From: Candidatus Omnitrophica bacterium UBA6215
GTDB lineage: Bacteria > Omnitrophota > Gorgyraeia > Pluralincolimonadales > Pluralincolimonadaceae
Assembly (NCBI GenBank): GCA_002421665.1
Contig: DISH01000004.1
Span: 245,109-309,108 of the forward strand
Direction of reading: 5' to 3'
Length of the DNA: 64,000 nt
Position 1 is the stretch's first letter; the number at the start of each line of letters is the position of its first letter. The notes below the pieces were generated by a model that saw only the letters and a list, made by a program, of their open reading frames with translations, ran no database searches and was not told where the DNA came from. Shown here in pieces: positions 1 through 64,000 of the stretch. Made by a program: the position numbers and the translations under genes.

Positions 1-209
1 CGGGCTCCGGTATCTCTTACGCGGGTTACGGGATAGACAGCGTTACCACTTTCCTTGGGGATGTACTGGATATAGAGGAGGGAAAGAGGAGAGTATCGTG
101 GTTTGAAGGCAGGAGGCCTACTTTCAAGGATTCGATAGTTTCGACCAAAGTCCTTGAGGCCGTTAACAGGAGCCTTAAGACGGACGGTAAATGGGTGGAG
201 ATAAAGTAG
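1..209 (+). CDS. 3' end of an upstream gene (partial, unknown function)
   Basis: Frame 3 is open from the window edge to TAG at 207-209 (...VLEAVNRSLKTDGKWVEIK*). Protein-like composition, no recognisable motif. Confidence 0.35.
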   Translation, partial: GSGISYAGYGIDSVTTFLGDVLDIEEGKRRVSWFEGRRPTFKDSIVSTKVLEAVNRSLKTDGKWVEIK

Positions 210-211
210 CG

Positions 212-1267
212 ATGGGCGGCGTAAAGATATCCGGGAAAAAACTGCACTGCTTCATTAACAAGACCCTTATTAAGGCCGGCGCAAGGAAAGACGTGGCCGG
301 CTATGTGTCCGGAGGGTTGATACAGACTTCCCTGCGCGGTGTTGATTCGCACGGTGTGAGGTTACTGCCCCATTACATTGCTTCGATGAAAGCCGGCAGG
401 ATCAACCCCGATCCGAAATACAGGTTCAGGAAGACATCTTTTTCCACGGGGACCCTGGACGGCGACCATACCTTCGGTCATGCCGCAGGAATGGAAGCGG
501 CAAGGAAGGCCGTAGAGTTGGCTCGAAAATCCGGCACCGGCCATGTAGCGGTCTGTAATTCCACGCATTTCGGGGCAGCCGCATATTATTCCCTCGAAAT
601 AGCGAAGCATGACATGATAGGCCTGAGTTTTACCCATGCTGATTCGCTTATGAAGACCTACGCGGGCAAAAGGGCTTTCCTCGGCACGAACCCCATCTCG
701 TTCACCGCGCCGATACAGGGCGAAGGTCCGCTTTGCCTGGATATGGCAACAACCCTGTATAACTTCAACAAGGTTAAGCAGCTTAGGGAACATGGGCTTG
801 ACGCGCCTGAAGGTGTAGGGGCGGATGAGGGCGGTTTTGACACTACGGACCCCCACAAGATCTCAATGCTTTTGCCGATAGGCGGATACAAGGGTTACGG
901 TTTGAGCCTTATGGTCGAGGTCCTGTGCGGTATCCTTACGGGTATGCCTTATGGTCCTCATATATCCAGTATGTTCAAGGCGCCTCTTAGCCAGAAGAGG
1001 TTCTTGGGTCATTTTATATGCGCTATAAAGATCGATTGTTTCCAGGACAAGAAGGTTTTTAAGAAAAGGATGGCCGCCCTGGTAAGGGAGCTGCGCAGGG
1101 AGCCGTCCATAGAAAAAGGCCGTCAAGTCCAGGTTGCCGGGGATCCGGAGAAGAAGACCTTTGCGCGAAGGATGAAAGAGGGTATTCCTTTGAGTGCGGC
1201 TGAATTCGAGGATTTCAACAGGCTATCGGATGAATATGGTGTTAAATTGGAGATCATATCGGATTGA
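212..1267 (+). CDS. Ldh_2 family (malate/L-lactate/sulfolactate-type) 2-hydroxyacid dehydrogenase
   Basis: Family-typical N-terminus ...LRGVDSHGVRLLPHY..., then TGHVAVCNSTHFGAAAYY and GTNPISFTAP. Alternative ATG at 191 overlaps the upstream stop. Confidence 0.8.
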   Translation: MGGVKISGKKLHCFINKTLIKAGARKDVAGYVSGGLIQTSLRGVDSHGVRLLPHYIASMKAGRINPDPKYRFRKTSFSTGTLDGDHTFGHAAGMEAARKAVELARKSGTGHVAVCNSTHFGAAAYYSLEIAKHDMIGLSFTHADSLMKTYAGKRAFLGTNPISFTAPIQGEGPLCLDMATTLYNFNKVKQLREHGLDAPEGVGADEGGFDTTDPHKISMLLPIGGYKGYGLSLMVEVLCGILTGMPYGPHISSMFKAPLSQKRFLGHFICAIKIDCFQDKKVFKKRMAALVRELRREPSIEKGRQVQVAGDPEKKTFARRMKEGIPLSAAEFEDFNRLSDEYGVKLEIISD

Positions 1268-2934
1268 TTCCTGCGGCCATAAGTAAAGCCGATTTCGTCA
1301 TCATAATACCTCCTGCGGGAGTTAAGAATACCGTCTATCCGCCTTACGGGGCAATGTACATAGCCGGCGCAGTCAGGAGGATGGGACTTATCCCGGCGAT
1401 AATCAACGTCGACACCGAGAGGATATCGAACGAAGCTATAATCGACCGGGTCAGGCAGATCTCCCCGAAATATATAGGTTTCAGCGGGATAGTCGCGCCG
1501 TCGTATAAATATATAAAGGCTTTGAGCCGTCAGATAAAGTCCGCGTTCCCGGACAGGGTCCAGATACTCGGCGGCGGCCTTTCCAGCGCTGCAGGTCCGG
1601 TATTAAAGAACACCCCGATAGATTACGTTGTTGCCGGGGAAGGCGACAGGACAATAGTAGAGCTTCTAGCTGCCCTTGAGAATGGGGTCTCCGCCGACGG
1701 TGTCGCCGGGATGTATATCAGGGACGGGGAAAATTTCAGGCATACCGGCACCAGGAGACTGATAGCCCGCTTAGACGAGATCCCGTATCCGGCCTTTGAC
1801 CTTGTCGATATGGACAGGTATATGCCCGACGGCGTTGAGTTCATACGCAATTTTATCCCGGGTATCAGGGATAAGAGGATACTTGATCCGCGCAGGAAGA
1901 GTAAGATGATGACCATTCCCACGAGCAGGGGCTGTTTCGGGAAATGTTCTTTCTGTTTCAGGGCTTATCCCGGGATAAGGATCAATTCGATAAAGTATGT
2001 CTTTGACCTGATAGAATATTGTATGGACAAGTTCGGGGCAGGTTTCTTCTCGCTGGGAGATGAATGTTTCGCCCCGAATAAGGAGAGGAACTGGGAATTC
2101 ATTGAGGAATACAAGAGAAGGAAGATGGATTTTGTTTTCAGGATACTCGGGATGCGGGTGGATACCGTTGACAAGGAGATACTGAAGGCTTACAGAGAGA
2201 TAGGCTGCTGGATGATCGAGTACGGTTTTGAGGCCGGTAACCAGAAGATGCTTAACGTAATAGATAAGCGTGTTACGGTCGAACAGAACAGGCAGACTGC
2301 GCTCTGGACCAGCCAGGCCGGGATATACACTTCTCCGACGCTTGTCCTCGCGATGCCGGGAGAGACGGACAAGACGGTATCCGAATCCGCCGATTTCATC
2401 AAGTCCCTGGGGCTCGGTTATAAGCAGTACCAGTGGTCATACGCCTTGCCTATACCCGGTTCGCCCCTGTATGAGTTCGCGCGGCTTTCAGGTGCTATTG
2501 AGGATGAAGATGAGTATCTTGATTCTATTGACGGCAAGGTTGCAGGTGCTGGCGTCTTCCACGTCAACCTTACGGATGAGCCTGATGCCGTGGTGGCTTC
2601 ATGGGCGGACAGGATAAAGACCGAGATAGACGATGATTGCCTCAGGCGCCGATACGGATCACGTGTTTTGGCGGCTTTCATGGCGCTTGTCAAAAAAATA
2701 GGTATTCACTTGGCCAACGGGGATTTAGGCGCGGTGATAGCCGATAAAATGCGTTCACTTGCTTCCCCTGCGTCTCCGGTTAAAACGCCGGAAGGGTCCG
2801 TAATCAGGTTCAGGAAGAAGAGAGAGATGGTTTTTGAGGATCTAATAAAGGATATGGATTATAAGGCGATAAACAGGCAGATGGCGCTTTGCGAAGTCAA
2901 TGCGCGGCTCAGGGAGAGGCGGAATGGGGCTTAG
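1264..2934 (+). CDS. B12-binding domain radical SAM protein (class B rSAM, methyltransferase-like)
   Basis: N-terminal cobalamin-binding-like region (VVAGEGDRTIVELL), then rSAM cluster motif TSRGCFGKCSFC. TTG start overlapping the upstream stop (TTGA). Confidence 0.85.
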   Translation: MIPAAISKADFVIIIPPAGVKNTVYPPYGAMYIAGAVRRMGLIPAIINVDTERISNEAIIDRVRQISPKYIGFSGIVAPSYKYIKALSRQIKSAFPDRVQILGGGLSSAAGPVLKNTPIDYVVAGEGDRTIVELLAALENGVSADGVAGMYIRDGENFRHTGTRRLIARLDEIPYPAFDLVDMDRYMPDGVEFIRNFIPGIRDKRILDPRRKSKMMTIPTSRGCFGKCSFCFRAYPGIRINSIKYVFDLIEYCMDKFGAGFFSLGDECFAPNKERNWEFIEEYKRRKMDFVFRILGMRVDTVDKEILKAYREIGCWMIEYGFEAGNQKMLNVIDKRVTVEQNRQTALWTSQAGIYTSPTLVLAMPGETDKTVSESADFIKSLGLGYKQYQWSYALPIPGSPLYEFARLSGAIEDEDEYLDSIDGKVAGAGVFHVNLTDEPDAVVASWADRIKTEIDDDCLRRRYGSRVLAAFMALVKKIGIHLANGDLGAVIADKMRSLASPASPVKTPEGSVIRFRKKREMVFEDLIKDMDYKAINRQMALCEVNARLRERRNGA

Positions 2935-3703
2935 GATCGAAGCTGTCGGGATGATAAGGAGCGCGCTAACGCTGCTTCCGAAAGGAGCCTCATGCCTCGT
3001 TATGGGCGCCCTCGATTGTGATTTCAGCCTGAAGGACCTCATACGCAAGTACCCGGAATACGGGAAGGTGTTTAAGCCTGCCGCGGGGGATCCGCGCTCC
3101 TGCGAACTTAAGGCCGTCCTCGGGGCGCTAGGGTGCGGGGATGTCAATACGATCGATATTAACGAAAGGGCCGATATCAAGACAGACCTTTCATCAACCG
3201 TCGAAAGTTCTTTAACGGGGAAGGCCGATCTCATACTGGATTGCGGGACCCTGGAGCACATATTTGACACCAAGTCCGCCGTTGTAAATATGAACCTTAT
3301 GCTCAAGAAAGGCGGGATAATAATACATATGAGCCCTGTGTCGTTTTACGGGCACGGATTCGTAAATTTTAACCCCTCATATTTCGATTCTCTATACGCG
3401 GGATCCGGATATGACCAGATTTTTAGGATGATGAACGTGACCGTATATAATCCTTTTTTCGTGATAGACACTTCGCGGTTGTCCGCGTTCCCGGCATTTA
3501 TATGCAAGGCCGTTAATAAAATTATGGTAAGGGCCCCGCTCTTCAGGTTTAACGTAAATTTGCCGTTGCGAGGGCAGAAGAAGAGATTTTCGTTATTTGA
3601 GTCCGCCATATCGCAGTTCGGCATGCCGAAGAACCTGGTGTATTGCTGCGTGTACAGGAAGACGACGGAGGCGCTTAAGATACCCTATGACGTGTGGGAG
3701 TGA
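2924..3703 (+). CDS. putative class I SAM-dependent methyltransferase
   Basis: DLILDCGTLEHIFD ... LMLKKGGIIIH resembles post-motif-I/II regions of class I MTs. Start uncertain (the ORF is open from 2900). Confidence 0.5.
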   Translation: MGLRIEAVGMIRSALTLLPKGASCLVMGALDCDFSLKDLIRKYPEYGKVFKPAAGDPRSCELKAVLGALGCGDVNTIDINERADIKTDLSSTVESSLTGKADLILDCGTLEHIFDTKSAVVNMNLMLKKGGIIIHMSPVSFYGHGFVNFNPSYFDSLYAGSGYDQIFRMMNVTVYNPFFVIDTSRLSAFPAFICKAVNKIMVRAPLFRFNVNLPLRGQKKRFSLFESAISQFGMPKNLVYCCVYRKTTEALKIPYDVWE

Positions 3704-3705
3704 AC

Positions 3706-4743
3706 ATGCGCGTCGCTAAGAACTTATTGGGTCCCGACTACTGCTATGACCCGTCAAGGACAGCGGATACGCTCAACCCGGGGCAGAAAGAGGCGAGAGA
3801 GGAGTTCTTGAGGGAGATAGACTCAAAGGGACTTTATACAGTACTCGAGAGGTGCCCTTTTTGCGGCAATGAAGCGTGTACACAGATCTCCGAAACGGAT
3901 GCCAGGGGTCTTCCCTGCGCTATCGCGGTATGTGACAGGTGCGGCGGTTGTTTTAAGCTTAAGGTTTTTACGCCTGAGGCCGCCGCGTTTCATTATGGAA
4001 AGATATCATACCGGCTAAGGGGTAAAGACCCGTGCACGCGGGCGGTTGAGAAGCTGTTTTGGGACAGGGTGAAGATGTTCGCCTGTCCGCGCTACAATTT
4101 CATAAGGCGTTTCGTAAAACTTGAGCCCGGCAGGGACCTGGTTGCGGAGTTCGGGTGCGGTGACGGCGCGAACCTGATGCCATGGAAGAAGAACGGGTTC
4201 GATGTGCTCGGGATCGAATATGATCCGGCTATGTGCAGGTTCGGGCGCGAAAAAGGGATGGACCTGGTACCGGCTGACTTTATGACCTATGAATTCGGAG
4301 ACAGGAAGCCGAATCTGGTGATACTCTCCCATTTTCTCGAGCATGTGCCGGATATATCTGCGGTGCTCAGCCGATTGCGTTCGGTAGCCGGGCCTAAGGG
4401 AAAAGTTTTTATCGAGGTACCGGGCGCAAGGGTCCACGGGATAAGGAAACCTCTGTCGGGATTCGACGTGGAGCATAACTATTATTTTGATCTGGGCTCG
4501 CTCTCAGGAGTTCTGGAAAAGAACGGGTTTAGTAAGGATTACGGCGATGAGTTCATCCGGGTTATGTGCTCCTCGACTTGCGCCCGGCCGGCAGCCTTCC
4601 CTGCAAAACCGGGTTACAGAAGGCTCGGTGATATCATGAGAGATGCAGAGGAAGGCAGATTGAGGATAAAGCTGCTTGATAAATTCAATAATGTATATTA
4701 CAGGCTGCGCTACGCGGCCATATCCGCAGGAGCCAAATTATGA
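3706..4743 (+). CDS. SAM-dependent methyltransferase with N-terminal Cys4 zinc-ribbon (sugar C-methyltransferase-like architecture)
   Basis: CPFCGN...CDRCGG zinc ribbon followed by MT motif I EFGCGDGANL. The ATG at 3706 lies 3 nt past the upstream stop (a GTG at 3694 is also possible). Confidence 0.7.
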   Translation: MRVAKNLLGPDYCYDPSRTADTLNPGQKEAREEFLREIDSKGLYTVLERCPFCGNEACTQISETDARGLPCAIAVCDRCGGCFKLKVFTPEAAAFHYGKISYRLRGKDPCTRAVEKLFWDRVKMFACPRYNFIRRFVKLEPGRDLVAEFGCGDGANLMPWKKNGFDVLGIEYDPAMCRFGREKGMDLVPADFMTYEFGDRKPNLVILSHFLEHVPDISAVLSRLRSVAGPKGKVFIEVPGARVHGIRKPLSGFDVEHNYYFDLGSLSGVLEKNGFSKDYGDEFIRVMCSSTCARPAAFPAKPGYRRLGDIMRDAEEGRLRIKLLDKFNNVYYRLRYAAISAGAKL

Positions 4744-5471
4744 AAAAGGCAGGGACTATAGCGATGATACCCGCGAGGATGGGCAGTACGAGATTGGCCA
4801 TGAAGAACCTCGCTTTGGTAGCCGGAAAGCCTATGATCTATTACGCGATAAAGGCCGCGAAGGATTCACGCGTTTTCGACAGGATAGTAGTTAACTCGGA
4901 GAGCGATGTTTTTGCGCGAATAGCGAAACGCTACGGTGTGGATTTCTATAAAAGGCCGGAACAGTGGGCCGGTTCGACGGTCAAATCTGATTTTGTGGTC
5001 TACGATTTTATTTCAAATAACCCGTGCGATATGGTAGCCTGGGTGAACCCGACGTCGCCGTTGCAGCAAGCCGATGAGGTAAGGCGCGCGGTTGAGCATT
5101 TCAAGAAAGAAAAGCTCGATTCGATGATAACGGTCAAGGATGAGCAGGTCCATTGCGTTTACCGCGGTAAACCGGTCAATTTTGACATTAAAAAGGTGTT
5201 TGCACAGACCCAGGACCTACTTCCCGTACAACCTTTCGTGTATTCGGTGATGATGTGGAAATCTGATATATTCAGGAGCGAGTTCGAGAAGAGAGGTCGA
5301 GCTTTCTTTTGCGGAAAGACGGGATATTTTCCCGTAAGCAAGCTCTCGGCCGTCATAATAAAAAGACAGGAGGACCTTATGCTTGCGGATTACCTGTTGA
5401 AGTCATTGTCAAGAGGCGCTGCTTACAGGGTCCGTTACGATAAACTCGCCGTAAAAGGCAGGAGAGGTTAA
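4740..5471 (+). CDS. acylneuraminate/Kdo-type cytidylyltransferase (CTP_transf_3 family, CMP-sugar synthetase)
   Basis: Hallmark N-terminus IAMIPARMGSTRLAMKNL...GKPMIYYAI and ~240 aa size. ATGA overlap with the upstream gene. Confidence 0.85.
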   Translation: MKKAGTIAMIPARMGSTRLAMKNLALVAGKPMIYYAIKAAKDSRVFDRIVVNSESDVFARIAKRYGVDFYKRPEQWAGSTVKSDFVVYDFISNNPCDMVAWVNPTSPLQQADEVRRAVEHFKKEKLDSMITVKDEQVHCVYRGKPVNFDIKKVFAQTQDLLPVQPFVYSVMMWKSDIFRSEFEKRGRAFFCGKTGYFPVSKLSAVIIKRQEDLMLADYLLKSLSRGAAYRVRYDKLAVKGRRG

Positions 5472-5472
5472 A

Positions 5473-6819
5473 GTGGGAAAGCTTGTATCTATCATAATAA
5501 GGACTAAAGACGAGGAACGTTGGATAACGCAATGCCTTAACAGCGTATTTGAACAGGAATATAAGGATTTTGAGGTCATACTTGTCGATAATGAGAGCCA
5601 GGACAAAACGCTGGAGAAGGCGAGACAGTTCAAGCTGGCGAAAGTGGTCAAATGCAGCGACTACCTTCCGGGCAAAGCGCTCAACATCGGCATAAATGAA
5701 GCCAGGGGAGAGCTTATCGCCTGCCTGTCAGGGCACTGCATCCCGGTAAACGGCAATTGGCTGGGCAGCCTGGTCAGGGACTTTGATGACGACAAGGTCG
5801 CGGGCGTATACGGTCGCCAGGAACCTATGAGCTTTACCCCTGACATGGACAAACGGGACTTGGCGCTTGTGTTCGGGCTGGACAGGAGGGCGCAGGTCAA
5901 GGACAGTTTTTTCCATAACGCGAACAGCATGATACGCAGGGATATCTGGCAGAAGGAACCCTTCGATGAATCGGTGACGAACATCGAAGACAGGGTCTGG
6001 GCGCAAAAGGTGCTGCAGGCGGGTTACCGTATTATCTACGAGCCCGACGCGAGCGTTTACCATTATCACGGTATCCACCAGGACGGCAACAGGGAAAGGT
6101 GCGCGAATGTCGTGAGGATACTCGAGAACCTGCACGCGGGTTATAATTATAAGTCCATCGATGCCGCCAAGCTTAATACCGTCGCCGTTATACCGGTAAA
6201 GGGCGAGATTAAATATCTTGCCGGTAAGCCGCTGGCGGAATATACGATAAGGCGCGCGCTTGAATCTAAATACATAAAAAACGTAATCATTTCAACCGAC
6301 AACCCGGAATTGGCGAAAATAGCCCGCGATATGGGGGCCAAGGCTCCTTTCCTCAGGGATGCCTCGATGTCCAAGGAATATATAGACATCGGGCGGGTCC
6401 TGCAGTATTCCCTGGGCAGGATCGAGGAGGGAGGTATATTCCCCGACCTCATTGTGAGTCTTGAGATAACTTTTCCGTTCAGGCCCGAAGGCCTGCTTGA
6501 TGACATGATCCTGCAGTTGACGCAGAAAGGCCTCGACAGCGTCATCGCGGTCAAGCCGGAGAATAAGACCGTATGGAAAGAGAATGACGGCAGGCTCATG
6601 CAGATCGAAGGGAGCCTTACTCCCAGGCAGTTCAAGGAACCGAGTTTCCTTGAACTTAAGGGAATAGGCTGTGTTACGCATCCTGAGTTCTTGCGCGAGG
6701 GCAGTCTTTTGGGGGAAAAGGTCGGTATATATGAAATTGACAACCCGTATTCATCCATAGAGGTCAGAGGTGATGAGGATTTCAAGCTGGCGGAAAAACT
6801 CATAAAGGGGTGGTTCTAA
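5473..6819 (+). CDS. bidomain protein: N-terminal GT2 glycosyltransferase fused to C-terminal acylneuraminate-type cytidylyltransferase
   Basis: N-terminal VSIIIRTKDEERWITQCL...VILVDNESQD is a GT2 fold. The C-terminus from ~residue 235 (VAVIPVKGEIKYLAGKPL..., ISTDNPELAKIA) is CTP_transf_3-like. GTG start preceded by GGAGAGG. Confidence 0.8.
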   Translation: MGKLVSIIIRTKDEERWITQCLNSVFEQEYKDFEVILVDNESQDKTLEKARQFKLAKVVKCSDYLPGKALNIGINEARGELIACLSGHCIPVNGNWLGSLVRDFDDDKVAGVYGRQEPMSFTPDMDKRDLALVFGLDRRAQVKDSFFHNANSMIRRDIWQKEPFDESVTNIEDRVWAQKVLQAGYRIIYEPDASVYHYHGIHQDGNRERCANVVRILENLHAGYNYKSIDAAKLNTVAVIPVKGEIKYLAGKPLAEYTIRRALESKYIKNVIISTDNPELAKIARDMGAKAPFLRDASMSKEYIDIGRVLQYSLGRIEEGGIFPDLIVSLEITFPFRPEGLLDDMILQLTQKGLDSVIAVKPENKTVWKENDGRLMQIEGSLTPRQFKEPSFLELKGIGCVTHPEFLREGSLLGEKVGIYEIDNPYSSIEVRGDEDFKLAEKLIKGWF

Positions 6820-6820
6820 A

Positions 6821-7819
6821 GTGAATGTTTTCATAGGCCGCGAATTCGAGAAGTACTATGAGTCTTCTCCCCTGGTCCTGGTTGACGCAGGCGCCAGGGG
6901 AGGTCTCCAGAAGAATTGGAAGCGTGCGCGTAAACATCTTGAGATGATAGGATTTGAGCCCGACACCGCGGAATTTGAAAGACTTTCCGCTTCAAAGCCG
7001 CGCGCGGTGAGATATATAAATACCGCGCTGTACAGCAGGAAAGCGCGGATAAAATTATTCCTGACGAGGAACAGGGGTGTTTCTTCGATATACAGGCCCG
7101 ACGCAGCCTTTCTTGGAAAGTTCCCCGATAAAGAGCGTTATGATATAACCGGCGAGATCGAGACAGATGCGGAACCTCTTGACGGTGTCCTTGCTTTGAA
7201 TGGCATACCTGATGCGGATTTCTTGAAACTGGATACTCAGGGGAGCGAACTTGATATACTTAAGGGAGCTTCCGTGACCGTTGATAAAAAACTTTTTGGC
7301 ATAGAGGCGGAAGCCGAAACCGCACCTGTATATGAGAATCAGCCTCTCCTGGCGGATGTAGACGCTTTCATAAGGTCCAGGGGTTATTTTCTTTTCGATA
7401 TAAGACCGTTTTACTGGAAGAGATCCGCAGGGGTTTTTTACGGCGGTTCTAAGGGGCAAATGATCTTCGCGGACCTGCTCTATCTCAGGGAGCCGGCAAG
7501 CCTTGCGTCGATCATCTCAGGCATACCGGGCGAGGACGCGCGGAGGTCAAAAGTGATGAAAGCCGTCTCCATCTGTGTATTATACGGTTACATTGATTAT
7601 GCTATGGAGATATTCGATTCTTTCGGAGATATGTTCGGCGCCAGGGAAAGAAAGGCTTTCGAGCGCTGCACTCGCGGGAGAGTAACTATAGGAAGAATTA
7701 TACCGGGTTTCAGGGGAAGGGGCAGGCTGGCTGACGCCATACATGCCGTATACAGGATAGTCCATCCTGAATCCAGGGGATGGGTCAAACAAGGCCGCGC
7801 GCTCGGCAATACGGAATAA
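6821..7819 (+). CDS. FkbM-family methyltransferase
   Basis: VLVDAGARGG ... IGFEPD ... FLKLDTQGSELDILKGA matches the FkbM (Methyltransf_21) pattern. GTG start. Confidence 0.8.
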   Translation: MNVFIGREFEKYYESSPLVLVDAGARGGLQKNWKRARKHLEMIGFEPDTAEFERLSASKPRAVRYINTALYSRKARIKLFLTRNRGVSSIYRPDAAFLGKFPDKERYDITGEIETDAEPLDGVLALNGIPDADFLKLDTQGSELDILKGASVTVDKKLFGIEAEAETAPVYENQPLLADVDAFIRSRGYFLFDIRPFYWKRSAGVFYGGSKGQMIFADLLYLREPASLASIISGIPGEDARRSKVMKAVSICVLYGYIDYAMEIFDSFGDMFGARERKAFERCTRGRVTIGRIIPGFRGRGRLADAIHAVYRIVHPESRGWVKQGRALGNTE

Positions 7820-7834
7820 TCAACGGAGATCTTG

Positions 7835-8659
7835 ATGGAAAAATATGAATGCTGGCAAACCGGAGACCATCCGGTCCTTTTTGATTCAAAGGTCTATTAT
7901 CCTTCTTTCTGCCTTGGCAGGGTTTATTCGTTATTCAATGAGTTCAGATTGATGGAGCGCTTTATCGGGCAAGCCGCGTCCGGGACATTGTTAGAGGTCG
8001 GATGTGCAGGAGGGGAGCTCTACAGGTATTTTAAGAATGTATACCCCGGGCTTAAGTATACCGGCGCCGATGTCTCCAAGACTGCGGTTGAGATGGCCGG
8101 GAAGAAATATCCCGAAGGCAGGTTTATCGCCACGGATACCGACCTCGCCGCCCTTAAAGGAACCGGGCCGGAATACCTGTTCTCCAGGGATGTTGTACTG
8201 CATCAGGATAAACCTTTTGATTTTCTCGGGAAATTATGTTCGCTGCCATCAAAAGGGCTCTTTATCAGGTTGAGGACCAGGGACAAGGGACCTACCGAGA
8301 ACGACCCGGAGAAGTCTTGCCAGCGTTACCTGGGAAGCTGGATCCCTTACATGATAATGAATTGCGATGAGCTCATGAATTATATACGTTCACTCGGGGT
8401 TGCTTCCGAAGTCCATATCGTAAAGAACTATATGGTGCTTGGCGGACGAAACAACCGTTATCTTTCGAAAGACTGTTACCTGGAGTCGACGGGGACCTCC
8501 GAGACAGCGCTGTATATTAAGATCGGCAGATCCGCCGGGACGTCTTTTAGCGCGACATCGGCGAAAGAGGATGCGCCCATACCGGTCGTTGACAGGGCCC
8601 TCTATAAATTCATGAAACACGTCGTCAGACCGAAACCTGACGCCAAGGTTTGGTGGTGA
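7835..8659 (+). CDS. class I SAM-dependent methyltransferase
   Basis: Motif I LLEVGCAGGELY. GGAG lies 6 nt upstream of the ATG at 7835 (a TTG at 7832 is also possible). Confidence 0.75.
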   Translation: MEKYECWQTGDHPVLFDSKVYYPSFCLGRVYSLFNEFRLMERFIGQAASGTLLEVGCAGGELYRYFKNVYPGLKYTGADVSKTAVEMAGKKYPEGRFIATDTDLAALKGTGPEYLFSRDVVLHQDKPFDFLGKLCSLPSKGLFIRLRTRDKGPTENDPEKSCQRYLGSWIPYMIMNCDELMNYIRSLGVASEVHIVKNYMVLGGRNNRYLSKDCYLESTGTSETALYIKIGRSAGTSFSATSAKEDAPIPVVDRALYKFMKHVVRPKPDAKVWW

Positions 8660-9441
8660 GCGGCCGCAGGTACTTATGCGGCCTTGGCAGGAAAGTTTTC
8701 CTGCCGTCGAAAGACGACGGTATACTGTCCAGGATCTCGAGGAAGATCTTTGACCTGCGCTTTGTTCTTTTGGACCAAAAGTCCAAAGACCGCCTGAGCA
8801 GGGAAATCTGGAGCGGTGATGCCGGCGGAAGCTGGATAGAGTTCAAGCGCGTAAAATACTTAAAAGGAGAGATGGGCGGTTTCCTGCGCGATGTCCGCGG
8901 GCCGCTGGAGGCTATGGCGACGGATTACTTGAAGAATAACATGCGTTGCGGGAATGTCATTGATATCGGTACCGGCAGCGGTGAATTTTGTTTTGCCCTT
9001 GCGGGGAAGATCCCGAACGTATTATTTACGGGGCTTGACCTTAACCGCGAGGCCGTAACAAAAAACATGGCTGATGCCTGCTCTAAGGGTCTCATGGACA
9101 GGATCGGGTTCGAGTGCGCGGATGCCGTTGAATGGTTCAAGTCCCGGCCCGGGGCAGGAGAATTCCTGGCGTTATCGGTCGGCACACTAAAATTCTTCGT
9201 CCCGGCGCGGCTGAAAGAGCTGATAAAGGCGATGAAGATGTCATCAGGAAAGTTCGCTTTGGGCATCTGTGAAGAATCTGCCCCCGGTTCAACGCGTTCA
9301 ACATATTCCGGTACCATGGGTTACAGGCATGATTATATCTCGCTCTTTAAGCGCGAAGGTCTCGTTCTCGTTTCCGAGAAGAGGTTTTTTGCGGGCGGAA
9401 CGCCCATATTGTGTGCACTTGCCCGCTACGAGGGAAGATGA
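8650..9441 (+). CDS. class I SAM-dependent methyltransferase
   Basis: Motif I VIDIGTGSGEF. Start uncertain: candidates are TTG 8650, ATG 8872 or ATG 8914. Confidence 0.6.
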   Translation: MVVSGRRYLCGLGRKVFLPSKDDGILSRISRKIFDLRFVLLDQKSKDRLSREIWSGDAGGSWIEFKRVKYLKGEMGGFLRDVRGPLEAMATDYLKNNMRCGNVIDIGTGSGEFCFALAGKIPNVLFTGLDLNREAVTKNMADACSKGLMDRIGFECADAVEWFKSRPGAGEFLALSVGTLKFFVPARLKELIKAMKMSSGKFALGICEESAPGSTRSTYSGTMGYRHDYISLFKREGLVLVSEKRFFAGGTPILCALARYEGR

Positions 9442-10496
9442 TGATTTCTGCTGATTTCAGACACGAGGTCCTTGGAGTTAATAATGCTGAAGACTGGCTA
9501 AATGTCGCCGGCGAGTGCGCTTATGCCCCGTATAATGTCTTTGACCCGGATTTTATAGAACGAAACACGCGGGAGGGCTCTAACGCGTTGAGCGTGATAG
9601 TCTATGAAACCTCAAGCGGGAAACCGGCGGCCATATTCCCCGCCGAACTCTATACGAAATCGGCATCGTTGATAATTATCAGGATCGCTAAATCTTCCGC
9701 GTACGGAGGACTTATGATCGCCGGCGGGTATATGCGCGAGGCCGGTTCGATAAAGAGATATTTTTATGAAAATATCATATCAGGTTATTACCGATGTAAG
9801 GCTATTGACATGGTTGAGGTTATCCCGTCCCCTCTGCTGGAGATAGATTTTCCTGGGCTTACGCATGCTGCGGTGCCGTTCTATCGGGCGGAGGCTGAAA
9901 TAAATTCTTTGCTGTATACCGACCTGAAAGGCGATTTTACCGAAAAACTCGGTTATAACGTCAAGAGGGAATCGTTTAAGGGTATGGATGCCCTGAAAAG
10001 CCTTAAGGTGATGACAGGTTCTGAAGAAGGCGCTTTTGGGCTGTTGAAAGGGCTTGAATGCGGGAAAGCCGCGACGTTAAATGTTGAACCTATACCTGGG
10101 CGGGTCCTTGAAAAAATGCTGGGTTCACGGATGGTGGCGACAGTTATCGCGGTTTCCGGTGGTAAGGCGCTGGCCGCCGTATCTTACAGCTGCCGCGGGA
10201 AACTGGCCACTTTGCATTATAACGCGAGCACTCCGGAGGGGAAGAAGTCATTTGTCAACAAGGGTCTTATGCTTTGGTGTATTCAGGATTGCAAAAATAA
10301 GGGCGCTGACTATTTTGTGCTCGGCAACGGATGGGAACAGGGAAGGGATAAGAAAGAGAGCGAGCAACTCGAAAGGATGGCTTTTTTCAAAAAGAGTTTT
10401 TCCACTTCCGAGTCTTCCACCTTCAGGTTCAGCATGCCGCTTACTCTTAAAGGTCTCCTGGCGCAGGCGGGCAACCGCGCGATAAAGAGACGATGA
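9438..10496 (+). CDS. FemAB/CelD-like GNAT (Acetyltransf_6, BioF2-like) protein
   Basis: C-terminal ...KGADYFVLGNGWEQG... and overall FemABX-like layout. ATGATGA overlap with the upstream gene. Confidence 0.6.
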   Translation: MMISADFRHEVLGVNNAEDWLNVAGECAYAPYNVFDPDFIERNTREGSNALSVIVYETSSGKPAAIFPAELYTKSASLIIIRIAKSSAYGGLMIAGGYMREAGSIKRYFYENIISGYYRCKAIDMVEVIPSPLLEIDFPGLTHAAVPFYRAEAEINSLLYTDLKGDFTEKLGYNVKRESFKGMDALKSLKVMTGSEEGAFGLLKGLECGKAATLNVEPIPGRVLEKMLGSRMVATVIAVSGGKALAAVSYSCRGKLATLHYNASTPEGKKSFVNKGLMLWCIQDCKNKGADYFVLGNGWEQGRDKKESEQLERMAFFKKSFSTSESSTFRFSMPLTLKGLLAQAGNRAIKRR

Positions 10497-12400
10497 TGGA
10501 AAAAAAGAAAATGGAAACGGTATTTCTTGCTACGGCTTCCGAAGCCTCTCAATTCCTTGCCCCCGGAGAGTCGGACGCGGGCAGTTCCATAATTGCCATG
10601 AGCCCTTCCGTAAAGGTTTTATTGGAGAAGAACGGGCTCAAACCCGGAAGCTCGGGCTGCTATTTCGATACAGGCTCCCATAAAAAACTGCTTGAGAAGT
10701 CCGATGAGATAGTAAGATGGATAAAAGAGAACGCCAGGTTCGAGGATATGGGCCTGGGCACGGCGGAAGGATACGAAAGCTCCTTTATCTATTGGACGAG
10801 GTTCTCGGTACATCATTGTATGTGGGCAATAGAGGTGGTCTCAAGGGCGGTTGAGGACCTCAAACCGGATTCGCTTGCCGCGTTCGGTATCCCGGAAGTG
10901 CCCGTACCGAGTTTATATTTGGAGAAGGAAGATAAGGTGGCCGGCAGGCTGGCGGAAAGGGTGGCCTCTAAAAACGGACTTACCTTCAGGGAATTATCCC
11001 GCAAACCCCGCAGGTTCACCCGGCAGGTTTTGTCATGTTCTATTTACATAAATTCCGCTGTCAGGTTCCTGCTTGAGACATTCAGGTTTTACGCCTGGCT
11101 TTTAAAGAATTCATACGGCAAGGGAAAAAAGACGGCGGTTTTTACCACCTCATCCTACCAGATGGATAAGACTGCGCAAGAGATGGTAAAGGAGCGTCCC
11201 GGCCTGCGTTGTGTTATGCTCATCTATCCGATAGATACGCTTTTTTATATCCCAGGACCGCTTTTTTTTCTGGACTCTCCGACCGCAGGCATGTATATAA
11301 AACGACAAAGGGAACATTTTGCTGCGCTCGCAGAGAAAATCGAATCCGATAAGGGTATCTTTTCTTACAGGGGGATATTCTTCGGTGATATAGTGGCCCA
11401 AAGGCTCAGGATGAGCGTTTTTAACTATATTACAGGTCTTCAGATGTGGACGCTTAAACTTAATACGGCTATAAGGACTATCAACCCCGGCATTGTGGTA
11501 TCCAACGGCAATCGTGACGATGATATAATAACCGCGAAACTTTGTTCGGGGATGGGCATCGAGTCTTTAATAATCAGCCATGGTTCTCATGTAAAGCCGG
11601 GGAATTTTTACGAGAGGACGGAATGGTCTGAGCTTGGGGCAAAGCTTATAGGCGGGCCTTTTTCCTTGGTTGCCATGCAGTCCCCGTTGGCGGAGGGTTA
11701 TCTCGGGGAGTTTCCGCCGCGCGGCAGACCGGTAAAGACCGGTCCTTTGATATGGGGCAAGCCCGTTGACAGGAGCTCCGGAGAGTCTTTTGCCGCTCAG
11801 GTATTGGGGGATAAGTATGTGAAGGGGAAGACCAGGATCATCGTTCATGCCGGTACCCCAAAGCCAAGCAAGAGCCTGAGACTTTATGTTTATGAAACCC
11901 CTGAGGAATATATTAATGCCATTAGGGAATTGGCGGACGCGGTCGAACGGGTATCGGACGCGGTCCTGATAGTGAAGTTCCGTCCAAGCCCGGAGATAAG
12001 CATAGAGGATATTAAGGCGTCGGTGCCTTTTTCGAAAAAGGTTATATTGAGTGTAGGGGAGCCTTTCCTTAAGGTTCTGGCTATGGCCGACCTTCTGGTA
12101 AGTTTCTCGTCTACTACGATCGAGGAGGCCGTACAGAACGGGGTGCCGGTCCTGCTGTACGGCGGGCAGGGGAGGTATTCGCACATCCCGGCTTATGAGG
12201 TTGAAGACAGTTCTGCGCCTGTCGAAAGGAGCGCGGCGTATCATGTACGCGGCCCGGGCGGACTGCTGCCGGCCCTCGATGGCATCCTTCGTCTGGGCAT
12301 AGACGGACAGGGAAGGGACAAAGGGCTTTTTGACAAGTTCATATACCCGGAAGGGGAACGCATCCCATTGGAGAAGATAATAGATGAAGTCAGCCGATAA
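10493..12400 (+). CDS. large protein with TagF-like (glycosyl/glycerophosphate transferase, GT-B) C-terminal domain; N-terminal region of unknown function
   Basis: C-terminus LIVKFRPSP ... ADLLVSFSSTTIEEAVQNGVPVL resembles the Glyphos_transf (KPHP ... DYSS) pattern. The N-terminal ~400 aa are unrecognised. Confidence 0.5.
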   Translation: MMEKKKMETVFLATASEASQFLAPGESDAGSSIIAMSPSVKVLLEKNGLKPGSSGCYFDTGSHKKLLEKSDEIVRWIKENARFEDMGLGTAEGYESSFIYWTRFSVHHCMWAIEVVSRAVEDLKPDSLAAFGIPEVPVPSLYLEKEDKVAGRLAERVASKNGLTFRELSRKPRRFTRQVLSCSIYINSAVRFLLETFRFYAWLLKNSYGKGKKTAVFTTSSYQMDKTAQEMVKERPGLRCVMLIYPIDTLFYIPGPLFFLDSPTAGMYIKRQREHFAALAEKIESDKGIFSYRGIFFGDIVAQRLRMSVFNYITGLQMWTLKLNTAIRTINPGIVVSNGNRDDDIITAKLCSGMGIESLIISHGSHVKPGNFYERTEWSELGAKLIGGPFSLVAMQSPLAEGYLGEFPPRGRPVKTGPLIWGKPVDRSSGESFAAQVLGDKYVKGKTRIIVHAGTPKPSKSLRLYVYETPEEYINAIRELADAVERVSDAVLIVKFRPSPEISIEDIKASVPFSKKVILSVGEPFLKVLAMADLLVSFSSTTIEEAVQNGVPVLLYGGQGRYSHIPAYEVEDSSAPVERSAAYHVRGPGGLLPALDGILRLGIDGQGRDKGLFDKFIYPEGERIPLEKIIDEVSR

Positions 12401-14213
12401 ACGTTCGTCAGCCATGTGGTTCTTCCTGAAACGTTACAAAAGGATATATGTCGCCCTTTTCCTGGTTACCATTACTTATGCGGTCCTCGAGAGCATAAAT
12501 ATATCCATACTGCTGCCCCTGTTCGATACGGTCCTTAATAATACCGGCCGGGAAGGAAGACTTTTCGCGTTCATAGATGCCGTTATTTCGCATATGCCGT
12601 TCAAACAGCCTTTTATGAATGTCTTTTTGCTGGCGATCCTGCTCGTAATTTTCAAGGAGATTGCCGCTTTCGTAAGGATAAAACTTGTCGGGTACGGTGT
12701 AGGGAAGGTCGTATGCGACGTCAAAGAGGAGGTATTCGATAAATTCGCGTTTTCCGATTACCAGTTCTTCCTGGATAATAAACAAGGGAAGTTGATCTAT
12801 GACCTGCTGACCGCTTCGGGCAGGCTGGGCAATTGCCTTCAATTCTTCCCGGACCTCGTTACCGCCGTTTTGATGACGGTCACCATAGGCGTGCTTCTTT
12901 TCTCCATATCCGTCAAGATGACCATCTTCCTTATGATCGTAGGGGTGATTTACAGCGTAGCAATGCATTTCCTCGCGCAGAGGGTTTCGTACAATATAGG
13001 GGCCGAGAGGGCCATGGTCAGCACCCAGGCCAACGTGATAGCTAATGAGCTTATAGACGGCGTAAAACATATCAAGGTCTCCGGCTCATTCGATATATGG
13101 AGGGGTAATTTCCGCAGGGCGGTAAGGAAGTTCAAAGACCTGGTAATAAGGGATTTTATCTGGGTCAACGTTCCCGACAGGATGATACAGGTAATACCCG
13201 TCGTGATACTTACTGCCATCGCGTTCTACCTTTACAAGAGGGCGGATGCGGTGGAATTCCTGACCGGGAACCTGGTGACCATGGGTGTATACATATATGC
13301 GTTTTACAGGGTCAGCCCGTACCTGGCTTCTTTCGGAAGGCTCAGGATGCAGATAATGGGTTCCTTGCCGGACGTGGAACTTCTTTATGAGGACCTGTTA
13401 AAAGAGACCAATTTTATAAAGGACGGCACGCTCGACATAAGGGATTTCCGCAGGGAGATAAGGTTTAGCAGGGTCAACTTTGCCTACAAAGGCAGTAAGG
13501 AAGTGTTAAGGGACATCGACCTGAGCGTGGAAGCGGGCAAGACTACGGCTGTAGTCGGTTCTTCGGGCAGCGGTAAGACTACATTGATCAACCTAATGGT
13601 ACGGCTCTTCGACCCGGATAGCGGCAGTATCACGATAGACGGGGTTGACCTCAAGGATATCAGGCATTCCTCCCTTATACACCTTATAGGCATGGTCAGC
13701 CAGGACACGTTCATATTCAACGGGACCATAAGGGACAATATTGTCTTCGGCCTTGAAGGTATCGCGGAGGACAAATTGGTCGCGGCATCCAAGCTTGCCA
13801 ACGCCCACGGTTTTATCGAAAGTTTCCCGTCGAAATATGATACGGTCGTCGGGGATAAAGGTCTTAAGTTATCCGGAGGTCAAAGGCAGAGGATAGCCAT
13901 AGCCAGGGCGATATTGCGCGACCCGAAGATACTGATACTCGACGAGGCCACGAGCTCGCTTGACTACCACTCAGAGGTAACGGTCCAGCAGGCGATAAAC
14001 ACGGTATCCAAGAACAGGACGGTGGTAGTTATAGCCCATCGGTTGTCCACCATCATAAACGCGGATAAGATAATCGTCCTTGACAGGTTCAGGATAGCGG
14101 ACCAGGGCACGCATGCCGAACTCATGGGCCGCGAAGGGATATACAAATCACTTTATGAAAGCCAGGGGAAATTGCATAATATACAAACCGGAGGTAATGC
14201 CAGCGATGAGTGA
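12384..14213 (+). CDS. ABC transporter, fused permease/ATPase (MsbA/PglK-type exporter)
   Basis: Six predicted TM helices N-terminally; Walker A GSSGSGKTT, signature LSGGQRQRIAIARA, Walker B ILILDEATS. No C39 peptidase domain. Confidence 0.9.
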   Translation: MKSADKRSSAMWFFLKRYKRIYVALFLVTITYAVLESINISILLPLFDTVLNNTGREGRLFAFIDAVISHMPFKQPFMNVFLLAILLVIFKEIAAFVRIKLVGYGVGKVVCDVKEEVFDKFAFSDYQFFLDNKQGKLIYDLLTASGRLGNCLQFFPDLVTAVLMTVTIGVLLFSISVKMTIFLMIVGVIYSVAMHFLAQRVSYNIGAERAMVSTQANVIANELIDGVKHIKVSGSFDIWRGNFRRAVRKFKDLVIRDFIWVNVPDRMIQVIPVVILTAIAFYLYKRADAVEFLTGNLVTMGVYIYAFYRVSPYLASFGRLRMQIMGSLPDVELLYEDLLKETNFIKDGTLDIRDFRREIRFSRVNFAYKGSKEVLRDIDLSVEAGKTTAVVGSSGSGKTTLINLMVRLFDPDSGSITIDGVDLKDIRHSSLIHLIGMVSQDTFIFNGTIRDNIVFGLEGIAEDKLVAASKLANAHGFIESFPSKYDTVVGDKGLKLSGGQRQRIAIARAILRDPKILILDEATSSLDYHSEVTVQQAINTVSKNRTVVVIAHRLSTIINADKIIVLDRFRIADQGTHAELMGREGIYKSLYESQGKLHNIQTGGNASDE

Positions 14214-15135
14214 GCGAGGATACACGATACAGAACAAGGAGATAAGGTTCGAGGTTACCAACATGTGCAACGCGAACTGCGTTATGTGCCCCAGGGAGAA
14301 GATGACGCGCCCGCAGGGCATACTGGACATGGGCCTCTATATTAGGACGCTGGATGAAGCCTGTTCCATGGGCGCTACGGTCGTCAGCCTCGAGAATTTC
14401 GGTGAGACCTTCATGGATCCGCTGTTCTTCGAAAGGGCCGCGTATGCCAAGGGCAAGGGTATGAAAGTCCTTACCATTACCAACGGTTCGCTCTTCAACA
14501 AAAAGGCCGCGGAAAGGTCCCTGTATTTCATAGATAAAATAAGGTTCAGCGTTTACGGCACCACAAAGGAAGTATACGAGTCCATACACAGAGGCCTCAA
14601 GTACGACGCGGTGGTAGAGAATATCGAATACCTCCTTGACCTGAAAAAGAGGACCGGCAGCGCCGCCCCGAAGGTTGAGGTCTATTTCCTGTATATGGAC
14701 CAGAATAAACACCAGGCGGAGGAGTTTAAGGAGAAGTGGCTCGGCCGGGTCGATGACATAGCGATGTGGAAGCCCCACAATTGGAGCGACGGGCGCTCAT
14801 ACAGGCAACTCGATGGTGATAAGAAAAAGGTTACCTGCGGCAGGCCTTCCAGGGGGCCTATACAGGTGCAGTGGGACGGTCTTGTGGTCCCGTGCTGCTT
14901 CGATTACAATTCCAGCATTGTTCTCGGCGACCTGAATAAGCAGACGTTAAGGCAGGTTCTGGAAAGCAAAGATTATGATGACTTCAGGAAAGCTCACGCA
15001 AAAGCTGAATTCTCGCTCTACCCGTTCTGTGACAGCTGCGACCAGTTGAGGAAAAGGGAAGACGTCCTTGTCTTTACCACCATAAAAGACGCCAAGGTAG
15101 GGGCGGTCAATACGACCTACGAAAAAGTGGACTGA
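14206..15135 (+). CDS. radical SAM protein with C-terminal SPASM/twitch Cys-rich domain
   Basis: CNANCVMC (CxxxCxxC) near the N-terminus; C-terminal cysteines CGRP...PCCFD...CDSCDQ. Start at ATG 14206 (GGAGG 11 nt upstream) or ATG 14197; overlaps the ABC gene end. Confidence 0.85.
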   Translation: MSERGYTIQNKEIRFEVTNMCNANCVMCPREKMTRPQGILDMGLYIRTLDEACSMGATVVSLENFGETFMDPLFFERAAYAKGKGMKVLTITNGSLFNKKAAERSLYFIDKIRFSVYGTTKEVYESIHRGLKYDAVVENIEYLLDLKKRTGSAAPKVEVYFLYMDQNKHQAEEFKEKWLGRVDDIAMWKPHNWSDGRSYRQLDGDKKKVTCGRPSRGPIQVQWDGLVVPCCFDYNSSIVLGDLNKQTLRQVLESKDYDDFRKAHAKAEFSLYPFCDSCDQLRKREDVLVFTTIKDAKVGAVNTTYEKVD

Positions 15136-16742
15136 TGCCTGACTCGGCCGGCGGCACAATACTCTTCAACCCGGTAAGCGTTGTCCATTACAGGAACGTC
15201 CCGCGTTTTGCCGGGGGGCTTCCCGGTTGGAAGGTCAAGAAGATAGTCAACCCGGACATGCCCTGGTCGTCAAAGATGATCGATGATGACGATATCCGGT
15301 TCGAGCGCGGAATACTTCCCCGGAAGGCGCTTGACGGTGTCAGCGCCGTAGTAGTATTTTCCTCGCAGCCCAGGGTTCCTTCCGCTTCGCTGATAACCGG
15401 GGCTGCCGTCAGGGGCATACCCGTTATTGCGGTAGAGGAAGTGCTGCAGATGATGCTTGAACAGGGGTATGTTAACGAGTATTTCCTTCCCGTGGACAGG
15501 CTTTACGCGGGTTCCGATTACGAAAAGAATGGTTTTACGGATTTTGGGATCCCCGGTGAGGCGGTGGAATCGGCTGGTAATGTCTTCGGGCATGTGGAGC
15601 CGGGGGAAGTCCCGGAAGAAAAGAAGGACGCGATCAGGCGCAGGTTAGGCATATCTCCGGGCAGGAAGGTCGCGGTATTGAGCCTTGCTTACCAGACGCC
15701 GAGCGGAGAAACGCTCGAGGTCAGGAGGCGCCTTATCGAGACCGTATCCCGCGGGTTGCCGGCGGATTATGTTCTTGTAGTAAAGCCTCACCCTGCGGAA
15801 CAAGATGCGGGGGTATGTGATTTTATAAAAGAGTGCGCCCCTTCGGCCGCGGCGGCGGACCGCTTTACCCCTATAGGGGACATACTGGCGATAGCAGATG
15901 TCCTCTTAAACCGGGGGAATTCGCAGGTAGTTATCGACGCCTTTAACAGGAGAGTGCCGGTAATTGTTGTCCCGTTGGGGAGGAGGACATTTTTCCACGG
16001 GTTGCTGGACGGCGTGATAGCGGATGATGAGCAGGGGATAAAGAAAGCGATCGAACTGATAGGCCGTGAGGGTTTCAAGCTTTACGGAGTTGTTACATCG
16101 CTCTACGCCGGGTCTTCAGCCGATGATGTCCTGCGGAATGTTTGTGCGGGGATAGCGCAGGCCGCGCGATCACGGCAGGTATTTGAGCGGACGCAAAGGC
16201 TCTGCGACCTTGCAGTGTATTGGGCATGGATGGGATATCCCTCGCAGGCGGCCAGGATATTGCGCGAATGCGGCCATATAAGCGCCCGGCCGGCCCTGTC
16301 GAGGCTAATAGCGTCCAGGGCAACGACGGCGGATTTCGAGACGCTTAGGGATACTTGGGCTTCACGAAGATACAGGGCATGGCTGCTTAAAAGCATGCGG
16401 ATAAAGCAGGCTTTTGATTCAGGAGAACGCCTGGATGACAACCAGACGGGGTGGCTGGCCGACTATCCTCCGCGGATGAACAGGGAGTATTTCGTGGATT
16501 TTGCCTGTATGCTCTGCTGGTGCCTGCTCGGGTCCGGCAGGACGGCGGAATGTGCGGATATATTCGACAAGATAAGGGAAGAATACGGATATTTGAAGTT
16601 CGTGCGTTGTATTGGGGCCGCTTGCGCCCGCGGCAAGGCGGCGCCCGATCTCTCGTTATGGAAGACCTGCGCGGTCTCCGGACTGAAACGTAGCGCAAGG
16701 AATGCATTGTTTGAGATGAGGATGGCGATAAAAAATATATGA
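15135..16742 (+). CDS. putative TagF-like GT-B transferase (Glyphos_transf-like), otherwise unknown function
   Basis: VLVVKPHP ... ADVLLNRGNSQVVIDAFNRRVPVI resembles the TagF-family core. The C-terminal ~200 aa are an unrecognised helical region. Confidence 0.45.
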   Translation: MPDSAGGTILFNPVSVVHYRNVPRFAGGLPGWKVKKIVNPDMPWSSKMIDDDDIRFERGILPRKALDGVSAVVVFSSQPRVPSASLITGAAVRGIPVIAVEEVLQMMLEQGYVNEYFLPVDRLYAGSDYEKNGFTDFGIPGEAVESAGNVFGHVEPGEVPEEKKDAIRRRLGISPGRKVAVLSLAYQTPSGETLEVRRRLIETVSRGLPADYVLVVKPHPAEQDAGVCDFIKECAPSAAAADRFTPIGDILAIADVLLNRGNSQVVIDAFNRRVPVIVVPLGRRTFFHGLLDGVIADDEQGIKKAIELIGREGFKLYGVVTSLYAGSSADDVLRNVCAGIAQAARSRQVFERTQRLCDLAVYWAWMGYPSQAARILRECGHISARPALSRLIASRATTADFETLRDTWASRRYRAWLLKSMRIKQAFDSGERLDDNQTGWLADYPPRMNREYFVDFACMLCWCLLGSGRTAECADIFDKIREEYGYLKFVRCIGAACARGKAAPDLSLWKTCAVSGLKRSARNALFEMRMAIKNI

Positions 16743-18292
16743 AAAAGAACAAGATAATCCTGGTCAACCCCGGAGTGCATTTCCTCGAGCCGGTGGGATA
16801 CGGCATGTATCCCAACACGGCTATAATGATATTGGCAACTGTACTTAAAAATGCCGGGTTCCTTGTGAAGGTGATTGACGGCAGGTACCATCCGATAGAT
16901 AAAGCCGTCGGGCTTATCCGCTCGGAGATCGATGATGACCTGGCGTTCGTGGGTTTTTCAGTCATGACCGTCCAGGTGCCGTGGGCTTATTATGTATCAC
17001 AAGCGATAAAGGCCGAGGACCCCGGCTGTAAGATAGTGTGGGGGGGTGTACACCCTACACTCTTCCCGGACCAGACCGTGGAGGATCCCGCTATTGACGC
17101 CGTTGTAATAAACGAGGCGGCTTCTACGTCCGCGTCCCTGGCGGCCGCCTATGCCGAGGGACGGATGCCTTCCGGCATACCCGGCGTATATTACAAGGAG
17201 GGCTCGAGGGTATTCAGGAACAGTCCTAACCGTGAAGGCGATACCTTCGATAACATACCATACATAGATTTTAACCTTATAGACCACAGGCGTTATTCGA
17301 GGAATAACAACATAGCTATCGAAGAGTTCTACGCCGAGAAATATAAGGATTGCAGGGTATACCCGATCATTACATCGCTTAGTTGCACATACAAATGCAC
17401 GTTTTGCATAAACGTGATACTGGACAGGAAGTACTGCTTCAGGTCGGCGCCGGAAATAGTTGACAGGATCAAGTTCCTTAAGTCCTCGTACGGCGCGGAT
17501 TTCATACAGCCGATGGACGAGAATTTCTTCATAAACAAGAAGAGGACCTTCGAGTTCCTCGATATGCTGGAAAAGGAGGACCTGGGTATCAAATGGCGCC
17601 CGCAGGTCCGCGCGGATTATTTTAACGAGAATTACATAGATGTCGAGACAGCCAGGAGGCTAAGCCGTTCCGGGATGATCGTAGCGGCAATGGGTGTCGA
17701 GAGCGCCTCGCAGGATATACTTGATAAACTAAAGAAGCAGATGAAGGTCGAGAGCATCATGAAGGCGGTTGAGGTGCTTTCAAAGACGGACATTGTTCCC
17801 AAGATGAATTTCATGGTAGGCCTACCCGGAGAGACAAGAGAAGAGATAGAAAAGACCTATAAACTTGCCGTAGAGATACGCAAGAAGGCAAAGAAGAGCT
17901 GTGTTACTATCTCGCCTTTCAGGCCGTACCCGGGCTCGCAGCTTTATGAACAGTGCATAAACGAATACGGATATAAACCGCCTTCGAGCCTGGCCGAATG
18001 GGCCGCGCTTTCACGGGACGACCTGGTTGAGGGCAGGGGATATGAGTCTTTTGAGAATTACAAGTGGATAAAGGACCCGGTACGGCTCAAGGCCATGCAG
18101 GGCATATATGAGGAGATAGCCTGGTACAGGCCGCAGAGGGACGAGAGGTGGCACGGGAAACTGCGCAACCTGATAGCGTATTGGAGGTTCAAGACGGGTT
18201 ATTTCGGCCTCGTGCGACTTGAAAAAGGGTTTTTTGATATGTTGTCATCGTTAAAACGGTTGTTGTCGCGCGGGAGGGCCGGTGTTGCCTGA
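16739..18292 (+). CDS. B12-binding domain radical SAM protein (second copy)
   Basis: N-terminal B12-binding-like domain (VWGGVHPTLFP), rSAM motif SCTYKCTFC. ATGA overlap with the upstream gene. Confidence 0.85.
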   Translation: MKKNKIILVNPGVHFLEPVGYGMYPNTAIMILATVLKNAGFLVKVIDGRYHPIDKAVGLIRSEIDDDLAFVGFSVMTVQVPWAYYVSQAIKAEDPGCKIVWGGVHPTLFPDQTVEDPAIDAVVINEAASTSASLAAAYAEGRMPSGIPGVYYKEGSRVFRNSPNREGDTFDNIPYIDFNLIDHRRYSRNNNIAIEEFYAEKYKDCRVYPIITSLSCTYKCTFCINVILDRKYCFRSAPEIVDRIKFLKSSYGADFIQPMDENFFINKKRTFEFLDMLEKEDLGIKWRPQVRADYFNENYIDVETARRLSRSGMIVAAMGVESASQDILDKLKKQMKVESIMKAVEVLSKTDIVPKMNFMVGLPGETREEIEKTYKLAVEIRKKAKKSCVTISPFRPYPGSQLYEQCINEYGYKPPSSLAEWAALSRDDLVEGRGYESFENYKWIKDPVRLKAMQGIYEEIAWYRPQRDERWHGKLRNLIAYWRFKTGYFGLVRLEKGFFDMLSSLKRLLSRGRAGVA

Positions 18293-19214
18293 ATTCAGCG
18301 TCCAGGTCTGCTGTTATAATTCCGAAAGGTACCTGGATGAGACCATAAGGAGCGTGATCGCCCAGACATTCAAAGACTGGGAGATGGTCATAGTCAATGA
18401 CGGTTCCACCGATGCTACCGAGTCCATAGTAAGGCATTATATGGATAAAGGTGTCCCGATAACGTATTTCAGGCAGGAGAACAGGGGTTTTGCCGCTGCC
18501 AGGAACAAAGCCGTTGAGCTTTCCAGGGGAAGGTGGATCGCCATACTCGACCATGACGACGTGTGGTATCCGGGCAAGCTTAAGGCGCAGAGCGAGGCGA
18601 TAGACCGTTATCCCGGGGCCAAGCTGCATTTTGCCAATTCCGAATGGTTCCTTGATTCCGGAAGGACGGTCAGGACTACCGTGGAGGGCGGCAGGTTTAA
18701 AAGCGGCATCCTGGACAGCGCTTTTACGAGGCTGCTTACCGAAGGGTGTTTCATAGATTCGGAGACGGCGGTAATAGATAAGCAAGCCTTGCTTGAGTGC
18801 GGCGGATTCAATGAAAGGTATGCTTATATAGTCGATTACGATGCGTTCATAAAGATATCGAGGTCGAACCCCGTTTGTTATGAAGATGACATACTTGCCA
18901 GGTGGAGGATGCACGAGCGCCAGGCAAGCAGCGTAATGAAAGCGACGATGTTCGAGGAGTACGTTCTCATGTTCGAGGAGATACTCGACAGGTATGACCT
19001 GCCCGGCGATGTGCGCAGGCGCATCAGGGACGAGATCACGAGCAACTCGGTTAAATATTCGGCGTTGAGGTTAGGCGAAGGCAGGATAGGAAAATCTCTC
19101 TCGTTCGCGATAAAGAGGCTCGATCCTTATTCGATGGCGCGCTTCGCGGCGATAAAAGCGCCAAGGGCCGCCTATCGTAAGATCAAAAGTATCACGAGAA
19201 GGAAGTGGGAATAG
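18282..19214 (+). CDS. GT2 family glycosyltransferase
   Basis: FSVQVCCYNSERYLDETIRSV...VIVNDGSTD...ILDHDD (DXD). GTG/TTG start overlapping the upstream stop. Confidence 0.8.
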   Translation: MLPEFSVQVCCYNSERYLDETIRSVIAQTFKDWEMVIVNDGSTDATESIVRHYMDKGVPITYFRQENRGFAAARNKAVELSRGRWIAILDHDDVWYPGKLKAQSEAIDRYPGAKLHFANSEWFLDSGRTVRTTVEGGRFKSGILDSAFTRLLTEGCFIDSETAVIDKQALLECGGFNERYAYIVDYDAFIKISRSNPVCYEDDILARWRMHERQASSVMKATMFEEYVLMFEEILDRYDLPGDVRRRIRDEITSNSVKYSALRLGEGRIGKSLSFAIKRLDPYSMARFAAIKAPRAAYRKIKSITRRKWE

Positions 19215-19274
19215 CAATGGAAACAAAAAAAGTATTCGAAGCTGGAGGTGGCGGTTTAAATTAGGCCTCATTTG

Positions 19275-20456
19275 ATGAATTGGTTATATTTACGGGGCAT
19301 GAGCTGCAAAATGCATATTAGGACAGTTGTTATAATAATATTTATTTGTGCGGCAATTTTTGCGTTATTTCCCTTCGCGATGCTAGCGAACAAGAGCACG
19401 GCGTATTTCGCGTATAAAGAGATAACATATAAGACGATGGCCGATAGGATTGCCTGCGGCTCCAAGGCGCCGGAAGAGACAGTGCTGCGCATAGGCGAAT
19501 ATTTCCATCGATATTTGTTCACGCCTTACGGGGCAAAAGCCGTCGATAAGGACACTTATAATGACTTAATCAGGGGTATAGCATATTGTGACCAGAAGGC
19601 ATGGGGTATGTCGGCGTTCATTGCTAAAAAGGGAATTGACAGCAGGATGATAATGACAGTGAATCCCAATGGCCAGTCAAACCATACCGCATTGGAAGCG
19701 TATATTGGAGGAAAATGGAGGTATCTCGACCCGCAATACGCGCTTGTCATGCGTAAAAAGGACGGCGAACTAGCCTCATATTTGGAGGTATGTGAAAACC
19801 CGTCGCTTTTGGTTGATTCTCCAAGGATGCGCCTGATGAGGAAGGTTTGCCCGGGAGAGTTCGAGGCCGTAAGCAGGTACCTCGCAAGGAACGTTTATAA
19901 TCGAGGATCAAGACCGGTTATATGGAATAGCCCTGGCAGAAGCAAGGGGAATATAAAACGCGCCATATCTCGCGTATTAGACGCATATGTCACGCTCTTC
20001 GGAAGGAGATTCTCCTATCTTTACCAGGACGCGTACATGGGTATCTATTCCGCGGAAGGCGGCCATAATACAGATTATCTTCTGGCAAGGAATTACGATA
20101 TCTACGGAAGATACGACAGGTCGGTTTATTATTACAGGAGATTCCTCGAAAGTTCCCCTTCGGACGACAAAAGGTATCCCGCGATGCTGTACCTATCGAT
20201 AATATATACAAATAACAGGGACAATAAAGCTGCGATAGAAATTCTCCGGGTTATGATGGCAGACCCGGAGTCATCAGAATGGGCGCCATACGTATATTAT
20301 TGGCTCGGTTATAATTATGAGGCACAGAATGATGCGGGAAAGTCGGCCGACTGCTTCAGGGCCTCCATAATGGAAAGCACGAAGGCGGAGGAACCTTCTG
20401 CCAAAATAAAATTACTGGAACTTGATTCATTCGAAGGGTTTGCCAAATATAAATGA
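19275..20456 (+). CDS. membrane-anchored transglutaminase-like domain protein with TPR-like C-terminus
   Basis: N-terminal TM helix; Cys (IAYCDQKAWGM) ... His/Asp (HTALEAYIGGKWRYLDP) arrangement typical of transglutaminase-like cores. Lies in a lower-GC segment; start ambiguous (19272/19275/19311). Confidence 0.6.
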   Translation: MNWLYLRGMSCKMHIRTVVIIIFICAAIFALFPFAMLANKSTAYFAYKEITYKTMADRIACGSKAPEETVLRIGEYFHRYLFTPYGAKAVDKDTYNDLIRGIAYCDQKAWGMSAFIAKKGIDSRMIMTVNPNGQSNHTALEAYIGGKWRYLDPQYALVMRKKDGELASYLEVCENPSLLVDSPRMRLMRKVCPGEFEAVSRYLARNVYNRGSRPVIWNSPGRSKGNIKRAISRVLDAYVTLFGRRFSYLYQDAYMGIYSAEGGHNTDYLLARNYDIYGRYDRSVYYYRRFLESSPSDDKRYPAMLYLSIIYTNNRDNKAAIEILRVMMADPESSEWAPYVYYWLGYNYEAQNDAGKSADCFRASIMESTKAEEPSAKIKLLELDSFEGFAKYK

Positions 20457-20553
20457 AGATTAAATCGCTCGACATGTCTTCTTTGGTATATGCTATGACT
20501 ATTATGAGGACGGTACGGTCACGGCGCTCTTCAAGGACTGGTACCGTTTTACG

Positions 20554-20646
20554 ATGATCCCGTTCACGCATGTGTTCATGGGGGCCGGGATTGCGTGGTT
20601 GATATCGAAGGCGCGTGACGCAAAAACAGGGAAGGCAAAAGCATGA
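20554..20646 (+). CDS. possible 30-aa small membrane peptide (or remnant), translationally coupled to the downstream epimerase
   Basis: MIPFTHVFMGAGIAWLISKARDAKTGKAKA: hydrophobic helix plus basic tail. Its TGA overlaps the ATG of the next gene (ATGA). The frame is open further upstream without a start codon. Confidence 0.2.
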   Translation: MIPFTHVFMGAGIAWLISKARDAKTGKAKA

Positions 20647-21602
20647 TAAAAGGCAGCAGCATATTCATGACGGGCGGGGCCGGATTCATCGGCTCGGCAC
20701 TGATAAGGCGGCTTATCGAGAATAACAGGGTTACAGTATATGATAACCTGCACCGCGACGCGTTAAAGCATACGGGGCTCGCGGAACACCCTAACCTGAA
20801 GTTCGTGCACGGGGACGTGCTCGACGCGGCGAGCGTCGACAGGAGCATCGGCGATTCTGATATCGTGGTGCACCTGGCGGCTATCGCGGGGGTCGATACG
20901 GTGCTTTCGATGCCGGTCAGGACGATGGAAGTGGCGCTCATAGGCTCGTATAACATGCTTAAGGCGTGCGCCGGCCGCAAGGGGATAAAGAGGTTCATCG
21001 ATTTTTCCACGAGCGAAGTATACGGCGCGGTAGCGAGGGATGTGAAGGAGAGCGACGCGACACCGGTCGGCGCCGTAGGCGAGGCGAGATGGACATACGC
21101 GGTAAGCAAGCTTGCCGCCGAGCACCTCGCGTTCAGCTATTATTTACAGCAGAAATTGCCGGCCGTATCGATAAGGCCTTTTAACATATTCGGACCCATG
21201 CAGGTCGGGATAGGCGCCATACACCTGTTTGTCAAAAGCGCCCTTAAAGGAGAGACCCTGCGCTTGAACAACGGCGGAAGCCAGGTAAGGTCGTGGTGTT
21301 ATATAGACGACATTGCGGACGCGGTCCTGCTATGCATGGAGAAGGAGGCCGCCGTCGGAGAAGCGTTCAATATAGGCAACCCGCGGAACACCCTGAGTAT
21401 CAAAGAGCTCGCCGGGATGGTGGTCAGGATATCGGGCTCCTCCTCCGGGATAGTCGACGAAAAGAAGGATGCGCCGGATGTCGAGATCAGATGCCCAGAC
21501 ATATCCAAGGCAGAACGCATCCTGGGGTTCTCGCCTAAGGTCGGATTGGAGGAAGGGCTTAAGAGGACTATCGATTGGTACAGGGAGAACTTAAATGGTT
21601 AA
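20643..21602 (+). CDS. NAD-dependent sugar-nucleotide epimerase/dehydratase (extended SDR)
   Basis: TGGAGFIGS Rossmann motif and YAVSK (YxxxK). Confidence 0.85.
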   Translation: MIKGSSIFMTGGAGFIGSALIRRLIENNRVTVYDNLHRDALKHTGLAEHPNLKFVHGDVLDAASVDRSIGDSDIVVHLAAIAGVDTVLSMPVRTMEVALIGSYNMLKACAGRKGIKRFIDFSTSEVYGAVARDVKESDATPVGAVGEARWTYAVSKLAAEHLAFSYYLQQKLPAVSIRPFNIFGPMQVGIGAIHLFVKSALKGETLRLNNGGSQVRSWCYIDDIADAVLLCMEKEAAVGEAFNIGNPRNTLSIKELAGMVVRISGSSSGIVDEKKDAPDVEIRCPDISKAERILGFSPKVGLEEGLKRTIDWYRENLNG

Positions 21603-22116
21603 GAAGCCTAAGAGCCACGGGACAGGAAGATTCAGGAAAAAGGATTTCGCCAAGATAGGCAGGAATGTGGTTTTTGAAGAAGGCGCCCTCGTATTCCACC
21701 CGGAAAATGTCGAGATCGGCGACAATGTCTATATAGGCCATTATGCCGTCATAAAAGGTTATTATAAGAACAGGATGAAGATCGGCGGCGGGACATGGAT
21801 AGGCCAGCATGTGTTCCTTCACAGCGCCGGCGGGCTTGAAATTGGCAGGGATGTGGGCATAGGCCCCCATGCAGTTATAATCACATCCGTGCATAAGAGC
21901 GGGAACAAAAAACGTCCGGTCATGCATAACGAACTGGATTTTAAACCGGTGGTCATAGGTGACGGCTGCGATATAGGTATTGGCGCCATGGTCCTCCCCG
22001 GAGTGAAGATCGGAATGAACTCTATAATCGGAGCCGGGGCTGTTGTAACAAGGGATATTCCCGCGTATTGCGTAGCGGCCGGAAACCCGGCAAAGGTCAT
22101 AAAGAAGAGGATATGA
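21595..22116 (+). CDS. hexapeptide-repeat (LbH) sugar N/O-acetyltransferase
   Basis: Repeated [LIV]G-x4 hexapeptides (IGDNVYIG, IGRDVGIG, IGDGCDIGIGAMV, IGMNSIIGAGAVV). Confidence 0.8.
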   Translation: MVKKPKSHGTGRFRKKDFAKIGRNVVFEEGALVFHPENVEIGDNVYIGHYAVIKGYYKNRMKIGGGTWIGQHVFLHSAGGLEIGRDVGIGPHAVIITSVHKSGNKKRPVMHNELDFKPVVIGDGCDIGIGAMVLPGVKIGMNSIIGAGAVVTRDIPAYCVAAGNPAKVIKKRI

Positions 22117-22799
22117 AGCCTGTCTTATCGGTCTTCCTGATGGCGTATAATGAAGCCGGGTCCATAGAAGCGACGGCTTCGGAGATGATCGGCGGGTTGC
22201 TCAGCCTTGGACAGCCGTTCGAGTTCATTATAGTAGATGACGGCAGTACGGATGAGACCCCGGAGAAGGCGGAGATTATCGCATCCTCGTACGAAAATAC
22301 CCGAGTAGTGCGCCATGGCAATAATATGGGCCTGGGAGGCGTGTATCGTACCGGTTTCTCCGAGGCGGAGGGGGAATTCGTGACGTTCTTTCCCGCTGAC
22401 GGGCAATTTCCCGCGTCGATAATCGGAGAGTTCTTCGGAGCGATAAAAGATAACGATATGGTTTTAGGATACATCCCGGGACGGAAGAGCTCTATTTTGG
22501 CGAAGGGATTGTCTGCGGTCGAGAAAGCCATATATGGGATGCTCTTCGGAAGACTGCCTAAATTCCAGGGCATATTGATGTTCAGGCGGAGCCTTCTCGA
22601 CGAATTCACTCTCGTCTCGTCCGGCAGGGGATGGGCCGTCCTGATGGAGCTTATAATCAGGACCAAAAGGGCAGGCAAAAGTATCAAATGTATGCCGACG
22701 TCTATGAGGCAAAGGGGGAGCGGCGTGTCCAAAGTCAATAACCTCCCTACGATATTCGACAATTTAAAACAGGTTATAGCCTTGCGCAGGTATTTATGA
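22113..22799 (+). CDS. GT2 polyprenol-phosphate sugar synthase-like glycosyltransferase (DPM1/ArnC-like, soluble form)
   Basis: LSVFLMAYNEAGSI...FIIVDDGSTDET ... FFPADGQ. ATGA overlap; followed directly by two polytopic membrane proteins. Confidence 0.7.
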   Translation: MKPVLSVFLMAYNEAGSIEATASEMIGGLLSLGQPFEFIIVDDGSTDETPEKAEIIASSYENTRVVRHGNNMGLGGVYRTGFSEAEGEFVTFFPADGQFPASIIGEFFGAIKDNDMVLGYIPGRKSSILAKGLSAVEKAIYGMLFGRLPKFQGILMFRRSLLDEFTLVSSGRGWAVLMELIIRTKRAGKSIKCMPTSMRQRGSGVSKVNNLPTIFDNLKQVIALRRYL

Positions 22800-24316
22800 G
22801 GAGCATTTCAGTAAAGAAGAGGATATTCTTTGTTGCGGCGTTACTTGCAATCGGCCTGGCGGCGCATTTTCTGCCGTTCGAGAGAGCGGCCCTTGCTCCG
22901 GATGATTACGCTTCGCTGGTCAGGTCGCTTGGTCCGGGTTCCGGTTCTGCGGCATACGATGAAAGACCCCTGAACAGGCTTTTTCTTATGGCGCAGTCGG
23001 CTGCGGCAGGGGATAATGCCAACGCAGGGTTCGCGCTCCTGCTCCTGTCGGATGCCTTGCTGGTCATATCGGTCTATATGCTTTTGGACAAGCTGCTTAA
23101 GGATCCCTCGCTGTCTTTCCTCGCTTCGGCTTTCTTTTGCGTCATGCCCAATACATTGGAGATATACCAGTCGGCAATATACGCCAACATCGCCGTCGTT
23201 TCCGCTGTTTACGTCCTGTGCCTGCACCTGTTCCTTAAGTATATCGACGGCGGGAACGCATGGCTGCTGGTGTTTTCCGCAGCCCTTTATACCGCGGGGA
23301 TATTCTGGTACGAGACAGGATTTTTTACTCCTGCGATCGCTGCCGTTGCGGCTTTAGGGACCAAAGGCGGAAGGAAGCATTCCTGGCTTGTGTATATACC
23401 CTTAATGGCCGTTTACGCGGTCTACCGAGTTGCATCGGGGACAGCATCCTCTGCCGGTGTTGAGGCGCATGCGGTTTCGGTATCAATGGTCCCTTTCAAT
23501 ATAATGGAAACGATCCGGCATTATGCGGGAAGGTATATTGCGCGTTCGGTCATATACGGGTTTTACCGATTTGCGGCCATGGGGTTACCGCTATTGGCGT
23601 TATCTTCATTGCTGGCGCTGGCGTTTGGATATCTTGCGGCAAAGATCTCGGGTGCATGTGAAATGTCCCGTCTTAACCGCAGGCAATTACTCCTTTCTTT
23701 TGCCATGGCGGTATTTTGGCTGCTGCCGATACTGCTTAATTCCAGCGGGGGAGTGGGAGGAAGGCATCTCCTGCTGCCGTCGGTCGGAGTATCCGTGCTG
23801 GGTATCGCCGTGCTGGGTTTTTCCGGCCGCTACAGAAAGGTTATGACCGCAACGGCGTTCATATTGTTGATGGTAATTTCGCAGGGGAACGCCTGGTCTC
23901 AGGCTGTTGCTTGCAGGATAAACGCTGCCGTATACGATTACCTTAAGGAGAACCGCGCTGCGCTTTCCAATGCGAAGTGCGTGGTGATAGATACGAAGAG
24001 TTTTGCGGAGAAGATCCCTTTTACTCTCGTGAAAGGCGGTTATAATGTCCTGAACACTTATTACGGTGCGCAGGCTTTCGAGGACTGGGGACTCAAGAGC
24101 ATGGTGAAGCTTGCCTCCGGGCAGAAGGACAAGGCGGTCTATATTGCCATAACAAGGCCTGAGCGTTCGCCCGAGGGCACTTTTTTTGATATAGGCGGGT
24201 ATAAGGGTTACCGTACGATAGAGCCGGAGCATGTAGATATAAAAGGGGATTGTTTTATAGTTGATTATGCAAACGTATACGACAAGGGTTTCAGGGATGG
24301 GTTGAACGCGAGATGA
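22796..24316 (+). CDS. polytopic membrane protein, putative GT-C-fold glycosyltransferase
   Basis: More than 10 predicted TM helices; acidic motif APDDYA in the first extracytoplasmic loop after TM1. ATGA overlap. Confidence 0.45.
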   Translation: MRSISVKKRIFFVAALLAIGLAAHFLPFERAALAPDDYASLVRSLGPGSGSAAYDERPLNRLFLMAQSAAAGDNANAGFALLLLSDALLVISVYMLLDKLLKDPSLSFLASAFFCVMPNTLEIYQSAIYANIAVVSAVYVLCLHLFLKYIDGGNAWLLVFSAALYTAGIFWYETGFFTPAIAAVAALGTKGGRKHSWLVYIPLMAVYAVYRVASGTASSAGVEAHAVSVSMVPFNIMETIRHYAGRYIARSVIYGFYRFAAMGLPLLALSSLLALAFGYLAAKISGACEMSRLNRRQLLLSFAMAVFWLLPILLNSSGGVGGRHLLLPSVGVSVLGIAVLGFSGRYRKVMTATAFILLMVISQGNAWSQAVACRINAAVYDYLKENRAALSNAKCVVIDTKSFAEKIPFTLVKGGYNVLNTYYGAQAFEDWGLKSMVKLASGQKDKAVYIAITRPERSPEGTFFDIGGYKGYRTIEPEHVDIKGDCFIVDYANVYDKGFRDGLNAR

Positions 24317-25620
24317 AGATCAAAACATTTTTACTCTTGACGCTTGTATTGTCGGTTTCTATCATGTTACCCGGATTTGCCGCTGCCGTTATCTCGACTT
24401 GGATCCTGTTTATCCTGATAAGGCGAGCTACGCCGGAACGCGACAGGGGGACGTTGACCGGGCTGCTTAGCGCCGCTCTTCTTATGCGGCTGGCGCTTTT
24501 CATAATACTCCAATACCTCGTTTTTTCCAGGGGCATGACGGACATATTCGGCGATGCCAGGGATAATATCATCCAGGGGACCATCTTTGCCGATTACTTC
24601 AGGGGTGAATTCGATATAGGCAGGGTCCTGTCCGTGGACAGGTATAATACCCACAGCATGAGCGTATTCAACGGCCTTTATTTTCTGATATTTGGCATGG
24701 ATATAATATTCTTAAAGTATATCAATATGCTTGCTATGCTGGCGGCAGGCTGGCTGATATACGATTTCCTCAGGCGTACGTATTCCGCTACAGCAGGACT
24801 GACTGCTTGCGCAATAGTACTTTTTTGGCCGACGCTGGTATTCTGGTCGATAACCGGTTTGAAGGAGGCGCACCTGATCTTTTGCCTTGCAGCCATATTC
24901 TGGGTGATCAGGAGATTGGCAGACGGATTGCGGTGGACCGAAAAGTTACTGTATTTGCTGGCGCTTGCGGCATGCACAGGTTATACCGTACTCCTGAAAT
25001 ACAAGATGATGTTCCCTATATTGTTTTTGGAACTTGTGTTACTCGCCTGCTATTACATTTTGCGTAATCGCCGGACGGCGAGGGCAAGGGGGAGGCTGGT
25101 ATTCTTTGCATCGGTTCTTTTTGCGGCCGGGGTGTTGACCTTCCACGGCCTTGTCTTCCAGAAACTGAAAGATCTCTACGGGGTAGTATTCAGCTATTAT
25201 GTGGGGTCCTTGAATACTCTCGGATGGAATTATGTTATAGTCCCGCCGGACAGCTCCCAGATGTATAACCCTGCGTTCATAGTAAAGTACTTCGCCGGGG
25301 CATGGTTGCATTTTCTTGCGGAACCATTTCCGTGGCATATGTATTCCCCCAGCCTTCTGTCAACCGTGCCGGAGATGGCGGTTTGGTACATGCTGCTCCT
25401 GTTCTCGGCAGCGGGCCTTATTAAGCTTAAGCGCCGCGGCAAGATAGCAGATTTCGTCCCGATGCTCATATTTTTTGTCTTGTATGTCTCCTCGCTGGGA
25501 ATGTCGGTTGCGAATATAGGTACGGTCATCAGGTTCAGGGACGCCGTCATGCCGATAACGGCCATACTTGCGGCTTGCGCTTTCTTTGAACCTTCGGGAA
25601 GGACGGCGGATGGAGATTAG
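24313..25620 (+). CDS. polytopic membrane protein, putative GT-C-fold glycosyltransferase (ArnT/PMT-like)
   Basis: About 11 TM helices; DIFGDARDN loop motif. ATGA overlap. Confidence 0.45.
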   Translation: MKIKTFLLLTLVLSVSIMLPGFAAAVISTWILFILIRRATPERDRGTLTGLLSAALLMRLALFIILQYLVFSRGMTDIFGDARDNIIQGTIFADYFRGEFDIGRVLSVDRYNTHSMSVFNGLYFLIFGMDIIFLKYINMLAMLAAGWLIYDFLRRTYSATAGLTACAIVLFWPTLVFWSITGLKEAHLIFCLAAIFWVIRRLADGLRWTEKLLYLLALAACTGYTVLLKYKMMFPILFLELVLLACYYILRNRRTARARGRLVFFASVLFAAGVLTFHGLVFQKLKDLYGVVFSYYVGSLNTLGWNYVIVPPDSSQMYNPAFIVKYFAGAWLHFLAEPFPWHMYSPSLLSTVPEMAVWYMLLLFSAAGLIKLKRRGKIADFVPMLIFFVLYVSSLGMSVANIGTVIRFRDAVMPITAILAACAFFEPSGRTADGD

Positions 25621-26746
25621 CGAGCGTTTTCCCGGGAAGAAAGTATTTCTTTTTGCCCTTGGCCGGAATGCGATGTATGCGGCGTGTACTTCTGCCGGGC
25701 TGAAGGAGGGCGATAAAGTGCTTACTCCTGCCTTTGACTGTGACGGCTCCTTGCAGCCGTTCAGGGTATTGGGCCTGGAACCCGTTTTTTACAAATCCGA
25801 CCCCCGCACCTTCAGGGTCGATATGGAAGACCTGGCTGCGAAACTAAAATGCGGGGTTAGGATCGTCCACGTGATAAACCATTTCGGGTTTCCCCAGCAA
25901 TGGGAAGATATCATGCCGTTGTGCCGTAAAGCAGGTTTGCCGGTCCTCGAGGATAATGCGTATTCGTTGTTTTCGGAACATAACGGTTCGGTCTTCGGTT
26001 CATTCGGAGATTTTTCTATCTTCTCCCTCAGGAAGAACCTGCCGGTCATCGATGGCGGGATGCTGGTAATAAATAACGACAAGTACAGTTTTTCGCCGGA
26101 AAGAAAAACCGTCCCGCTCTTTTACCGGGCCGAGTGGGCTAACGTCCTTACCCTTATAAAGTCGTCGCTCGGTTATTATAAGGCCCCGGAGGGGCTCAGG
26201 CGGATCATGAGGATGGCGAACCCGGCAGTAGAGCCTCCCGTGCCGTTGTACTCGGAGGGGGATAAGGGCCATCCGGATTGGCCGTTGCGCGATCGAATAG
26301 GCGAAGAGTTCATGTGCGATTACCTAAGGCCCATGTCCAGGCTGGCGCTGCGCCAGCTGAACGGTCTGCCCGGCGGTTATCTTGGCGAGGTTTCGCTGGC
26401 AAAGCGGGCATACTATTCGCAGATCGCCTCTGCCCTTGAAGGAGCGCAGGGTATAAGCCTGCTGTGGCGGGAACTTCCTTCGGGGATTGTCCCGTTCTGT
26501 GTGCCATTGTTCCTTGAGGCAGGCAGGGACAGGATCTTTGGCCGTCTGAGGAAGAGATATGATGTCATGGTATGGCCTACGCTGCCCGGGGCCGTGCTCG
26601 ATGAACTTGGGAAGTATCCGGATGTTGAGATGCTTGGCAGGAAACTGCTCCAGGTTAACCTGCCGGCATCGAAGGTATTGAGAAAGGATTTCCTGTCATA
26701 TGTCATGCGGCTTACGGAAGAATTGAAATCCTTGGCGGGGGAATAG
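25610..26746 (+). CDS. DegT/DnrJ/EryC1-family PLP-dependent sugar aminotransferase
   Basis: Family-like FSLRKNLPVIDGGMLV (Lys in S-x-x-K-N-L context) and overall size/layout. Confidence 0.65.
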   Translation: MEISERFPGKKVFLFALGRNAMYAACTSAGLKEGDKVLTPAFDCDGSLQPFRVLGLEPVFYKSDPRTFRVDMEDLAAKLKCGVRIVHVINHFGFPQQWEDIMPLCRKAGLPVLEDNAYSLFSEHNGSVFGSFGDFSIFSLRKNLPVIDGGMLVINNDKYSFSPERKTVPLFYRAEWANVLTLIKSSLGYYKAPEGLRRIMRMANPAVEPPVPLYSEGDKGHPDWPLRDRIGEEFMCDYLRPMSRLALRQLNGLPGGYLGEVSLAKRAYYSQIASALEGAQGISLLWRELPSGIVPFCVPLFLEAGRDRIFGRLRKRYDVMVWPTLPGAVLDELGKYPDVEMLGRKLLQVNLPASKVLRKDFLSYVMRLTEELKSLAGE

Positions 26747-27844
26747 ATGGATTACCGTTGGATAGAGGATATCGATGAGTTCTCCGGGATAGCGGATGAG
26801 TGGGATGCGCTTGTTGCTTCAAGTGATCCCCAGCCGTTCCTGCTGTCGGATTTCATAATAACATGGTGGAAGCATTTTGGTAAAGGCAGGAAGCTCAGGA
26901 TATTCGTGTTGCATGAAGGAGCAAAGATAAAAGGGGGGCTTGCGCTCTGCATTGAGAGGGGCGGCGCAAGGGAGGGTTTTGCGAATATCCTCCGTCACAT
27001 CGGGGGCGTGGCCGCTAACTATACAGAACCGCTGTATGCTTGCGAAGACGCTCCGGTCCTTGCCAGGCTCGTTGGCGCTCTTTCCCTGCGCAGGGATTGG
27101 GATGTCCTTTGTCTTACGGATATAAGGGAAGGCAGCAAGCTGCTTGCCGAGATAGCCGCCCCTGCCGGCGGCAAAAAATTTCCGGTATCCGCCGTCAACG
27201 ACCATATGAATTACGCCATAGACCTAAGTATGGGGCTTGATAGATATCTCTCGGGCCTGTCGCCTAAGCTCAGGAGGGACCTCAGGTCCAAGAGGAAGCG
27301 CCTTACGGAAAAATTCGGGCAGGTCAGGCTTTCGGAGGTGAAGGGCAGAGAGGAAGTCGACAGGTGTGCGGACCTTTACAGGGATTTTTCACGGGCCGCT
27401 TTCGCCGCAAGGAACAGGAAAAGTAATTTTGAGAATGACAGGTATGCGGATTTTTTCAGGGAATTCCTTATTCTTATGGACGGCGCGGGCAGGCTGGATG
27501 CGCATCTCCTTGAGGCCGGTGATAAAGCTATTGCAATAAGTTTCGCGTACAGGTTCGGGAAAGGGTTTAACTGGGTGCTGACCGCTTTCGATTATGAGTA
27601 TAAATATTACAGGCCGGGCTATATCCTTATAGAGGAGCTGCTGAAAATGATATCGGCCAGGGGAGAGGCCTGCTATAACTGGTACGGACACGGCCGGTTT
27701 TACAAGGACCAGTTGTGCAACCGGTTGACTCCGTTATACAAGGTAGTCATGGCAAGGAAGACGCCGGGAGGGTTATCGTTCATCCTTGCGCAGAGGATCA
27801 AAGATATGCTTAAATCCGTAAGAAAGGCGGCGGATGCTAAATAG
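26747..27844 (+). CDS. FemAB/CelD-like GNAT (Acetyltransf_6) protein, second copy
   Basis: N-terminal W..L......PF.S..W...W pattern (DEWDALVASSDPQPFLLSDFIITWWKHF) and C-terminal FemAB-like core. Confidence 0.6.
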   Translation: MDYRWIEDIDEFSGIADEWDALVASSDPQPFLLSDFIITWWKHFGKGRKLRIFVLHEGAKIKGGLALCIERGGAREGFANILRHIGGVAANYTEPLYACEDAPVLARLVGALSLRRDWDVLCLTDIREGSKLLAEIAAPAGGKKFPVSAVNDHMNYAIDLSMGLDRYLSGLSPKLRRDLRSKRKRLTEKFGQVRLSEVKGREEVDRCADLYRDFSRAAFAARNRKSNFENDRYADFFREFLILMDGAGRLDAHLLEAGDKAIAISFAYRFGKGFNWVLTAFDYEYKYYRPGYILIEELLKMISARGEACYNWYGHGRFYKDQLCNRLTPLYKVVMARKTPGGLSFILAQRIKDMLKSVRKAADAK

Positions 27845-28805
27845 TGCCTTGCGGAATTTTGCCAGGGTAAACTACCACGGGATAAGGCGCGCGGTCCGGC
27901 ACGCTAAAAATAAATTTACCGACCGCGCCCCTAAGCTTATAGTTCTGGCTTACCATAGGGTCCTTCCGGAGACCGGAGATAACCTGCTCAATACGGCGGT
28001 CTCAGTAAAGACTTTCTCGAAACAGATCGAGAGCATATCCAAGAACATGAAGATACTTCCCTTGTCGGAGGCCGCCGCGAAATCCGGGGGCCGTTTGCCG
28101 GGCGACGGGATTATCGCTGCCTTGACTTTTGATGATGCCTATTCGGACAATTATTCCGTTGTGTTCCCCTTATTGAAGAAGAAAGGTATCAGCGCCTCTT
28201 TCTTCGTGCCGACCGGTTATGCCGGCAAGGACATACCCATGTGGGATTACGAGGTCGTAGAGCGGATATCGCGCAGCGGGGTCGAACGTATAGAGGCAGG
28301 TGATTACAGGCAGCAAAGGCGCGTGAATGAATCCGGGCTTTCCTTTGCCTTCAGGGTTTTTAATGACCTTAAGTCGAGAGATTTCCATATTATTGATGAA
28401 GCGTTGACCTTTCTCAGGCGCAAAACCCCCGGGATAGGCCCCGGTATGGGCCGCTGTATGTCCTGGGAAGAGATAAAAGAACTTTCCGAGGCGGGCATGG
28501 AAATAGGTTCACACGCGGTAACGCACAGGTCCCTGGCGAGGATACCTTTACCTGAGGCTGCCGGGGAGATAAGAAGGAGCAAGGCGGATATAGAAGAGAA
28601 GACAGGTGCCGCGTGCCTGCACTTTGCTTTTCCCTTCGGAAGCCGTCTGGATTATAACAGTGCCCTGGTAGATGAGGTGAGGAAGGCCGGATATTCCACC
28701 TGTATCTTGAATATCCACGGTTATAACAGGGCAGATCCCGGGATATTCACTTTTAAGAGGATCATCATGGAAGAACATACCGATACCAGGTTCATACTGG
28801 GTTGA
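27834..28805 (+). CDS. polysaccharide deacetylase (NodB homology domain, CE4)
   Basis: NodB motif 1 ALTFDDAYSDNY; His-containing motifs (IGSHAVTH). Confidence 0.8.
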   Translation: MLNSALRNFARVNYHGIRRAVRHAKNKFTDRAPKLIVLAYHRVLPETGDNLLNTAVSVKTFSKQIESISKNMKILPLSEAAAKSGGRLPGDGIIAALTFDDAYSDNYSVVFPLLKKKGISASFFVPTGYAGKDIPMWDYEVVERISRSGVERIEAGDYRQQRRVNESGLSFAFRVFNDLKSRDFHIIDEALTFLRRKTPGIGPGMGRCMSWEEIKELSEAGMEIGSHAVTHRSLARIPLPEAAGEIRRSKADIEEKTGAACLHFAFPFGSRLDYNSALVDEVRKAGYSTCILNIHGYNRADPGIFTFKRIIMEEHTDTRFILG

Positions 28806-28813
28806 GCGGATAT

Positions 28814-29869
28814 ATGTTTCCGGAGATAGATATAATAGTGCTCAGCTACCTGGAATCCGACCGCCTGATCAAATGCGTCGACTCGGTGCTTATGTCCACC
28901 TATCCGAACATACGGGTCTTTATAGTGGATAACGGATCAGGGCCTGAGGTCACGGCGAGGATAAAGGACAGGTACTCGGGCCGGGCCAAAGTGGTCCTGA
29001 TAGAGAACGGCAGGAACCTGGGTTACGCCGGAGGAAATAACATAGCCTTGAAGATAGCCGAGGGCAGGTATTGCGTAATGCTCAACAACGACGCGATTGT
29101 CGACTGCAACTGGCTGGAACCTATGGTTGAGCTTATGGAGAAGAACCCCGGTGCCGGCGCCTGCCAGCCGAAGATACTGAATATAAATGACCCCGGAAGG
29201 TTCGAATATGCCGGCGCGGCAGGGGGCTATATCGATATATACGGTTATCCTTTTATGAGAGGCAGGATTTTTGACACAATAGAATCTGACAACGGACAAT
29301 ACGATGATAATGCCGAATTAGACTGGTGTTCGGGAGCCGCTTTTATGGTAAGGACAGACGTTTTTAAAAAGACGGGATTTTTTGATCCGGCTTTTTTTAT
29401 GTATGCGGAAGAGATAGATCTCTGCTGGAGAATAAGGCGATGCTCATATCGCATCCTGTTTGTCCCAAGGTCAAAGGTATATCACGAGGGGATGGGGTCC
29501 ATAAAGAACAGGCAGATATTTAAACTGCATCTGAATTACAGGAACAACTTGATATTGCTGCTAAAGAACTACAGTTTTATGCATTTACTTAGCAGGATGC
29601 CGGTGAGGATGATTTTGGATTGCGTGAGCGCGGTTTATTTCCTGCTGAATAAGCCTGCGAAGATGCGTTTTCTCGCCATATTGTGGGCCTACGGCGAACT
29701 TATCATCATGCTGCCAAGGATCATCTATGCGAGATATTCCGTTCAGCGGTTGTTCAAAGATCGCTGTCCTGAACCCGTGAAGTACCCGCTTTTTGACGTG
29801 AACATAACGTTTCAGTACTTCATTTTAGGTAAAAAGAAGTTCAATGAATTGATCTTAAGGAGGAGATGA
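28814..29869 (+). CDS. GT2 family glycosyltransferase
   Basis: IDIIVLSYLESDRLIKCVDSV...VFIVDNGS ... MLNNDA (DXD-like) ... CSGAAFMVR. A TTG at 28802 is also possible. Confidence 0.8.
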   Translation: MFPEIDIIVLSYLESDRLIKCVDSVLMSTYPNIRVFIVDNGSGPEVTARIKDRYSGRAKVVLIENGRNLGYAGGNNIALKIAEGRYCVMLNNDAIVDCNWLEPMVELMEKNPGAGACQPKILNINDPGRFEYAGAAGGYIDIYGYPFMRGRIFDTIESDNGQYDDNAELDWCSGAAFMVRTDVFKKTGFFDPAFFMYAEEIDLCWRIRRCSYRILFVPRSKVYHEGMGSIKNRQIFKLHLNYRNNLILLLKNYSFMHLLSRMPVRMILDCVSAVYFLLNKPAKMRFLAILWAYGELIIMLPRIIYARYSVQRLFKDRCPEPVKYPLFDVNITFQYFILGKKKFNELILRRR

Positions 29870-29870
29870 G

Positions 29871-30821
29871 ATGGGTAGTTTTATGTCCTTGGTTATCCCC
29901 GTTTATAACGAACAGGACAACCTGCAGTATTTGTATGAGAGGATAGTGAAAACGCTCGATCCGCGTAAAAGTATTTTTGAGATAATTTTTGTCAATGACG
30001 GCAGCACAGACGGTTCATTGGATATATTGAAGGACCTTCACGGGAAAGATGCGCGCGTTAAAATAGTGGACCTGTCAAGGAATTTTGGACACGAGATAGC
30101 CACGAGCGCCGGGTTGAGATATGCAAAAGGAGATGTTGTAGTTGTAATGGAATCCGATCTCCAAAGGCCTCCGGAATTCATTCCCGTGCTTTTATCAAAA
30201 TATGAAGAAGGGTTCGACGTAGTCTGCGCTTTGAGGAAGCAGCGAAGGGCGGAATCGTTTTATAAAGTGGTGGTATCCAAACTGTTCTACAGGCTGATCA
30301 ACAGGATAATAGAGATCCGGTTGCCGCAGGATTCTACGGAATTTATATTGCTTAACAGGAAGGCGGTTGATGCGATATTGAGGTTTGACGAAAACATCCG
30401 ATTCTTTAGGGGGATCGTATCGTGGATCGGGTTCAAATCCGCGGTTGTATACTACGAAGAGGATTCGCGCTACAAGGGGCGGTCAAAGTATGATCTTTCA
30501 GGCCTTTTGAAATTGGCGGTTGATATTATAACGGGCTATTCCATCAAGCCGCTGGCTTTCGTTACATATACCGGTTTCACGGTATTTTTGGCCAGTTTCG
30601 TCATGATCCTGTATTATTTTATCAAGACCATAGTGAGCGGGATATCCTTTCCCGGTTATGCCTCTCTTATGATCACGATATTGATGATAGGCGGAGTTCA
30701 ATTGCTTTCCATAGGTATAATAGGACAATATATCGGCAGGATTTATACGGAAACGCAGAGAAGGCCGCTTTATCTTGTAAATGATCTTATAGGGATAAAT
30801 GATAAAGATAATGCGCGTTAA
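29871..30821 (+). CDS. GT2 polyprenol-phosphate glycosyltransferase (ArnC/GtrB-like, C-terminal TM helices)
   Basis: SLVIPVYNEQDNL...IFVNDGSTDGS ... two C-terminal TM helices. Strong SD AAGGAGGAG upstream. Confidence 0.8.
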   Translation: MGSFMSLVIPVYNEQDNLQYLYERIVKTLDPRKSIFEIIFVNDGSTDGSLDILKDLHGKDARVKIVDLSRNFGHEIATSAGLRYAKGDVVVVMESDLQRPPEFIPVLLSKYEEGFDVVCALRKQRRAESFYKVVVSKLFYRLINRIIEIRLPQDSTEFILLNRKAVDAILRFDENIRFFRGIVSWIGFKSAVVYYEEDSRYKGRSKYDLSGLLKLAVDIITGYSIKPLAFVTYTGFTVFLASFVMILYYFIKTIVSGISFPGYASLMITILMIGGVQLLSIGIIGQYIGRIYTETQRRPLYLVNDLIGINDKDNAR

Positions 30822-32529
30822 AAAGGCGTTCTTTGTTCTTGCGGCCGTAGCTGTGTTGGCTGCCCTGCACTTTGCTTCCGTTGTGTCCAAGATGCCCAAT
30901 AAGTTTGACAATGAGCCTTCTGCCGGCGCCTTCGGAGGTATCCGCCTGCATTACTTGAACGTACTTAATTTTGACTTTTCGCGCGGCGTCTCTTCCCCGG
31001 AGGGGACTTCGCACATACTGGATAATTTTTTCAAATCGGCCGTAAGCGGGACCCATGGCCTCCTGGATTTCGCGCACTGGTATATCTATTCGGGAATATA
31101 CGACATGTTTGGGATACCCGTGAACGAGTTTTGGATGATTATGGCCCAGGCCATCGCGATGTTCACAGGTGTGCTTATCATGTCGTTCTTGGTTTATAAA
31201 GTTTATGATAGTGGAATTATAGCGTTGTTCTTTCTGGCTATGTCGTCGGCATTGTTTGTGCATCATTCGATAAATTTCTATATAATACCGGTTAACACCT
31301 TTTACGAAGGCCTGTTGTTGCTGGTCCTGTATTATTATGATTGGAAGGGACCTTCGGCCCGGGCCAGGTTGTTTTTACTGTTCACGCTCCTCGTAAATTC
31401 AGCATCGGGTAACGTAATCAAGCTTCCCTTATATGCCTATTTTGCCTGGTCGGCCGCCTATAAGCGCGACGGGTATGGGATCGTCCGTTCTTGCGGCGAA
31501 TACCTGGTAAAGAGGGCCGCGAACCTCATTGTGTTATTCCCGGTCGGGTTGGCCGTTGCCGCACATCTTTATGTTTACAAGCGCATCGGAGACAGCAACC
31601 TGGGGCTTCTCGGGTGGGTATCCCAGAAGGTGGGGATAGGGGCGCCTATGGTCTCAAGGTTTTCAGCTTTTGGAAACACCATCTCGAGCATGATATTCAA
31701 CAAGACCTGGCAATGGTGGGTATTTGTCGTGGCAGCGGTCTTCTATGCCCTGGCCGTCATCAGGGGAAGAAGGAAAGCGCCTCTGCTGCTCTTTCCTTTC
31801 CTTTACTATGCTTATATAATAAATTTCGAGCCGAATTCGGCTCTTCTGCCGCTGCTGGTCCTCATGAGCATAGGATCGGCCCAGATGTTCGTTATGGCCC
31901 GCGGCATAAACAGGCAAGGGGCCCTGAGATCCCTGTGTATTGCCTTTTGCATGATATTTACCGTCTATATGATCGCGGCGCCGATAGTATCGGATATATA
32001 TTCCATGAAGGCGGCGGGGAACCGTACACCTAATTATCTTAAGGCGGCCGGATACTTCCTCAGGGAGCATATGTCTGCAGGCGACAAGATCGCCAGCCTT
32101 CTTGATGAGAAGCAGAATATCCTGAACGAATATTATTACGGAAAGAATTTCTTCAAAAGCCCGGTTTACGGTAAGTATATATACGACATGAGGAACATTA
32201 CTGAGCCATTCTCGCCTTCGAACCCGGTTGAGCGCGGAGAGATCCCCGGGACATTCGCTTTCTATGTGATATCTCCGTACCTTTACGCCTCCGACGGCGG
32301 TTACCGGGCGTTTGTGGACAATGAGATAAGGGCTCATTCTCTGAAGAAAGCCGCGGATATAGCCGACGGGAAAACGGTATACCTTTGGATCTATTCGTCA
32401 GGGAAACCGGGCTATGAAAGGGTGGAAGTCTCTGAAGCCAACAGGTTATTTGACAGCGAGTACGCCAACCTGAAGAACCTATTCTATAACAGGCACGTGG
32501 GCGTTGCCTCTACCTGGGGGTTCTATTGA
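30811..32529 (+). CDS. large polytopic membrane protein, putative GT-C-fold glycosyltransferase
   Basis: More than 12 TM helices plus a large C-terminal soluble domain. Immediately follows the polyprenol-P GT, giving an ArnC/ArnT-like gene pair. Confidence 0.5.
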   Translation: MRVKKAFFVLAAVAVLAALHFASVVSKMPNKFDNEPSAGAFGGIRLHYLNVLNFDFSRGVSSPEGTSHILDNFFKSAVSGTHGLLDFAHWYIYSGIYDMFGIPVNEFWMIMAQAIAMFTGVLIMSFLVYKVYDSGIIALFFLAMSSALFVHHSINFYIIPVNTFYEGLLLLVLYYYDWKGPSARARLFLLFTLLVNSASGNVIKLPLYAYFAWSAAYKRDGYGIVRSCGEYLVKRAANLIVLFPVGLAVAAHLYVYKRIGDSNLGLLGWVSQKVGIGAPMVSRFSAFGNTISSMIFNKTWQWWVFVVAAVFYALAVIRGRRKAPLLLFPFLYYAYIINFEPNSALLPLLVLMSIGSAQMFVMARGINRQGALRSLCIAFCMIFTVYMIAAPIVSDIYSMKAAGNRTPNYLKAAGYFLREHMSAGDKIASLLDEKQNILNEYYYGKNFFKSPVYGKYIYDMRNITEPFSPSNPVERGEIPGTFAFYVISPYLYASDGGYRAFVDNEIRAHSLKKAADIADGKTVYLWIYSSGKPGYERVEVSEANRLFDSEYANLKNLFYNRHVGVASTWGFY

Positions 32530-32530
32530 T

Positions 32531-33484
32531 ATGGCAAAGATAAGCGTAATCATACCTACTTACAACAGGGCCGCTTACATAAAAGAAGCCATAGACAGCG
32601 TGCTTGCCCAAATTCACGAGGATATCGAGGTCATAGTCGTTGACGACAGCTCCCGCGACGGCACCGCCGGGATCGTCTCCGCTTACGGGGACAGGGTCAG
32701 GTATATACTCCAGGATAACAGGGAGAGGGGCGCGGCAAGGAATACCGGCATAAGGAATTCTACGGGCGAGTATATAGCGTTCCTCGATTCGGATGATTCA
32801 TGGCTTCCCGGACACCTGGCATCCTGCCTTGAGACGCTTTTGCGCGTTCCCGGCGCGGGCGCGGCTTATTCGGGCTCGTACATGACGGATGAGACCGGAA
32901 AGATAATCGGGAAACTGCCCGCAGCGGCTTTCGGCGACGACCCGCTCAGGGAGATCGTTTCGGGTTTTTCCTCGCGCGGATGCAATGCATCATCCGTGCT
33001 TGTCAGGAGGCAGGTCTTCGAAAATGCCGGTATGTTCAGCGAGGTCAGGGATCTCTCGGGTTCCGAGGACTGGGAGATGTGGACCAGGATAGCGGCCTGT
33101 TCGAAATTGGCATTCAGCGGGAATTTTACGGCGAAGATACGGTTCCACGGCGGGAAATCTTCAATAGATCCGGTCAGGATGGAGAAGTCCATGAAACTTG
33201 CCATGCACCTGGTTTTTGCGAACCCATGCATCGCCCCGAAGGCAGAATCCTTAAAAGGAAAAGCCTATTCCGGCCTTTATACCATAATAGCCGTGAATTA
33301 TTATGCGGCAGGGAGGATGAAGGATGCCAGGCATAACCTCATGATGGCCCTTAAAGCGCGGCCGTCGTCATTATTGAGCAATCCGTTGTTGGCCTATACA
33401 TTCCTGAGGAGCCTGACAGGCCGCGGGGTATCTGCAACCATGAGGAAGATGAAATGGGGATTAGGGGCGAGGCTGGGAAGATGA
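32531..33484 (+). CDS. GT2 family glycosyltransferase
   Basis: ISVIIPTYNRAAYIKEAIDSVLAQ...VIVVDDSSRDGT ... FLDSDD. Confidence 0.8.
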   Translation: MAKISVIIPTYNRAAYIKEAIDSVLAQIHEDIEVIVVDDSSRDGTAGIVSAYGDRVRYILQDNRERGAARNTGIRNSTGEYIAFLDSDDSWLPGHLASCLETLLRVPGAGAAYSGSYMTDETGKIIGKLPAAAFGDDPLREIVSGFSSRGCNASSVLVRRQVFENAGMFSEVRDLSGSEDWEMWTRIAACSKLAFSGNFTAKIRFHGGKSSIDPVRMEKSMKLAMHLVFANPCIAPKAESLKGKAYSGLYTIIAVNYYAAGRMKDARHNLMMALKARPSSLLSNPLLAYTFLRSLTGRGVSATMRKMKWGLGARLGR

Positions 33485-34713
33485 AAACCTTATTCATAAC
33501 ATATAACGGGGCTACCGAACCCCTGATAAGGTCCCAGGGCATCCCGTATCTAAAGGGCCTCTCGAAAAACGGGATAAATTGTGTTATCATGAGTTTCGAG
33601 AAAACCTCTGCCGACAAGAAAGTCCAGGAAGAGATAGAGAAAGAATTACATGAGGCAGGTATCGAATGGGTAAGTTTGCGTTATCATAAGAGCCCTTCGC
33701 TGCCGGCCACGTTTTTTGATATTATCTGCGGCGTCGTCTACGGTACCGGACTGGCAGTTTCCAGGGGCGTGGACGTTATACACGCAAGGGCTACGGTCCC
33801 GGCAGTAATGGCTTTTTTCATATCCCGGCTTTCACGTAAGAAGTTCATATACGATGAAAGGGGATTGATGGCCGAGGAATACGCCGACGGCGGCATGTGG
33901 AAGCGAGGCGGTCTCCTGTACAAGGCGGCAAGATATATAGAAAGAAGGTTGCTTGTAGGAGCCGATTCGGTCATTGTCCTGACGCAGAACATAAAGAAGT
34001 TCCTGACGGAAGGCAGTTACCTTCCGAGTGTACGCCGTTTGCCGCCGATAGATGTCATAGCCTGTTGCGTGGACCTGGGGAGGTTCTCCTACCGGCCTGA
34101 ATATAAGCGCCAGGCGAGGGAATCTGTGGCGCCAAGCCTGGGGGACGGGTTTGTGTTCATATATACGGGTTCCCTCGGGACGTGGTACATGCTTGATGAA
34201 ATGCTTGATTTCTATGCCGTCGCGAGGCGGGTTATTCCGGGAGCGCGCCTGCTTATCGTTACGCATAGCGACCGCAAGACGGTAGCCGCTTCGGCGGCCA
34301 AGCGGGGGTTTGCTCCGGATGAGGTAATTGCGGTCTCCGCCGGTTTCGACGAGATGTCTGTGTATCTTAATGCCGCCGACGCAGGCCTGTTCTTTATAAA
34401 ACCGGTACTTTCCAAGAGGTCGTCATGTCCCATAAAGTTTGCGGAATATCTTGCCTGCGGACTTCCCGTGGTAATCAATTCCGGCATAGGGGATACGGCT
34501 GCCGTCGTCAATGACGGTCCGCTCGGCGCGGTGGTTAAAGGTTTCTCGCGCGCGGAATATGAAAAGGCGGCGCTTGAAATCGTAAAACTTACCGGGGACG
34601 GCAATACCCCGCGTCTTTGCCGCTTGGCCGCTGAAAGGATGTTTTCGCTGGATTCGGGTATAGAGAAGTACCAAGAGGTCTATAACAGGTTGTCGATCAC
34701 GGGAAAGGGATAG
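33481..34713 (+). CDS. GT4 family (GT-B) glycosyltransferase
   Basis: Glycos_transf_1-like C-terminus (FAEYLACGLPVVINSGIGDTAAVVNDG). ATGA overlap. Confidence 0.75.
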   Translation: MKTLFITYNGATEPLIRSQGIPYLKGLSKNGINCVIMSFEKTSADKKVQEEIEKELHEAGIEWVSLRYHKSPSLPATFFDIICGVVYGTGLAVSRGVDVIHARATVPAVMAFFISRLSRKKFIYDERGLMAEEYADGGMWKRGGLLYKAARYIERRLLVGADSVIVLTQNIKKFLTEGSYLPSVRRLPPIDVIACCVDLGRFSYRPEYKRQARESVAPSLGDGFVFIYTGSLGTWYMLDEMLDFYAVARRVIPGARLLIVTHSDRKTVAASAAKRGFAPDEVIAVSAGFDEMSVYLNAADAGLFFIKPVLSKRSSCPIKFAEYLACGLPVVINSGIGDTAAVVNDGPLGAVVKGFSRAEYEKAALEIVKLTGDGNTPRLCRLAAERMFSLDSGIEKYQEVYNRLSITGKG

Positions 34714-34717
34714 ATAC

Positions 34718-35590
34718 ATGGCAAAGAAAGTGCTTGTTACCGGCGCCAACGGTATGTTGGCGGACGCGCTGTGTCCGTTGCTAAGGAAGGCCGGTTATGA
34801 TGTAGCCGCTACCGATATAAACGGGGACAGCGGTATCATCAAAAGCGACATCAGGCAGGTCAACAGCATGCTCTCAGTTGTAAAGGAACACCGGCCGGAG
34901 ATAATATTCCATCTTGCCGCCGAGACCGACGTCGATAAATGCGAGTTACAACCCGAGCACGCATATAATACGAACTGGCAGGGCACGGAGAACATAGCCA
35001 CCATATGTAAGGAACTCGACTTGACGATGGTGTATATAAGTACCGGCGCAGTATTTGACGGAGGGAAGGAGGGCGGTTACATAGAAACGGACAAGCCGGA
35101 TCCCATAAGCATATACGGCATGAGCAAGCTTAAAGGGGAAGAGGCGGTACGCAGTCTTTTGAGTAAATACTACATAGTCCGGGCCGGGTGGATGATAGGC
35201 GGGCATAACAAGGACAAGAAATTCGTGTGGAAGATCGTGCAACTGCTCAACTCCAAGCCGGAGATATCTGTTGTTACCGACAAGACGGGCAGCCCGACGT
35301 TCACATCCGATTTTTCCCGGGGAATAGTTGACATCGTAGGCAGCGGAAAATACGGCCTTTACCATTGCGTCAATAAAGGGATATGCACCCGTTACGATAT
35401 AGCCGTCAAGATAGCGGAGTTCCTGGGAAAGAAAGAGGTCGTGATAAAGCCGGTTACTTCGGATGCCTTCCCTTTGCCTGCGCCAAGAGGCAAGTCCGAA
35501 GCTATGCTCAACCACAACCTGTCCAAACTCGGGCTCGACAAGGCCAGGCCTTGGCAGGAAGCCCTGAAGGAATACCTGAAAAACATATAA
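34718..35590 (+). CDS. rfbD: dTDP-4-dehydrorhamnose reductase
   Basis: VLVTGANGMLA, YGMSKLKGE (YxxxK), RAGWMIG; about 290 aa as for RmlD. Confidence 0.85.
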   Translation: MAKKVLVTGANGMLADALCPLLRKAGYDVAATDINGDSGIIKSDIRQVNSMLSVVKEHRPEIIFHLAAETDVDKCELQPEHAYNTNWQGTENIATICKELDLTMVYISTGAVFDGGKEGGYIETDKPDPISIYGMSKLKGEEAVRSLLSKYYIVRAGWMIGGHNKDKKFVWKIVQLLNSKPEISVVTDKTGSPTFTSDFSRGIVDIVGSGKYGLYHCVNKGICTRYDIAVKIAEFLGKKEVVIKPVTSDAFPLPAPRGKSEAMLNHNLSKLGLDKARPWQEALKEYLKNI

Positions 35591-36672
35591 TGAAGATATT
35601 ATTCCTGGAGCCGTATCCTACGCAAGGCCCTAGCAGCAGGTACAGGGTGGAACAGTATATCCCTTACCTGAGATCAATGGGTATAGAATGCCTGGTGAGC
35701 CCTTTCATCAGCCCTTCATTTTACAGGATCCTGTATAAAAAAGGTATGTATGCCAGAAAATGCGCCTATTTTTGCGCAGGGGTCCTGAGAAGGGTCGTAG
35801 ACCTGTTCAGGGCCGTTACCTGTGACGCCGTTTTTATACATCTTGAGGCCTTTCCGCTCGGGCCTCCCGTAATGGAATGGCTGTTATCTGCCATGGGCAA
35901 GAAGATAATATATGACCTGGATGACGCGATATATCTCGGAGTGGCCAGCCAGAACAACAGCTTCCTGAAAAAGCTGAAGTGCCCCTGGAAGATACCCGTT
36001 ATAATATCCATGAGCAGGCACGTGATAACCTGCAACGAACACCTCGCGCAATATTCCCGGAAATTCAACAAGAACGTAACTATAATACATACATCCGTCG
36101 ATACGGACAGGTTCAAGCCTTCAAGCGGCGTTTCGCCCGGGCCGTTGACGATCGGCTGGATAGGAAGCCATAGCACGGCAAAATATTTCGAATCGCTTAA
36201 AGAGGTTTTTGCGGCGCTCCATGCCCGCGGGCTTGGATTCAGGGTAAAGGTAATAGGGGCCTTTCGTAAGGTCTTTGAGATCCCCGGCGTGGAGATAATT
36301 TACAAGGACTGGAGCCTTGAGGATGAGATAACCGAGTTCCAGTCACTGGATATCGGGGTCTATCCGCTTCCTGACGATGAATGGACCGCAGGGAAGACGG
36401 GTTTCAAGACGATACAGTACATGAGCGTGGCGGTCCCTTGCGTGGCCTCGAACGCCGGCCCTAACCGTATGATAATAGAAGAGGGGATCAACGGTTTCCT
36501 GGCAAAGGACACGGGGGAATGGGTCGATAAATTATCGGCTTTGATCAGCGATACCGGTTTGAGGGGCAGGATAGGCCGTGAGGGGCGAAAGACGGTCCTG
36601 GAGAAATATTCGCTCCAGGTGAACGCGCCAAAGATATTGGAGATAATACGTTCGGCGGCGGAGGCGAAATAG
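35590..36672 (+). CDS. GT4 family (GT-B) glycosyltransferase
   Basis: IGWIGSHSTAKYF ... EGINGFLA. The ATG at 35590 overlaps the rfbD stop (TAATG); the longer ORF from 35383 is an in-frame upstream extension. Confidence 0.75.
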   Translation: MKILFLEPYPTQGPSSRYRVEQYIPYLRSMGIECLVSPFISPSFYRILYKKGMYARKCAYFCAGVLRRVVDLFRAVTCDAVFIHLEAFPLGPPVMEWLLSAMGKKIIYDLDDAIYLGVASQNNSFLKKLKCPWKIPVIISMSRHVITCNEHLAQYSRKFNKNVTIIHTSVDTDRFKPSSGVSPGPLTIGWIGSHSTAKYFESLKEVFAALHARGLGFRVKVIGAFRKVFEIPGVEIIYKDWSLEDEITEFQSLDIGVYPLPDDEWTAGKTGFKTIQYMSVAVPCVASNAGPNRMIIEEGINGFLAKDTGEWVDKLSALISDTGLRGRIGREGRKTVLEKYSLQVNAPKILEIIRSAAEAK

Positions 36673-36673
36673 A

Positions 36674-38563
36674 TTGTGCGGGATATGCGGTATAGTCGAT
36701 TATAGCGGAAAGCCCGTTGAGAAAGGCGCCGTAGGGAGGATGTGCATGGCCCTTGAGCACAGAGGTCCTGACGGCGAGGGGATATATATAGACCCTCCGG
36801 GTTCAGTCGGCCTGGGGCACAGGAGATTGAGTATAATAGACCTTTCTGACGAAGCTTCACAGCCCATGCATAACGAGGACAGCAGCGTATGGCTTGTCTT
36901 CAACGGCGAGATATATAATTTCCATGAATTGCGTCCCGGATTGGAGAAGAAAGGGCACCGCTTTGTGTCCCACTCGGATACGGAGACGATAGTGCATTTA
37001 TACGAGGAATACGGGGAAGATTGCGTGAACCGTCTGCGCGGGATGTTCGCTTTCGCCATCTGGGATGCCGGCAAGAAGAAGATTTTTGCCGCAAGGGACA
37101 GGGCAGGCAAGAAACCTTTCCTATATTCGTGGGATGGGCAGCGTTTTGTGTTCGCTTCGGAATTTTGCGCGATGCTTGAGAGCGGCAGCGTCCGCAGGGA
37201 CATAGAGGAGAACGCTGTCAGCTATTACATGAGCCTCGGGTATATACCGGCGCCTATGACGATATTCAAGGGTATAAGGAAGCTCATGCCTGCGCATACC
37301 CTTATCGCCGATGCTTCGGGCGTCAGGACCCGGAAATATTGGGACCTCGATTATACCTCTAAATTGCGCATAGGAGAGGACGAAGCTGCGGAGAGGTTCC
37401 TGGAACTTTTCAGGGAAGCGGTAAAGATAAGGCTCTATAGCGATGTGCCGCTCGGGGCTTTCCTAAGCGGCGGCGTAGATTCAAGCTGCGTTGTCGCGAT
37501 GATGAGCGAGTTTACCAGGGTAAAGACCTTCTCGATAGGTTTCGAGGAACAGGATTACAGCGAGATAGAGTACGCGCGCCAGGTATCACGCATCTTCGGG
37601 ACAGAACACCGCGAATTCATAGTAAAGCCCGACGCCCTGGATATAATAAGCCTTCTTACGCAAAGGTACGGCGAGCCGTACGCCGATTCCTCGTGCATAC
37701 CTACGTATTACGTGTCGCAGGAAACAAGGAAATTCGTAACAGTTGCCTTGAACGGTGACGGAGGCGATGAATCGTTCGGCGGATATGAGCGCTACCAGGC
37801 GATGAATGCGGCGGATAAGATAGGCAGGCCGGGCCTTAGGGATATTTCGAGGGTTGTTTCCGGCCTGTTGCCGGATTCGACGGAACCCAAGAGTTTTTCT
37901 AGAAGGGTAAAGCGTTTCCTTGGGAATGCCGGGCTTCCTGCGGCAGAAAGATACCTAAGGTGGGTCGGTATATCCGGCGACATACGGTTGGCAGACCTCT
38001 ATTCGCGTGACTTTGCGGCAAAGACGGATATTAACGCTCCCCTGGAGTTATTGAAGCCGTATTTTTCTATGCCGGGAAAGATGGACCTGCTGGACAGGCT
38101 TCTCAAGGCCGACGTGAACACCTATCTTCCTAACGATTTGCTCGTGAAAGTGGATATTGCAGCCATGGCCAATTCACTGGAAGGGCGATCTCCTTTCCTG
38201 GACCATATGGTCATGGAGTTCGCGGCCGGGCTGCCGTCGTCATACAAGATAAGGGGTTCGATCAAAAAATATATAGTAAAGAAAGCCTTTTCAAACAAGC
38301 TCCCGGGCGCTATACTGGGCAGGAGGAAGATGGGCTTCGGCTTGCCCGTAGGCAGGTGGTTCAGGGGAGAACTGAAAGATTACCTGCGCCAGACATTGCT
38401 TTCGGAAACTTCGTTGGGCAGGGGATATTTTGACCGGGACAAGGTCAGGTCGATGGTCGATTCCCATACGGAAGGCCGCCGCGACCTGTCTTTCCAGTTA
38501 TGGGCCATGCTTATGCTTGAGCTCTGGCATAAAAAATTCATCGACGAGAGGACCGTATGCTGA
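36674..38563 (+). CDS. asnB: asparagine synthase (glutamine-hydrolysing) family amidotransferase
   Basis: N-terminal MCGICGI nucleophile Cys2 (needs the TTG start at 36674), then SGGVDSS PP-loop. Confidence 0.9.
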   Translation: MCGICGIVDYSGKPVEKGAVGRMCMALEHRGPDGEGIYIDPPGSVGLGHRRLSIIDLSDEASQPMHNEDSSVWLVFNGEIYNFHELRPGLEKKGHRFVSHSDTETIVHLYEEYGEDCVNRLRGMFAFAIWDAGKKKIFAARDRAGKKPFLYSWDGQRFVFASEFCAMLESGSVRRDIEENAVSYYMSLGYIPAPMTIFKGIRKLMPAHTLIADASGVRTRKYWDLDYTSKLRIGEDEAAERFLELFREAVKIRLYSDVPLGAFLSGGVDSSCVVAMMSEFTRVKTFSIGFEEQDYSEIEYARQVSRIFGTEHREFIVKPDALDIISLLTQRYGEPYADSSCIPTYYVSQETRKFVTVALNGDGGDESFGGYERYQAMNAADKIGRPGLRDISRVVSGLLPDSTEPKSFSRRVKRFLGNAGLPAAERYLRWVGISGDIRLADLYSRDFAAKTDINAPLELLKPYFSMPGKMDLLDRLLKADVNTYLPNDLLVKVDIAAMANSLEGRSPFLDHMVMEFAAGLPSSYKIRGSIKKYIVKKAFSNKLPGAILGRRKMGFGLPVGRWFRGELKDYLRQTLLSETSLGRGYFDRDKVRSMVDSHTEGRRDLSFQLWAMLMLELWHKKFIDERTVC

Positions 38564-40416
38564 AGAACAACGACATCATATGCATATCATCAATAGATTG
38601 GGATTTTATCTGGCAGGGCCACCAGGAGATAATGTCGGTTTTTGCCGCCAATGGCAACCGTGTCCTCTTCATAGAGAACACCGGGGTCAGGTCCCCGGGC
38701 ATAAGGGATATATCCAGGCTTGGCAAGAGGTTCAGTAATTACTTCAGGGGTGTCAAAGGGATACGCAGGGAATCCGAAAACCTCTACGTATATTCCCCGA
38801 TAGTCCTTCCTTTCCCGTATTCAAGGATAGCCAGGTGGATAAACAAGCAAATACTGCTTTCGGTTATAAAAAGGTGGATGAAGGCGGTCCGGTTCTCCGA
38901 TCCGATAATATGGACGTTCCTGCCTACAGGTACCGCCCTCGATATTATAGAGAACATAAACAGGAAACTCCTTGTCTATTATTGTATAGACAGTTTTGCG
39001 GCCAGCTCTTCATCTGCCAAAAAGATAAAAGCATACGAGAAGAAGCTGATCTCATCCGCTGACCTTGTCTTCGTGACATCGCAGGCTTTGCATGATTATT
39101 GCTCGCAGTTCAGCTCCAGCGTGAGCATGTTCCCGTTCGGCGTTAATATCACGAGTTTCGAGGAAGTCAGGAACCGCGATACCGTTGCACCCCAGGGGAT
39201 GGAAGGGATAAATGGTCCGGTCATAGGCTATGTAGGCGGTATACATAAATGGATAGACCAGCGCCTCGTCAGGGAAGCTGCCCTGAAGCATCCCGAACAT
39301 ACTTTTGTTTTCGTCGGGCCTGTTCAAACCGATGTATCGGAGCTTTCTTCCCTTGCGAATGTAAGGTTCCTGGGGGGCAAGAAACATTCCGAGCTGCCGT
39401 ATTACGTGAAATACTTTTCGGTTTGTATCATACCCTACCTTATGACCGAATATACAAAGAACGTATATCCCACGAAACTGAATGAGTATTTGTCAATGGG
39501 CAAACCGGTCGTTTCCACGGCGCTCCCCGAGGTAATAAGGTTCAACAATGAGAACGGCGGTATAGTCTCCGTAGGCGATGGTACGGACGGGTTCATATCC
39601 AGTATAGAGGAGGCGCTTTTGCCCGGGGCTTCCGCGCTTACAGGCAGGCGCATGGAAGCAGCCGCCCTCAACAGTTGGAACAGGAGGATAGAGGATATGA
39701 GCGGGCTTATAAATGCCCGCATGGAGAGCAAAACCTCCTTGAACGCGAACAGATGGAGAGAGGAGCTGGTATCCTTCTATAAGTCGGCTCGCAGCAGGTT
39801 TATAAAGATCGCCGCGGCCATCGCGGTCCTTTATGTCGCGGTCTTTTACACCCCGCTGGTATGGTACGTGGCCGAGCCCCTGAAGGTCTCGGATGCTCTC
39901 GGGAAGTCTGATGCCATAGTCGTGTTTGCGGGAGGCGTAGGAGAATCCGGACGGGCCGGACAGGGTTCGATGGAGAGGCTCGGCTATGCGGTGAGCCTCT
40001 ACCATGAGGGTTATGCGCCTTACCTTGTGTTCTCATCCGGCTATACCAACGTGTATAGGGAGGCGGATGTGATGAAGGCCGTAGCGGTATCCCTGGGCGT
40101 TCCTTCCTCGCGCATAATCCTCGATGAGGACGCAAGCAATACTTATGAGAACGTCGAGTCCGCCGATGAGATCGCCCGTAAGATGTCCTGGCGAAGGATC
40201 ATGGTGGTCAGTTCGCCTTACCATATGAGGCGCGTTGTCCTGACTTTCAGCAAAAGCGCACCGGGGCTGGATGTAATATGTGCACCGGTACCTCAGAGTT
40301 CTTTTTATTCGCACCGCATGATAGAAGGGCTTCGGCAGACGAACATCAGGCAGATTAAAGCTATTTTACACGAATACCTTAGTATAGTATATTATTGGGC
40401 GAAGGGTTATATTTAA
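38557..40416 (+). CDS. fusion protein: N-terminal GT4-like glycosyltransferase, TM helix, C-terminal DUF218 (SanA/YdcF/ElyC-like) domain
   Basis: GT-B region (IGYVGGIHKWID...GKPVVST), TM helix (FIKIAAAIAVLYVAVFY), then DAIVVFAGG...ENTYENV...VVSSPYHMRR typical of DUF218. Confidence 0.7.
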   Translation: MLKNNDIICISSIDWDFIWQGHQEIMSVFAANGNRVLFIENTGVRSPGIRDISRLGKRFSNYFRGVKGIRRESENLYVYSPIVLPFPYSRIARWINKQILLSVIKRWMKAVRFSDPIIWTFLPTGTALDIIENINRKLLVYYCIDSFAASSSSAKKIKAYEKKLISSADLVFVTSQALHDYCSQFSSSVSMFPFGVNITSFEEVRNRDTVAPQGMEGINGPVIGYVGGIHKWIDQRLVREAALKHPEHTFVFVGPVQTDVSELSSLANVRFLGGKKHSELPYYVKYFSVCIIPYLMTEYTKNVYPTKLNEYLSMGKPVVSTALPEVIRFNNENGGIVSVGDGTDGFISSIEEALLPGASALTGRRMEAAALNSWNRRIEDMSGLINARMESKTSLNANRWREELVSFYKSARSRFIKIAAAIAVLYVAVFYTPLVWYVAEPLKVSDALGKSDAIVVFAGGVGESGRAGQGSMERLGYAVSLYHEGYAPYLVFSSGYTNVYREADVMKAVAVSLGVPSSRIILDEDASNTYENVESADEIARKMSWRRIMVVSSPYHMRRVVLTFSKSAPGLDVICAPVPQSSFYSHRMIEGLRQTNIRQIKAILHEYLSIVYYWAKGYI

Positions 40417-40436
40417 ACAGGTAACCGGAGGTTCCG

Positions 40437-40937
40437 ATGGTAATTGACGAAAGAGGAAGGTTGTTCGGAAAATTCAACGTGATAGATATTGCCGTTGTCC
40501 TGATCGTATTTGCGATGGTTCCGATGTTTATCATCGGAGGTAAGATAATGGGGGCCAAGAAGGTTGAGTCCGAGGTCAAGCATGAGACCCTTACGGTCGC
40601 TGTCAAGTTCACGAAGATAATTCCCGAGCTTGCCGGTGTCATGAAGGAAGGGGACGTAGAGAAGGCCGAAAACAATAAGCCTATAGGTAAGCTGGTAAAG
40701 ATAATTAGTAATGAGCCCCAAAAGTTGCTGGCGATAGACGTGAACATGAGCGGCGACAAGCTGGGACTTGCCACCGACATGAGTTATCGCGAGATAAAAG
40801 CCCTTTTCGAGTTGGATTGCGTTGTGGATAAAAGGGCGCCTGTCTACCGCGGTTACGTGGTCAAAATAGGCAATTCGCTTACTTTTTCCACGGACTTGTA
40901 CAGCCTTCAGGGAACGATAACCGAAATAAGGAAATGA
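40437..40937 (+). CDS. DUF4330-like small membrane-anchored protein
   Basis: N-terminus ERGRLFGKFNVIDIAVVLIVFAMV (signal-anchor) resembles the DUF4330 family. GGAGG SD upstream. Confidence 0.5.
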   Translation: MVIDERGRLFGKFNVIDIAVVLIVFAMVPMFIIGGKIMGAKKVESEVKHETLTVAVKFTKIIPELAGVMKEGDVEKAENNKPIGKLVKIISNEPQKLLAIDVNMSGDKLGLATDMSYREIKALFELDCVVDKRAPVYRGYVVKIGNSLTFSTDLYSLQGTITEIRK

Positions 40938-41328
40938 CATCCTGTGTTCTGCTCCGACAGAAGCACTTCCATAAGCATCCTTGTTTTCTTAAAAGCTAAG
41001 TACCTTTCAGCCGAAGAGACGCTGGTATCTTGCTGCCATTCAAGCGCCGCAGGCGCTTTGGCGAAGTCGCTGGCGGCGATATCGGCAAAAACTTTTTACG
41101 GCTGTTTCCTTAGCATACTTTCCGAGGAACGCAGGTATTCCGAGTTCTTCTCGGGCAGTCTGGCAGTTCAAAAGTTAAGAGCATTGTTTTCCCGGACGGC
41201 AGGTATCCTCAAAGCTGCCTGCGTATCAAGTAAGGCATGCGGCATGGTATCTTCCGCGAACCGGGCGGTGGGCGCCGTGGGTTGGAAAAAAGCCGTGAAT
41301 GAAAGTTTTTTCTTAGGCTGGTTATACC

Positions 41329-42522
41329 GTGTCTGACGGCAAAACCAGGATACTCAGGATCATCGCGCGTCTCAATGTGGGCGGCCCGGCCATACATACC
41401 ATCCTTTTGACTTCCGCCTTGAACGACGACGCATATGAATCCGTTCTCCTTTGCGGCAGGGTGGAAGATGATGAAAAAGATATGTCGTACCTTGCCGAAA
41501 CAAAGGGCGTGAAGCCTGTCATGATAAGCGGGCTGGGCAGAAAGATAGACCCGATGGGCGATATCAGGGCTTTCGTGCAGATATACAGGTATATAAGGGA
41601 TTTTAAACCGGATATAGTACATACGCATACCGCTAAAGCCGGTGCCTTAGGCCGTATTGCCGCGGTCCTGGCAGGCGTGCCGGTAAGGGTCCACACTTTT
41701 CACGGGCATATCTTCGACGGTTATTTCGGCAGGGTAAAGACATCGATTTTCCTATCGATCGAGAGGGTACTCGCGTTCTTTACCCGTTATATTATAGTCG
41801 TAAGCGACGCGCAAAAACGCGATATATCAGGTAAATACGCGATCGCCGGAGGGGATAAAGTAAGGGTAATAAACCTGGGGCTGGAACTTGAGGAGTTCGC
41901 CGATGACGATTATCCCTCCGGGATAAGAAAAAAATTTGGGATAGGCGCCGGCTCAATAGTGGTGTCCATCGTAGGCCGGCTTGTCCCCATAAAGAACCAC
42001 AGGATGTTCCTTGATGCGGCGCGCAGGTTGGTTGCACAGGCCCCGGGCTTGGATGTAAAATTCCTCGTGGTAGGCGACGGCGAACAAAGACCGTTTCTCG
42101 AGAGATATTCATCGGAGATAGGGCTTGGCGACAGGGTCATATTTTGCGGCTGGGTAGAGGACATGCGGGAAGTATATTCAAGCTCGGATATAATAGCTCT
42201 GACATCTTTGAATGAAGGCACACCGGTCGCCGTGATAGAAGCCATGGCGTCAGGCAGGCCGGTGGTCGCTACCGATGTAGGCGGGGTCAGGGATGTCGTG
42301 GAAGATTCTGTTACGGGTTATCTCGTGCGCTCCGGCGATGACTCCGTTCTTTCCGAGAAGATCATGGAGCTGGCTTCCGACAAGTGCAAGAGGGAATCGT
42401 TCGGAAAGGCAGGCAGGTCGTCAGTAATAAGAAGATATTCGAAAGAACGGTTGGTAGATGACATAAAACGGCTTTACAGGGAAGCGCTTATAGACTATAA
42501 TAAGTGCAAAAAAGGAGTCTAA
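41329..42522 (+). CDS. GT4 family (GT-B) glycosyltransferase
   Basis: KPDIVHTHTAKAG ... EGTPVAVIEAMASGRPVVATDVGG (E-x7-E region). GTG start. Confidence 0.8.
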   Translation: MSDGKTRILRIIARLNVGGPAIHTILLTSALNDDAYESVLLCGRVEDDEKDMSYLAETKGVKPVMISGLGRKIDPMGDIRAFVQIYRYIRDFKPDIVHTHTAKAGALGRIAAVLAGVPVRVHTFHGHIFDGYFGRVKTSIFLSIERVLAFFTRYIIVVSDAQKRDISGKYAIAGGDKVRVINLGLELEEFADDDYPSGIRKKFGIGAGSIVVSIVGRLVPIKNHRMFLDAARRLVAQAPGLDVKFLVVGDGEQRPFLERYSSEIGLGDRVIFCGWVEDMREVYSSSDIIALTSLNEGTPVAVIEAMASGRPVVATDVGGVRDVVEDSVTGYLVRSGDDSVLSEKIMELASDKCKRESFGKAGRSSVIRRYSKERLVDDIKRLYREALIDYNKCKKGV

Positions 42523-42525
42523 ATA

Positions 42526-43491
42526 GTGCATTATCTTATAACCGGCGGAGCCGGTTTTATCGGTTCCCACCTTTCTGACAGGCTGATAAGCGAAGGCCAT
42601 AAGGTTACCGTTCTTGATAATTTTTCCACCGGCAAGTCCGATAACGTAAAGCATCTCGAGAATAAAGCCGGGTTTGAACTGGTCGTGGGCTCTATACTTA
42701 ACGAATTCCTGGTGGATAAGCTCGCGGAACGCTGCGACGCTATTTTTCACCTGGCAGCTGCTGTCGGTGTCGAGTTGATAGTCAACCATCCTTTGGAATC
42801 ACTTACCACGAATATTAAGGGCAGCGAGATAGTCCTTAACATGGCATTCCGTTATCACAAGAAGGTCCTTATAACCTCGACCTCCGAGATATACGGAAAG
42901 AACACGCAAGGGCCCCTTAAGGAGGACCAGGACCGGATACTCGGTTCACCGCTGAAATCAAGATGGAGCTATTCCACCGCTAAGGCCGTCGATGAGATGC
43001 TTGCCTATGTCTACTGGAAGACAAAGGACGTGCCTACGGTCATCGTGCGTCTTTTTAATACCGTTGGTCCCAGGCAGTCCGGCGCCTACGGCATGGTAGT
43101 GCCCAGGTTCGTCAGGCAGGCCCTCGAAGGAAAGGACATAACTGTATACGGTTCCGGCAAGCAGTCGAGGTGTTTCCTGCACGTGAAAGATGTGGTGTCA
43201 GCGCTGCCAAAACTCATAGAGAATCCCAAGGCCTATGGCCAGGTCTTTAATATCGGAAGTCAGGAGGAAGTAACGATAGAAGACCTCGCCCGCAAGGTGA
43301 TCGAAATAACCAAGAGTAAATCGAAGTTGGTCAATATACCGTATGAGAAGGCGTATGAAGAAGGATTCGAGGACATGGAGAGAAGGATCCCGGACACTTC
43401 CAAGATACGCGACCTTATAGGGTTCAAGCCCACGGCCGACCTCAAGGCTATCATAGAAGACGTGGTAAGCTACACGAGGGAAAACAAGTAA
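42526..43491 (+). CDS. NAD-dependent sugar-nucleotide epimerase/dehydratase (GalE/WbpP-like SDR)
   Basis: ITGGAGFIGSHL and YSTAK; about 320 aa. GTG start. Confidence 0.85.
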   Translation: MHYLITGGAGFIGSHLSDRLISEGHKVTVLDNFSTGKSDNVKHLENKAGFELVVGSILNEFLVDKLAERCDAIFHLAAAVGVELIVNHPLESLTTNIKGSEIVLNMAFRYHKKVLITSTSEIYGKNTQGPLKEDQDRILGSPLKSRWSYSTAKAVDEMLAYVYWKTKDVPTVIVRLFNTVGPRQSGAYGMVVPRFVRQALEGKDITVYGSGKQSRCFLHVKDVVSALPKLIENPKAYGQVFNIGSQEEVTIEDLARKVIEITKSKSKLVNIPYEKAYEEGFEDMERRIPDTSKIRDLIGFKPTADLKAIIEDVVSYTRENK

Positions 43492-43493
43492 CC

Positions 43494-45284
43494 GTGAATC
43501 ATGTTTACCTTTTTATCTCCGCATTCCTGTTGTCTTTTCTCGCCACTCCCGCCGTCAAGGCTGTAGCGGGAAGCCTCGGCATAGTAGCAAAGCCCAAAGA
43601 GGACAGATGGCATAAGAAGGTGATTCCCCTTATGGGCGGTATAGCCATATACCTTGCCTTTACGGCTGTTTATGTTGTTTCGACCTGGGGCGGCAAGATG
43701 AACCCGGGTCTCCTGATAGGCGCTACCTCCATATTCATCCTCGGGGTTATCGATGACATAAGAGGCCTGAGCCCGCAAACCAAGCTGATCGGCCAGATCG
43801 TGTGCGCGTCCCTTGCCGTAATTTTCGGCGTTACCATAAAGGTCATACCTTTTGCCGCTATATCCGTGCCTGTTACCATTTTGTGGATGGTAGGGATAAC
43901 CAATTCGTTCAATCTGCTAGATAATATGGACGGCCTTTCTGCGGGTGTTGCGGCGATAGCTTCGATGACGCTCTTCGCCTGTGCCGTGGCCTTGAACAGC
44001 CCGGAGACGGCTGCGGTATCGGTCATACTGGCCGGGGCGGCCACGGGTTTCCTTCCGCACAATTTCCATCCGGCCAAAATATTCATGGGCGATTGCGGCG
44101 CGATGTTCCTGGGTTTTTCGCTTTCGGCCCTGACCATAATGGGTACATGGAAAGAGGCCTCGCACCTGTTTATGGTCCTGCTTATACCGGTGCTAGCATT
44201 GGCGGTGCCTATATTCGATACGCTTTTCGTTGCTATAACCAGGACCATTGACGGCAGGTCTGTAGCAAAAGGGGGGAAGGACCATACCTCGCACAGGATG
44301 GTCTTCCTTGGCTGGCAGGAAAAGAAAGCCGTAACGGCCCTTTATCTCATATCCATACTTTTCGGCGCGGCCGCGTATATATCTCTCCATGTCAAGGTCT
44401 ATGTCAGCGCGATAATAATGTCATTGCTGGTAATGGTGGTATCCGCTTTTGCCATGTTCCTGAACCACTACACCAAGGCTAAGCGCACGCAAAAGGACGG
44501 GATGTCAAAGGATGTCTCGTATTATAAGAACGAATCGGACCTGATCGAGGCGTTGATAAAATACAAGAGAGTGATCTTTGAGGTCGTCTGCGATTTCGTG
44601 CTCATATGTATTGCCTATATCTCCAGTTACATAATTCGTTACGACGGCGTCGTCGACCATTACAATTTCGGGCTTATTGCCAAGTCCCTCCCGATCATTA
44701 TCGTGATCAAGCTGACGGCGTTTTCGGTCAGCGGTGTCTACGGTAATATATGGAGATATATAGGGCTTAACGAACTGCTTAATATAGTAAAGGGGATCCT
44801 CATCGGTTCCGTTACTTCAGTGGTCGCCCTGCTGGTTGCATACAGGTTTGTGGGTTTCTCAAGGATGATATTCATCCTTGATGCAATGGTCCTGCTGATA
44901 CTTATGTCCTCCGTGAGGATAGCTTTCAGGATATTCAGGGAACAGGTCTTCGTCTCCTTCGACGACGGCGGCAGAAGGGTATTGATCTTCGGCGCCGGCG
45001 ATGCGGGCGACGCCTTCCTGAGGGAAGTCAGGAAGAACAGGTCCCTTAGCTATCGTCCCGTGGGTTTTATCGATGACGATATCTCCAAGCAGGGTAGGAG
45101 GATACAGGGTATACCGGTCATAGGAGTTCGTTCGGATATACCCAGGCTTTCCGTAGAGAAGAAGATCGACGAGATAATATTGGCTATTCCCTCGGCTGAC
45201 CGCAAGACAAAGGATGATATTGAGGCCATATGCAGGGAGAGCGGGGTGGAATATCACCAGATAAGCGGGATATACCTTAAGTGA
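43494..45284 (+). CDS. polyprenol-phosphate N-acetylhexosamine-1-phosphate transferase (WecA/MraY family) fused to C-terminal TM + CoA_binding_3-like Rossmann domain
   Basis: VIDDIRGLSP, NSFNLLDNMDGL, FMGDCGAMFLG are the PNPT hallmarks. The C-terminal ~240 aa carry 4 TM helices plus VLIFGAGDAG...YRPVGFIDDD, as in the N-termini of WbaP/CapD-type proteins. Confidence 0.8.
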   Translation: MNHVYLFISAFLLSFLATPAVKAVAGSLGIVAKPKEDRWHKKVIPLMGGIAIYLAFTAVYVVSTWGGKMNPGLLIGATSIFILGVIDDIRGLSPQTKLIGQIVCASLAVIFGVTIKVIPFAAISVPVTILWMVGITNSFNLLDNMDGLSAGVAAIASMTLFACAVALNSPETAAVSVILAGAATGFLPHNFHPAKIFMGDCGAMFLGFSLSALTIMGTWKEASHLFMVLLIPVLALAVPIFDTLFVAITRTIDGRSVAKGGKDHTSHRMVFLGWQEKKAVTALYLISILFGAAAYISLHVKVYVSAIIMSLLVMVVSAFAMFLNHYTKAKRTQKDGMSKDVSYYKNESDLIEALIKYKRVIFEVVCDFVLICIAYISSYIIRYDGVVDHYNFGLIAKSLPIIIVIKLTAFSVSGVYGNIWRYIGLNELLNIVKGILIGSVTSVVALLVAYRFVGFSRMIFILDAMVLLILMSSVRIAFRIFREQVFVSFDDGGRRVLIFGAGDAGDAFLREVRKNRSLSYRPVGFIDDDISKQGRRIQGIPVIGVRSDIPRLSVEKKIDEIILAIPSADRKTKDDIEAICRESGVEYHQISGIYLK

Positions 45285-46759
45285 ACACGCGCGGTAACAG
45301 GATCTGTTCGGGTTGCGACAAGTTCATAGAATACCTCCTTTATACGCTTTTCTTCTTCATATCTTCTTCAAAGAGCGTCCTGGAGGTATTTGCCACCATA
45401 GCCATACTGCTTTGGTTCGTAAAGAAATTCATAGAGTTCAGGGATTTGGCGGCGGTAAGGATATCGGAGTATAAGCCTTCCGCTACGGGAATCAGGTCTT
45501 ACGCGGTTTTCCTGGCCTCGGGGCTAGCTACAATGGTGATGGTCTACGCCGCCATAGTCATGACCATGGGCGTGGTGTCTAAGCATGTTGAGCATGGCTA
45601 TAACCTTTTCGCCCCGCATGTGTTCATACCAATAGTGCTGGCGAGCGCCCTGCTTCTTTCGCTATTCTGCCTTACCATATTTTCGATGGTACACTCCAGA
45701 CAGTTAGGCGCTAACTTAAAGTTGGCTTCCCTGGCGTTCCTCGCGGTAAGCGTTATTACCGCTGGTTTTACGACTTCCAATATAACCATAAGCGGCGGGA
45801 CCCTGATATTCAAGACGATGGAATATTTCCTGCTGTTTTTGGTTATAGTAGATGTCATCAACACACGAGAGAAAGTGGCCAAGGCTGCCATAGCGTTCAT
45901 TGCGCAGGTTTTTATCGTAGGCCTGGACGGGATATACCAGTATTTTTCCGGTCACGATATCTTCAGGCATTTCCCTTTATTCGAGAACATAAAGGTGACC
46001 GCTACCTTCAAGTTCTCCAACAGCGCGGGCACTTTTTTTGCAACCGTCTTGCCGGTCCCTCTATCGCTGGTGCTTTTTAATGCTGTTGGCCGCAGGAAGA
46101 AATTGCTGTTGCTGCTGGTATCGTTTGTCGTTTTTGTTTCCCTTCTTTTGACACAAGCCAGGGCGGCTTGGTTAGGATTTTTTGTCGCGTTCCTTTTTAT
46201 GTGCGTTCTGGCGGGCAGGAAGAAGTTCTTTTCTATTATAGGTGTGTTATCCCTGGTCGTTGTTTTAACGGCCCTATTCGGACCCCAGGGCATAAAGGAC
46301 CAGCTTAAGTCTTTTGCGGAAATAGGCAAGGACCAGTCGAGCCAGGACAGGCTGATAATTTGGGATACGGGGTGGCGGATGTTCACGGACAAGCCTTTGT
46401 TCGGCCTTGGCCTGGGTACTTTCATGAACGAATTCGAAAGATACCGGCCAGCCGGGTATTCGGAGATAGTATATGCCCATAATTGCCTGTTACAAACAGC
46501 CGTCGAGACCGGAATAACTGGTGTGGCCGTGTCTTTGTGGATCGCAGCAGGCATTTTCCTATCGGCCCTAAGGAGATACTTCAGCCAGAAAGATGTTTTT
46601 GTGAAAGCTGTTTCCATAGGTTTCTTGGCGGGAGTGGCAGCGACTCTCGTTAACAGTCTTTTTGACACTAACCTTTATTCCCTTCCTTTGGCCGTTCTCT
46701 TTTGGTCGGTCGCGGGATTGTCGGTGACTAAAATACAAGATAAGCTGCCTGACAATTGA
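45281..46759 (+). CDS. Wzy_C-domain membrane protein (O-antigen ligase WaaL / polymerase / O-oligosaccharyltransferase family)
   Basis: Polytopic; LLTQARAAWLG and periplasmic loop GLGLGTF...YAHNCLLQTAVETGITG typical of Wzy_C. GTG start overlapping the upstream stop. Confidence 0.75.
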   Translation: MNTRGNRICSGCDKFIEYLLYTLFFFISSSKSVLEVFATIAILLWFVKKFIEFRDLAAVRISEYKPSATGIRSYAVFLASGLATMVMVYAAIVMTMGVVSKHVEHGYNLFAPHVFIPIVLASALLLSLFCLTIFSMVHSRQLGANLKLASLAFLAVSVITAGFTTSNITISGGTLIFKTMEYFLLFLVIVDVINTREKVAKAAIAFIAQVFIVGLDGIYQYFSGHDIFRHFPLFENIKVTATFKFSNSAGTFFATVLPVPLSLVLFNAVGRRKKLLLLLVSFVVFVSLLLTQARAAWLGFFVAFLFMCVLAGRKKFFSIIGVLSLVVVLTALFGPQGIKDQLKSFAEIGKDQSSQDRLIIWDTGWRMFTDKPLFGLGLGTFMNEFERYRPAGYSEIVYAHNCLLQTAVETGITGVAVSLWIAAGIFLSALRRYFSQKDVFVKAVSIGFLAGVAATLVNSLFDTNLYSLPLAVLFWSVAGLSVTKIQDKLPDN

Positions 46760-47739
46760 ACCCTAAAAAAATCTTGCTCATAAGGACAGACAGGATCGGC
46801 GAATTGATCTTGACGGCGCCAGCCATAAACTCTGTCCGCGCCGCGTTCCCGGAAGCGGAGATATCGCTTATAGTCTCGGCCTCTTCATTCGAGGCGGTTG
46901 AGGGGATGCGCTCAGTAGATAAGGTCTTGGTTATCGATCCTGCCTCTGAATTCTCGTCCTTAAGGAAAGTGTTGGAGTTCGTTCTCGGCCTGAGAAAGAA
47001 GAACTTCGACATGGCCGTGATATTCAATCCTTCCAAGCTTATGAACTTGGCCGTATTCCTGGCAGGTATCCCTGTAAGGGCGGGATACGACCGGAAGCTC
47101 GGTTTTTTGCTTAACAGGCGTATAGCCGACAGGAAATTCCTTTGCGAAAAGCATGAGGTTGAATACAACCTGGACCTTATAAAGGCGTCCGGCATAGAAC
47201 CTTTGGGCAAAGACCTTTCTTTCGATGTCTTTCCGGCTGATGAGGAAACTGCCGGAGTGATTGCCCGTACCGCAGGACTGTGTTCCCGGAAAAAGTTCAT
47301 TGTCGTGCATGCGGCTACCAGCAACCCCGAGAAAGTCTGGCCTGCCGACCGTTTTGCGACACTATGTAATATGGTTGAAGCCGGGCTGGGAGTGAAGGTG
47401 GTTTTGGCGGGAGGGAAGGATGAGGAGCGGGTATCGCAGGAAGTCAAGGATAAGGCAGGGAACCCTTTTTGTGACCTTACAGGTAAATTGGATTTGAAGG
47501 AATTTGCCGCTCTTTTGAGGATGGCGATCCTGCTGGTCTCGTGTGATTCCGGCCCGGTGCATGTCAGCGTGGCCGTTGGGACGCCGGTAGTCGCACTGTT
47601 CGGCGAATCCAGGCCCGGAGGTTCGTCGCGCAGGTGGGGACCATACGGCACCGGACATACGGTTGTAGGAAAGCCTGCGGTGATCGATATATCCGTTGAA
47701 GAAGTCTTCGAGGCCGTAAAAGCAAGGATATTACAATGA
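46756..47739 (+). CDS. GT9 family LPS heptosyltransferase
   Basis: KILLIRTDRIGELILTAPAINSVR (N-terminal GT9 signature) and C-terminal ...VSCDSGPVHVSVAVGTPVVALFG. TTG start, TTGA overlap. Confidence 0.85.
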   Translation: MNPKKILLIRTDRIGELILTAPAINSVRAAFPEAEISLIVSASSFEAVEGMRSVDKVLVIDPASEFSSLRKVLEFVLGLRKKNFDMAVIFNPSKLMNLAVFLAGIPVRAGYDRKLGFLLNRRIADRKFLCEKHEVEYNLDLIKASGIEPLGKDLSFDVFPADEETAGVIARTAGLCSRKKFIVVHAATSNPEKVWPADRFATLCNMVEAGLGVKVVLAGGKDEERVSQEVKDKAGNPFCDLTGKLDLKEFAALLRMAILLVSCDSGPVHVSVAVGTPVVALFGESRPGGSSRRWGPYGTGHTVVGKPAVIDISVEEVFEAVKARILQ

Positions 47740-48815
47740 GCGGCGGCGGGTACCTTATAATCAATCCTTTCGGGATAGGCGACGTTCTTTTTACTACTCC
47801 CGTGATAGAGTCAATAAAGGAAAGCGGACGGGACAGGAAGATAGGCTACCTCTGCAACCGTAGGACGGAGCCGCTGTTGAGGGCGAACCCTAATGTCAGC
47901 CGGGTATTTGTGTATGAAAAAGACGAGCTCAGGCAGCTCTGGAAGGCGTCGAAACTTAGATTTGTCTCGAAAATGCTGTCGTTTATATCTGAAATAAGGC
48001 GCGAGAATTTTGAAACGGCCATAGACCTTTCCCTCAACAGGGAATACGGTTTCATATGTGTTTTAGCCGGGATAAAGAACAGGATAGGTTTTAATTACAG
48101 GAATAGGGGTATATACCTGACCAAGAAAATAGATACAGAAGGTTACTCCGGAAAACATATAATAGAACATTACCTTGAATTGCTCGAATTAGCCGGCATA
48201 AAGCCTTCAGGGAAAGAGGCCCGTCTTTACATACCTGATGCGGATATGAAATGGGCGCGGGATTTCCTTATGCTCAATAATGTCTCCGAAGACCGGATAC
48301 TTGTCGGCCTGGCACCGGCAGGCGGTGCCAGCTGGGGAAAGGATGCGCGTATCAAGCACTGGCGAATAGACGGTTTCGCCGAAGTAGCCGACAGGATAGC
48401 CGACTCCTTCGGCGCCCGCATAATTCTATTCGGCAGCCCAACTGAGGCCAAAGCCTGCGAGAACATGGCCTCTGTCATGCGTAATAGCCCCATAAATGTT
48501 TGCGGGAAAACGTCGCTGATGCAAGCGGCGGCGCTTTTGAGTAGATGCAGGCTGGTTATAGCTAATGATGGCGGCCTGTTGCATCTAGCGGCGGCAGCCG
48601 GGGCAGGGACGGTGGGTATATTCGGGCCGGTTGACGAAAAGGTCTACGGACAGTATCCCTGCGGCCCCGCCCACAGGACCGTAAGGGAGGAGGTCTCGTG
48701 CCGTCCGTGTTACGTGAATTTCAGGATGAAAGATTGCCCGGACAGGATATGCTTGAGCAGGATAGAACCGGACATGGTCTTTAAAGAGGCATCGGAGGTC
48801 ATTTTACTGAAATGA
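47736..48815 (+). CDS. GT9 family LPS heptosyltransferase (second copy)
   Basis: YLIINPFGIGDVLFTTPVIESIK ... VIANDGGLLHLAAAAGAGTVGIFGP. ATGA overlap. Confidence 0.85.
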   Translation: MSGGGYLIINPFGIGDVLFTTPVIESIKESGRDRKIGYLCNRRTEPLLRANPNVSRVFVYEKDELRQLWKASKLRFVSKMLSFISEIRRENFETAIDLSLNREYGFICVLAGIKNRIGFNYRNRGIYLTKKIDTEGYSGKHIIEHYLELLELAGIKPSGKEARLYIPDADMKWARDFLMLNNVSEDRILVGLAPAGGASWGKDARIKHWRIDGFAEVADRIADSFGARIILFGSPTEAKACENMASVMRNSPINVCGKTSLMQAAALLSRCRLVIANDGGLLHLAAAAGAGTVGIFGPVDEKVYGQYPCGPAHRTVREEVSCRPCYVNFRMKDCPDRICLSRIEPDMVFKEASEVILLK

Positions 48816-49645
48816 AGCTGGCGTTGATATTCAATAAAGACAGGGAAGATACCATAGGCTGTTATTTCGAGAACGCCGCCGGCGCCCTCAAGCTGGATTA
48901 CGGCCATTTTTGGACGAATGATCCGGCAATACCCGCAGGTTATGACCTTTATCTGCGCATAGACCACGGGGATTACAAATACGACATACCGGATCATCTC
49001 AAACCTTGCGCGTTCTATGCCATAGATACCCATCTGGAAAAACCTTACCGCAAGATCCGCGCCCAGGCTGCCCACTATGACTACCTGTTCTGCGCCCAGA
49101 AGTCAGGCGCAGAGAAGATAAGCCGTGACACAGGCAAGAAGGCTTGCTGGGTACCTATAGCCTGTGACCCCGAAACGCATAAGGATCTCGGGATAAAAAG
49201 GCGCCTCGACCTGGCTTTCGTGGGGACGGAGGGAAAAAAGAACCCGCGGGGGGAATTACTTAAGGCGTTGTCCCGCAGGTATACGAACAGTTTCATAGGC
49301 AGGGCCGAGTCGCGGCTTATGTCCAATATATACAGCAGCGCAAAAATAGGGTTCAATTATTCGATAAATAACGATATAAACATGAGGATGTTCGAAGTCA
49401 TGTCGTGCGGTGCGCTCCTGGTGACCAACAGGATCAGTGACAACGGTTTCGAGGAGCTTTTTTCCGAGGACGAGAACGTGATCGTATATGACAACAAAGA
49501 TAGTCTGTTCGCCAAGATAGACCGTTTCCTTTCCGATGACAAGGCCAGGGAAAAGATAGCCGGGGCGGGCAAGCGCCTGGCTGTATCCAGGTATACGTAT
49601 ACGGACAGGTTAAAGATGATGCTGGAGGCTTGCGGATGGAAGTAA
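48812..49645 (+). CDS. CgeB-like glycosyltransferase (Glyco_trans_1_2 C-terminal domain)
   Basis: RMFEVMSCGALLVTN...ENVIVYDNKDSLFAKIDRFLSDDKAREKIAGAGKRLAVSRYTYTDR matches the CgeB/DUF3880-associated GT pattern. Confidence 0.6.
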   Translation: MKLALIFNKDREDTIGCYFENAAGALKLDYGHFWTNDPAIPAGYDLYLRIDHGDYKYDIPDHLKPCAFYAIDTHLEKPYRKIRAQAAHYDYLFCAQKSGAEKISRDTGKKACWVPIACDPETHKDLGIKRRLDLAFVGTEGKKNPRGELLKALSRRYTNSFIGRAESRLMSNIYSSAKIGFNYSINNDINMRMFEVMSCGALLVTNRISDNGFEELFSEDENVIVYDNKDSLFAKIDRFLSDDKAREKIAGAGKRLAVSRYTYTDRLKMMLEACGWK

Positions 49646-50667
49646 AATGCGACCTTATACTCTTGAGTTGGAATAACCTGGATATCCTAAAAAGATGCGT
49701 CGGGTCCGTGCTCAACTGCACTCGGGAACGCTGCCGCCTCATCATTGTCGATAATGCTTCTTCGGAGCGCGGAATCAGGGAATATCTTTGTTCGCTGAAA
49801 GGGAGCCGAACGGTTGATATAGAGGTAATGTTCAATACGGTAAATGAAGGTTTCGCGCGCGGCATGAACAAAGGGCTCATGGCTTCAAGAGCGCCGTTCG
49901 CCTGTATAATGAACAACGACCTTATTGTGACGGACAGCTGGCTTACCGAGATGATAAAGGTAGCGGAGAGCGATTTTTCCATCGGGCTGGTCAACCCCTC
50001 GTCGAACAATTTCGGCCTGAGACCGCCCAAAGGATCGAGCCTTGAGAAATTTGCCTCCGGACTGGCAGGGGAGTCCGGACGGTGGACCGAGATGAATGCC
50101 TGCGTCGGGTTTTGCATGCTGATAAAGAGGGAAGTGATAGATAAGATAGGTTACCTGGACGACGAGTTCGGGTACGCGTATTTCGAGGATACCGACTACA
50201 GCAGGAGGGCGCAGGCCTCCGGTTATAAATGCGTCCTTGCAAGAGGCTGCTATGTGTTCCACGAGGAAGGAAGATCGGGCGTGTTCCTCAGGAGCAAGAA
50301 GGATACCTTTGACAGGAGCGCGAACATATTTGCGAAAAAATGGGGTAAGGTATTACGTGTCGCGTATGTGCTTACAAAAGTCGGTCCCGACCTTCCGGTA
50401 AAAGCTATGAACAGCATAAAGGGCGAGTTGGACGGGCATAATCGCGTCTGGCTATTTGTAGGGAAAGGCCTGGATACAGGTTCTTTGCCGGATCACCTGG
50501 ACCTTATGGTAGAGTCGAAGCCCATTAATTTCTTTAAGTTGAGGTCGTTTTGGAATATCATAGTAAAGAAGAAAAAGTTCGATAGGATATATTGTGCGGA
50601 CCCCGTCCTGAAAACGGCGCTTTCGGGCTACGGGTTCCTGCGAAAAACGCAGATAAAGAGGATATGA
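49636..50667 (+). CDS. GT2 family glycosyltransferase
   Basis: LILLSWNNLDILKRCVGSV...LIIVDNASS ... MNNDL ... CVGFCMLIKREV. Confidence 0.8.
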   Translation: MEVKCDLILLSWNNLDILKRCVGSVLNCTRERCRLIIVDNASSERGIREYLCSLKGSRTVDIEVMFNTVNEGFARGMNKGLMASRAPFACIMNNDLIVTDSWLTEMIKVAESDFSIGLVNPSSNNFGLRPPKGSSLEKFASGLAGESGRWTEMNACVGFCMLIKREVIDKIGYLDDEFGYAYFEDTDYSRRAQASGYKCVLARGCYVFHEEGRSGVFLRSKKDTFDRSANIFAKKWGKVLRVAYVLTKVGPDLPVKAMNSIKGELDGHNRVWLFVGKGLDTGSLPDHLDLMVESKPINFFKLRSFWNIIVKKKKFDRIYCADPVLKTALSGYGFLRKTQIKRI

Positions 50668-51437
50668 TCATGCCTTCAATAAAGTCACCGCTTTCCGTGG
50701 TGGTCATCGTCAGGAACGAGGAGAAGAAACTTGATGCTTGCCTCGGGAGCGTTACATGGGCCGATGAAATAATCGTGGTCGATGATATGAGCACGGATAA
50801 CACCATCGCTATAGCGCGGCGTTATACCGACATGATATTCACGCGCAAGATGGATAATGAAGGCCGGCATAGGAATTGGGCGTATGCCCAGGCGAAGAAT
50901 AAATGGGTTTTAAGCCTCGACGCCGATGAGGTTGTGACCCCTGAACTGAAGGATGAGATAGCGTCAGTACTTTCCGCGGATCCCGTAGAGAACGGTTTTA
51001 CAATCCCGAGAAGGAACTATATCGGGAGCCACTGGGTCAAATACGGCGGGTGGTATCCGAGCCCGCAATTGAGGCTTTTTAAGAAGGACAATTTCAAGTA
51101 TGAGGAGGTTGGTGTTCATCCGCGGGCTATAATGCCCGGCCCCTGCGGCCACCTGAAAAGCGATATGCTTCATTTCTCCTATGATGATATCGCCGAACTC
51201 GTGAGGTCGCTTAACGGGCAAACGACCAAGGAAGCCGAAAAATGGATATCCGGCGGCAGGAAGATGCGGATGTCTAAGGCCATTTGGAGGGCTATTGACA
51301 GGTTTTACAGGGCTTATATAGGCAAAAAAGGCCGTCGTGACGGGGTCATCGGACTTATCGTTGCCGTTAACGGCGCGATGTATCAGGTGCTTAGCTATGC
51401 GAAATATAGGATAAAAAATGCAGAACCAAAAACTTAG
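50664..51437 (+). CDS. GT2 LPS-core-type glycosyltransferase (WaaE/KdtX-like)
   Basis: LSVVVIVRNEEKKLDACLGSVTWADEIIVVDDMSTDNT ... LSLDADE. ATGA overlap with the upstream gene. Confidence 0.75.
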   Translation: MIMPSIKSPLSVVVIVRNEEKKLDACLGSVTWADEIIVVDDMSTDNTIAIARRYTDMIFTRKMDNEGRHRNWAYAQAKNKWVLSLDADEVVTPELKDEIASVLSADPVENGFTIPRRNYIGSHWVKYGGWYPSPQLRLFKKDNFKYEEVGVHPRAIMPGPCGHLKSDMLHFSYDDIAELVRSLNGQTTKEAEKWISGGRKMRMSKAIWRAIDRFYRAYIGKKGRRDGVIGLIVAVNGAMYQVLSYAKYRIKNAEPKT

Positions 51438-52188
51438 CGTAGTCATACTGACTAAGAACGCCCAAGATTGCGTGGAAGCCTGCCTCGAGAGCGTAAAATG
51501 GGCCGACGAGATCGTCGTAATAGACGGATTCTCTACCGATAAGACCTTTGAGATATGCAGGAGGTACACCGACAGGATAATCAGAAGCGAATTCGAGGGT
51601 TTTGCCCTTGAAAGGAACAAAGGGATCGATAACTCTACAGGCGATTGGATACTGCAACTCGACGCCGATGAGGTCGTTACCCCCCGGCTTACCTCGGCGC
51701 TTAAAGAGGCGATGGCTTCCGGTTCAAGCGCCGTCGGGTACAAGTTCAGGAGAAAGAACTATTTCCTGGGCCACCCCATGAAATACGGCGGGTGGTACCA
51801 TTATTCAGCCCATTTTTTTAAGAGAGGCTGCGGCAGGTATGAGGGCCTTATACATGAAAGGCTCAAGCTTACCGGGCCTCAGGGGGTCATCGAAGCGGAG
51901 ATAGAGCACAGGCCGTTCAACTCCATGGAGCAATTCCTGGAAAGGCAGAACAGGTATACGGGTTACGAGGCAAAGGACATTTTTAACGAGAAAGGCGTTC
52001 TGCCGCTGAAAATAGTACTATATAACCTTAAGGTCAAGCCGCTTAAATTGTTCTGGAAGCTCTATATAAAGAAACAGGGTTTCAGAGAAGGCAGGATAGG
52101 CTTCATATTCTGCATAATGTTCGCATATGTGCATTTCATGAAATGGGCAAAATATTGGGAGCTCACCTATGGTGAAAAGGCAGGATAA
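51418..52188 (+). CDS. GT2 LPS-core-type glycosyltransferase (WaaE/KdtX-like), tandem paralog
   Basis: LSVVILTKNAQDCVEACLESVKWADEIVVIDGFSTDKT ... LQLDADE; clearly paralogous to the preceding gene. Confidence 0.75.
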   Translation: MQNQKLSVVILTKNAQDCVEACLESVKWADEIVVIDGFSTDKTFEICRRYTDRIIRSEFEGFALERNKGIDNSTGDWILQLDADEVVTPRLTSALKEAMASGSSAVGYKFRRKNYFLGHPMKYGGWYHYSAHFFKRGCGRYEGLIHERLKLTGPQGVIEAEIEHRPFNSMEQFLERQNRYTGYEAKDIFNEKGVLPLKIVLYNLKVKPLKLFWKLYIKKQGFREGRIGFIFCIMFAYVHFMKWAKYWELTYGEKAG

Positions 52189-52762
52189 GGTAATATTCCT
52201 CGACAGGGACGGCGTAATAAATGTCGATCCCGAATTCATAAATGATTACAGGTATGTCACTAAGTGGAATGAGTTCAGGTTCCTGCCGAGGGTAAAACGC
52301 GCCATCCGCCGTCTTTCCGGGAACGGGTATGCAATATATATCATATCGAACCAGGCGGGCATCGGAAAGGGGTATTTTACGTTAAAGGACCTTAAGGACG
52401 TGACGGACAGGATGAAGAGGCAGATCGAAAAGGCGGGAGGCAGGATCGCGGATGCTTTTTACTGTCCGCATCGGCAGGAAGACAACTGCGCCTGCAGGAA
52501 GCCTAAGGCCGGCCTTTTTAAGAAAGCTCTCAAACGCGGTAAGATAGATTTCAGCAAGACATATTTCATAGGGGATAATATACGGGATGTCGAAGCAGGC
52601 CATGCCATAGGTTGCAGGACAATCCTGGTGTTGTCCGGGAAGACCAGGAAGAGTGACATAAGCAAGAGGGCGTGGAATGCAGGATCGAAGCCGGATTTCA
52701 TAAAACAAGACCTGTTCGATGCTGTCGACCTGGTACTCAAGGGAGATAAAAAGAACCGATGA
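52169..52762 (+). CDS. gmhB: D-glycero-D-manno-heptose 1,7-bisphosphate 7-phosphatase (HAD family)
   Basis: FLDRDGVIN (HAD motif I) and Zn motif CPHRQEDNCACRKPK characteristic of GmhB. Confidence 0.8.
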   Translation: MVKRQDKVIFLDRDGVINVDPEFINDYRYVTKWNEFRFLPRVKRAIRRLSGNGYAIYIISNQAGIGKGYFTLKDLKDVTDRMKRQIEKAGGRIADAFYCPHRQEDNCACRKPKAGLFKKALKRGKIDFSKTYFIGDNIRDVEAGHAIGCRTILVLSGKTRKSDISKRAWNAGSKPDFIKQDLFDAVDLVLKGDKKNR

Positions 52763-53883
52763 AAATATTCATTGTTCACGCGCCGGCAGGGGCCGGCCAT
52801 AAGAGCGCGGCATTCGCGATAAAAGATGCTTTTGATAAGGCAAAGACCGGACATGACGTGAGGGTGATAGACTCCCTCGAATATACCAACGGGCTCTTCC
52901 GCTGGATGTATATATGGGGATACAATTTTATGGTATCGAAAGCTTCGTTCCTTTGGAGCTTCTCGTTCTATATTACCGACTTCAAGCCTATAAGACCGCT
53001 TATCAGGTCATTCAGGCGTATGGTGAATTTCGTCAACGGATACGCTTTTTACCGCCTGGTGAGGAAGGAGAGGCCTGATTGTATCGTGACCACGCATTTT
53101 TTTGCTACGGAGATAGTATCGAACCTTAAACTTTCCAAGATGTACGCCGGCGAACTGGTCACCGTCATTACCGATTACGGCGTGCATGATTTCTGGATAT
53201 CTTCCCAGGTTGACATATATGCGGTTGCCTCCGAATATACGAAAAAAGAACTTATCTCAAAAGGGATACCTTCCGAGAAGATAAGGGTGCTTGGCATACC
53301 CGTACAGGAGAAATTCACCCGCAGGTGGGAAAGGACGGAAGCGGCCCGTAACCTGGGCCTTGAGGAAGGTTTGTTCACGGTGTTGATCATAGGCGGAGGT
53401 CTTGGGGTCGGGCCGATAGCACAGATGGTCGAGACCATAGCGCATACACAGGAGCCTTTCCAGCTAATGGTGGTATGCGGCAAGAACGAATCCCTTAAAA
53501 AAGAGATAGAAGAGATAGCCTCTAAAGCCAGGACCCCCATGAAGGTATACGGTTTTGCGGATAATGTCAACGAGCTCATGGATGCTTGTGACGTCATGAT
53601 ATCCAAACCGGGAGGGCTGAGCATATCCGAGGCTATGGTAAAAGGGGTCCCGGTAATAGTGAACACCTTTATCCCCGGCCAGGAAGAGAATAACCTGAAC
53701 TTCCTGGAAAAGAACGGCGTCGGCGTGGGTACGAAGACGATCGCCCAAACCCTGGACAAACTCGAATATCTTTTCAGACATAAGGAACTTCTCGACGGAA
53801 TGAGGGCAAAGGCCAAGCAGCTTGGCAAGCCGTCTTCGGCCAGTGATATTGTCCTGCTGGTATTGGAGACCGTAGAAAAATGA
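52759..53883 (+). CDS. GT28 family glycosyltransferase (MGDG synthase / UgtP-like diacylglycerol glycosyltransferase)
   Basis: N-terminus KIFIVHAPAGAGHKSAAFAI (MGDG_synth-like), C-terminus MISKPGGLSISEAMVKGVPVIV (GT28 C-terminal). Confidence 0.7.
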   Translation: MKIFIVHAPAGAGHKSAAFAIKDAFDKAKTGHDVRVIDSLEYTNGLFRWMYIWGYNFMVSKASFLWSFSFYITDFKPIRPLIRSFRRMVNFVNGYAFYRLVRKERPDCIVTTHFFATEIVSNLKLSKMYAGELVTVITDYGVHDFWISSQVDIYAVASEYTKKELISKGIPSEKIRVLGIPVQEKFTRRWERTEAARNLGLEEGLFTVLIIGGGLGVGPIAQMVETIAHTQEPFQLMVVCGKNESLKKEIEEIASKARTPMKVYGFADNVNELMDACDVMISKPGGLSISEAMVKGVPVIVNTFIPGQEENNLNFLEKNGVGVGTKTIAQTLDKLEYLFRHKELLDGMRAKAKQLGKPSSASDIVLLVLETVEK

Positions 53884-54560
53884 GTTCTCAGGAGCATAAG
53901 AAGGAGTTGATGTCCATACTTAAAGATATCAGGGCATATGTGGGTTCCGAAAAAGCCTGCGGCATAGAGATGCTCACGATATCGGGAAGCACTGGATGCA
54001 AGAAGGGTGTTGACCGTATTTCGGCGTTGAAGGAAGAAGTTCTCTCATGCCGCGCCTGCCCGCTTCACCGGACTAAAAAGAATTATGTCTTCTCGGACGG
54101 AGACCCCCGCGCCAAGCTTATGTTCGTCGGGGAAGCCCCCGGAGAGGACGAAGATATCCAGGGCAGACCTTTTGTCGGACGCGCAGGCCAGCTGCTTACA
54201 AAGATGATAGAAGCGATGGGCCTCAAGAGGCAGGAAGTCTATATCTGCAATGTTCTCAAATGCAGACCCCCCAATAACAGGAGCCCGCAACCCGAAGAGG
54301 TATCTGCGTGCAAAGGCTTCCTTTTGCGCCAAATTGATATAGTTTCACCCAGAATTATCTGCTGCCTTGGCAAGCATGCCGCCCAGGCTTTACTTGATAT
54401 GGAAGTCCCTATAACTAAGATCAGGGGAAAGGAGATGGATTTTTACGGCAGGATAATGATACCTACATACCATCCCGCTTATCTGCTCAGGAACCCTTCA
54501 GCCAAGAAAGAAGCCTGGGACGACCTTAAGAAGATCATGAAGATGCTATCGGAGGTTTGA
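53880..54560 (+). CDS. uracil-DNA glycosylase, family 4 (Fe-S)
   Basis: CRACPL, FVGEAPGEDEDIQGRPFVGRAGQLL, YHPAYLLRNP. Confidence 0.85.
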   Translation: MSSQEHKKELMSILKDIRAYVGSEKACGIEMLTISGSTGCKKGVDRISALKEEVLSCRACPLHRTKKNYVFSDGDPRAKLMFVGEAPGEDEDIQGRPFVGRAGQLLTKMIEAMGLKRQEVYICNVLKCRPPNNRSPQPEEVSACKGFLLRQIDIVSPRIICCLGKHAAQALLDMEVPITKIRGKEMDFYGRIMIPTYHPAYLLRNPSAKKEAWDDLKKIMKMLSEV

Positions 54561-56569
54561 TCTTGTCCGAAAAAGATTACGTTGAGATCGCTATCGGGCT
54601 TCCGGTAAGGAAGCCTTTTCATTACAGGGTGCCCGAGGGCCTTAAAGAGAAGGCCTTCCTGGGCAAAAGGGTACTTGTACCGTTCGGCCCCCGAAAGGTT
54701 GTGGGTTATATCGTCGGGTTCCCCGGGAATACGGACGTGGAGACGGTCAAGGACATCATAACCGTGATAGATGAGGCCGAGCCTGTCCTTGATGCTGAAA
54801 TGTTGTCTTTAACGAAGTGGATATCAGACCGGTACCATTCTTCATGGGGTGAGGCGATCGAGGCAGCCCTTCCCGGACCGATAAAGAAAGGAAAGATAAA
54901 AGCCGCTCCCAGGCATCCCGAGCCGGAAGATAACTACCGGCCGACCAGGCGGCATGAGCCTACCGGAGAGCAAGCCGCAGCACTAAAACCGATTATAGCC
55001 TCTCTGTCAAAGGATGGCGGCGATATCTTTCTGTTACACGGAATAACGGGAAGCGGGAAGACCGAGGTGTACCTGCAGGCGATCGAGGCGGTTCTGAAGA
55101 TGGGCAGGTCATCGATAGTCCTTGTCCCTGAGATATCGCTTACCCCGCAGACCGTCGAATGGTTCAAATCCAGGTTTGGGGGGATCGTTGCAGTGCTGCA
55201 CAGCCGGCTTCTGGATACCGAAAGGTTCGTAGAGTGGAAAAAACTCAAGGACGGTAAGGCCCGTATAGCGGTCGGGGCGCGCTCAGCGGTCTTTGCGCCC
55301 GTTAAAGACCTGGGCCTGATAGTTATCGATGAAGAACAAGAGACCTCTTATAAACAGGACGAGACCCCCCGCTATAACGCCAGGGATGTGGCGGTCGAGA
55401 GGGCGAGGATTTCCGGGGCTACCGTCATATTCGGCGGGGCAACCCCTTCGATAGAGACTTACAAGAAGGCCCTTGACGGTGAATACAAATTGCTCAGGAT
55501 GACGGAGAGGATAGAAAAGCGTTCTCTTCCGAAGGTAAGTATCATAGACATGCGTCAGGAGATGATAGACGTAAAGGGATCGAGGGTATTTTCCAGAGCC
55601 CTCGAACACGCGGTCTCTCAGGTACTAAGGAAAAAGGGACAAGTCATGTTGTTCATGAACCGCAGGGGTTTTTCGACTTTCATAAATTGCAAGAAATGCG
55701 GCCATGTTGTCAGGTGCAAAAATTGCAATGTCTCGCTTACCTATCATTTTGACACCAAGAAGTTGAGCTGCCATTATTGCGGTTATCAGGCCGACCCTCC
55801 GCTAAAATGCCCCAGATGCAAGAGCGAAGATATCCGTTATTTCGGCGCCGGCACCCAGAAGATAGAGAGTGAGGCCGCCAGGCTCTTCCCCGAAGCGCGA
55901 ATTGCCAGGATGGATACGGATGCCACGGCAAAGAGGGGCTCGCATAAGCAGATACTGGGGGATTTCAGGAAGCACAAGATCGATATCCTTATCGGGACGC
56001 AGATGATAGCCAAGGGCCATGATTTTCCGTGTGTCATGCTCGTCGGCGTCATATCGGCGGATACGGCCTTGAACCTTCCCGATTTTCGGGCCGGAGAGAG
56101 GACATTTAACCTGCTTACGCAGGTAGCCGGAAGGGCCGGAAGGGGTGAAGAACCCGGTAAGGTGATAATCCAGACTTTTTCGCCGGCGCATTATGCCATC
56201 GAAAAGAGCGTGAACCATGACTACAAGGGATTTTTTGATGAGGAGATAAAGTTCAGGGAAGAATTAGCGTATCCTCCTTTTACGAGGATCGTTGAGGTGA
56301 AATTAAAGGGGAGAAATGAGGAGAAGCTTATAAAGTCTGCCCATGACCTGGCATCGTTGATATCGGCGCTTATCCCCGGAACGGATACCGAACTTGTCGG
56401 TCCGGCGCCCGAGTTTATATCCAGGATGAAGGGACAGTTCAGGTGGGCTATGATGCTTAAAGGCAAAGACCCGCGTGCCATGTGCGAGGTTATAGATAAA
56501 GCGCTTGGTTCATTGAAGGGGAGGTCCGGCGTTACGATAACGATCGACGTGGACCCGCTCGGGCTTTAG
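54557..56569 (+). CDS. priA: primosomal protein N' (replication restart helicase)
   Basis: HGITGSGKTEVYL (Walker A), DEEQE, and zinc-binding cysteines CKKCGHVVRCKNCNVSLTYH...CHYCG. TTG start, TTGA overlap. Confidence 0.95.
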   Translation: MILSEKDYVEIAIGLPVRKPFHYRVPEGLKEKAFLGKRVLVPFGPRKVVGYIVGFPGNTDVETVKDIITVIDEAEPVLDAEMLSLTKWISDRYHSSWGEAIEAALPGPIKKGKIKAAPRHPEPEDNYRPTRRHEPTGEQAAALKPIIASLSKDGGDIFLLHGITGSGKTEVYLQAIEAVLKMGRSSIVLVPEISLTPQTVEWFKSRFGGIVAVLHSRLLDTERFVEWKKLKDGKARIAVGARSAVFAPVKDLGLIVIDEEQETSYKQDETPRYNARDVAVERARISGATVIFGGATPSIETYKKALDGEYKLLRMTERIEKRSLPKVSIIDMRQEMIDVKGSRVFSRALEHAVSQVLRKKGQVMLFMNRRGFSTFINCKKCGHVVRCKNCNVSLTYHFDTKKLSCHYCGYQADPPLKCPRCKSEDIRYFGAGTQKIESEAARLFPEARIARMDTDATAKRGSHKQILGDFRKHKIDILIGTQMIAKGHDFPCVMLVGVISADTALNLPDFRAGERTFNLLTQVAGRAGRGEEPGKVIIQTFSPAHYAIEKSVNHDYKGFFDEEIKFREELAYPPFTRIVEVKLKGRNEEKLIKSAHDLASLISALIPGTDTELVGPAPEFISRMKGQFRWAMMLKGKDPRAMCEVIDKALGSLKGRSGVTITIDVDPLGL

Positions 56570-56574
56570 ATGTT

Positions 56575-57183
56575 TTACTGCTGGTTGTCGAAGCTGCCCT
56601 TAAGGGTCTTTATGGCATCGAGTTCTTTTATCCCGTGCTCGGCATCCATGTCGTTCGGGTTTACTTTAAGGGTTGCGCTGAAGAAAGCCCTGGCTTTATC
56701 GTAATTCTCTATACTCTTGTAAAGCTCCCCAAGCCTCTTTAAAGCCGCGAAATTCTTGTTATCCATTATAGGAACGCCCTCAATGATCTTGATCGCTCCC
56801 ATAGTATCCCCTTCACTTATAAGGCAGTCGGCTATGGCGTTCAGGATGGCAGGGTTTGAAGGGTCTGCCCTCATAGCTTTTTCATATTTGTATACAGCCT
56901 GGGATGTCTTTCCCGTTTTTTGAAGGGAGAACGCCTGCATCATGATTATAAAGCCGGTGACCTTACCTATCAGCATGGATATGACGTTGGAATGGCGCTT
57001 GCTGTTCTCCCAAAGCGAAAGCCAAAGATAATAACGGGCTTCTGCAAAATCCTCTTTCAGGGCCAGGGCGGCGCCGAAGAGTTCTATGGCATACGCAAAA
57101 TTCTCTCTCTGTATTGCCGCTATGCCTTTGTCGTAATAGTCTTTGATCTGTTTTGGAAGGGCATTGAGGGAACCTTCTTCCAT
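56575..57183 (-). CDS. TPR-repeat protein
   Basis: The only clear minus-strand gene. Repeated TPR-like helices (AYAIELFGAALALKEDFAEARYYLWLSL; ALKRLGELYKSIENYDKARAFF). AAGGAGA SD 7 nt upstream of the ATG on the minus strand. Confidence 0.7.
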   Translation of the reverse strand: MEEGSLNALPKQIKDYYDKGIAAIQRENFAYAIELFGAALALKEDFAEARYYLWLSLWENSKRHSNVISMLIGKVTGFIIMMQAFSLQKTGKTSQAVYKYEKAMRADPSNPAILNAIADCLISEGDTMGAIKIIEGVPIMDNKNFAALKRLGELYKSIENYDKARAFFSATLKVNPNDMDAEHGIKELDAIKTLKGSFDNQQ

Positions 57184-57240
57184 CGGAGTTCTCCTTTTTT
57201 AGAATTATAGAGCATAGGTAAGCAAGGTGTCAATCCTTTT

Positions 57241-57270
57241 TTGGATTTGGAATTTATCGCCGTTTATAGT
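57241..57270 (+). promoter_or_regulatory. candidate sigma70-like promoter for def-fmt in the divergent intergenic region (TTGGAT-N18-TATAGT)
   Basis: Hexamers read directly from the sequence. The -10 ends ~12 nt before the def ATG (57282), implying a very short leader. Confidence 0.25.
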
Positions 57271-57281
57271 AAAATAATGCC

Positions 57282-57776
57282 ATGGCAACACTAAAGATAC
57301 GTAAATATCCCGAGCCTGTTCTCAGGAAGAGGGCGGCCGAGGTAAAAGCTTTGTCCGATGCCGACAGGAAGCTCATCGATGACATGATCGAGACGATGAA
57401 GACCTCCGACGGCGTGGGGCTTGCAGCAAACCAGGTTGGGGTCCTCAAGAGGATCATAACCTATAATCCTTCGACAGACGGTTGGCGTGCGGACGCGCTG
57501 ATCAATCCTTGCATAGTAAAGAGGCGCGGGAGCGAGACGAAGGAAGAGGGTTGCCTGAGCCTTCCGGGAATTAACGGGTCGGTCCGTCGCAGCCTTTCCG
57601 TGGTCGTCGAAGGTATCGATATCAAAGGCAAGCCTGTCTGCTACGAGGCGACAGGGCTTCTTGCCAGGGTGTTCCAGCATGAGATAGACCATCTTGACGG
57701 TATCCTTTTTATAGACAGGCTGAATCCGTTGAAACGCATGATGGCAAAGCGCAATCTCAAGAAAGAGTCTAAATGA
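57282..57776 (+). CDS. def: peptide deformylase
   Basis: GLAANQVG, EGCLSLPG, HEIDHLDG metal-binding motifs. Confidence 0.95.
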   Translation: MATLKIRKYPEPVLRKRAAEVKALSDADRKLIDDMIETMKTSDGVGLAANQVGVLKRIITYNPSTDGWRADALINPCIVKRRGSETKEEGCLSLPGINGSVRRSLSVVVEGIDIKGKPVCYEATGLLARVFQHEIDHLDGILFIDRLNPLKRMMAKRNLKKESK

Positions 57777-58708
57777 AGATAGTTTTCTTCGGTACTTCGG
57801 GATTCGCGGTGCCGAGCCTTGAGAGGCTAAGCCAGTTCCACGGTATCGAGGCGGTAATAACAAAGCCGGACAAGCCCCGGGGCAGGCGGCTTATAAGCGC
57901 TCCTTCGCCTGTAAAAAAAGCGGCCGCGGGTTTGGGCATTCCAGTAATGTCGATCGAGGGGCTGCCGCTTGCCGAATCCGAGAAGCTGTTAAAGGATTAT
58001 TGCGCCGACCTGTTTGTAGTAATAGCTTACGGCCGGATCCTTCCGCTTAAGCTACTTTGCCTCCCAAAGGTATATTCGATAGGCCTGCATGCGTCGCTGC
58101 TTCCCGCTTACAGGGGGGCTTCTCCCATAAACTGGGCCTTGATAAACGGCGAGAAGGAGAGCGGGGTCAGCGTATTCCGCCTTAACGAGAAGATGGACGC
58201 GGGCGAGGTCGTGATGCAGAAAAGGACGGATATATCGCAGGACGACAACGCCGAGACTCTTTCCGGCAGACTTGCAGCCATAGGTTCGGACCTGCTGGTA
58301 GAAGCGGTAGATGCCATTGCCGCAGGTACAGCCGTGCTGTCATTGCAGGACGAATCGAGGGCAACGGTGACCCCAAAGCTAAAGAAGGATGACGGCAGGA
58401 TAGATTGGGAAAGATCGTCGGGCGAGATACATAACCGTATAAGGGGCATGTATGGCTGGCCGGGGGCCTTCTCAAATCTCGGGAACAAGACCATTAAGAT
58501 ATGGTCATCAATCCCTGATGATACCTCGGATAAGGGGAGAGCAGTCCCCGGGGAGATAACTGCGGCAGGCTCGGGTGTAATAAAAGTCGCTTGCGGCAGG
58601 GGGACCCTCGATATACTGGAGATACAGGCCGAAGGCGGAAAGAGGATGAAGGCTTCAGAATACGCTCTCGGACATGCGATACGGCCGGGATCAAAATTTG
58701 TCAAATGA
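57773..58708 (+). CDS. fmt: methionyl-tRNA formyltransferase
   Basis: MKIVFFGTSGFAVPSLERL N-terminus, HASLLPAYRGASPI (formyltransferase core), and position immediately after def (ATGA overlap). Confidence 0.95.
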   Translation: MKIVFFGTSGFAVPSLERLSQFHGIEAVITKPDKPRGRRLISAPSPVKKAAAGLGIPVMSIEGLPLAESEKLLKDYCADLFVVIAYGRILPLKLLCLPKVYSIGLHASLLPAYRGASPINWALINGEKESGVSVFRLNEKMDAGEVVMQKRTDISQDDNAETLSGRLAAIGSDLLVEAVDAIAAGTAVLSLQDESRATVTPKLKKDDGRIDWERSSGEIHNRIRGMYGWPGAFSNLGNKTIKIWSSIPDDTSDKGRAVPGEITAAGSGVIKVACGRGTLDILEIQAEGGKRMKASEYALGHAIRPGSKFVK

Positions 58709-58709
58709 C

Positions 58710-58737
58710 TTGCATTGACGCCCGTATATGATATAAT
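58710..58737 (+). promoter_or_regulatory. candidate sigma70 promoter TTGCAT-N16-TATAAT upstream of the CBS-protein/galT/gap operon
   Basis: TTGCAT at 58710-58715, TATAAT at 58732-58737, in the 58-nt gap after fmt; the ATG follows at 58767. Confidence 0.4.
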
Positions 58738-58766
58738 ATCAAACTGTTTATCCTAGACCTACTTAT

Positions 58767-60095
58767 ATGATCAATAATAAAGTCGCGCCAAGCGAATTAA
58801 TTCGTCGGGATTTCCAGCATCTTAAGGAGACCGAGGAATTATATACTACAGATGAGATAGCGGACCTTCTATTCGTCCAGTCGCTGGAGGGAAGGGCCCA
58901 CAATGGGGCCGGTGCCTTCCAGAAGAGTTTTTATGTAAACACGACGATAGATGATATCGTGCGTGCCCTTAAACTCGACCCGGACGACGTGAAGACGCGC
59001 CGCCAGATGCTGATAGACGACATCGCGGTTTTCGTGGATGATACTATAAAGGGTAAACCCCGCAAGAGGCTGGTTAACGCGAAGGGAGAACCGTTCATAG
59101 GCGTACCGGCCCTGCGCGATATAGAAGTCGATGCCGGGGATGTGCTCAAGGGTATCTATATAGGCGGCCTTAGGGATGATCCCGGCCCCCGTGCCGCAGC
59201 GGAAAAGAAATACGGTATCACCATCGGTTACGGTAAATGTTACCCCGTTAATATCGAGGTCATGGAGAGGATGTCCCTTGACGGGGAGATACTCGCCCAC
59301 CGCGAGAATGCCGGGTCGATAGAGGCCTTCAAGAGGGCCGGATTGATCCTGGCGGAAGAGAACCTCAGGTCAATTCCCGCAGATAAGGTGAGGTACCTTT
59401 ATATCAGGCATAAGATCGGACCGGGACAGTCCGACGACGGCGCTATAGTAGCCAGCGGGATGGTCTATAATAAGGACGTTGCACTTGGCATATTCCTTGC
59501 AGATGCCATTGATACGCTTGAGAAATATGTGCACGTATACAGGGACCAGGATGACGATCTTGGCTACAGGATCCAGAAAGAATACCCTGACCTCGGGGTT
59601 ACAATGGACCAGGTCCTTGAGATAACATACCTGGCGGCGGTCCCGGAGGAGCTTGATGCGCAGACCCCGGACAGTTCATTGAGATATTTTCTTACAATAG
59701 ACAGGCAGGTAGGCCAATGTGCTTTGCAAAGCCATTTTAACTTTATCGAAAAGAAGCCGTATTTCCCTATGTTCCTGAGCTTTAACAGGTCGTTGTCAAC
59801 GGATTTTTATGCTTATATAAGGAATAAGGTCGCCGGACTCAAGAACTTGCAGGCGGTAGTGACCTCCGACGTAGTCCTTAAAGGTTTGGAGGCGCCGGTA
59901 GATAATTTCCTTAAAAGGCCCGCTGTAATAGTAAAGCCTGGCGTTTCGCTTAAGGATGCTGTCGCTAAGATGCGTTCCAGCGGCGCGGAGTTCCTTATAA
60001 TCCAGGATGACTGTAATTCGGTCCAGGGCGTTATATCGATGAATGATCTTCTTAAGCTGATGATGGAGAACGGCAGAAGAGAGAATAATGCCTGA
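58767..60095 (+). CDS. hypothetical protein with C-terminal CBS domain
   Basis: C-terminus PAVIVKPGVSLKDAVAKMRSSGAEFLIIQDDCNSVQGVISMNDLLKLM is CBS-like. The N-terminal ~370 aa are unrecognised. Confidence 0.55.
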   Translation: MINNKVAPSELIRRDFQHLKETEELYTTDEIADLLFVQSLEGRAHNGAGAFQKSFYVNTTIDDIVRALKLDPDDVKTRRQMLIDDIAVFVDDTIKGKPRKRLVNAKGEPFIGVPALRDIEVDAGDVLKGIYIGGLRDDPGPRAAAEKKYGITIGYGKCYPVNIEVMERMSLDGEILAHRENAGSIEAFKRAGLILAEENLRSIPADKVRYLYIRHKIGPGQSDDGAIVASGMVYNKDVALGIFLADAIDTLEKYVHVYRDQDDDLGYRIQKEYPDLGVTMDQVLEITYLAAVPEELDAQTPDSSLRYFLTIDRQVGQCALQSHFNFIEKKPYFPMFLSFNRSLSTDFYAYIRNKVAGLKNLQAVVTSDVVLKGLEAPVDNFLKRPAVIVKPGVSLKDAVAKMRSSGAEFLIIQDDCNSVQGVISMNDLLKLMMENGRRENNA

Positions 60096-61119
60096 ATTCA
60101 GGAAGGATCCTATCATAGGCAGGTGGGTTATTGTAGCGACCGAGAGGGCGCGCAGGCCGAGCGATTTTGTGCCCCATTCCGTTTCGGACGAGAGGTCCGC
60201 GGAGATACCTTGTCCGTTCTGCGAGGGTAAGGAAGACCAGACGCCCCCGCCGGAAATATTTGCCATCAGGTCCCAGGGCAGCAAGCCGAATACGCCAGGT
60301 TGGCAGGTAAGGGTCGTACCCTCCGTTTCGCCGGCGCTCAAGATCGAGGGCAAGATAGAGCGGCGCGGAAGAGGAGTATACGACGTCATGAACGGCATCG
60401 GCGCGCATGAGATAATAATCGAGACCCCTCATCATATATATAATTTAGCCGATCTTCCGGAAGAACAGATATCTGCTTCGGTGAACGCCTATATCGAACG
60501 CATGACCGACCTGAGCAAAGACCCCAGGTTCAAATATGCGCTCTTGTTCAAGAATTATGGTTTGGCCGCCGGGGCAGGCAGGATCTTCCACGCCCATTCT
60601 CAGCTTATAGCTATGCCCGTAAATCCCATAAGGCTTAAGGATGAGTTGGTCGGTTCAAGGCAGTATTTCGAGTATAAGGAGCGCTGTATTTTTTGCGATA
60701 TCATAAGGCAGGAGATGGATTCAGGAAAGAGGATAATCGCCGATGTGGACGGGTTCATAGCCTTTGCTCCGTTCGCGTCCAGGTTCCCGTTCGAGATCTG
60801 CGTTTTGCCGAAAAAGCATAGCGCGGATTTTACGAGCCTGCCTAAGGACAAGAGGCTGGATTTCGCCAGGATCCTGAAAGTTGTCCTATCCAAACTTAAG
60901 AAGGCCCTGGTAGACCCGCCTTATAATATCATATTGCATACGGCGCCTTTCAGGGTCCCAAAGGCGGGCTACTGGAAGACTATTGACGAGGATTTCCACT
61001 GGCATATGGAGATCATGCCGCGGCTTACGCGCGTTGCCGGTTTTGAATGGGGCAGCGGGTTCTACATAAATCCCACGCCGCCGGAAGACGCTGCTAAATA
61101 CCTCAGCGAGATGGAGTAA
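60088..61119 (+). CDS. galT: GalT-like HIT-family nucleotidyltransferase (galactose-1-phosphate uridylyltransferase family), copy 1
   Basis: DPIIGRWVIVATERARRP, zinc site CPFCEG, active-site HAHSQLIA (variant of HPHGQ), second half-site C..C..H. Confidence 0.8.
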   Translation: MPEFRKDPIIGRWVIVATERARRPSDFVPHSVSDERSAEIPCPFCEGKEDQTPPPEIFAIRSQGSKPNTPGWQVRVVPSVSPALKIEGKIERRGRGVYDVMNGIGAHEIIIETPHHIYNLADLPEEQISASVNAYIERMTDLSKDPRFKYALLFKNYGLAAGAGRIFHAHSQLIAMPVNPIRLKDELVGSRQYFEYKERCIFCDIIRQEMDSGKRIIADVDGFIAFAPFASRFPFEICVLPKKHSADFTSLPKDKRLDFARILKVVLSKLKKALVDPPYNIILHTAPFRVPKAGYWKTIDEDFHWHMEIMPRLTRVAGFEWGSGFYINPTPPEDAAKYLSEME

Positions 61120-61122
61120 CGT

Positions 61123-62121
61123 ATGGCCGAGCTCAGGCGAGACCCTATAACAGGCAGGTGGGTCATAATCGAGATAGATAAGGCGAAGAACCCGTCCGAT
61201 TATCCGGCCGAAGAACATACGAAGAGGGGAGGCATCTGTCCTTTTTGTCCCGGGAACGAACGTATGACGCCCCCGGAGATATTCGCCTACCGCGACGAAA
61301 AAACGAAGGCGAATACTCCCGGCTGGCAGACACGCGTAATACCCAACAAGTTCCCCGCCCTGAGGGTCGAAGGCAACCTCGACAGGATCGGCATCGGGAT
61401 GTACGACATGATGAACGGCATCGGCGCGCACGAGGTCATTATCGAGAACCCGGACCATGACAGGGAGCTCTGTGACCTGATGGACGAGGAAGTGGAGCGG
61501 GTTATATGGGCATACCGCAACAGGTGTCTTGACCTTAAAGGCGACAAGAGGTTCAAGTATATCCTCGTTTTCAAGAATTTCGGGCTTTCGGCCGGGGCCT
61601 CGCTTGAACACCCGCATTCGCAGCTGATCGCCCTGCCGATCATTCCCAAGAGGGTGATAGAAGAGTTGCGCTGGTCGGAGAAATATTACGATTACAGGGA
61701 AAGGTGTGTTTTTTGCGACGTTATACACCAGGAGATCGAGGAGAGGGAGAGGGTCATCACGGAGAACAAGAGCTTCATAGCCTTCGCGCCTTTCGTATCG
61801 AGGTTCCCGTTCGAGTACTCGATATTCCCGAAGATGCACTCAGCGGATTTCAGCAATATACAGAAGGAGGAGGTCACCGACCTCGCGAGGATACTTAAGG
61901 AGACGCTCATGAGGATGAAGCTTGCCCTTAATAATCCTTCATATAATTTCATAATTCATACTGCCCCCCTGGATTCCAGCGAGAGGGCGGATTACCACTG
62001 GCATATAGAAGTAATGCCCAGGATGGGACGGACCGCCGGATTCGAATGGGGGACGGGATTCTATCTTAACCCCACTCCCCCGGAGATAGCGGCTTGGGCT
62101 TTGAGGGAAGTATCACTTTAA
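61123..62121 (+). CDS. galT: GalT-like HIT-family nucleotidyltransferase, copy 2 (tandem paralog)
   Basis: [32 protein letters not shown]; same layout as copy 1. Confidence 0.8.
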
Positions 62122-62161
62122 CGAAAAGACAAAACAAATAAACAGAAAGGGAGGGTTAGAA

Positions 62162-63214
62162 ATGGCTGTAAAAGTCGGTATCAATGGTTTTGGAAGGATA
62201 GGTCGTCTTGTGGCGAGAGCCATTCTTGAAAAGAAGAGCAAAGATCTTGAACTCGTAGCGATCAACGATATCACCGATGCGAAGACCAATGCATACCTTT
62301 TCCAGTATGATTCCGTTCATGGAAGGTTCCCCGGCGTGGTAAAGGCCGTTTCGGACGATACGATCTCCGCAGACGGGAAAACGATCAAGGTCCTTGCGAA
62401 GAGGGACCCGGGTGAGCTTCCCTGGAAGGAACTGGGTGTTGAGATAGTTGTGGAGTCGACGGGCCTCTTCACGATAAAGAAGGACGGCGTGAACAAGAAG
62501 GGCAAAGAAGTGAAAGGCGCCGAGAACCATATAACCAAAGGCGGGGCAAAGAAGGTCATTATATCTGCGCCCGCGCAGGACGAGGACATCACGATAGTCA
62601 TGGGTGTGAATGAGGACAAATACGATCCGAAGAACCACAACGTCGTATCCAACGCATCGTGTACGACCAACTGCCTCGCGCCTGTGGCAAAAGTCCTTCA
62701 CGAGAAATACGGTATCGTCAAAGGTCTCATGACGACGATACACGCATATACGAACGACCAGAGGGTCCAGGACCAGGCGCATTCGGACCTGCGTCGTTCG
62801 CGTGCCGCCGCAGTATCCATGATACCGACAACGACCGGCGCCGCGAAAGCTATATCGCTGGTCATCCCTGAGCTTAAAGGTAAGCTTGACGGATTCTCAA
62901 TGCGGGTCCCGGTAGCGAACGTCTCGGTTGTGGACCTTTCCTGCTCGCTCGGCAAGAAAGCCACTGCCGAAGAGATCAATGCCGCCATGAAAGAAGCCTC
63001 TGAGGGCAAACTCAAGGGCATACTCGGCTATACCGAAGACCCGGTCGTCTCGGTAGATTTCAACCATTGCTCGCTAAGTTCTATTGTTGACGCGAAGAGC
63101 ACCAAGGTTATCGGTGATGATTTCGTCAAGGTCCTTTCGTGGTATGACAACGAATGGGGCTACTCCAACAGGGTCGTTGACCTCTGCGAGTATATGGTAA
63201 AGAAGGGTCTTTAA
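62162..63214 (+). CDS. gap: glyceraldehyde-3-phosphate dehydrogenase (type I)
   Basis: [21 protein letters not shown] catalytic Cys. SD GGGAGGG upstream. Confidence 0.97.
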
Positions 63215-63232
63215 GGAAAGGAGTCCTGCGAT

Positions 63233-64000
<768 letters not shown>

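What the first reader, a model, noticed from the sequence alone, without database searches (positions are those of the whole stretch)
5473..6819. GT2 glycosyltransferase fused in-frame to a CMP-sugar synthetase domain
One polypeptide carries a GT2 (DXD, VILVDNESQD) N-terminal half and a complete acylneuraminate-type cytidylyltransferase C-terminal half. It lies directly downstream of a stand-alone paralogous cytidylyltransferase (4740–5471). A fusion of donor-activating enzyme and transferase would channel the CMP-sugar directly to its acceptor; I do not recognise this as a described architecture.
Basis: seen in the sequence. Interest (0 to 1): 0.55.

Follow-up and report, generated by a model that had tools for sequence, protein, structure and literature searches.

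The report
Glycosyltransferase fused to degenerate cytidylyltransferase domain
This is a real, widespread but uncharacterised two-domain protein of bacterial sialic-acid-like sugar gene clusters: a strongly conserved glycosyltransferase half with an unusual active-site motif, joined to a cytidylyltransferase-like half that has lost its nucleotide-triphosphate loop, so the sugar is probably activated by the separate enzyme encoded just upstream and not by the fused domain.

Summary
The ORF (5473-6819, 448 aa) and both domain calls are real, and the fusion is not an assembly artefact. Full-length two-domain homologues occur on hundreds of independent contigs from about 20 bacterial lineages. The interpretation needs correcting on two points. 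(1) VDNES is the upstream nucleotide-binding motif, not the DXD. The true DXD position reads S86-G-H88-C89 (S and H 100%, C 97% across 118 representatives), where all seven other GT2 enzymes in this window carry Asp. (2) The C-terminal half has the CMP-sugar-synthetase fold, but all 77 fusions examined lack 7-8 residues of the phosphate-binding P-loop. That segment contains the Ser and Lys that are invariant in 81/81 stand-alone cytidylyltransferases from the same loci, and whose Lys is essential in characterised enzymes. A dedicated, orthologous, P-loop-intact cytidylyltransferase (here 4740-5471) accompanies the fusion in 87% of well-flanked loci, usually with a Gfo/Idh/MocA oxidoreductase and ulosonic-acid synthases. 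Best reading: the stand-alone enzyme activates an ulosonic acid, and the fusion is a GT2 transferase whose pseudo-cytidylyltransferase domain binds the CMP-sugar or docks to the synthetase. No characterised member was found. It is a new variant of known kinds and moderately interesting.

The parts
5473..6819 (+). Fusion ORF, 448 aa: GT2 half, helical linker, cytidylyltransferase-like half
5473..6069 (+). GT2 (GT-A fold) half, aa 1-199. This is the strongly conserved part: 41-62% identity across the deep family and about 60 positions >=85% conserved.
5587..5604 (+). D39-N-E-S42-Q-D44, the upstream nucleotide-binding motif (equivalent of 'DDGS').
5728..5739 (+). S86-G87-H88-C89 at the DXD position. 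S and H are 100% and C 97% conserved in 118 representatives. H88 replaces the Asp present in 7/7 other GT2s of the window.
5986..5991 (+). E172-D173, the 'ED' catalytic-base motif of GT2 (100% and 99% conserved)
6070..6159 (+). Inter-domain linker, aa 200-229. It has low AlphaFold confidence but contains conserved residues (Y196-H-x-H-G-I-H just before it, then R209, C210, N212-V214). There is no stop codon or frameshift.
6172..6816 (+). Cytidylyltransferase-like half, aa 234-448. It has the CMP-NulO synthetase fold. Polar residues conserved within the >=45% identity clade: R295, R337, D355, D325, W368, R408.
6190..6234 (+). Truncated P-loop 'IPVKGEIKYLAGKPL': 14 residues from P241 to L254, against 22 in stand-alone family members. 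The equivalents of S15, K16, K21 and N22 of N. meningitidis CMP-Neu5Ac synthetase are missing.
   Evidence: PMC6580227
6760..6768 (+). E430-V-R432 at the position of the Mg-binding D209-x-D211. This is a lineage trait shared with the partner cytidylyltransferase (I-I-K), so it is not independent evidence of inactivity.
4740..5471 (+). Stand-alone partner cytidylyltransferase, 243 aa, with an intact P-loop 'IPARMGSTRLAMKN'. It belongs to the orthologous group that travels with the fusion and is the likely true activating enzyme.
1..209 (+). 3' end of a Gfo/Idh/MocA oxidoreductase gene that is cut by the window edge. It is seen whole on the identical contig (L001 3568-4737) and is present in 32/47 well-flanked loci.
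191..1267 (+). Ldh_2-family NAD(P)H oxidoreductase, present in 25/47 loci
1264..2934 (+). B12-binding radical SAM enzyme, present in 22/47 loci
3694..4743 (+). SAM methyltransferase (Methyltransf_23), present in 17/47 loci
6821..7819 (+). FkbM-type methyltransferase, translationally coupled downstream of the fusion
10493..12400 (+). 635-aa GT-B-fold protein with helical insertions, a distant relative of TIGR04326. It is the gene immediately downstream of the fusion in 15 loci.
12384..14213 (+). Fused ABC exporter (ABC_membrane + ABC_tran)
14113..15135 (+). Radical SAM/SPASM enzyme
15135..16742 (+). 535-aa protein, distantly related to TIGR04326
16739..18292 (+). Second B12-binding radical SAM enzyme

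Best explanation
The protein is a soluble GT2-family transferase whose C-terminal domain is a pseudo-cytidylyltransferase. It works as one half of a co-inherited pair with the stand-alone, P-loop-intact cytidylyltransferase encoded just upstream.

Proposed sequence of events:
1. An ulosonic (sialic-acid-like or Kdo-like) acid is made by a synthase. In other loci this is KdsA-like, PseI or a pyruvate aldolase. None lies in this window.
2. The stand-alone enzyme (4740-5471) converts it to the CMP-sugar.
3. The Gfo/Idh/MocA and Ldh_2 oxidoreductases, the methyltransferases and the radical SAM enzymes tailor it, probably at the CMP-activated level as proposed for ElaABC.
4. The fusion carries out a glycosyl transfer with its GT2 half. 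Its cytidylyltransferase-like half, which keeps the fold and several basic residues but not the triphosphate-binding loop, holds the CMP-ulosonate or docks and dimerises with the synthetase.

SHOWN: the fusion is real; the conservation asymmetry; the loss of DXD and of the P-loop; the partnership with a dedicated cytidylyltransferase; the ulosonate gene context.
INFERRED: the C-half is catalytically inactive; it binds a CMP-sugar or the partner enzyme; the GT2 half is active.
OPEN: whether the CMP-ulosonate is the donor (my preference, about 45%) or the acceptor-side ligand of a transfer from an ordinary NDP-sugar.
For: (1) P-loop deletion. The segment from P241 to L254 is 14 residues in 70/77 fusions and 15 in 7. 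The same segment is 22 residues in 83/86 stand-alone family members of the same loci and 23 in 3. The deletion is seen independently by Pfam (match starts at profile position 18), by HMMER against PDB and by BLASTP (8-residue gap).
(2) The deleted segment holds S16 and K22, which are 100% conserved in 81 stand-alone enzymes although these are only about 25-39% identical to one another. These residues equal S15 and K21 of the N. meningitidis enzyme. The P-loop residues bind the alpha/beta phosphates, and K21A abolished activity in the E. coli enzyme (PMC6580227).
(3) A stand-alone cytidylyltransferase is present in 41/47 loci with >=6 kb flanks and is the immediate upstream gene in 27/81. The adjacent ones form their own orthologous group: 39% mutual identity against 24-25% otherwise, and the nearest neighbour has the same label in 70/81 cases.
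(4) The GT2 half is the constrained part: 41-62% identity against 10-45% for the C-half. About 60 positions are >=85% conserved, including the ED base motif, against one position in the C-half. Complete stand-alone versions of this GT2 type exist (P0232, P0252).
(5) Within the >=45% identity clade the C-half still conserves 39 positions, with R295, R337 and D355 at 100% and the R12 equivalent basic in 74/77. So the domain is functional, not decaying.
(6) Context: PseI (511 bits), KdsA-like, HpcH and HMGL aldolases, WbuX/WbuZ, NanM-like O-methyltransferase. In the compact cassette CT3-fusion-GFO-KdsA-like-shikimate-DH-like (Prochlorococcus, Roseibium, SAR324 and others) the fusion is the only transferase-like gene.
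(7) Precedents: EpaA is a CTP_transf_3 domain fused to an aldo-keto reductase domain and acts in pseudaminic-acid epimerisation (PMC12053666). In ElaABC, ElaB is the cytidylyltransferase, ElaA is a Gfo/Idh/MocA enzyme proposed to oxidise CMP-legionaminic acid, and ElaC is the reductase (PMC13656337).
Against: - There are no biochemical data for any member.
- A shortened loop could still bind CTP in an unforeseen way. The R12-equivalent base (K243) and the R71-equivalent (R295) are retained.
- The partner cytidylyltransferase is itself non-canonical: it has I and K where D209 and D211 should be in 28-29 of 42. 'The active one is the neighbour' therefore rests on its intact P-loop only.
- The S-x-H GT2 variant also occurs in an ordinary exopolysaccharide cluster with no cytidylyltransferase (Gloeothece). 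The missing DXD therefore does not point to a CMP-sugar donor.
- The co-evolution test did not single out the C-half: Spearman 0.48 against 0.47 for the GT2 half.
- This window holds no ulosonic-acid synthase.
- The AlphaFold model is only moderate: pLDDT 72, with the arm at 365-397 and the C-terminus below 50.
Confidence: 0.55

Rival explanations
1. True bifunctional enzyme. The C-terminal domain synthesises the CMP-sugar, using a shortened loop and a non-canonical catalytic set, and passes it to the GT2 domain. The upstream stand-alone enzyme activates a different sugar.
For: - Both Pfam domains score above their thresholds, and the fold matches CMP-NulO synthetases.
- The C-half is under purifying selection, with many conserved Arg, Asp and Glu residues in the close clade.
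- Many loci carry two or three ulosonate routes, so several activating enzymes would be needed.
- The partner enzyme also lacks the canonical Asp pair, which suggests this lineage may use unusual chemistry anyway.
Against: - All 77 fusions lack the segment carrying S15, K16, K21 and N22, which is kept in all 86 stand-alone members. K21A abolishes activity and K16A attenuates it (PMC6580227).
- In the deep family the C-half keeps no conserved catalytic set: the basic residue at 243 is present in only 43%, and only G397 is >=85% conserved.
- In some members the domain is unrecognisable (P0205, P0255) or absent (P0232, P0252, P0228).
- Compact cassettes have one synthase, one intact cytidylyltransferase and the fusion, so a second activating enzyme is not needed.
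Confidence: 0.12
2. Conventional GT2 acting on an ulosonate-bearing acceptor. The GT2 half transfers a common sugar from a UDP-, GDP- or dTDP-sugar, and the cytidylyltransferase-like half only recognises the ulosonate or CMP-ulosonate on the acceptor side. This is a sub-variant of the best explanation that differs in donor identity.
For: - The upstream nucleotide-binding motif and the ED base are typical of GT2.
- The same S-x-H GT2 type occurs in an ordinary EPS cluster without any cytidylyltransferase.
- The very high conservation of the GT2 half against the variable C-half fits a constant donor and a variable acceptor.
- His at the third DXD position is used for metal binding in GT27 enzymes (my own knowledge, not tested here).
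Against: - In the compact cassettes no other enzyme is available to consume the CMP-ulosonate that the cassette makes.
- There is no precedent that I know of for glycosylating a CMP-sugar.
Confidence: 0.25
3. Nucleotide-sugar hydrolase analogue. The GT2 half uses water as acceptor to release a free hexose for the ulosonate synthase, as PseG or NeuC do. It is fused to a cytidylyltransferase-type domain as in the Helicobacter pylori PseF-PseG protein HP0326 (recalled from memory).
For: - One relative carries a SAF domain, the sugar-binding C-terminal domain of NeuB/PseI synthases, in front of the same GT2 type (P0228).
- PseI-type loci are among the contexts.
Against: - Most contexts use KdsA-like enzymes or pyruvate aldolases, whose substrates are not NDP-sugar derived.
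- PseI operons in these loci sit apart on the other strand with their own PseF-like enzyme (L034).
- The Gloeothece homologue sits in a cluster with no ulosonate synthase.
Confidence: 0.05
4. Assembly or sequencing artefact joining two genes.
For: None found.
Against: - The identical protein occurs on 18 contigs from independent samples.
- All 120 closest and about 100 distant homologues are full-length two-domain proteins.
- There are 131 relatives in species-representative genomes, including a cultured Roseibium isolate.
- The linker contains invariant residues.
Confidence: 0.01

Closest known systems
CMP-nonulosonate / CMP-Kdo synthetases (NeuA, PseF, LegF/ElaB, KdsB; Pfam PF02348)
   Same: - The C-half has the same fold (Foldseek TMt 0.65-0.72 to 6ifd, 9ftc, 9t4z, 1qwj, 1eyr).
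- It keeps the beta1 'IPxK/R' start, the 'GKPL' turn, the STD motif, the R71-equivalent R295, a 'TxPxR' motif and a probable dimerisation arm.
   Different: - It is 7-8 residues short in the P-loop and lacks the S15, K16, K21 and N22 equivalents.
- Q104 is replaced by E331, and D209/D211 by E430/R432.
- It scores 63 bits against the 205.7-bit cutoff of the PseF equivalog model.
- It is fused behind a GT2 domain.
EpaA of Acinetobacter baumannii prophages (CTP_transf_3 + aldo-keto reductase; PMC12053666)
   Same: A cytidylyltransferase-family domain is fused to a second catalytic domain that works on the nonulosonic acid, and it acts with a partner oxidoreductase.
   Different: - The domain order is reversed, and the partner domain is a reductase, not a glycosyltransferase.
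- The authors suggest a cytidylyltransferase role for EpaA's domain. Here the loop needed for that activity is missing and a separate intact enzyme is present.
ElaABC module for 8-epi-legionaminic acid (PMC13656337)
   Same: The gene set matches: a cytidylyltransferase, a Gfo/Idh/MocA oxidoreductase and a second NAD(P)H oxidoreductase, with tailoring proposed to occur on the CMP-activated sugar. The fusion's conserved partners are a cytidylyltransferase, a Gfo/Idh/MocA enzyme and Ldh_2.
   Different: - ElaC is an SDR, not Ldh_2.
- ElaABC has no GT2 fusion.
- The action of ElaA on the CMP-sugar is itself a docking-based proposal.
GT2 family glycosyltransferases (e.g. TarS 5tze, PcManGT 6yv7, WrtF 9om*, SpsA)
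   Same: Pfam PF00535 at 85.5 bits; GT-A fold; the nucleotide-binding motif and the ED base motif.
   Different: - The DXD is replaced by an invariant S-x-H-C.
- There are additional invariant His residues (H148, H197, H199).
- The best NCBIfam match is MftF at only 63 bits against a cutoff of 280, so there is no close characterised relative.
Other natural or engineered cytidylyltransferase fusions (E. coli/GBS NeuA-esterase; H. pylori HP0326 PseF-PseG; vertebrate CMAS with an inactive phosphatase-like domain; the engineered CMP-Neu5Ac synthetase/sialyltransferase fusion of Gilbert et al. 1998). All recalled from memory, not checked here.
   Same: Members of this family are often fused to a second sialic-acid-pathway module. 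One such module (in vertebrate CMAS) is a pseudoenzyme. The engineered fusion shows that a synthetase-transferase fusion is workable.
   Different: In all of these the cytidylyltransferase domain is the active one. Here it is the degenerate one, and the fused partner is a GT2.

Membership tests
Glycosyltransferase family 2 (Pfam PF00535, GT-A fold) | Profile match above the curated threshold | tested here: met
   85.5 bits against 23.3, aa 6-158 on profile positions 1-163/168
Glycosyltransferase family 2 (Pfam PF00535, GT-A fold) | GT-A fold | tested here: met
   The AlphaFold N-half has pLDDT mostly 85-96. Foldseek matches PcManGT, WrtF, CgT and TarS at E 1e-11 to 1e-14.
Glycosyltransferase family 2 (Pfam PF00535, GT-A fold) | N-terminal nucleotide-binding Asp motif (DDGS-like) | tested here: met
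   V38-D39-N40-E-S42-x-D44 aligns with V(D/N)DGSxD of seven other GT2s. D39 is 98% and S42 99% conserved.
Glycosyltransferase family 2 (Pfam PF00535, GT-A fold) | DXD metal/diphosphate-binding motif | tested here: not met
   S86-G-H88 where 7/7 other GT2s in the window have Asp at the third position. S and H are 100% conserved in 118 representatives.
Glycosyltransferase family 2 (Pfam PF00535, GT-A fold) | Catalytic base ('ED' motif) | tested here: met
   E172-D173 (100% and 99% conserved) aligns with the ED/EE of the other GT2s
Glycosyltransferase family 2 (Pfam PF00535, GT-A fold) | Glycosyl transfer from a nucleotide sugar | not testable with these tools
   Needs an enzyme assay
CMP-ulosonate synthetase (acylneuraminate/Kdo cytidylyltransferase, Pfam PF02348) | Profile match above the curated threshold | tested here: met
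   34.3 bits against 22.6, but only profile positions 18-118 of 217
CMP-ulosonate synthetase (acylneuraminate/Kdo cytidylyltransferase, Pfam PF02348) | Fold | tested here: met
   Foldseek TMt 0.65-0.72 to 6ifd, 9ftc, 9t4z, 1qwj and 1eyr
CMP-ulosonate synthetase (acylneuraminate/Kdo cytidylyltransferase, Pfam PF02348) | Phosphate-binding P-loop (R12, G14, S15, K16, K21, N22 in N. meningitidis numbering) | tested here: not met
   Only the R12 equivalent (K243) remains. A 7-8 residue deletion is present in 77/77 fusions, against a full loop in 86/86 stand-alone members. Residue roles are from PMC6580227.
CMP-ulosonate synthetase (acylneuraminate/Kdo cytidylyltransferase, Pfam PF02348) | Mg-binding acidic pair (D209, D211) and Q104 | tested here: not met
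   E430, R432 and E331. Caveat: the P-loop-intact partner enzymes also have I/K here in 28-29 of 42, so this feature does not discriminate within this lineage. Mutant data are from PMC2901514.
CMP-ulosonate synthetase (acylneuraminate/Kdo cytidylyltransferase, Pfam PF02348) | Equivalog-level match to a named synthetase (PseF, KdsB) | tested here: not met
   PseF TIGR03584 at 63 bits against a cutoff of 205.7; KdsB models below 19 bits
CMP-ulosonate synthetase (acylneuraminate/Kdo cytidylyltransferase, Pfam PF02348) | Domain-swapped dimerisation arm contributing to the partner's active site | tested here: inconclusive
   A conserved segment at 363-397 is present (E363, W368, R385, K388, G397), but it is modelled below pLDDT 50. 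No multimer prediction was possible.
ElaABC-like tailoring module for CMP-nonulosonic acids | Co-located cytidylyltransferase, Gfo/Idh/MocA oxidoreductase and second NAD(P)H oxidoreductase | tested here: met
   Cytidylyltransferase in 41/47 loci, Gfo/Idh/MocA in 32/47, Ldh_2 in 25/47. On the contig identical to this window the order is GFO, Ldh_2..., cytidylyltransferase, fusion.
ElaABC-like tailoring module for CMP-nonulosonic acids | Oxidoreductases act on the CMP-activated sugar | not testable with these tools
   This is a proposal from docking even for ElaA and ElaC

The most novel reading that the evidence does not exclude
The fusion defines a new class of ulosonate ('sialyl-like') transferase: a GT2-fold enzyme without a DXD motif that takes a CMP-ulosonic acid as donor. 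Its pseudo-cytidylyltransferase domain heterodimerises with the dedicated stand-alone synthetase, through the domain-swap arm typical of this family. The labile CMP-sugar would then be handed directly from the active subunit to the transferase. The system would be widespread in SAR11, Prochlorococcus, anammox bacteria, Omnitrophota and CPR bacteria.
Probability: 0.2. Interest if true: 0.75.

Novelty: new variant of a known kind. Interest (0 to 1): 0.45.

Why it matters
Sialic-acid-like sugars shape bacterial surfaces, phage and grazer recognition, and host mimicry. The transferases that install them are poorly known outside a few pathogen families.

This protein family is conserved at 45-60% identity in its GT2 half across very distant phyla. 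These include the most abundant marine bacteria (SAR11, Prochlorococcus) and uncultured groups (Omnitrophota, CPR, anammox bacteria). It always sits in ulosonic-acid loci, yet it is annotated only as 'glycosyltransferase'.

If the family consumes CMP-ulosonates, it would add a GT2-fold class to the known sialyl-, Kdo-, Pse- and Leg-transferases. It would also give a clear example of a pseudoenzyme domain derived from the donor-synthesising enzyme.

On the practical side, the result warns against reading domain hits as activities. The 'CMP-N-acetylneuraminic acid synthetase' label that some pipelines give these proteins is probably wrong. The compact five-gene cassette in a cultured Roseibium offers a tractable system to test all of this.

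Tried and rejected
1. Assembly artefact. Rejected.

2. 'The shortened loop is simply KdsB/SpsF length', my own early by-eye idea. Rejected. The KdsB-like enzymes in these loci have the full 22-residue segment.

3. E430/R432 as independent proof of inactivity. Withdrawn. The P-loop-intact partner enzymes carry I/K at the same positions in 28-29 of 42.

4. 'The C-half is evolving freely.' Rejected. Its mean pairwise distance (0.56) is close to that of bona fide stand-alone enzymes (0.62), and 39 positions are >=85% conserved in the close clade.

5. Mirror-tree test for specific co-evolution of the C-half with the partner enzyme. Inconclusive: Spearman 0.48 against 0.47 for the GT2 half, partial correlations 0.28 against 0.25.

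6. One GT-B-like ~600-aa protein per cytidylyltransferase domain (the 3:3 pattern seen in some loci). Rejected as a rule, since 24/44 loci have none, or 38/84 by profile search.

7. 'A missing DXD implies a metal-independent CMP-sugar donor.' Weakened. The same S-x-H motif occurs in a Gloeothece EPS-cluster GT2 with no cytidylyltransferase nearby.

8. The 635-aa neighbour as an identifiable CMP-sugar transferase. Only the fold could be established: GT-B, nearest to UDP-GlcNAc 2-epimerases including NeuC, E about 1e-8. There was no significant sequence-level PDB match.

9. Literature. Four searches aimed at this architecture or cassette found no characterised GT2-cytidylyltransferase fusion and no description of the KdsA-like / shikimate-DH-like cassette.

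10. Phage collection: no match. Plasmid collection: only GT2-half relatives.

12. Promoter and terminator scans were at chance level.
Full report
**1. The observation**

The + strand carries one uninterrupted ORF from 5473 to 6819 (448 aa). Its GTG start lies one base after the TAA stop of the preceding gene and is preceded by AGGAG. The next gene starts the same way at 6821. Pfam finds Glycos_transf_2 at aa 6-158 (E 5e-24) and CTP_transf_3 at aa 246-353 (E 2.8e-8), both above their curated cutoffs. The upstream ORF 4740-5471 is a stand-alone CTP_transf_3 (E 4e-20). The basic observation therefore holds. Promoter-like and terminator-like sites across 1-19.5 kb are at chance level, and genes abut or overlap, so the region reads as one long operon.

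**2. It is not an artefact**

- The identical protein is encoded on 18 contigs from independent samples.
- All 120 best database hits are 445-471 aa, 63-100% identical, and carry both domains.
- An exhaustive search of representatives (one per 50%-identity cluster) gives 494 clusters at E<=1e-30, with full-length two-domain members down to about 33% identity.
- Species-representative genomes hold 131 relatives. They span Omnitrophota, Planctomycetota (including Scalindua), CPR phyla, Thermodesulfovibrionales, Desulfobacterota, SAR324, Cyanobacteria (including a Prochlorococcus single-cell genome), Pelagibacteraceae, Legionellaceae, Acidobacteriota, Gemmatimonadales, Elusimicrobia, Anaerolineales and a cultured Roseibium.
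- The linker contains invariant residues.
- Source pipelines name these proteins 'glycosyltransferase', 'rhamnosyltransferase' or 'CMP-N-acetylneuraminic acid synthetase'.

**3. The GT2 half**

This is the constrained part of the protein. Across 118 representatives it stays 41-62% identical to the query, and about 60 positions are >=85% conserved.

At the true DXD column those seven all have Asp at the third position, while the fusion has S86-G-H88-C89 (the HMMER alignment to TarS agrees). S86 and H88 are 100% conserved and C89 97%. The ED catalytic-base motif (E172-D173) is retained.

The AlphaFold model of this half is confident and matches GT2 structures. Complete stand-alone versions of this GT2 type exist. 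One, in Gloeothece verrucosa PCC 7822, keeps S-A-H and sits in an ordinary exopolysaccharide cluster with no cytidylyltransferase. S-x-H is therefore the mark of a broader GT2 subfamily. On its own it says nothing about the donor.

**4. The cytidylyltransferase-like half**

It has the fold of CMP-Neu5Ac, CMP-Pse and CMP-Kdn synthetases (TMt 0.65-0.72), but it is not complete. Three independent methods show a missing loop:
- the Pfam match starts at profile position 18;
- the HMMER alignment to PDB chains starts after the P-loop;
- BLASTP against the neighbouring stand-alone enzyme opens an 8-residue gap: IPARMGSTRLAMKNLALVAGKP against IPVK--------GEIKYLAGKP.

The control is decisive. Stand-alone family members from the same 84 loci are very divergent (86 aligned; median 27% identity to the window's copy). 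Of the 81 tabulated by position relative to the fusion, all keep S16 and K22; R13 is 94% and N23 82% conserved across the 86. By the alignment, these residues equal R12, S15, K21 and N22 of the N. meningitidis enzyme. The segment from the conserved Pro to the conserved Leu is 22 residues in 83/86 stand-alone enzymes and 23 in the other 3. It is 14 residues in 70/77 fusions and 15 in the other 7.

In characterised enzymes the P-loop residues R12, G14, S15, K16 and K21 bind the alpha and beta phosphates, N22 binds the ribose, K21A abolishes activity and K16A attenuates it (PMC6580227).

I first also counted E430/R432 (at the D209/D211 positions) and E331 (at Q104) as evidence of inactivity, because D209A is dead and D211A loses 15,000-fold in kcat (PMC2901514). 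I then found that the P-loop-intact partner enzymes carry I and K at the same two positions in 28-29 of 42 cases. This is a lineage trait, and I no longer count it.

The C-half is not decaying. Its mean pairwise distance (0.56) resembles that of the stand-alone enzymes (0.62), against 0.37 for the GT2 half. Within the >=45% identity clade 39 positions are >=85% conserved, with R295, R337 and D355 at 100%. In the deeper family it diverges further: only G397 is >=85% conserved. In some members it is unrecognisable or absent.

**5. Context**

I clustered ORFs from 84 loci. Among the 47 loci with >=6 kb on both sides:
- 41 carry a stand-alone cytidylyltransferase;
- 32 carry a Gfo/Idh/MocA oxidoreductase;
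- 25 carry Ldh_2;
- 22 carry a B12-radical SAM enzyme;
- 19 carry the 635-aa protein;
- 17 carry a Methyltransf_23 methyltransferase;
- 16 carry an ABC exporter.

The cytidylyltransferase is the immediate upstream gene in 27/81 loci. The fusion-adjacent cytidylyltransferases form their own orthologous group: 39% mutual identity against 24-25% otherwise, the nearest neighbour has the same label in 70/81 cases, and they share the signature MIPARxGSTRLxMKNLAL.

Other recurrent families are PseI (511 bits), KdsA-like DAHP_synth_1, HpcH/HpaI and HMGL-like aldolases, a shikimate-DH-like enzyme, WbuX/WbuZ, a NanM-like O-methyltransferase and TIGR04326 proteins.

Two locus types stand out:
- **Large loci like this window.** They hold several ~535-660-aa TIGR04326-related proteins (hhalign 89-99.8%), an ABC exporter and radical SAM enzymes.
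- **A compact cassette:** cytidylyltransferase, fusion, GFO, KdsA-like, shikimate-DH-like. It occurs in Prochlorococcus, Rhodospirillaceae, Pseudomonadales, Roseibium, MarineAlpha5 and SAR324. It has no TIGR04326-type protein even by profile search, and no other transferase among the flanking large ORFs.

The 635-aa neighbour gives a high-confidence model (pLDDT 91.7, pTM 0.93). It has a GT-B fold, nearest to UDP-GlcNAc 2-epimerases including NeuC, and carries large helical insertions.

This window itself holds no NeuB-, KdsA- or aldolase-type synthase. Positions 18-54 kb are a large surface-glycan locus with GT2, GT4 and GT9 enzymes, RmlD, a WecA-like initiating transferase and a Wzy_C protein, and the locus ends before PriA at 54.5 kb.

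**6. Mechanism**

The most economical reading is an enzyme-pseudoenzyme arrangement. The dedicated stand-alone cytidylyltransferase activates an ulosonic acid. The oxidoreductases, methyltransferases and radical SAM enzymes tailor it. This parallels ElaABC, where a cytidylyltransferase, a Gfo/Idh/MocA enzyme and a reductase are proposed to work on CMP-legionaminic acid (PMC13656337). It also parallels EpaA, a CTP_transf_3 domain fused to a tailoring reductase (PMC12053666).

The fusion then performs a glycosyl transfer with its GT2 half. Its cytidylyltransferase-like half binds the CMP-sugar or docks to the synthetase. Because the compact cassette has no other transferase, I prefer the CMP-ulosonate as donor. 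The Gloeothece homologue and the typical GT2 nucleotide motif keep a conventional NDP-sugar donor open.

AlphaFold gives no confident inter-domain geometry (pTM 0.48), and I could not run a multimer prediction.

**7. Comparison and novelty**

The protein fails defining features of both families it resembles: the DXD motif for GT2, and the P-loop for the CMP-ulosonate synthetases. I therefore file it as a GT2-superfamily member of an S-x-H subfamily, fused to a cytidylyltransferase-fold pseudo-domain, and not as a bifunctional synthetase-transferase.

Fusions of cytidylyltransferase domains with other sialic-acid-pathway modules are known. EpaA was read here. NeuA-esterase, HP0326 and vertebrate CMAS are recalled from memory. 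I found no characterised GT2-cytidylyltransferase fusion.

The window's copy is one ordinary member of a large, uncharacterised family. It is a new variant of known kinds and of moderate interest. The interest lies mainly in the family's breadth (SAR11, Prochlorococcus, anammox bacteria, Omnitrophota, CPR) and in the clean pseudoenzyme signature.

Noticed in passing
window 10493-12400; also 15135-16742; L001 1596-3581; L004 933-2807 and 18583-20442: There is a superfamily of ~535-660-aa proteins with no Pfam domain, distantly related to TIGR04326 'surface carbohydrate biosynthesis protein' (hhalign 89-99.8%). Two or three paralogues occur per locus. The AlphaFold model of the window copy is very confident (pLDDT 91.7, pTM 0.93) and shows a GT-B fold nearest to UDP-GlcNAc 2-epimerases/NeuC, with large helical insertions. 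Invariant residues are H363-G364, H452, T455, E472, R497, S537, S540, E544-E545 and Y562. The function is unknown.
   Followed up: partly
window 4740-5471 and its orthologues next to the fusion in other loci: The partner cytidylyltransferase is itself non-canonical. Its P-loop is intact, but it has N instead of Q104 (26/42), and I and K instead of the Mg-binding D209 and D211 (28-29 of 42). A second subgroup, in the compact cassettes, has D-I-H and 'LTxTD(I/V)FR'. How these enzymes bind metal is unclear.
   Followed up: partly
L061 9255-14300 (Prochlorococcus sp. AG-409-M05); L074 and L076 (Roseibium); L063, L069, L075, L049: A compact, apparently self-contained five-gene cassette recurs: cytidylyltransferase, fusion, Gfo/Idh/MocA, KdsA-like (DAHP_synth_1) and a shikimate-dehydrogenase-like enzyme. 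In L076 an unclustered ORF sits at the KdsA-like position, and no CT3 was called in L049. In Roseibium the cassette is flanked by unrelated genes. I found no description of such a pathway. It may make a heptulosonic or octulosonic acid derivative.
   Followed up: partly
window 1264-2934, 14113-15135, 16739-18292; methyltransferases at 2900-3703, 3694-4743, 6821-7819, 7832-8659, 8650-9441: Two B12-binding radical SAM enzymes, one radical SAM/SPASM enzyme and at least five SAM-methyltransferase-like genes are packed around the fusion inside a sugar operon. This suggests heavy C- and O-methylation or other radical tailoring of the sugar. B12-radical SAM enzymes recur in 22/47 related loci.
   Followed up: no
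P0228 (protein from the representative search): One relative has a ribbon-helix-helix-like N-terminus and a SAF domain (the sugar-binding C-terminal domain of NeuB/PseI synthases) directly in front of the same S-G-H-C GT2 domain. It has no cytidylyltransferase-like domain.
   Followed up: partly
window 9411-10496: A 361-aa ORF within the operon has no Pfam or credible NCBIfam match. A homologous family member (329 aa) lies right after the fusion in a Pelagibacteraceae locus (L044).
   Followed up: no
window 36674-38563 and 38557-40416: An asparagine-synthase-type amidotransferase lies here, closest to the XrtA/PEP-CTERM-system amidotransferase model (626 bits, below its 816.9 cutoff). It is followed by a 619-aa protein combining a TuaH-like glycosyltransferase region with an ElyC-like C-terminus.
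   Followed up: no
window 19272-20456: A transglutaminase-core plus TPR protein is embedded between the ulosonate module and the downstream glycosyltransferase genes.
   Followed up: no
window 5469-5475 and 6817-6823: The same stop/start junction 'TAAAGTG' (TAA stop, one base, GTG start) links three consecutive genes: the cytidylyltransferase, the fusion and the FkbM methyltransferase. This indicates tight translational coupling. The whole 64-kb window has positive GC skew, and almost all genes lie on the + strand.
   Followed up: no
L008 (CAZAEH010000047.1), L012, L064, L062: The closest named relatives of the window's protein are binned inconsistently: 90% identity in an 'uncultured Planctomycetia' MAG, most other close hits in Omnitrophota, and 65-68% identity copies in CPR bins (Uhrbacteria, Nomurabacteria). 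This points either to horizontal transfer of the module or to binning errors.
   Followed up: no

What the first reader, a model, noticed from the sequence alone, without database searches (positions are those of the whole stretch)
9438..38563. Two FemAB/CelD-like GNAT proteins, an AsnB-type amidotransferase, a DegT aminotransferase and a NodB deacetylase: amino-acid/amide-decorated amino sugars?
FemABX-family enzymes use aminoacyl-tRNA to add amino acids to amine acceptors. Two such genes (9438, 26747) in a glycan cluster, together with a sugar aminotransferase (25610), an AsnB-like amidotransferase (36674; related enzymes amidate uronic acids in O-antigens) and a deacetylase (27834) that could free an amine, suggest aminoacylated or amidated sugar residues.
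Basis: partly seen in the sequence, partly recalled or inferred. Interest (0 to 1): 0.55.

Follow-up and report, generated by a model that had tools for sequence, protein, structure and literature searches.

The report
FemX-like sugar-decorating genes in glycan cluster
A large surface-sugar gene cluster from an uncultured Omnitrophota-like bacterium carries two FemX-shaped transferases, a sugar deacetylase, an aminotransferase and an amidotransferase, the same enzyme set that in Porphyromonas builds an amino-acid-bearing sugar, so it looks like a new example of a known kind of sugar decoration, not a new system.

Summary
All five genes exist at the stated coordinates and look catalytically intact.

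- **GNAT B (26747-27844):** passes Pfam Acetyltransf_6 (CelD/BcsL).
- **GNAT A (9438-10496):** passes no HMM. A confident AlphaFold model has a tandem-GNAT fold whose best PDB match is Weissella FemX. A belongs to a very rare family: 22 cluster representatives among 1.84 billion.
- **No coiled-coil arm** in either protein, as in FemX_Wv.
- **Catalytic lysine:** both families keep an invariant aromatic-Lys pair. In A it aligns with the FemX catalytic F304-K305.

The five genes are not one module.

- **B** sits in a DegT-like / GNAT / CE4-deacetylase trio, found in most related loci from Omnitrophota, Nitrospirota and Latescibacterota MAGs.
- **A** belongs to a separate ABC-exporter and radical-SAM glycan cassette.
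- **The AsnB homologue** scores best against the WbpS/WbqG-type XrtA/PEP-CTERM amidotransferase model, and two distant loci keep it among the same glycosyltransferases.

The acyl donor (aminoacyl-tRNA or acyl-CoA) is unresolved, and the window encodes no uronic-acid-forming dehydrogenase.

Verdict: a new member or variant of a known kind, of moderate interest.

The parts
9438..10496 (+). GNAT A: 352-aa tandem-GNAT, FemX-like protein from a rare family with no HMM
   Evidence: No Pfam or NCBIfam hit; PF13480 reaches only E 0.11. 22 cluster representatives among 1.84e9. AF2 pLDDT 90.5. Foldseek top hit is FemX_Wv, E 7e-12. Invariant F317-K318 aligns with FemX F304-K305.
10493..12400 (+). 635-aa soluble protein of unknown family, always next to GNAT A; weak GT-B/TagF-like hints
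   Evidence: No Pfam hit; DUF6716 at E 0.005. Syntenic in L005 and L033. Weak similarity to the 535-aa protein at 15135-16742.
12384..14213 (+). ABC exporter (fused TMD-NBD) of the GNAT A cassette
   Evidence: ABC_membrane + ABC_tran. Conserved beside A homologues in L032 and L033.
19272..20456 (+). Transglutaminase-core + TPR protein with an N-terminal TM segment
   Evidence: Pfam Transglut_core E 5e-6; TM scan. A related gene lies beside two Acetyltransf_6 genes in L009.
20643..21602 (+). SDR sugar-nucleotide dehydratase/decarboxylase-like enzyme; possible source of the keto-sugar
   Evidence: Epimerase/GDP_Man_Dehyd. Below cut-off for dTDP-glucose 4,6-dehydratase and UDP-4-keto-pentose synthase.
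21595..22116 (+). Left-handed beta-helix (hexapeptide) acetyltransferase; WbpD-type role possible
   Evidence: Hexapep E 2e-20; WcaF and NeuD/PglB/VioB families.
22796..24316 (+). 506-aa polytopic membrane protein of the conserved block
   Evidence: 6 predicted TM segments. Conserved upstream of the trio in 10 related loci, two of them cut off by the end of the fetched stretch.
24313..25620 (+). PMT_2-type GT-C membrane glycosyltransferase (ArnT-like class)
   Evidence: PF13231, 30.8 bits against a cut-off of 26.1. 10 TM segments. Conserved upstream of the trio.
25610..26746 (+). Divergent DegT-like PLP enzyme, first gene of the trio
   Evidence: PF01041 hit on the N-terminal half only. PDB sugar aminotransferases match residues 18-160. 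FSLRKN lysine and EDNAYSLFS invariant in 14 orthologues.
26747..27844 (+). GNAT B: Acetyltransf_6 (CelD/BcsL) tandem-GNAT, FemX-like transferase
   Evidence: PF13480 E 4e-20. AF2 pLDDT 92.1. Foldseek top hit FemX_Wv, E 4e-11. Invariant K320 preceded by nearly invariant Y319. Conserved basic helix 174-184.
27834..28805 (+). CE4/NodB-type polysaccharide deacetylase, cytoplasmic, third gene of the trio
   Evidence: PF01522 E 2e-23. FDD, GSHxxxH and FPFG motifs conserved. No signal peptide or TM segment.
28802..29869 (+). GT2 glycosyltransferase of the conserved block
29871..30821 (+). PgfS/ArnC/GtrB-type GT2 (polyprenyl-phosphate sugar synthase class) with 2 C-terminal TM segments
   Evidence: NCBIfam PgfS 277 bits and ArnC 174 bits, full length, both below cut-off; TM scan.
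30799..32529 (+). 576-aa polytopic membrane protein of the conserved block
   Evidence: 7 TM segments. Conserved downstream of the trio.
36674..38563 (+). AsnB-type glutamine-dependent amidotransferase of the WbpS/WbqG/XrtA-associated type
   Evidence: TIGR03108 626 bits (cut-off 817); TIGR01536 484 bits (cut-off 267); AsnB PRK09431 291 bits. Cys2 and SGGVDS present. Syntenic in L008 and L022.

Best explanation
The window is one very long, single-strand surface-glycan/LPS cluster from an Omnitrophota-like MAG. It holds at least two independent sugar-decoration modules that work by a deacetylate-then-re-acylate logic, as in the Porphyromonas Wbp/Vim pathway.

Module 1 is the conserved trio at 25610-28805 with its neighbours.
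- Inferred: an SDR makes a keto-sugar, the DegT-like PLP enzyme aminates it, and the hexapeptide acetyltransferase may cap that amine.
- Inferred: the cytoplasmic CE4 deacetylase frees an amine on a nucleotide- or polyprenyl-linked HexNAc-type sugar.
- Inferred: GNAT B, a FemX-like tandem-GNAT enzyme with a basic C-terminal helix, transfers an aminoacyl group to that amine. The donor is most likely aminoacyl-tRNA; the alternative is a non-acetyl acyl group from acyl-CoA.
- Inferred: the decorated sugar is then placed on the glycan by the adjacent GT2 and GT-C membrane transferases.

The AsnB-type enzyme (36674), 9 kb downstream among GT1 genes, converts a sugar carboxylate (a uronic or ulosonic acid) to its amide using glutamine and ATP, as WbpS/WbqG do.

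Module 2: GNAT A (9438) is a second, unrelated-in-sequence FemX-like transferase. It decorates a different, heavily methylated polymer that is exported by an ABC transporter.

Shown: gene presence, family or fold assignments, intact catalytic motifs, conserved synteny. Inferred: substrates, order of steps, donor.
For: - **Fold.** Both GNATs model confidently (pLDDT 90.5 and 92.1). They match aminoacyl-tRNA-dependent tandem-GNAT enzymes best: FemX_Wv TM 0.58-0.66, FemX_Sa, FemA, Sbb17/Sba18, MprF. Acyl-CoA tandem GNATs score lower: VipF, NMT, 2wpw and 5kf2 at TM 0.36-0.50.
- **Catalytic lysine.** An invariant lysine preceded by a nearly invariant aromatic residue is kept in both families (F317-K318 in A, Y319-K320 in B). 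A's FFK aligns with FemX_Sa AFK and FemX_Wv F304-K305. This is the catalytic Lys of FemX and of DhpH-C (PMC12945691).
- **Basic helix.** B has a conserved basic helix (residues 174-184, at least 80% K/R at 7 positions) at the start of GNAT domain 2. A positively charged helix on that domain is proposed to bind the tRNA acceptor stem in FemX (PMC12945691).
- **Trio synteny.** Among 24 related loci, a DegT-like gene precedes the GNAT in 16 and a CE4 gene follows it in 14-15, down to 35% identity of B, in MAGs labelled Omnitrophota, Nitrospirae and Latescibacterota.
- **Intact active sites.** The PLP lysine of the DegT-like protein is invariant. CE4 metal and catalytic motifs are intact. The AsnB homologue has Cys2 and the PP-loop.
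- **AsnB type.** It matches TIGR03108 best, the family of WbpS/WbqG that forms uronamides (PMC7468200).
- **Precedents.** Wbp/Vim (PMC7468200). HfsH/HfsK (PMC5362036). Orf11, which transfers Gly from Gly-tRNA to an amino-sugar amine (PMC12945691).
- **Bridging hits.** A relative of B (P0047) also carries PF04339 FemAB_like. A relative of A (P0077) carries a weak PF13480 hit.
Against: - No direct evidence for the donor. PF13480 relatives include BspF, reported as a crotonyltransferase (PMC7821425).
- Neither GNAT matches PF02388 FemAB or VimA's family TIGR03019.
- No tRNA gene or aaRS paralogue lies in the window.
- No UDP-sugar 6-dehydrogenase is present for a uronic acid.
- The alignment of A's Lys to FemX K305 rests on a weak 8-bit profile match. 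For B the equivalence is positional only.
- The DegT-like C-terminal half matches nothing, so its substrate class is uncertain.
- The same gene set also fits an Arn-like scheme.
Confidence: 0.5

Rival explanations
1. Same deacetylate/re-acylate logic, but the FemX-like GNATs use acyl-CoA and not aminoacyl-tRNA. They would install a non-amino-acid N-acyl group (for example crotonyl, hydroxybutyryl or succinyl), or simply re-acetylate, as proposed for Caulobacter HfsK acting after HfsH.
For: - B's only NCBIfam hit is the GNAT effector BspF, reported as a crotonyltransferase (E 1e-8; PMC7821425).
- HfsK, a FemX-like tandem GNAT paired functionally with the deacetylase HfsH, is discussed as an N-acyltransferase of unknown donor (PMC5362036).
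- The window's CE4 gives a weak hit to HfsH (E 6e-10).
- Tandem GNATs that bind acetyl-CoA also appear among the fold hits (VipF, 2wpw, 5kf2).
Against: - Acyl-CoA tandem GNATs match clearly worse (TM 0.36-0.50) than aminoacyl-tRNA enzymes (0.58-0.66).
- The FemX catalytic aromatic-Lys dyad and a basic helix at the start of GNAT domain 2 are conserved.
- No canonical Q/RxxGxG/A pyrophosphate-binding motif is evident after the beta-4-equivalent strand in either sequence (read; not formally tested).
Confidence: 0.3
2. An Arn-like pathway for a cationic amino sugar. The DegT-like enzyme makes an amino sugar nucleotide. It is transiently N-acylated, by GNAT B or the hexapeptide acetyltransferase, to pull the transamination forward. 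The ArnC/PgfS-like GT2 loads it on undecaprenyl phosphate. The CE4 enzyme removes the acyl group, as ArnD does. A GT-C enzyme (PMT_2-like) transfers the free-amine sugar to lipid A, core or glycan in the periplasm. The end product would then carry a free amine, not an amino acid.
For: - Functional analogues of ArnB (DegT-like), ArnC (GT2 at 29871: 174 bits to ArnC, 277 to PgfS, full length), ArnD (CE4) and ArnT (PMT_2 GT-C at 24313) lie in one block. Related loci repeat the block: the PMT_2-like gene lies upstream of the trio in 10 of them.
- The SDR at 20643 gives partial hits to ArnA's C-terminal domain and to UDP-4-keto-pentose synthase.
- Arn chemistry itself is established knowledge, not tested here.
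Against: - There is no formyltransferase in the block. The only Formyl_trans gene (57773) is paired with def and looks like housekeeping Fmt.
- A 365-aa FemX-like tandem GNAT has no precedent as a transient protecting-group enzyme.
- The CE4 enzyme does not hit the ArnD model at E <= 0.01.
- Loci L019 and L030 keep the trio with neither the ArnC-like GT2 nor the PMT_2-like gene within 6 kb, and L008 and L022 keep it without the ArnC-like GT2.
Confidence: 0.15
3. The five genes are functionally unrelated neighbours. Each modifies a different residue of different glycans, and the AsnB homologue is the cell's asparagine synthetase that merely sits in the cluster.
For: - The genes fall into three separately conserved cassettes.
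- The AsnB homologue passes the general asparagine synthase model TIGR01536 (484 bits against a cut-off of 267) and stays below the TIGR03108 cut-off.
- No uronic acid pathway is present in the window.
Against: - DegT-like, GNAT B and CE4 genes abut or overlap and recur as a trio in most related loci.
- The AsnB homologue keeps its position between the same GT1 genes in L008 and L022, at 52-54% identity.
- It scores twice as high against the EPS-type model as against AsnB.
Confidence: 0.05

Closest known systems
Wbp/Vim linking-sugar pathway of Porphyromonas gingivalis and Tannerella forsythia (WbpE, WbpD, VimE, VimA, WbpS; Veith et al. 2020, PMC7468200)
   Same: The enzyme classes are the same: a DegT aminotransferase, a hexapeptide acetyltransferase, a CE4 deacetylase, a FemAB-related GNAT proposed to add Ser or Gly to the freed amine, and an AsnB-type amidotransferase of the TIGR03108 type that makes the uronamide. 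That paper also notes VimA-like, deacetylase and AsnB-like genes together in EPS loci of other phyla.
   Different: - B and A do not hit VimA's family TIGR03019.
- The CE4 enzyme is far below TIGR03006 (20.9 against 276 bits).
- The DegT-like protein is a divergent subfamily fused into a trio with the GNAT and CE4 genes.
- WbpA and WbpB are not in the window; a GFO_IDH_MocA gene lies just upstream of it.
- No T9SS, exosortase or sortase gene is seen.
- The host is Omnitrophota-like, not Bacteroidota.
Caulobacter holdfast HfsH (deacetylase) / HfsK (FemX-like tandem-GNAT N-acyltransferase) (PMC5362036)
   Same: A polysaccharide deacetylase is paired with a tandem-GNAT protein whose closest solved structure is FemX. 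HfsK has a short basic C-terminal extension needed for membrane association, and A and B both end in a basic helix.
   Different: HfsK is a c-di-GMP effector and is not adjacent to hfsH. Nothing here tests c-di-GMP binding. The donor of HfsK is unknown.
FemABX aminoacyl-tRNA transferases and natural-product relatives (FemX_Wv, FemA, Orf11/Sba18, PacB, VlmA, DhpH-C; PMC12945691)
   Same: Tandem-GNAT fold; the best structural matches; the conserved aromatic-Lys catalytic dyad; a basic helix at the start of domain 2. Orf11 aminoacylates an amino-sugar amine.
   Different: No sequence-level membership (no PF02388 hit), no FemA-type coiled-coil, and the acceptor would be a glycan precursor, not a peptidoglycan peptide or an antibiotic.
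Arn (PmrHFIJKLM) L-Ara4N lipid A modification pathway (established knowledge, not read here)
   Same: The combination of a DegT aminotransferase, an N-acyltransferase, an ArnC-like GT2, a NodB-fold de-N-acylase and a GT-C transferase in one block.
   Different: The acyltransferase is a FemX-like GNAT, not a formyltransferase. All matches to Arn equivalog models are far below cut-off.

Membership tests
Pfam PF13480 Acetyltransf_6 (CelD/BcsL-type GNAT) | HMM score above the gathering cut-off (22 bits) | tested here: met
   This row is for GNAT B only: 72.8 bits, E 4e-20, residues 174-320. All but one of 71 homologues carry PF13480 in the precomputed annotation.
Pfam PF13480 Acetyltransf_6 (CelD/BcsL-type GNAT) | HMM score above the gathering cut-off (22 bits), for GNAT A | tested here: not met
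   13.1 bits, E 0.11, at the expected place: residues 224-298 against profile positions 63-137. One relative, P0077, has a weak precomputed hit.
FemABX aminoacyl-tRNA transferases | Sequence membership (PF02388 FemAB, or a hit to solved Fem proteins) | tested here: not met
   No PF02388 hit for A at E <= 1 or for B at E <= 0.001. No Fem chain found by sequence or profile search of the PDB.
FemABX aminoacyl-tRNA transferases | Tandem-GNAT fold superposing on FemX | tested here: met
   A: 7z6a E 7e-12, TMq/TMt 0.63/0.66. B: 7z6a E 4e-11; 1xe4 TM 0.61/0.66.
FemABX aminoacyl-tRNA transferases | Catalytic Lys preceded by an aromatic residue (FemX_Wv F304-K305; DhpH-C F328-K329) | tested here: inconclusive
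   Invariant K318 after nearly invariant F317 (A) and invariant K320 after nearly invariant Y319 (B). A's FFK aligns to FemX_Sa AFK and FemX_Wv VFK in a weak targeted profile alignment (8 bits). For B the Lys itself was not aligned. No residue-level structural superposition was available.
FemABX aminoacyl-tRNA transferases | Aminoacyl-tRNA as acyl donor | not testable with these tools
   Needs an enzyme assay. Only indirect features are available: fold ranking and the basic helix.
FemABX aminoacyl-tRNA transferases | Coiled-coil helical arm (FemA/FemB/FemX_Sa subtype only) | tested here: not met
   No long antiparallel helical insertion in either model. Lengths of 352 and 365 aa are close to FemX_Wv's 335. 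FemX_Wv lacks the arm too, so it does not define the whole family.
VimA / PEP-CTERM-associated FemAB-related family (TIGR03019) | NCBIfam HMM match | tested here: not met
   Neither A nor B lists TIGR03019 at E <= 0.01.
WbpS/WbqG / XrtA-PEP-CTERM amidotransferase (TIGR03108) | HMM score above the curated cut-off (816.9 bits) | tested here: not met
   626.3 bits, full length 1-617 against 1-623 of 628. It is the best-scoring family but stays below cut-off. The protein passes the generic TIGR01536 model (483.9 against 267.1).
WbpS/WbqG / XrtA-PEP-CTERM amidotransferase (TIGR03108) | Class II glutaminase Cys2 and the PP-loop SGGxDS | tested here: met
   (M)CGICG at the N-terminus; SGGVDS at residue 265.
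DegT/DnrJ/EryC1 sugar aminotransferases (PF01041) | HMM above cut-off and the PLP-binding lysine | tested here: met
   76.2 bits against a cut-off of 19.8, but only profile positions 48-190 of 360. The FS(L)(R/K)K lysine is invariant in 14 orthologues and sits 7 residues before DGG, as in the family motif. The C-terminal half matches no family.
CE4 / NodB polysaccharide deacetylases (PF01522) | HMM above cut-off and the Asp-His-His metal site plus catalytic Asp | tested here: met
   83 bits against a cut-off of 23.1, in two stretches with a roughly 80-aa insertion. FDD, GSHxxxH and FPFG are conserved in 12 orthologues.
Arn L-Ara4N pathway | Equivalog-level matches to ArnB, ArnA, ArnC, ArnD and ArnT | tested here: not met
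   ArnB 49 bits (cut-off 631); ArnC 174 (cut-off 529); ArnA 121-136 (cut-off 777); no ArnD or ArnT hit. The resemblance is only at the level of enzyme classes.

The most novel reading that the evidence does not exclude
The amino-acid-bearing sugar made by the DegT-like/GNAT/CE4 trio would not be a mere decoration. It would be a 'linking sugar' or cross-bridge: its free alpha-amine would be the acceptor on which the membrane-anchored transglutaminase-core/TPR protein of the same cluster (19272-20456) covalently attaches surface proteins or cross-links glycan strands. That would be an Omnitrophota counterpart of the Vim/PorU system or of Fem-built peptidoglycan bridges. GNAT A's Pfam-less family would be a second, independent tRNA-dependent aminoacylation system acting on an ABC-exported, radical-SAM-methylated polymer.
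Probability: 0.07. Interest if true: 0.8.

Novelty: new member of a known kind. Interest (0 to 1): 0.38.

Why it matters
Omnitrophota are uncultured, very small bacteria whose cell-surface chemistry is unknown.

- A conserved cassette predicted to put amino acids and amides on surface sugars gives a concrete, testable prediction for their envelope.
- It extends the Wbp/Vim-type 'deacetylate then aminoacylate' logic well outside Bacteroidota.
- GNAT A defines a rare FemX-like family that no current HMM library recognises. That is useful for annotation, and for anyone cataloguing aminoacyl-tRNA-dependent transferases outside translation.
- None of this overturns current understanding.

Tried and rejected
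- **A and B as paralogues.** BLASTP and hhalign (probability 0.45%) show no significant similarity, so they are not recent duplicates.
- **Sequence and profile searches of the PDB** with A, B, A1 and A2 found no Fem protein. Only fold comparison did.
- **Word-indexed homologue searches for A** returned 2 and 5 proteins. The exhaustive representative search was needed.
- **The 565-aa protein beside a distant A homologue (L011)** is not detectably related to the 635-aa neighbour of A.
- **Relaxed Pfam scans** of the membrane proteins at 22796 and 30799 and of the DegT-like C-terminal half gave nothing.
- **PDB searches** with the 635-aa and 535-aa proteins gave nothing.
- **No tRNA genes** in the window.
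- **A RiPP-cluster reading** of the radical-SAM/SPASM + ABC + GNAT A cassette was considered. I set it aside because the cassette is full of glycosyltransferases, cytidylyltransferases and sugar-type methyltransferases, both here and in L033. Small precursor ORFs were not searched for.

Full report
**Setting.** The window is almost entirely one co-directional gene array with constant positive GC skew. From 191 to about 53.9 kb it encodes glycan and LPS functions:
- more than 15 glycosyltransferases and several SDR sugar-nucleotide enzymes;
- a WecA/MraY-type initiating transferase, an O-antigen-ligase-type protein and two heptosyltransferases;
- an ABC exporter, three radical-SAM enzymes and many methyltransferases.

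Housekeeping genes follow: UDG, priA, def-fmt and gap. Identical DNA occurs on metagenome contigs of 388-476 kb. The nearest named genomes are MAGs labelled Candidatus Omnitrophota or 'uncultured Planctomycetia', at 88% identity and below for GNAT B.

**Checking the observation.** All five genes are real ORFs at the stated starts.
- The 26747 protein (B) passes Pfam Acetyltransf_6 (72.8 bits, E 4e-20). Sources name its homologues 'CelD/BcsL family acetyltransferase'.
- The 25610 protein hits DegT_DnrJ_EryC1 only over the N-terminal large domain. PDB sugar aminotransferases align to residues 18-160. An alignment of 14 orthologues shows an invariant lysine in FS(L)(R/K)KN...DGG, correctly spaced for the PLP Schiff-base lysine, plus the EDNAYSLFS motif. 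The C-terminal half matches no family.
- The 27834 protein is a CE4/NodB deacetylase with an insertion of about 80 residues. FDD, GSHxxxH and FPFG motifs are intact, and it has no signal peptide or TM segment, so it should act in the cytoplasm.
- The 36674 protein is a complete class II glutamine amidotransferase / Asn_synthase, with Cys2 and an SGGVDS PP-loop.

**The 9438 protein (A) is the weak point at sequence level.**
- It has no Pfam or NCBIfam hit. PF13480 reaches only E 0.11.
- It shows no similarity to B by BLASTP or hhalign.
- An exhaustive HMMER scan of 1.84 billion cluster representatives found only 22 relatives.

With a 16-sequence alignment (A1), AlphaFold2 gave a confident model (pLDDT 90.5, pTM 0.87). 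Its best PDB matches, in order:
- Weissella viridescens FemX (E 7e-12, TM 0.63-0.66);
- MprF aminoacyl-phosphatidylglycerol synthase domains;
- the aminoacyl-tRNA-dependent peptide synthases Sbb17/Sba18;
- acyl-CoA tandem GNATs (VipF, N-myristoyltransferase), at lower TM-scores than FemX.

B (alignment A2; pLDDT 92.1) gives the same picture: FemX_Wv, FemX_Sa, FemA and Sbb17/Sba18 first. For A it holds only at fold level.

**Features bearing on the donor.**
- Neither model has the FemA-type coiled-coil. FemX_Wv lacks it too, so this says little.
- Both families keep an invariant lysine after a nearly invariant aromatic residue near the end of GNAT domain 2: F317-K318 in A and Y319-K320 in B.
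- I recovered true Fem C-terminal sequences from the PDB. With them, the A1 profile places A's FFK on FemX_Sa AFK and FemX_Wv F304-K305 (weak, 8 bits, a targeted test).
[quoted passage not shown] The equivalent K329, with F328, is essential in DhpH-C (PMC12945691).
- B also has a strongly conserved basic helix at the start of domain 2, with 7 positions at least 80% K/R in 30 sequences. A positively charged helix on domain 2 is proposed to bind the tRNA acceptor stem in FemX (PMC12945691).
- Both proteins end in a basic helix, like the membrane-tethering C-terminal extension of HfsK (PMC5362036).

These features favour a FemX-like mechanism but do not prove an aminoacyl-tRNA donor. B's only NCBIfam hit is BspF, a GNAT reported as a crotonyltransferase (PMC7821425).

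**Genomic architecture.** The five genes are not one module.

*Trio block.* Twenty-four loci carrying B homologues were compared by tblastn.
- A DegT-like gene precedes the GNAT in 16 loci. In two of them (L015, L016) another gene lies between, and in one (L007) identity is only 27%.
- A CE4 gene directly follows it in 14 loci. L007 adds one more that was seen only by Pfam.
- The trio persists down to 35% identity of B, including MAGs labelled Nitrospirae and Latescibacterota.
- In the Omnitrophota group the block extends to: membrane protein - PMT_2-type GT-C - DegT-like - GNAT - CE4 - GT2 - PgfS/ArnC-type GT2 - membrane protein.
- An SDR and a hexapeptide acetyltransferase lie just upstream.
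- In L007 a canonical WbpB/WbpD/WbpE-like set (GFO_IDH_MocA, Hexapep, DegT) lies next to the trio.

*GNAT A cassette.* A separate cassette is conserved at only 38% identity of A in L033. Its gene order is: GFO_IDH_MocA, Ldh_2, B12-radical SAM, methyltransferases, two CTP_transf_3 cytidylyltransferases, A, a 635-aa unknown protein, an ABC exporter, radical SAM/SPASM, a protein of about 530 aa, B12-radical SAM, GT2. A partial version occurs in L032 and L005.

*AsnB homologue.* It sits between GT1 genes 9 kb downstream of the trio. That arrangement recurs in L008 and probably in L022, where the fetched stretch ends inside the AsnB gene.

**What it most likely does.** The enzyme set maps one-to-one onto the Wbp/Vim pathway of Porphyromonas gingivalis and Tannerella forsythia (PMC7468200).
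- WbpE (a DegT enzyme) and WbpD (a hexapeptide acetyltransferase) build a 2,3-diacetamido uronic acid.
- The CE4 enzyme VimE is proposed to remove the 2-N-acetyl group.
- The FemAB-related VimA determines whether Ser or Gly is added to the freed amine.
- The AsnB-type WbpS (TIGR03108 family, like WbqG) makes the uronamide.

That paper also notes VimA-like, deacetylase and AsnB-like genes together in EPS loci of other phyla. A second precedent is Caulobacter HfsH/HfsK (PMC5362036). A third is Orf11, which transfers glycine from Gly-tRNA to an amino-sugar amine (PMC12945691).

My best explanation (confidence about 0.5) is a Vim-like deacetylate-then-aminoacylate or acylate step by CE4 and B, acting on an amino sugar made with the DegT-like enzyme. 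A WbpS-like amidation of a sugar carboxylate would accompany it. A would be an independent FemX-like decorating enzyme of the ABC-exported, methylated polymer.

**Rivals.**
- *Acyl-CoA donor (0.3).* The logic is the same, but the group added is not an amino acid.
- *Arn-like scheme (0.15).* N-acylation is transient and CE4 acts as the ArnD analogue, yielding a free-amine sugar delivered by the ArnC-like GT2 and a GT-C enzyme. All enzyme classes are present in the block. However, there is no formyltransferase, no ArnD-level match, and the trio also occurs without the ArnC-like GT2.
- *Unrelated neighbours with a housekeeping AsnB (0.05).*

**Membership.**
- B is a PF13480 member; A is not (13 bits).
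- Neither belongs to PF02388 or to VimA's TIGR03019.
- The AsnB homologue is closest to TIGR03108 but stays below its cut-off (626 against 817 bits).
- CE4 and DegT memberships are met, with the caveats given above.

So the system works like Wbp/Vim but is not orthologous to it.

**Gaps.**
- No UDP-sugar 6-dehydrogenase is encoded in the window, so the amidated carboxylate is unknown. Ulosonic acids are an alternative, given the two CTP_transf_3 genes.
- The window holds no tRNA gene, and none of the ORFs scanned against Pfam is an aaRS or a sortase-type enzyme.
- The rest of the genome could not be searched.

**Verdict.** I rate it a new member of a known kind, with a Pfam-less FemX-like family and a conserved DegT-like/GNAT/CE4 trio as the modestly new elements. 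Interest 0.38.

Noticed in passing
window 191-19214 (and locus L033 1-17053): A roughly 19-kb cassette is conserved in order at only 38% identity of GNAT A. It runs: Ldh_2, two B12-binding radical-SAM enzymes, a radical-SAM/SPASM enzyme, five or six methyltransferases (one FkbM-type), two CTP_transf_3 cytidylyltransferases (one fused to a GT2), an ABC exporter and two unknown soluble proteins. It looks like an ABC-exported, heavily C- or O-methylated polymer of unknown type.
   Followed up: partly
window 10493-12400 and 15135-16742: Two soluble proteins (635 and 535 aa) have no Pfam, NCBIfam or PDB sequence match. They are weakly similar to each other (E 5e-4 over 273 residues). They give faint GT-B/TagF/DUF6716/TIGR04326 hints and may be undescribed polymerising transferases.
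   Followed up: partly
window 19272-20456; L009 6276-7022: A membrane-anchored transglutaminase-core + TPR protein lies between a GT2 and an SDR gene. In L009 a similar GT2 / transglutaminase-like / SDR block sits beside two Acetyltransf_6 genes. A role in amide-bond cross-linking or protein attachment is speculative.
   Followed up: no
window 38557-40416: A fusion of a GT1-type glycosyltransferase with a C-terminal DUF218 domain (619 aa). The same fusion follows the AsnB homologue region in L008.
   Followed up: no
window 43494-45284: A 596-aa protein with 13 predicted TM segments. It combines a WecA/MraY-type (Glycos_transf_4) domain with the N-terminal CoA_binding_3 region of WbaP/WcaJ-type phosphoglycosyltransferases, which is an unusual fusion of parts from the two initiating-transferase classes.
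   Followed up: no
window 1-56569: Every gene over about 56 kb lies on the + strand with short overlaps, and GC skew is uniformly positive (0.06-0.19), so cumulative skew rises steadily. This is consistent with one very long operon-like array on the leading strand.
   Followed up: no
window 60088-62121: Two tandem paralogous GalT/HIT-family (DUF4921-like) nucleotidyltransferase genes lie next to gap, after a CBS-domain protein of unknown family (58767-60095).
   Followed up: no
L007 11714-16684: In a MAG labelled Nitrospirae, the DegT-like/GNAT/CE4 trio lies next to a canonical WbpB/WbpD/WbpE-like set (GFO_IDH_MocA, Hexapep, DegT) and a second DegT. This strengthens the link to Wbp-type diamino sugars.
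   Followed up: partly

What the first reader, a model, noticed from the sequence alone, without database searches (positions are those of the whole stretch)
12384..15135. Radical SAM/SPASM gene overlapping the 3' end of an MsbA-type ABC exporter: RiPP-like wiring without a visible precursor peptide
SPASM rSAM + ABC exporter is the classic core of ribosomal-peptide maturation/export systems. Here the pair sits in the middle of a sugar cluster, and the gene overlaps leave no room for a precursor ORF. Two readings follow. One is a sugar/lipid-linked-intermediate-modifying SPASM enzyme coupled to the flippase, which would be novel biochemistry. The other is a cryptic tiny precursor encoded elsewhere.
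Basis: inference. Interest (0 to 1): 0.6.

Follow-up and report, generated by a model that had tools for sequence, protein, structure and literature searches.

The report
Sugar-tailoring radical SAM enzyme beside glycan exporter
The two overlapping genes are real, but they are a sugar-modifying radical enzyme of the BtrN type and a lipid or polysaccharide exporter packed together in a 54-kb cell-surface glycan operon, not a hidden peptide-antibiotic system.

Summary
A fused TMD-NBD ABC exporter (12384-14213) overlaps by 8 nt a 309-aa radical SAM gene (14206-15135) inside a sugar cluster.

The RiPP reading fails every test I could run:
- The enzyme has a twitch domain, not a full SPASM domain. 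It has five conserved C-terminal cysteines and no CX2CX5CX3C motif. Four of those cysteines align with BtrN's single auxiliary cluster.
- BtrN, a sugar/cyclitol dehydrogenase, is its best solved relative by sequence profile (E 4e-19) and by fold.
- There is no room for a peptide-recognition domain, and no peptidase or plausible precursor ORF anywhere in the window.
- The ABC protein lacks a C39 peptidase domain and scores best against polysaccharide and lipid exporters.
- 33 of 46 gene junctions in the cluster overlap, so the overlap is ordinary.

Across 86 homologous loci a full-length ABC exporter occurs in only 16. An 83%-identical ortholog sits in the same gene block with no ABC gene. Commoner partners are an uncharacterised 565-635-aa protein family (33 loci) and B12-radical SAM enzymes (24).

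Best reading: an uncharacterised BtrN-like enzyme that oxidises or epimerises a sugar building block in the cytoplasm before export. It is a new member of a known kind, of modest interest.

The parts
12384..14213 (+). Fused TMD-NBD ABC exporter (609 aa) of the MsbA/HepA/PglK kind, with no C39 peptidase domain. It is the likely exporter or flippase for the glycan or glycolipid made by this module.
   Evidence: Pfam ABC_membrane plus ABC_tran only. The best NCBIfam hits are HepA 408 bits, MsbA 365 bits and PglK 227 bits, all below their cutoffs. Among half-transporters in the PDB the best are Sav1866, BmrA and MsbA. The transmembrane region begins at about residue 25.
14206..15135 (+). Twitch-domain radical SAM enzyme (309 aa). 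The radical SAM cluster motif is C21-x3-C25-x2-C28. The single auxiliary-cluster motif is C211-x13-G225-x4-C230 ... C275-x2-C278, plus an invariant C231.
   Evidence: Pfam Radical_SAM plus SPASM. Family alignment A1 gives the invariant residues. The profile search finds BtrN at E 4e-19, with BtrN C169/C187/C232/C235 aligned to C211/C230/C275/C278. The AF2 model has pLDDT 89.6, and its top Foldseek PDB hit is BtrN 4m7t. There is no CX2CX5CX3C motif and no hydrophobic segment in any of 30 homologs.
14190..14213 (+). Junction between the two genes: Shine-Dalgarno-like GGAGGT (14190-14195), the radical SAM ATG at 14206 and the ABC stop TGA at 14211-14213. The 8-nt overlap is typical of translational coupling.
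   Evidence: Read directly from the sequence. 33 of 46 junctions in the cluster overlap in the same way.
10493..12400 (+). Conserved 635-aa protein with no Pfam family ('u635'), weakly GT-B-like at its C-terminus. Its family is the commonest conserved neighbour of this radical SAM family.
   Evidence: It is 42% identical to the gene directly upstream of the radical SAM gene in L084. It relates to the 565-aa neighbour family of distant homologs by hhalign (93% probability, E 3e-7). The family is present in 33 of 86 loci. Only weak DUF6716 (putative glycosyltransferase) hits were found.
15135..16742 (+). Conserved 535-aa protein ('u535') with an N-terminal GT-B fold and a C-terminal helical domain. 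It lies immediately downstream of the radical SAM gene in the closest clade.
   Evidence: It has no Pfam hit. The AF2 model has pLDDT 90.4, and the top Foldseek hits are UDP-sugar 2-epimerases and the TagF polymerase (E about 2e-8).
16739..18292 (+). B12-binding radical SAM enzyme (517 aa), a probable methyltransferase and a frequent companion of the twitch enzyme.
   Evidence: Pfam B12-binding plus Radical_SAM. B12-radical SAM genes occur in 24 of 86 homologous loci and in the syntenic blocks seen.
18282..19214 (+). GT2 glycosyltransferase that closes the conserved block.
   Evidence: Pfam Glycos_transf_2, E 4e-34. It is syntenic in L001, L081 and L084.
1264..6819 (+). Upstream part of the conserved block: a second B12-radical SAM gene (1264-2934), methyltransferases, a CTP_transf_3 cytidylyltransferase (4740-5471) and a GT2 + CTP_transf_3 fusion (5473-6819). 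This content suggests a CMP-activated sugar.
   Evidence: Pfam. The same order is seen in L081, L084 and L090.
43494..46759 (+). WecA-type initiating transferase (43494-45284) and a Wzy_C / O-antigen-ligase family protein (45281-46759). This is the lipid-linked assembly and ligation machinery that an ABC flippase would serve.
   Evidence: Pfam Glycos_transf_4 and Wzy_C. No Wzx was recognised anywhere in the window. The precedent is the H. pylori WecA/Wzk/WaaL pathway (PMC2841628).

Best explanation
The radical SAM gene encodes a soluble twitch-domain enzyme with one SAM-cleaving [4Fe-4S] cluster and one fully cysteine-ligated auxiliary [4Fe-4S] cluster. It tailors a sugar, or sugar-like polyol or acid, that serves as a building block of a cell-surface glycan. 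Inferred mechanism, by analogy with BtrN: the 5'-deoxyadenosyl radical abstracts the hydrogen on a carbinol carbon. The substrate radical then passes an electron to the auxiliary cluster, giving a keto-sugar. Neighbouring enzymes then aminate, reduce (net epimerisation) or C-methylate that keto-sugar. The GT-B-like proteins u635 and u535 and the GT2 enzymes build the product into a lipid-linked glycan. The upstream ABC half-transporter moves that glycan across the inner membrane for ligation. The 8-nt overlap is ordinary translational coupling in a tightly packed operon and does not indicate a dedicated enzyme-transporter pair. Shown here: the domain architecture, the cysteine pattern, the nearest relatives and the gene-neighbourhood statistics. 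Inferred: the reaction type, the substrate and the exporter's cargo.
For: The C-terminal domain has only five conserved cysteines and no CX2CX5CX3C motif in any of 30 homologs. Four of them align with the four ligands of BtrN's single auxiliary cluster. BtrN is by far the best PDB hit by profile (E 4e-19, against 2e-6 for the next, DesII), and the following hits DesII and BlsE are also sugar enzymes. BtrN is also the top Foldseek hit for a confident model. The family is highly conserved across phyla (mean column identity 56%), with many invariant polar and aromatic residues. That pattern fits a small common substrate (inference). Neighbours across 86 loci are sugar genes: Polysacc_synt_2 dehydratases, DegT and class-III aminotransferases, aldo-keto reductases, SIS+CBS isomerases, GFO/IDH/MocA oxidoreductases, GT2/GT4, TagF-like transferases and methyltransferases. 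The window is a 54-kb glycan cluster with WecA-like, ligase-like and heptosyltransferase genes. The ABC protein scores best against HepA, MsbA and glucan exporters and has no peptidase domain. Overlapping junctions are the rule in this cluster, 33 of 46.
Against: No member of this family has been characterised, and I found none in the literature. Identity to BtrN is only about 16%, and Foldseek scores for the peptide-modifying enzymes anSME, CteB, SkfB and SuiB are within about two orders of magnitude. Twitch domains also occur in RiPP enzymes such as SkfB, and function is hard to predict from similarity in this subfamily (PMC10114670, PMC6231123). The model shows six beta-strands in the core, unlike BtrN's abridged barrel (the BtrN feature is from my own knowledge). 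In the closest clade the ABC gene lies directly upstream in 7 of 8 loci of the same block type, the window included. Some functional link to export within that clade therefore cannot be dismissed.
Confidence: 0.7

Rival explanations
1. RiPP module: the radical SAM enzyme matures a ribosomal peptide encoded by a cryptic small gene, and the ABC protein exports it.
For: The Pfam SPASM hit and the adjacent ABC exporter resemble sactipeptide and ranthipeptide loci. Twitch-type RiPP maturases exist, such as SkfB (PMC10114670). Bacteriocin-exporter NCBIfam models also hit the ABC protein, but at lower scores.
Against: The seven-cysteine motif is absent, and CxxxCxxC starts at residue 21, so there is no fused RRE. 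None of the 56 window proteins scanned has a PqqD/RRE, peptidase, cyclodehydratase or lanthipeptide domain. Only 8 intergenic gaps of 40 nt or more exist, and none holds a credible peptide ORF. Cys/Gly-rich small ORFs number 9, against a mean of 26 in shuffled sequence, and none lies near the pair. 70 of 86 homologous loci lack an ABC exporter. Neighbours are sugar enzymes everywhere.
Confidence: 0.03
2. Coupled enzyme-flippase pair: the radical SAM enzyme docks on the ABC transporter and modifies the lipid-linked glycan at the membrane just before or during flipping.
For: The ABC gene lies immediately upstream in the window and in L001, L003, L005, L081, L085 and L090 (rSAM identity 58-91%), and in L020 and L027 of a more distant clade. 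12 of the 16 loci with an ABC exporter also carry the u635/c565 partner family.
Against: L084, whose radical SAM gene is 83% identical, keeps u625-rSAM-u536-B12 rSAM-GT2 with a 4-nt overlap where the ABC gene would be, and has no ABC gene within 6 kb. In L086 and the P0014 locus the ABC gene is three genes downstream. 70 of 86 loci have none. The enzyme has no hydrophobic segment or extra docking domain. Its strong conservation across phyla argues for a common small substrate rather than lineage-specific lipid-linked glycans (inference).
Confidence: 0.12
3. Protein or cofactor maturase: the enzyme modifies a residue of a neighbouring protein (as anSME does) or matures a metallocofactor, rather than acting on a sugar.
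For: anSME is the second Foldseek hit. The best NCBIfam hit is the tungsten-cofactor oxidoreductase maturase TIGR04317 (101 bits). The enzyme co-occurs tightly with two uncharacterised large proteins, u635 and u535.
Against: The TIGR04317 hit covers only the N-terminal radical SAM core (residues 11-174) and lies far below the cutoff of 380 bits. anSME needs two auxiliary clusters, and this protein can bind only one. No sulfatase or tungsten/molybdenum enzyme is in the window. The profile search clearly prefers the sugar enzymes BtrN, DesII and BlsE.
Confidence: 0.07

Closest known systems
BtrN (2-deoxy-scyllo-inosamine dehydrogenase of butirosin biosynthesis; PDB 4M7T/4M7S)
   Same: It has the radical SAM CxxxCxxC motif near the N-terminus and is a small single-chain enzyme without an RRE. 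Its twitch domain carries CX(n)GX4C ... CX2C, and all four auxiliary-cluster cysteines align. It is the best PDB hit by profile (E 4e-19) and by fold (E 6e-11, TM 0.74 on BtrN). It acts on a sugar-like carbinol in a pathway that also uses aminotransferases (PMC9012708).
   Different: Identity is only about 16%. The window protein is about 60 residues longer and has six predicted core strands. It carries an extra invariant cysteine (C231) and a distinctive invariant WKPHNW motif. It sits in cell-envelope glycan clusters of uncultured anaerobes, not in an aminoglycoside antibiotic cluster. Its substrate and reaction are unknown.
Other radical SAM enzymes acting on sugars or nucleotide-sugars: DesII, BlsE (and, from my own knowledge, the twitch epimerases NeoN and HygY)
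   Same: They are the second and third families found by the profile search against solved structures. They establish that radical chemistry on sugar C-H bonds is known.
   Different: The matches cover only the radical SAM core (E 2e-6 to 2e-5). DesII and BlsE use different C-terminal domains. NeoN and HygY could not be compared here because no sequences were available.
RiPP rSAM-SPASM maturases with dedicated exporters (AlbA, CteB, SuiB, PqqE, SkfB)
   Same: They share the SPASM/twitch superfamily fold and are often encoded next to an ABC exporter.
   Different: The window protein has no second auxiliary cluster motif, no RRE, no precursor and no peptidase. Its neighbours are sugar enzymes, and the ABC adjacency is not conserved.
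Wzk/PglK/MsbA/HepA-type ABC half-transporters that flip lipid-linked glycans or export polysaccharide
   Same: The architecture is the same fused TMD-NBD form. The best family scores are to HepA and MsbA. The window also encodes a WecA-like transferase and a ligase-family protein with no recognisable Wzx, as in the H. pylori WecA/Wzk/WaaL pathway (PMC2841628).
   Different: It is below the curated cutoff of every named equivalog. The cargo is unknown. Two unassigned polytopic membrane proteins (22796-24316 and 30799-32529) could still be a divergent Wzx or Wzy.

Membership tests
RiPP rSAM-SPASM maturase/exporter module | SPASM domain with the seven-cysteine motif CX9-15GX4C-gap-CX2CX5CX3C-gap-C, binding two auxiliary clusters (PMC6231123) | tested here: not met
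   Only C211, C230, C231, C275 and C278 are conserved. CX2CX5CX3C is absent from all 30 aligned homologs.
RiPP rSAM-SPASM maturase/exporter module | Peptide-recognition (RRE/PqqD-like) domain, either fused or encoded nearby | tested here: not met
   CxxxCxxC begins at residue 21 (15-42 in homologs), leaving no room for an N-terminal RRE. No PqqD-type hit was found in any of the 56 window proteins.
RiPP rSAM-SPASM maturase/exporter module | Precursor peptide gene adjacent to or co-conserved with the maturase | tested here: not met
   Junctions from 8650 to 19214 all overlap. The 17 mostly intergenic small ORFs are Cys/Gly-poor and far away. Cys/Gly-rich small ORFs are fewer than in shuffles (9 against 26) and none lies near the pair. 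Close homolog loci are equally gap-free.
RiPP rSAM-SPASM maturase/exporter module | Conserved co-occurrence of the maturase with its ABC exporter | tested here: not met
   A full-length ABC exporter is present in 16 of 86 loci. Eight loci have it directly upstream. It is absent from the syntenic block of the 83%-identical ortholog.
Twitch-domain radical SAM enzymes (BtrN-like) | CxxxCxxC radical SAM cluster motif and SAM-binding core | tested here: met
   C21/C25/C28 are invariant, as is the G66-E67 'GGE'-type motif. Pfam Radical_SAM scores above its cutoff.
Twitch-domain radical SAM enzymes (BtrN-like) | Truncated SPASM domain binding one auxiliary cluster, fully ligated by four cysteines in BtrN (PMC9012708, PMC6231123) | tested here: met
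   At the sequence level, CX13GX4C (C211...G225...C230) plus CX2C (C275, C278) align with BtrN C169, C187, C232 and C235. Cluster content itself is not testable here.
Twitch-domain radical SAM enzymes (BtrN-like) | BtrN is the nearest characterised relative by sequence and by structure | tested here: met
Twitch-domain radical SAM enzymes (BtrN-like) | Two-electron oxidation of a secondary alcohol on a sugar or cyclitol substrate | not testable with these tools
   This needs anaerobic reconstitution and candidate substrates. Context (aminotransferases, aldo-keto reductases and other oxidoreductases next to homologs) is suggestive only.
MsbA/PglK/Wzk/HepA-type glycolipid or polysaccharide ABC exporters | Fused six-helix TMD plus NBD half-transporter without accessory peptidase | tested here: met
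   Pfam shows ABC_membrane 33-305 and ABC_tran 375-524 and nothing else of substance. It aligns full-length with MsbA, Sav1866 and BmrA structures.
MsbA/PglK/Wzk/HepA-type glycolipid or polysaccharide ABC exporters | Score above the curated cutoff of a named equivalog (MsbA, PglK, HepA) | tested here: not met
   Scores against cutoffs are HepA 408/725, MsbA 365/602 and PglK 227/1000 bits. The protein works like this class, but I do not file it as any named ortholog.
MsbA/PglK/Wzk/HepA-type glycolipid or polysaccharide ABC exporters | Genomic setting with an initiating transferase and a ligase but no Wzx flippase | tested here: inconclusive
   WecA-like and Wzy_C proteins are present. No Wzx/Polysacc_synt hit was found. 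Two polytopic membrane proteins remain unassigned.

The most novel reading that the evidence does not exclude
The twitch radical SAM enzyme and its co-conserved, uncharacterised partners form an undescribed oxygen-independent radical tailoring module for cell-envelope glycans in anaerobes. The partners are the u635/c565 family, u535 and a B12-radical SAM enzyme. The module would make an oxidised, aminated or C-methylated CMP-activated sugar not yet seen in O-antigens. In one clade it would have its own dedicated ABC exporter.
Probability: 0.3. Interest if true: 0.55.

Novelty: new member of a known kind. Interest (0 to 1): 0.3.

Why it matters
The result removes a false lead: this is not an orphan RiPP system, and genome miners should not treat a Pfam 'SPASM' hit next to an ABC exporter as peptide wiring without checking the cysteine motif and the neighbours. 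On the positive side, it defines a well-populated but uncharacterised family of BtrN-like enzymes (at least 194 clusters at 90% identity). The family sits in surface-glycan clusters of Omnitrophota, Planctomycetota, Acidobacteriota, Nitrospinota and Proteobacteria, together with two protein families of unknown function. If characterised, it would extend radical SAM sugar chemistry from antibiotic pathways to primary cell-envelope glycans of anaerobes. That would be a useful advance, though not a surprising one.

Tried and rejected
- Literature searches for a characterised member of the family, or for radical SAM enzymes in O-antigen, capsule or nonulosonic-acid clusters, returned nothing relevant.
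- The review PMC4326806 is not held.
- My first greedy ORF caller lost the radical SAM gene in 10 loci. I seeded it with the tblastn match and repeated the run.
- I tested whether the 546-aa neighbour in L086 is the same protein as u535. BLASTP found no similarity.
- A profile of the u635/c565 family against the PDB and Pfam gave only insignificant or weak GT-B hints, so its function stays open.
- The 337-aa upstream neighbour family of distant homologs has no counterpart in the window.
- I considered calling the ABC protein MsbA proper. I rejected this as a membership claim because it scores below the cutoff and is co-conserved with the variable sugar block.
- I considered C231 as an epimerase-type hydrogen donor. 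This is left as speculation, because C231 neighbours a cluster ligand and no coordinates could be inspected.
Full report
**Observation.** The two genes exist as described. ORF 12384-14213 (+, 609 aa) has an ABC transmembrane domain and an ABC ATPase domain. The downstream ORF ends at 15135. Of its possible starts, the ATG at 14206 is the best supported:
- GGAGGT lies 10 nt upstream.
- The resulting 309-aa protein matches the N-termini of homologs.
- It matches one public gene call on the same genome.

This start gives an 8-nt overlap (ATGAGTGA) with the ABC stop codon. The protein hits Pfam Radical_SAM and SPASM. The overlap itself carries little information. All nine junctions between 8650 and 19214 overlap, and 33 of 46 junctions across the whole cluster do.

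**Setting.** Pfam mapping of 56 ORFs shows one co-directional glycan cluster from about 191 to 53883. It contains:
- two B12-binding radical SAM enzymes;
- about six SAM methyltransferases;
- two CTP_transf_3 cytidylyltransferase domains;
- about fourteen glycosyltransferases;
- sugar dehydratases and epimerases, and a DegT aminotransferase;
- a WecA-type initiating transferase (43494-45284);
- a Wzy_C/O-antigen-ligase family protein (45281-46759);
- two GT9 heptosyltransferases and a GmhB-like phosphatase.

Housekeeping genes follow (UDG, PriA, def, fmt, GAPDH). Cluster mates at 90% identity or more are annotated as Candidatus Omnitrophota MAGs. The closest GTDB locus is labelled as an uncultured Planctomycetia MAG. 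The same genome region appears on 22 metagenome contigs.

**What the radical SAM protein is.** An alignment of 30 homologs (46-90% identity) has these invariant cysteines: C21, C25, C28, C211, C230, C231, C275 and C278. The C-terminal pattern is CX13GX4C ... [quoted passage not shown] The CX2CX5CX3C element that builds the second auxiliary cluster is absent from all 30. The motif definition is from PMC6231123. This makes it a twitch domain with one auxiliary cluster (PMC9012708, PMC10114670).

A family profile searched against all PDB sequences finds BtrN at E 4e-19 over both domains. BtrN C169, C187, C232 and C235 align with the four conserved cysteines. The next hits are DesII (2e-6) and the cytosylglucuronate decarboxylase BlsE (2e-5), which are both sugar enzymes. 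A confident AlphaFold model (pLDDT 89.6) has BtrN as its top Foldseek PDB hit (E 6e-11). However, anSME, DesII, CteB, SkfB and SuiB follow closely. No NCBIfam model reaches its cutoff, and the best (TIGR04317) covers only the N-terminal core. The protein has no hydrophobic segment, and its cluster motif starts at residue 21, so no peptide-recognition domain can precede it.

**The RiPP hypothesis.** It fails each test I could run:
- There is no seven-cysteine motif and no RRE.
- No window protein has a peptidase or other RiPP domain.
- Only eight intergenic gaps of 40 nt or more exist, and none holds a credible peptide ORF.
- The ABC protein has no C39 peptidase domain. It scores best against HepA (polysaccharide export), MsbA and glucan exporters, and bacteriocin exporters rank lower.

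One caveat applies: twitch-type RiPP enzymes exist (SkfB, TqqB; PMC10114670). The domain type alone is therefore not decisive; the combined evidence is.

**Is the ABC adjacency conserved?** I fetched 80 genome loci and further metagenome loci.

| Partner | Loci of 86 | Loci of 50 with at least 5 kb on both sides |
|---|---|---|
| Full-length ABC exporter | 16 | 11 |
| u635/c565 family | 33 | 23 |
| B12-radical SAM | 24 | 19 |

Eight loci have the ABC exporter directly upstream: L001, L003, L005, L020, L027, L081, L085 and L090.

Within the closest clade a block is conserved down to 58% identity. Its order is B12-rSAM, CTP_transf_3, GT2+CTP_transf_3, u635, ABC, twitch rSAM, u535, B12-rSAM, GT2. 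The 83%-identical ortholog in L084 has the same block, but its u625 gene overlaps the radical SAM gene by 4 nt. It has no ABC gene there or within 6 kb. In two other relatives (71% and 67% identity) the order is aminotransferase, rSAM, B12-rSAM, 546-aa protein, ABC. The ABC gene remains a recurrent but dispensable member of one module.

**The real partners.** Unbiased clustering of neighbours found a family of about 565 aa at +1 in 15 loci and within four genes of the rSAM gene in 20 loci. This family is related to window gene 10493-12400 (u635) by hhalign, with 93% probability and E 3e-7.

The +1 gene of the window, u535 (15135-16742), has only about 50 known homologs. Its model (pLDDT 90.4) is a GT-B fold resembling UDP-sugar 2-epimerases and the TagF polymerase, followed by a helical domain.

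The immediate neighbours are otherwise heterogeneous, but they are sugar enzymes throughout:
- SIS+CBS isomerases;
- aldo-keto reductases;
- GFO/IDH/MocA oxidoreductases;
- TagF-like transferases;
- Polysacc_synt_2 dehydratases;
- DegT;
- GT2 and GT4 glycosyltransferases;
- methyltransferases.

**Mechanism.** The following is inferred, not shown. By analogy with BtrN (PMC9012708), the enzyme cleaves SAM and abstracts a carbinol hydrogen from a sugar or sugar-like intermediate. It then passes an electron to the fully ligated auxiliary cluster, producing a keto-sugar. The frequent neighbours that process keto-sugars fit this scheme: aminotransferases, reductases, and B12-radical SAM methyltransferases. 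The strong conservation of the family across phyla (mean column identity 56%, many invariant polar residues) suggests a common soluble substrate, such as a nucleotide-sugar. It argues against lineage-specific lipid-linked glycans.

The ABC half-transporter most plausibly flips or exports the finished lipid-linked product. The window has WecA-like and ligase-like genes but no recognisable Wzx. This is the arrangement described for H. pylori WecA/Wzk/WaaL (PMC2841628). Two unassigned polytopic membrane proteins keep this last point open.

**Verdict.** The RiPP reading is rejected, and the sugar-enzyme reading is supported. Obligatory coupling to the flippase is not supported. The enzyme is a new, uncharacterised member of the known twitch radical SAM class that acts on sugars. 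Interest is modest.

Noticed in passing
window 15135-16742: u535 is a small orphan family of about 50 members with no Pfam domain. Its model shows a GT-B fold plus a helical domain of about 230 aa. One homolog (P0166, 747 aa) carries a B12-binding domain, and another (P0168) carries a polysialyltransferase Pfam hit. This hints at a link to the neighbouring B12-radical SAM enzyme and to CMP-sugar chemistry.
   Followed up: partly
window 10493-12400: u635 belongs to a widespread no-Pfam family of 565-635 aa. It is the commonest conserved neighbour of the twitch radical SAM family (33 of 86 loci). Only weak glycosyltransferase-like (DUF6716/GT-B) hints were found, and its function is unknown.
   Followed up: partly
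L089 248-2079 (same genome as the window, JGI sample 3300001592): In one metagenome copy of this locus the ABC gene is called as two ORFs (218 + 399 aa), while the radical SAM gene is intact. This is either a frameshift variant or an assembly error.
   Followed up: no
window 1264-9441 and 16739-18292: Methylation capacity is unusually dense: two B12-binding radical SAM enzymes and about six SAM methyltransferases, including an FkbM type, lie within 18 kb. This suggests a heavily O- or C-methylated glycan.
   Followed up: no
window 191-1267: An Ldh_2-family (malate/L-lactate dehydrogenase type 2) gene opens the cluster. The syntenic locus L081 instead carries KARI-like, SDR and 2-hydroxyacid dehydrogenase genes at a similar position. 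This hints at a hydroxy-acid substituent or an unusual acid sugar.
   Followed up: no
window 22796-24316 and 30799-32529: Two polytopic membrane proteins (6 and 9 hydrophobic segments) have no Pfam match even at E = 1. They are candidates for a divergent Wzx, Wzy or GT-C.
   Followed up: partly
window 34718-36672: The longest ORF starting at 35383 overlaps the RmlD-like gene (34718-35590) by 208 nt. The true start of the GT4 gene is probably further downstream.
   Followed up: no
window 40938-41328: This is the only sizeable non-coding gap (391 nt) inside the glycan cluster. It follows a DUF4330 gene and precedes a GT4 gene, and is probably an operon boundary or promoter region.
   Followed up: no
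window 1-64000: Nearly every gene is on the + strand, and GC skew is positive in every 2-kb bin (0.06-0.19), as expected for a leading-strand segment.
   Followed up: no
L091 (P0068 locus) and the P0014 locus: Some homologous loci hold four to six radical SAM genes (B12-type, SPASM-type and plain). They sit alongside TPP-dependent enzymes and DmpG/DmpF-like aldolase and dehydrogenase genes, which suggests branched-chain or otherwise exotic sugars made by radical chemistry.
   Followed up: no
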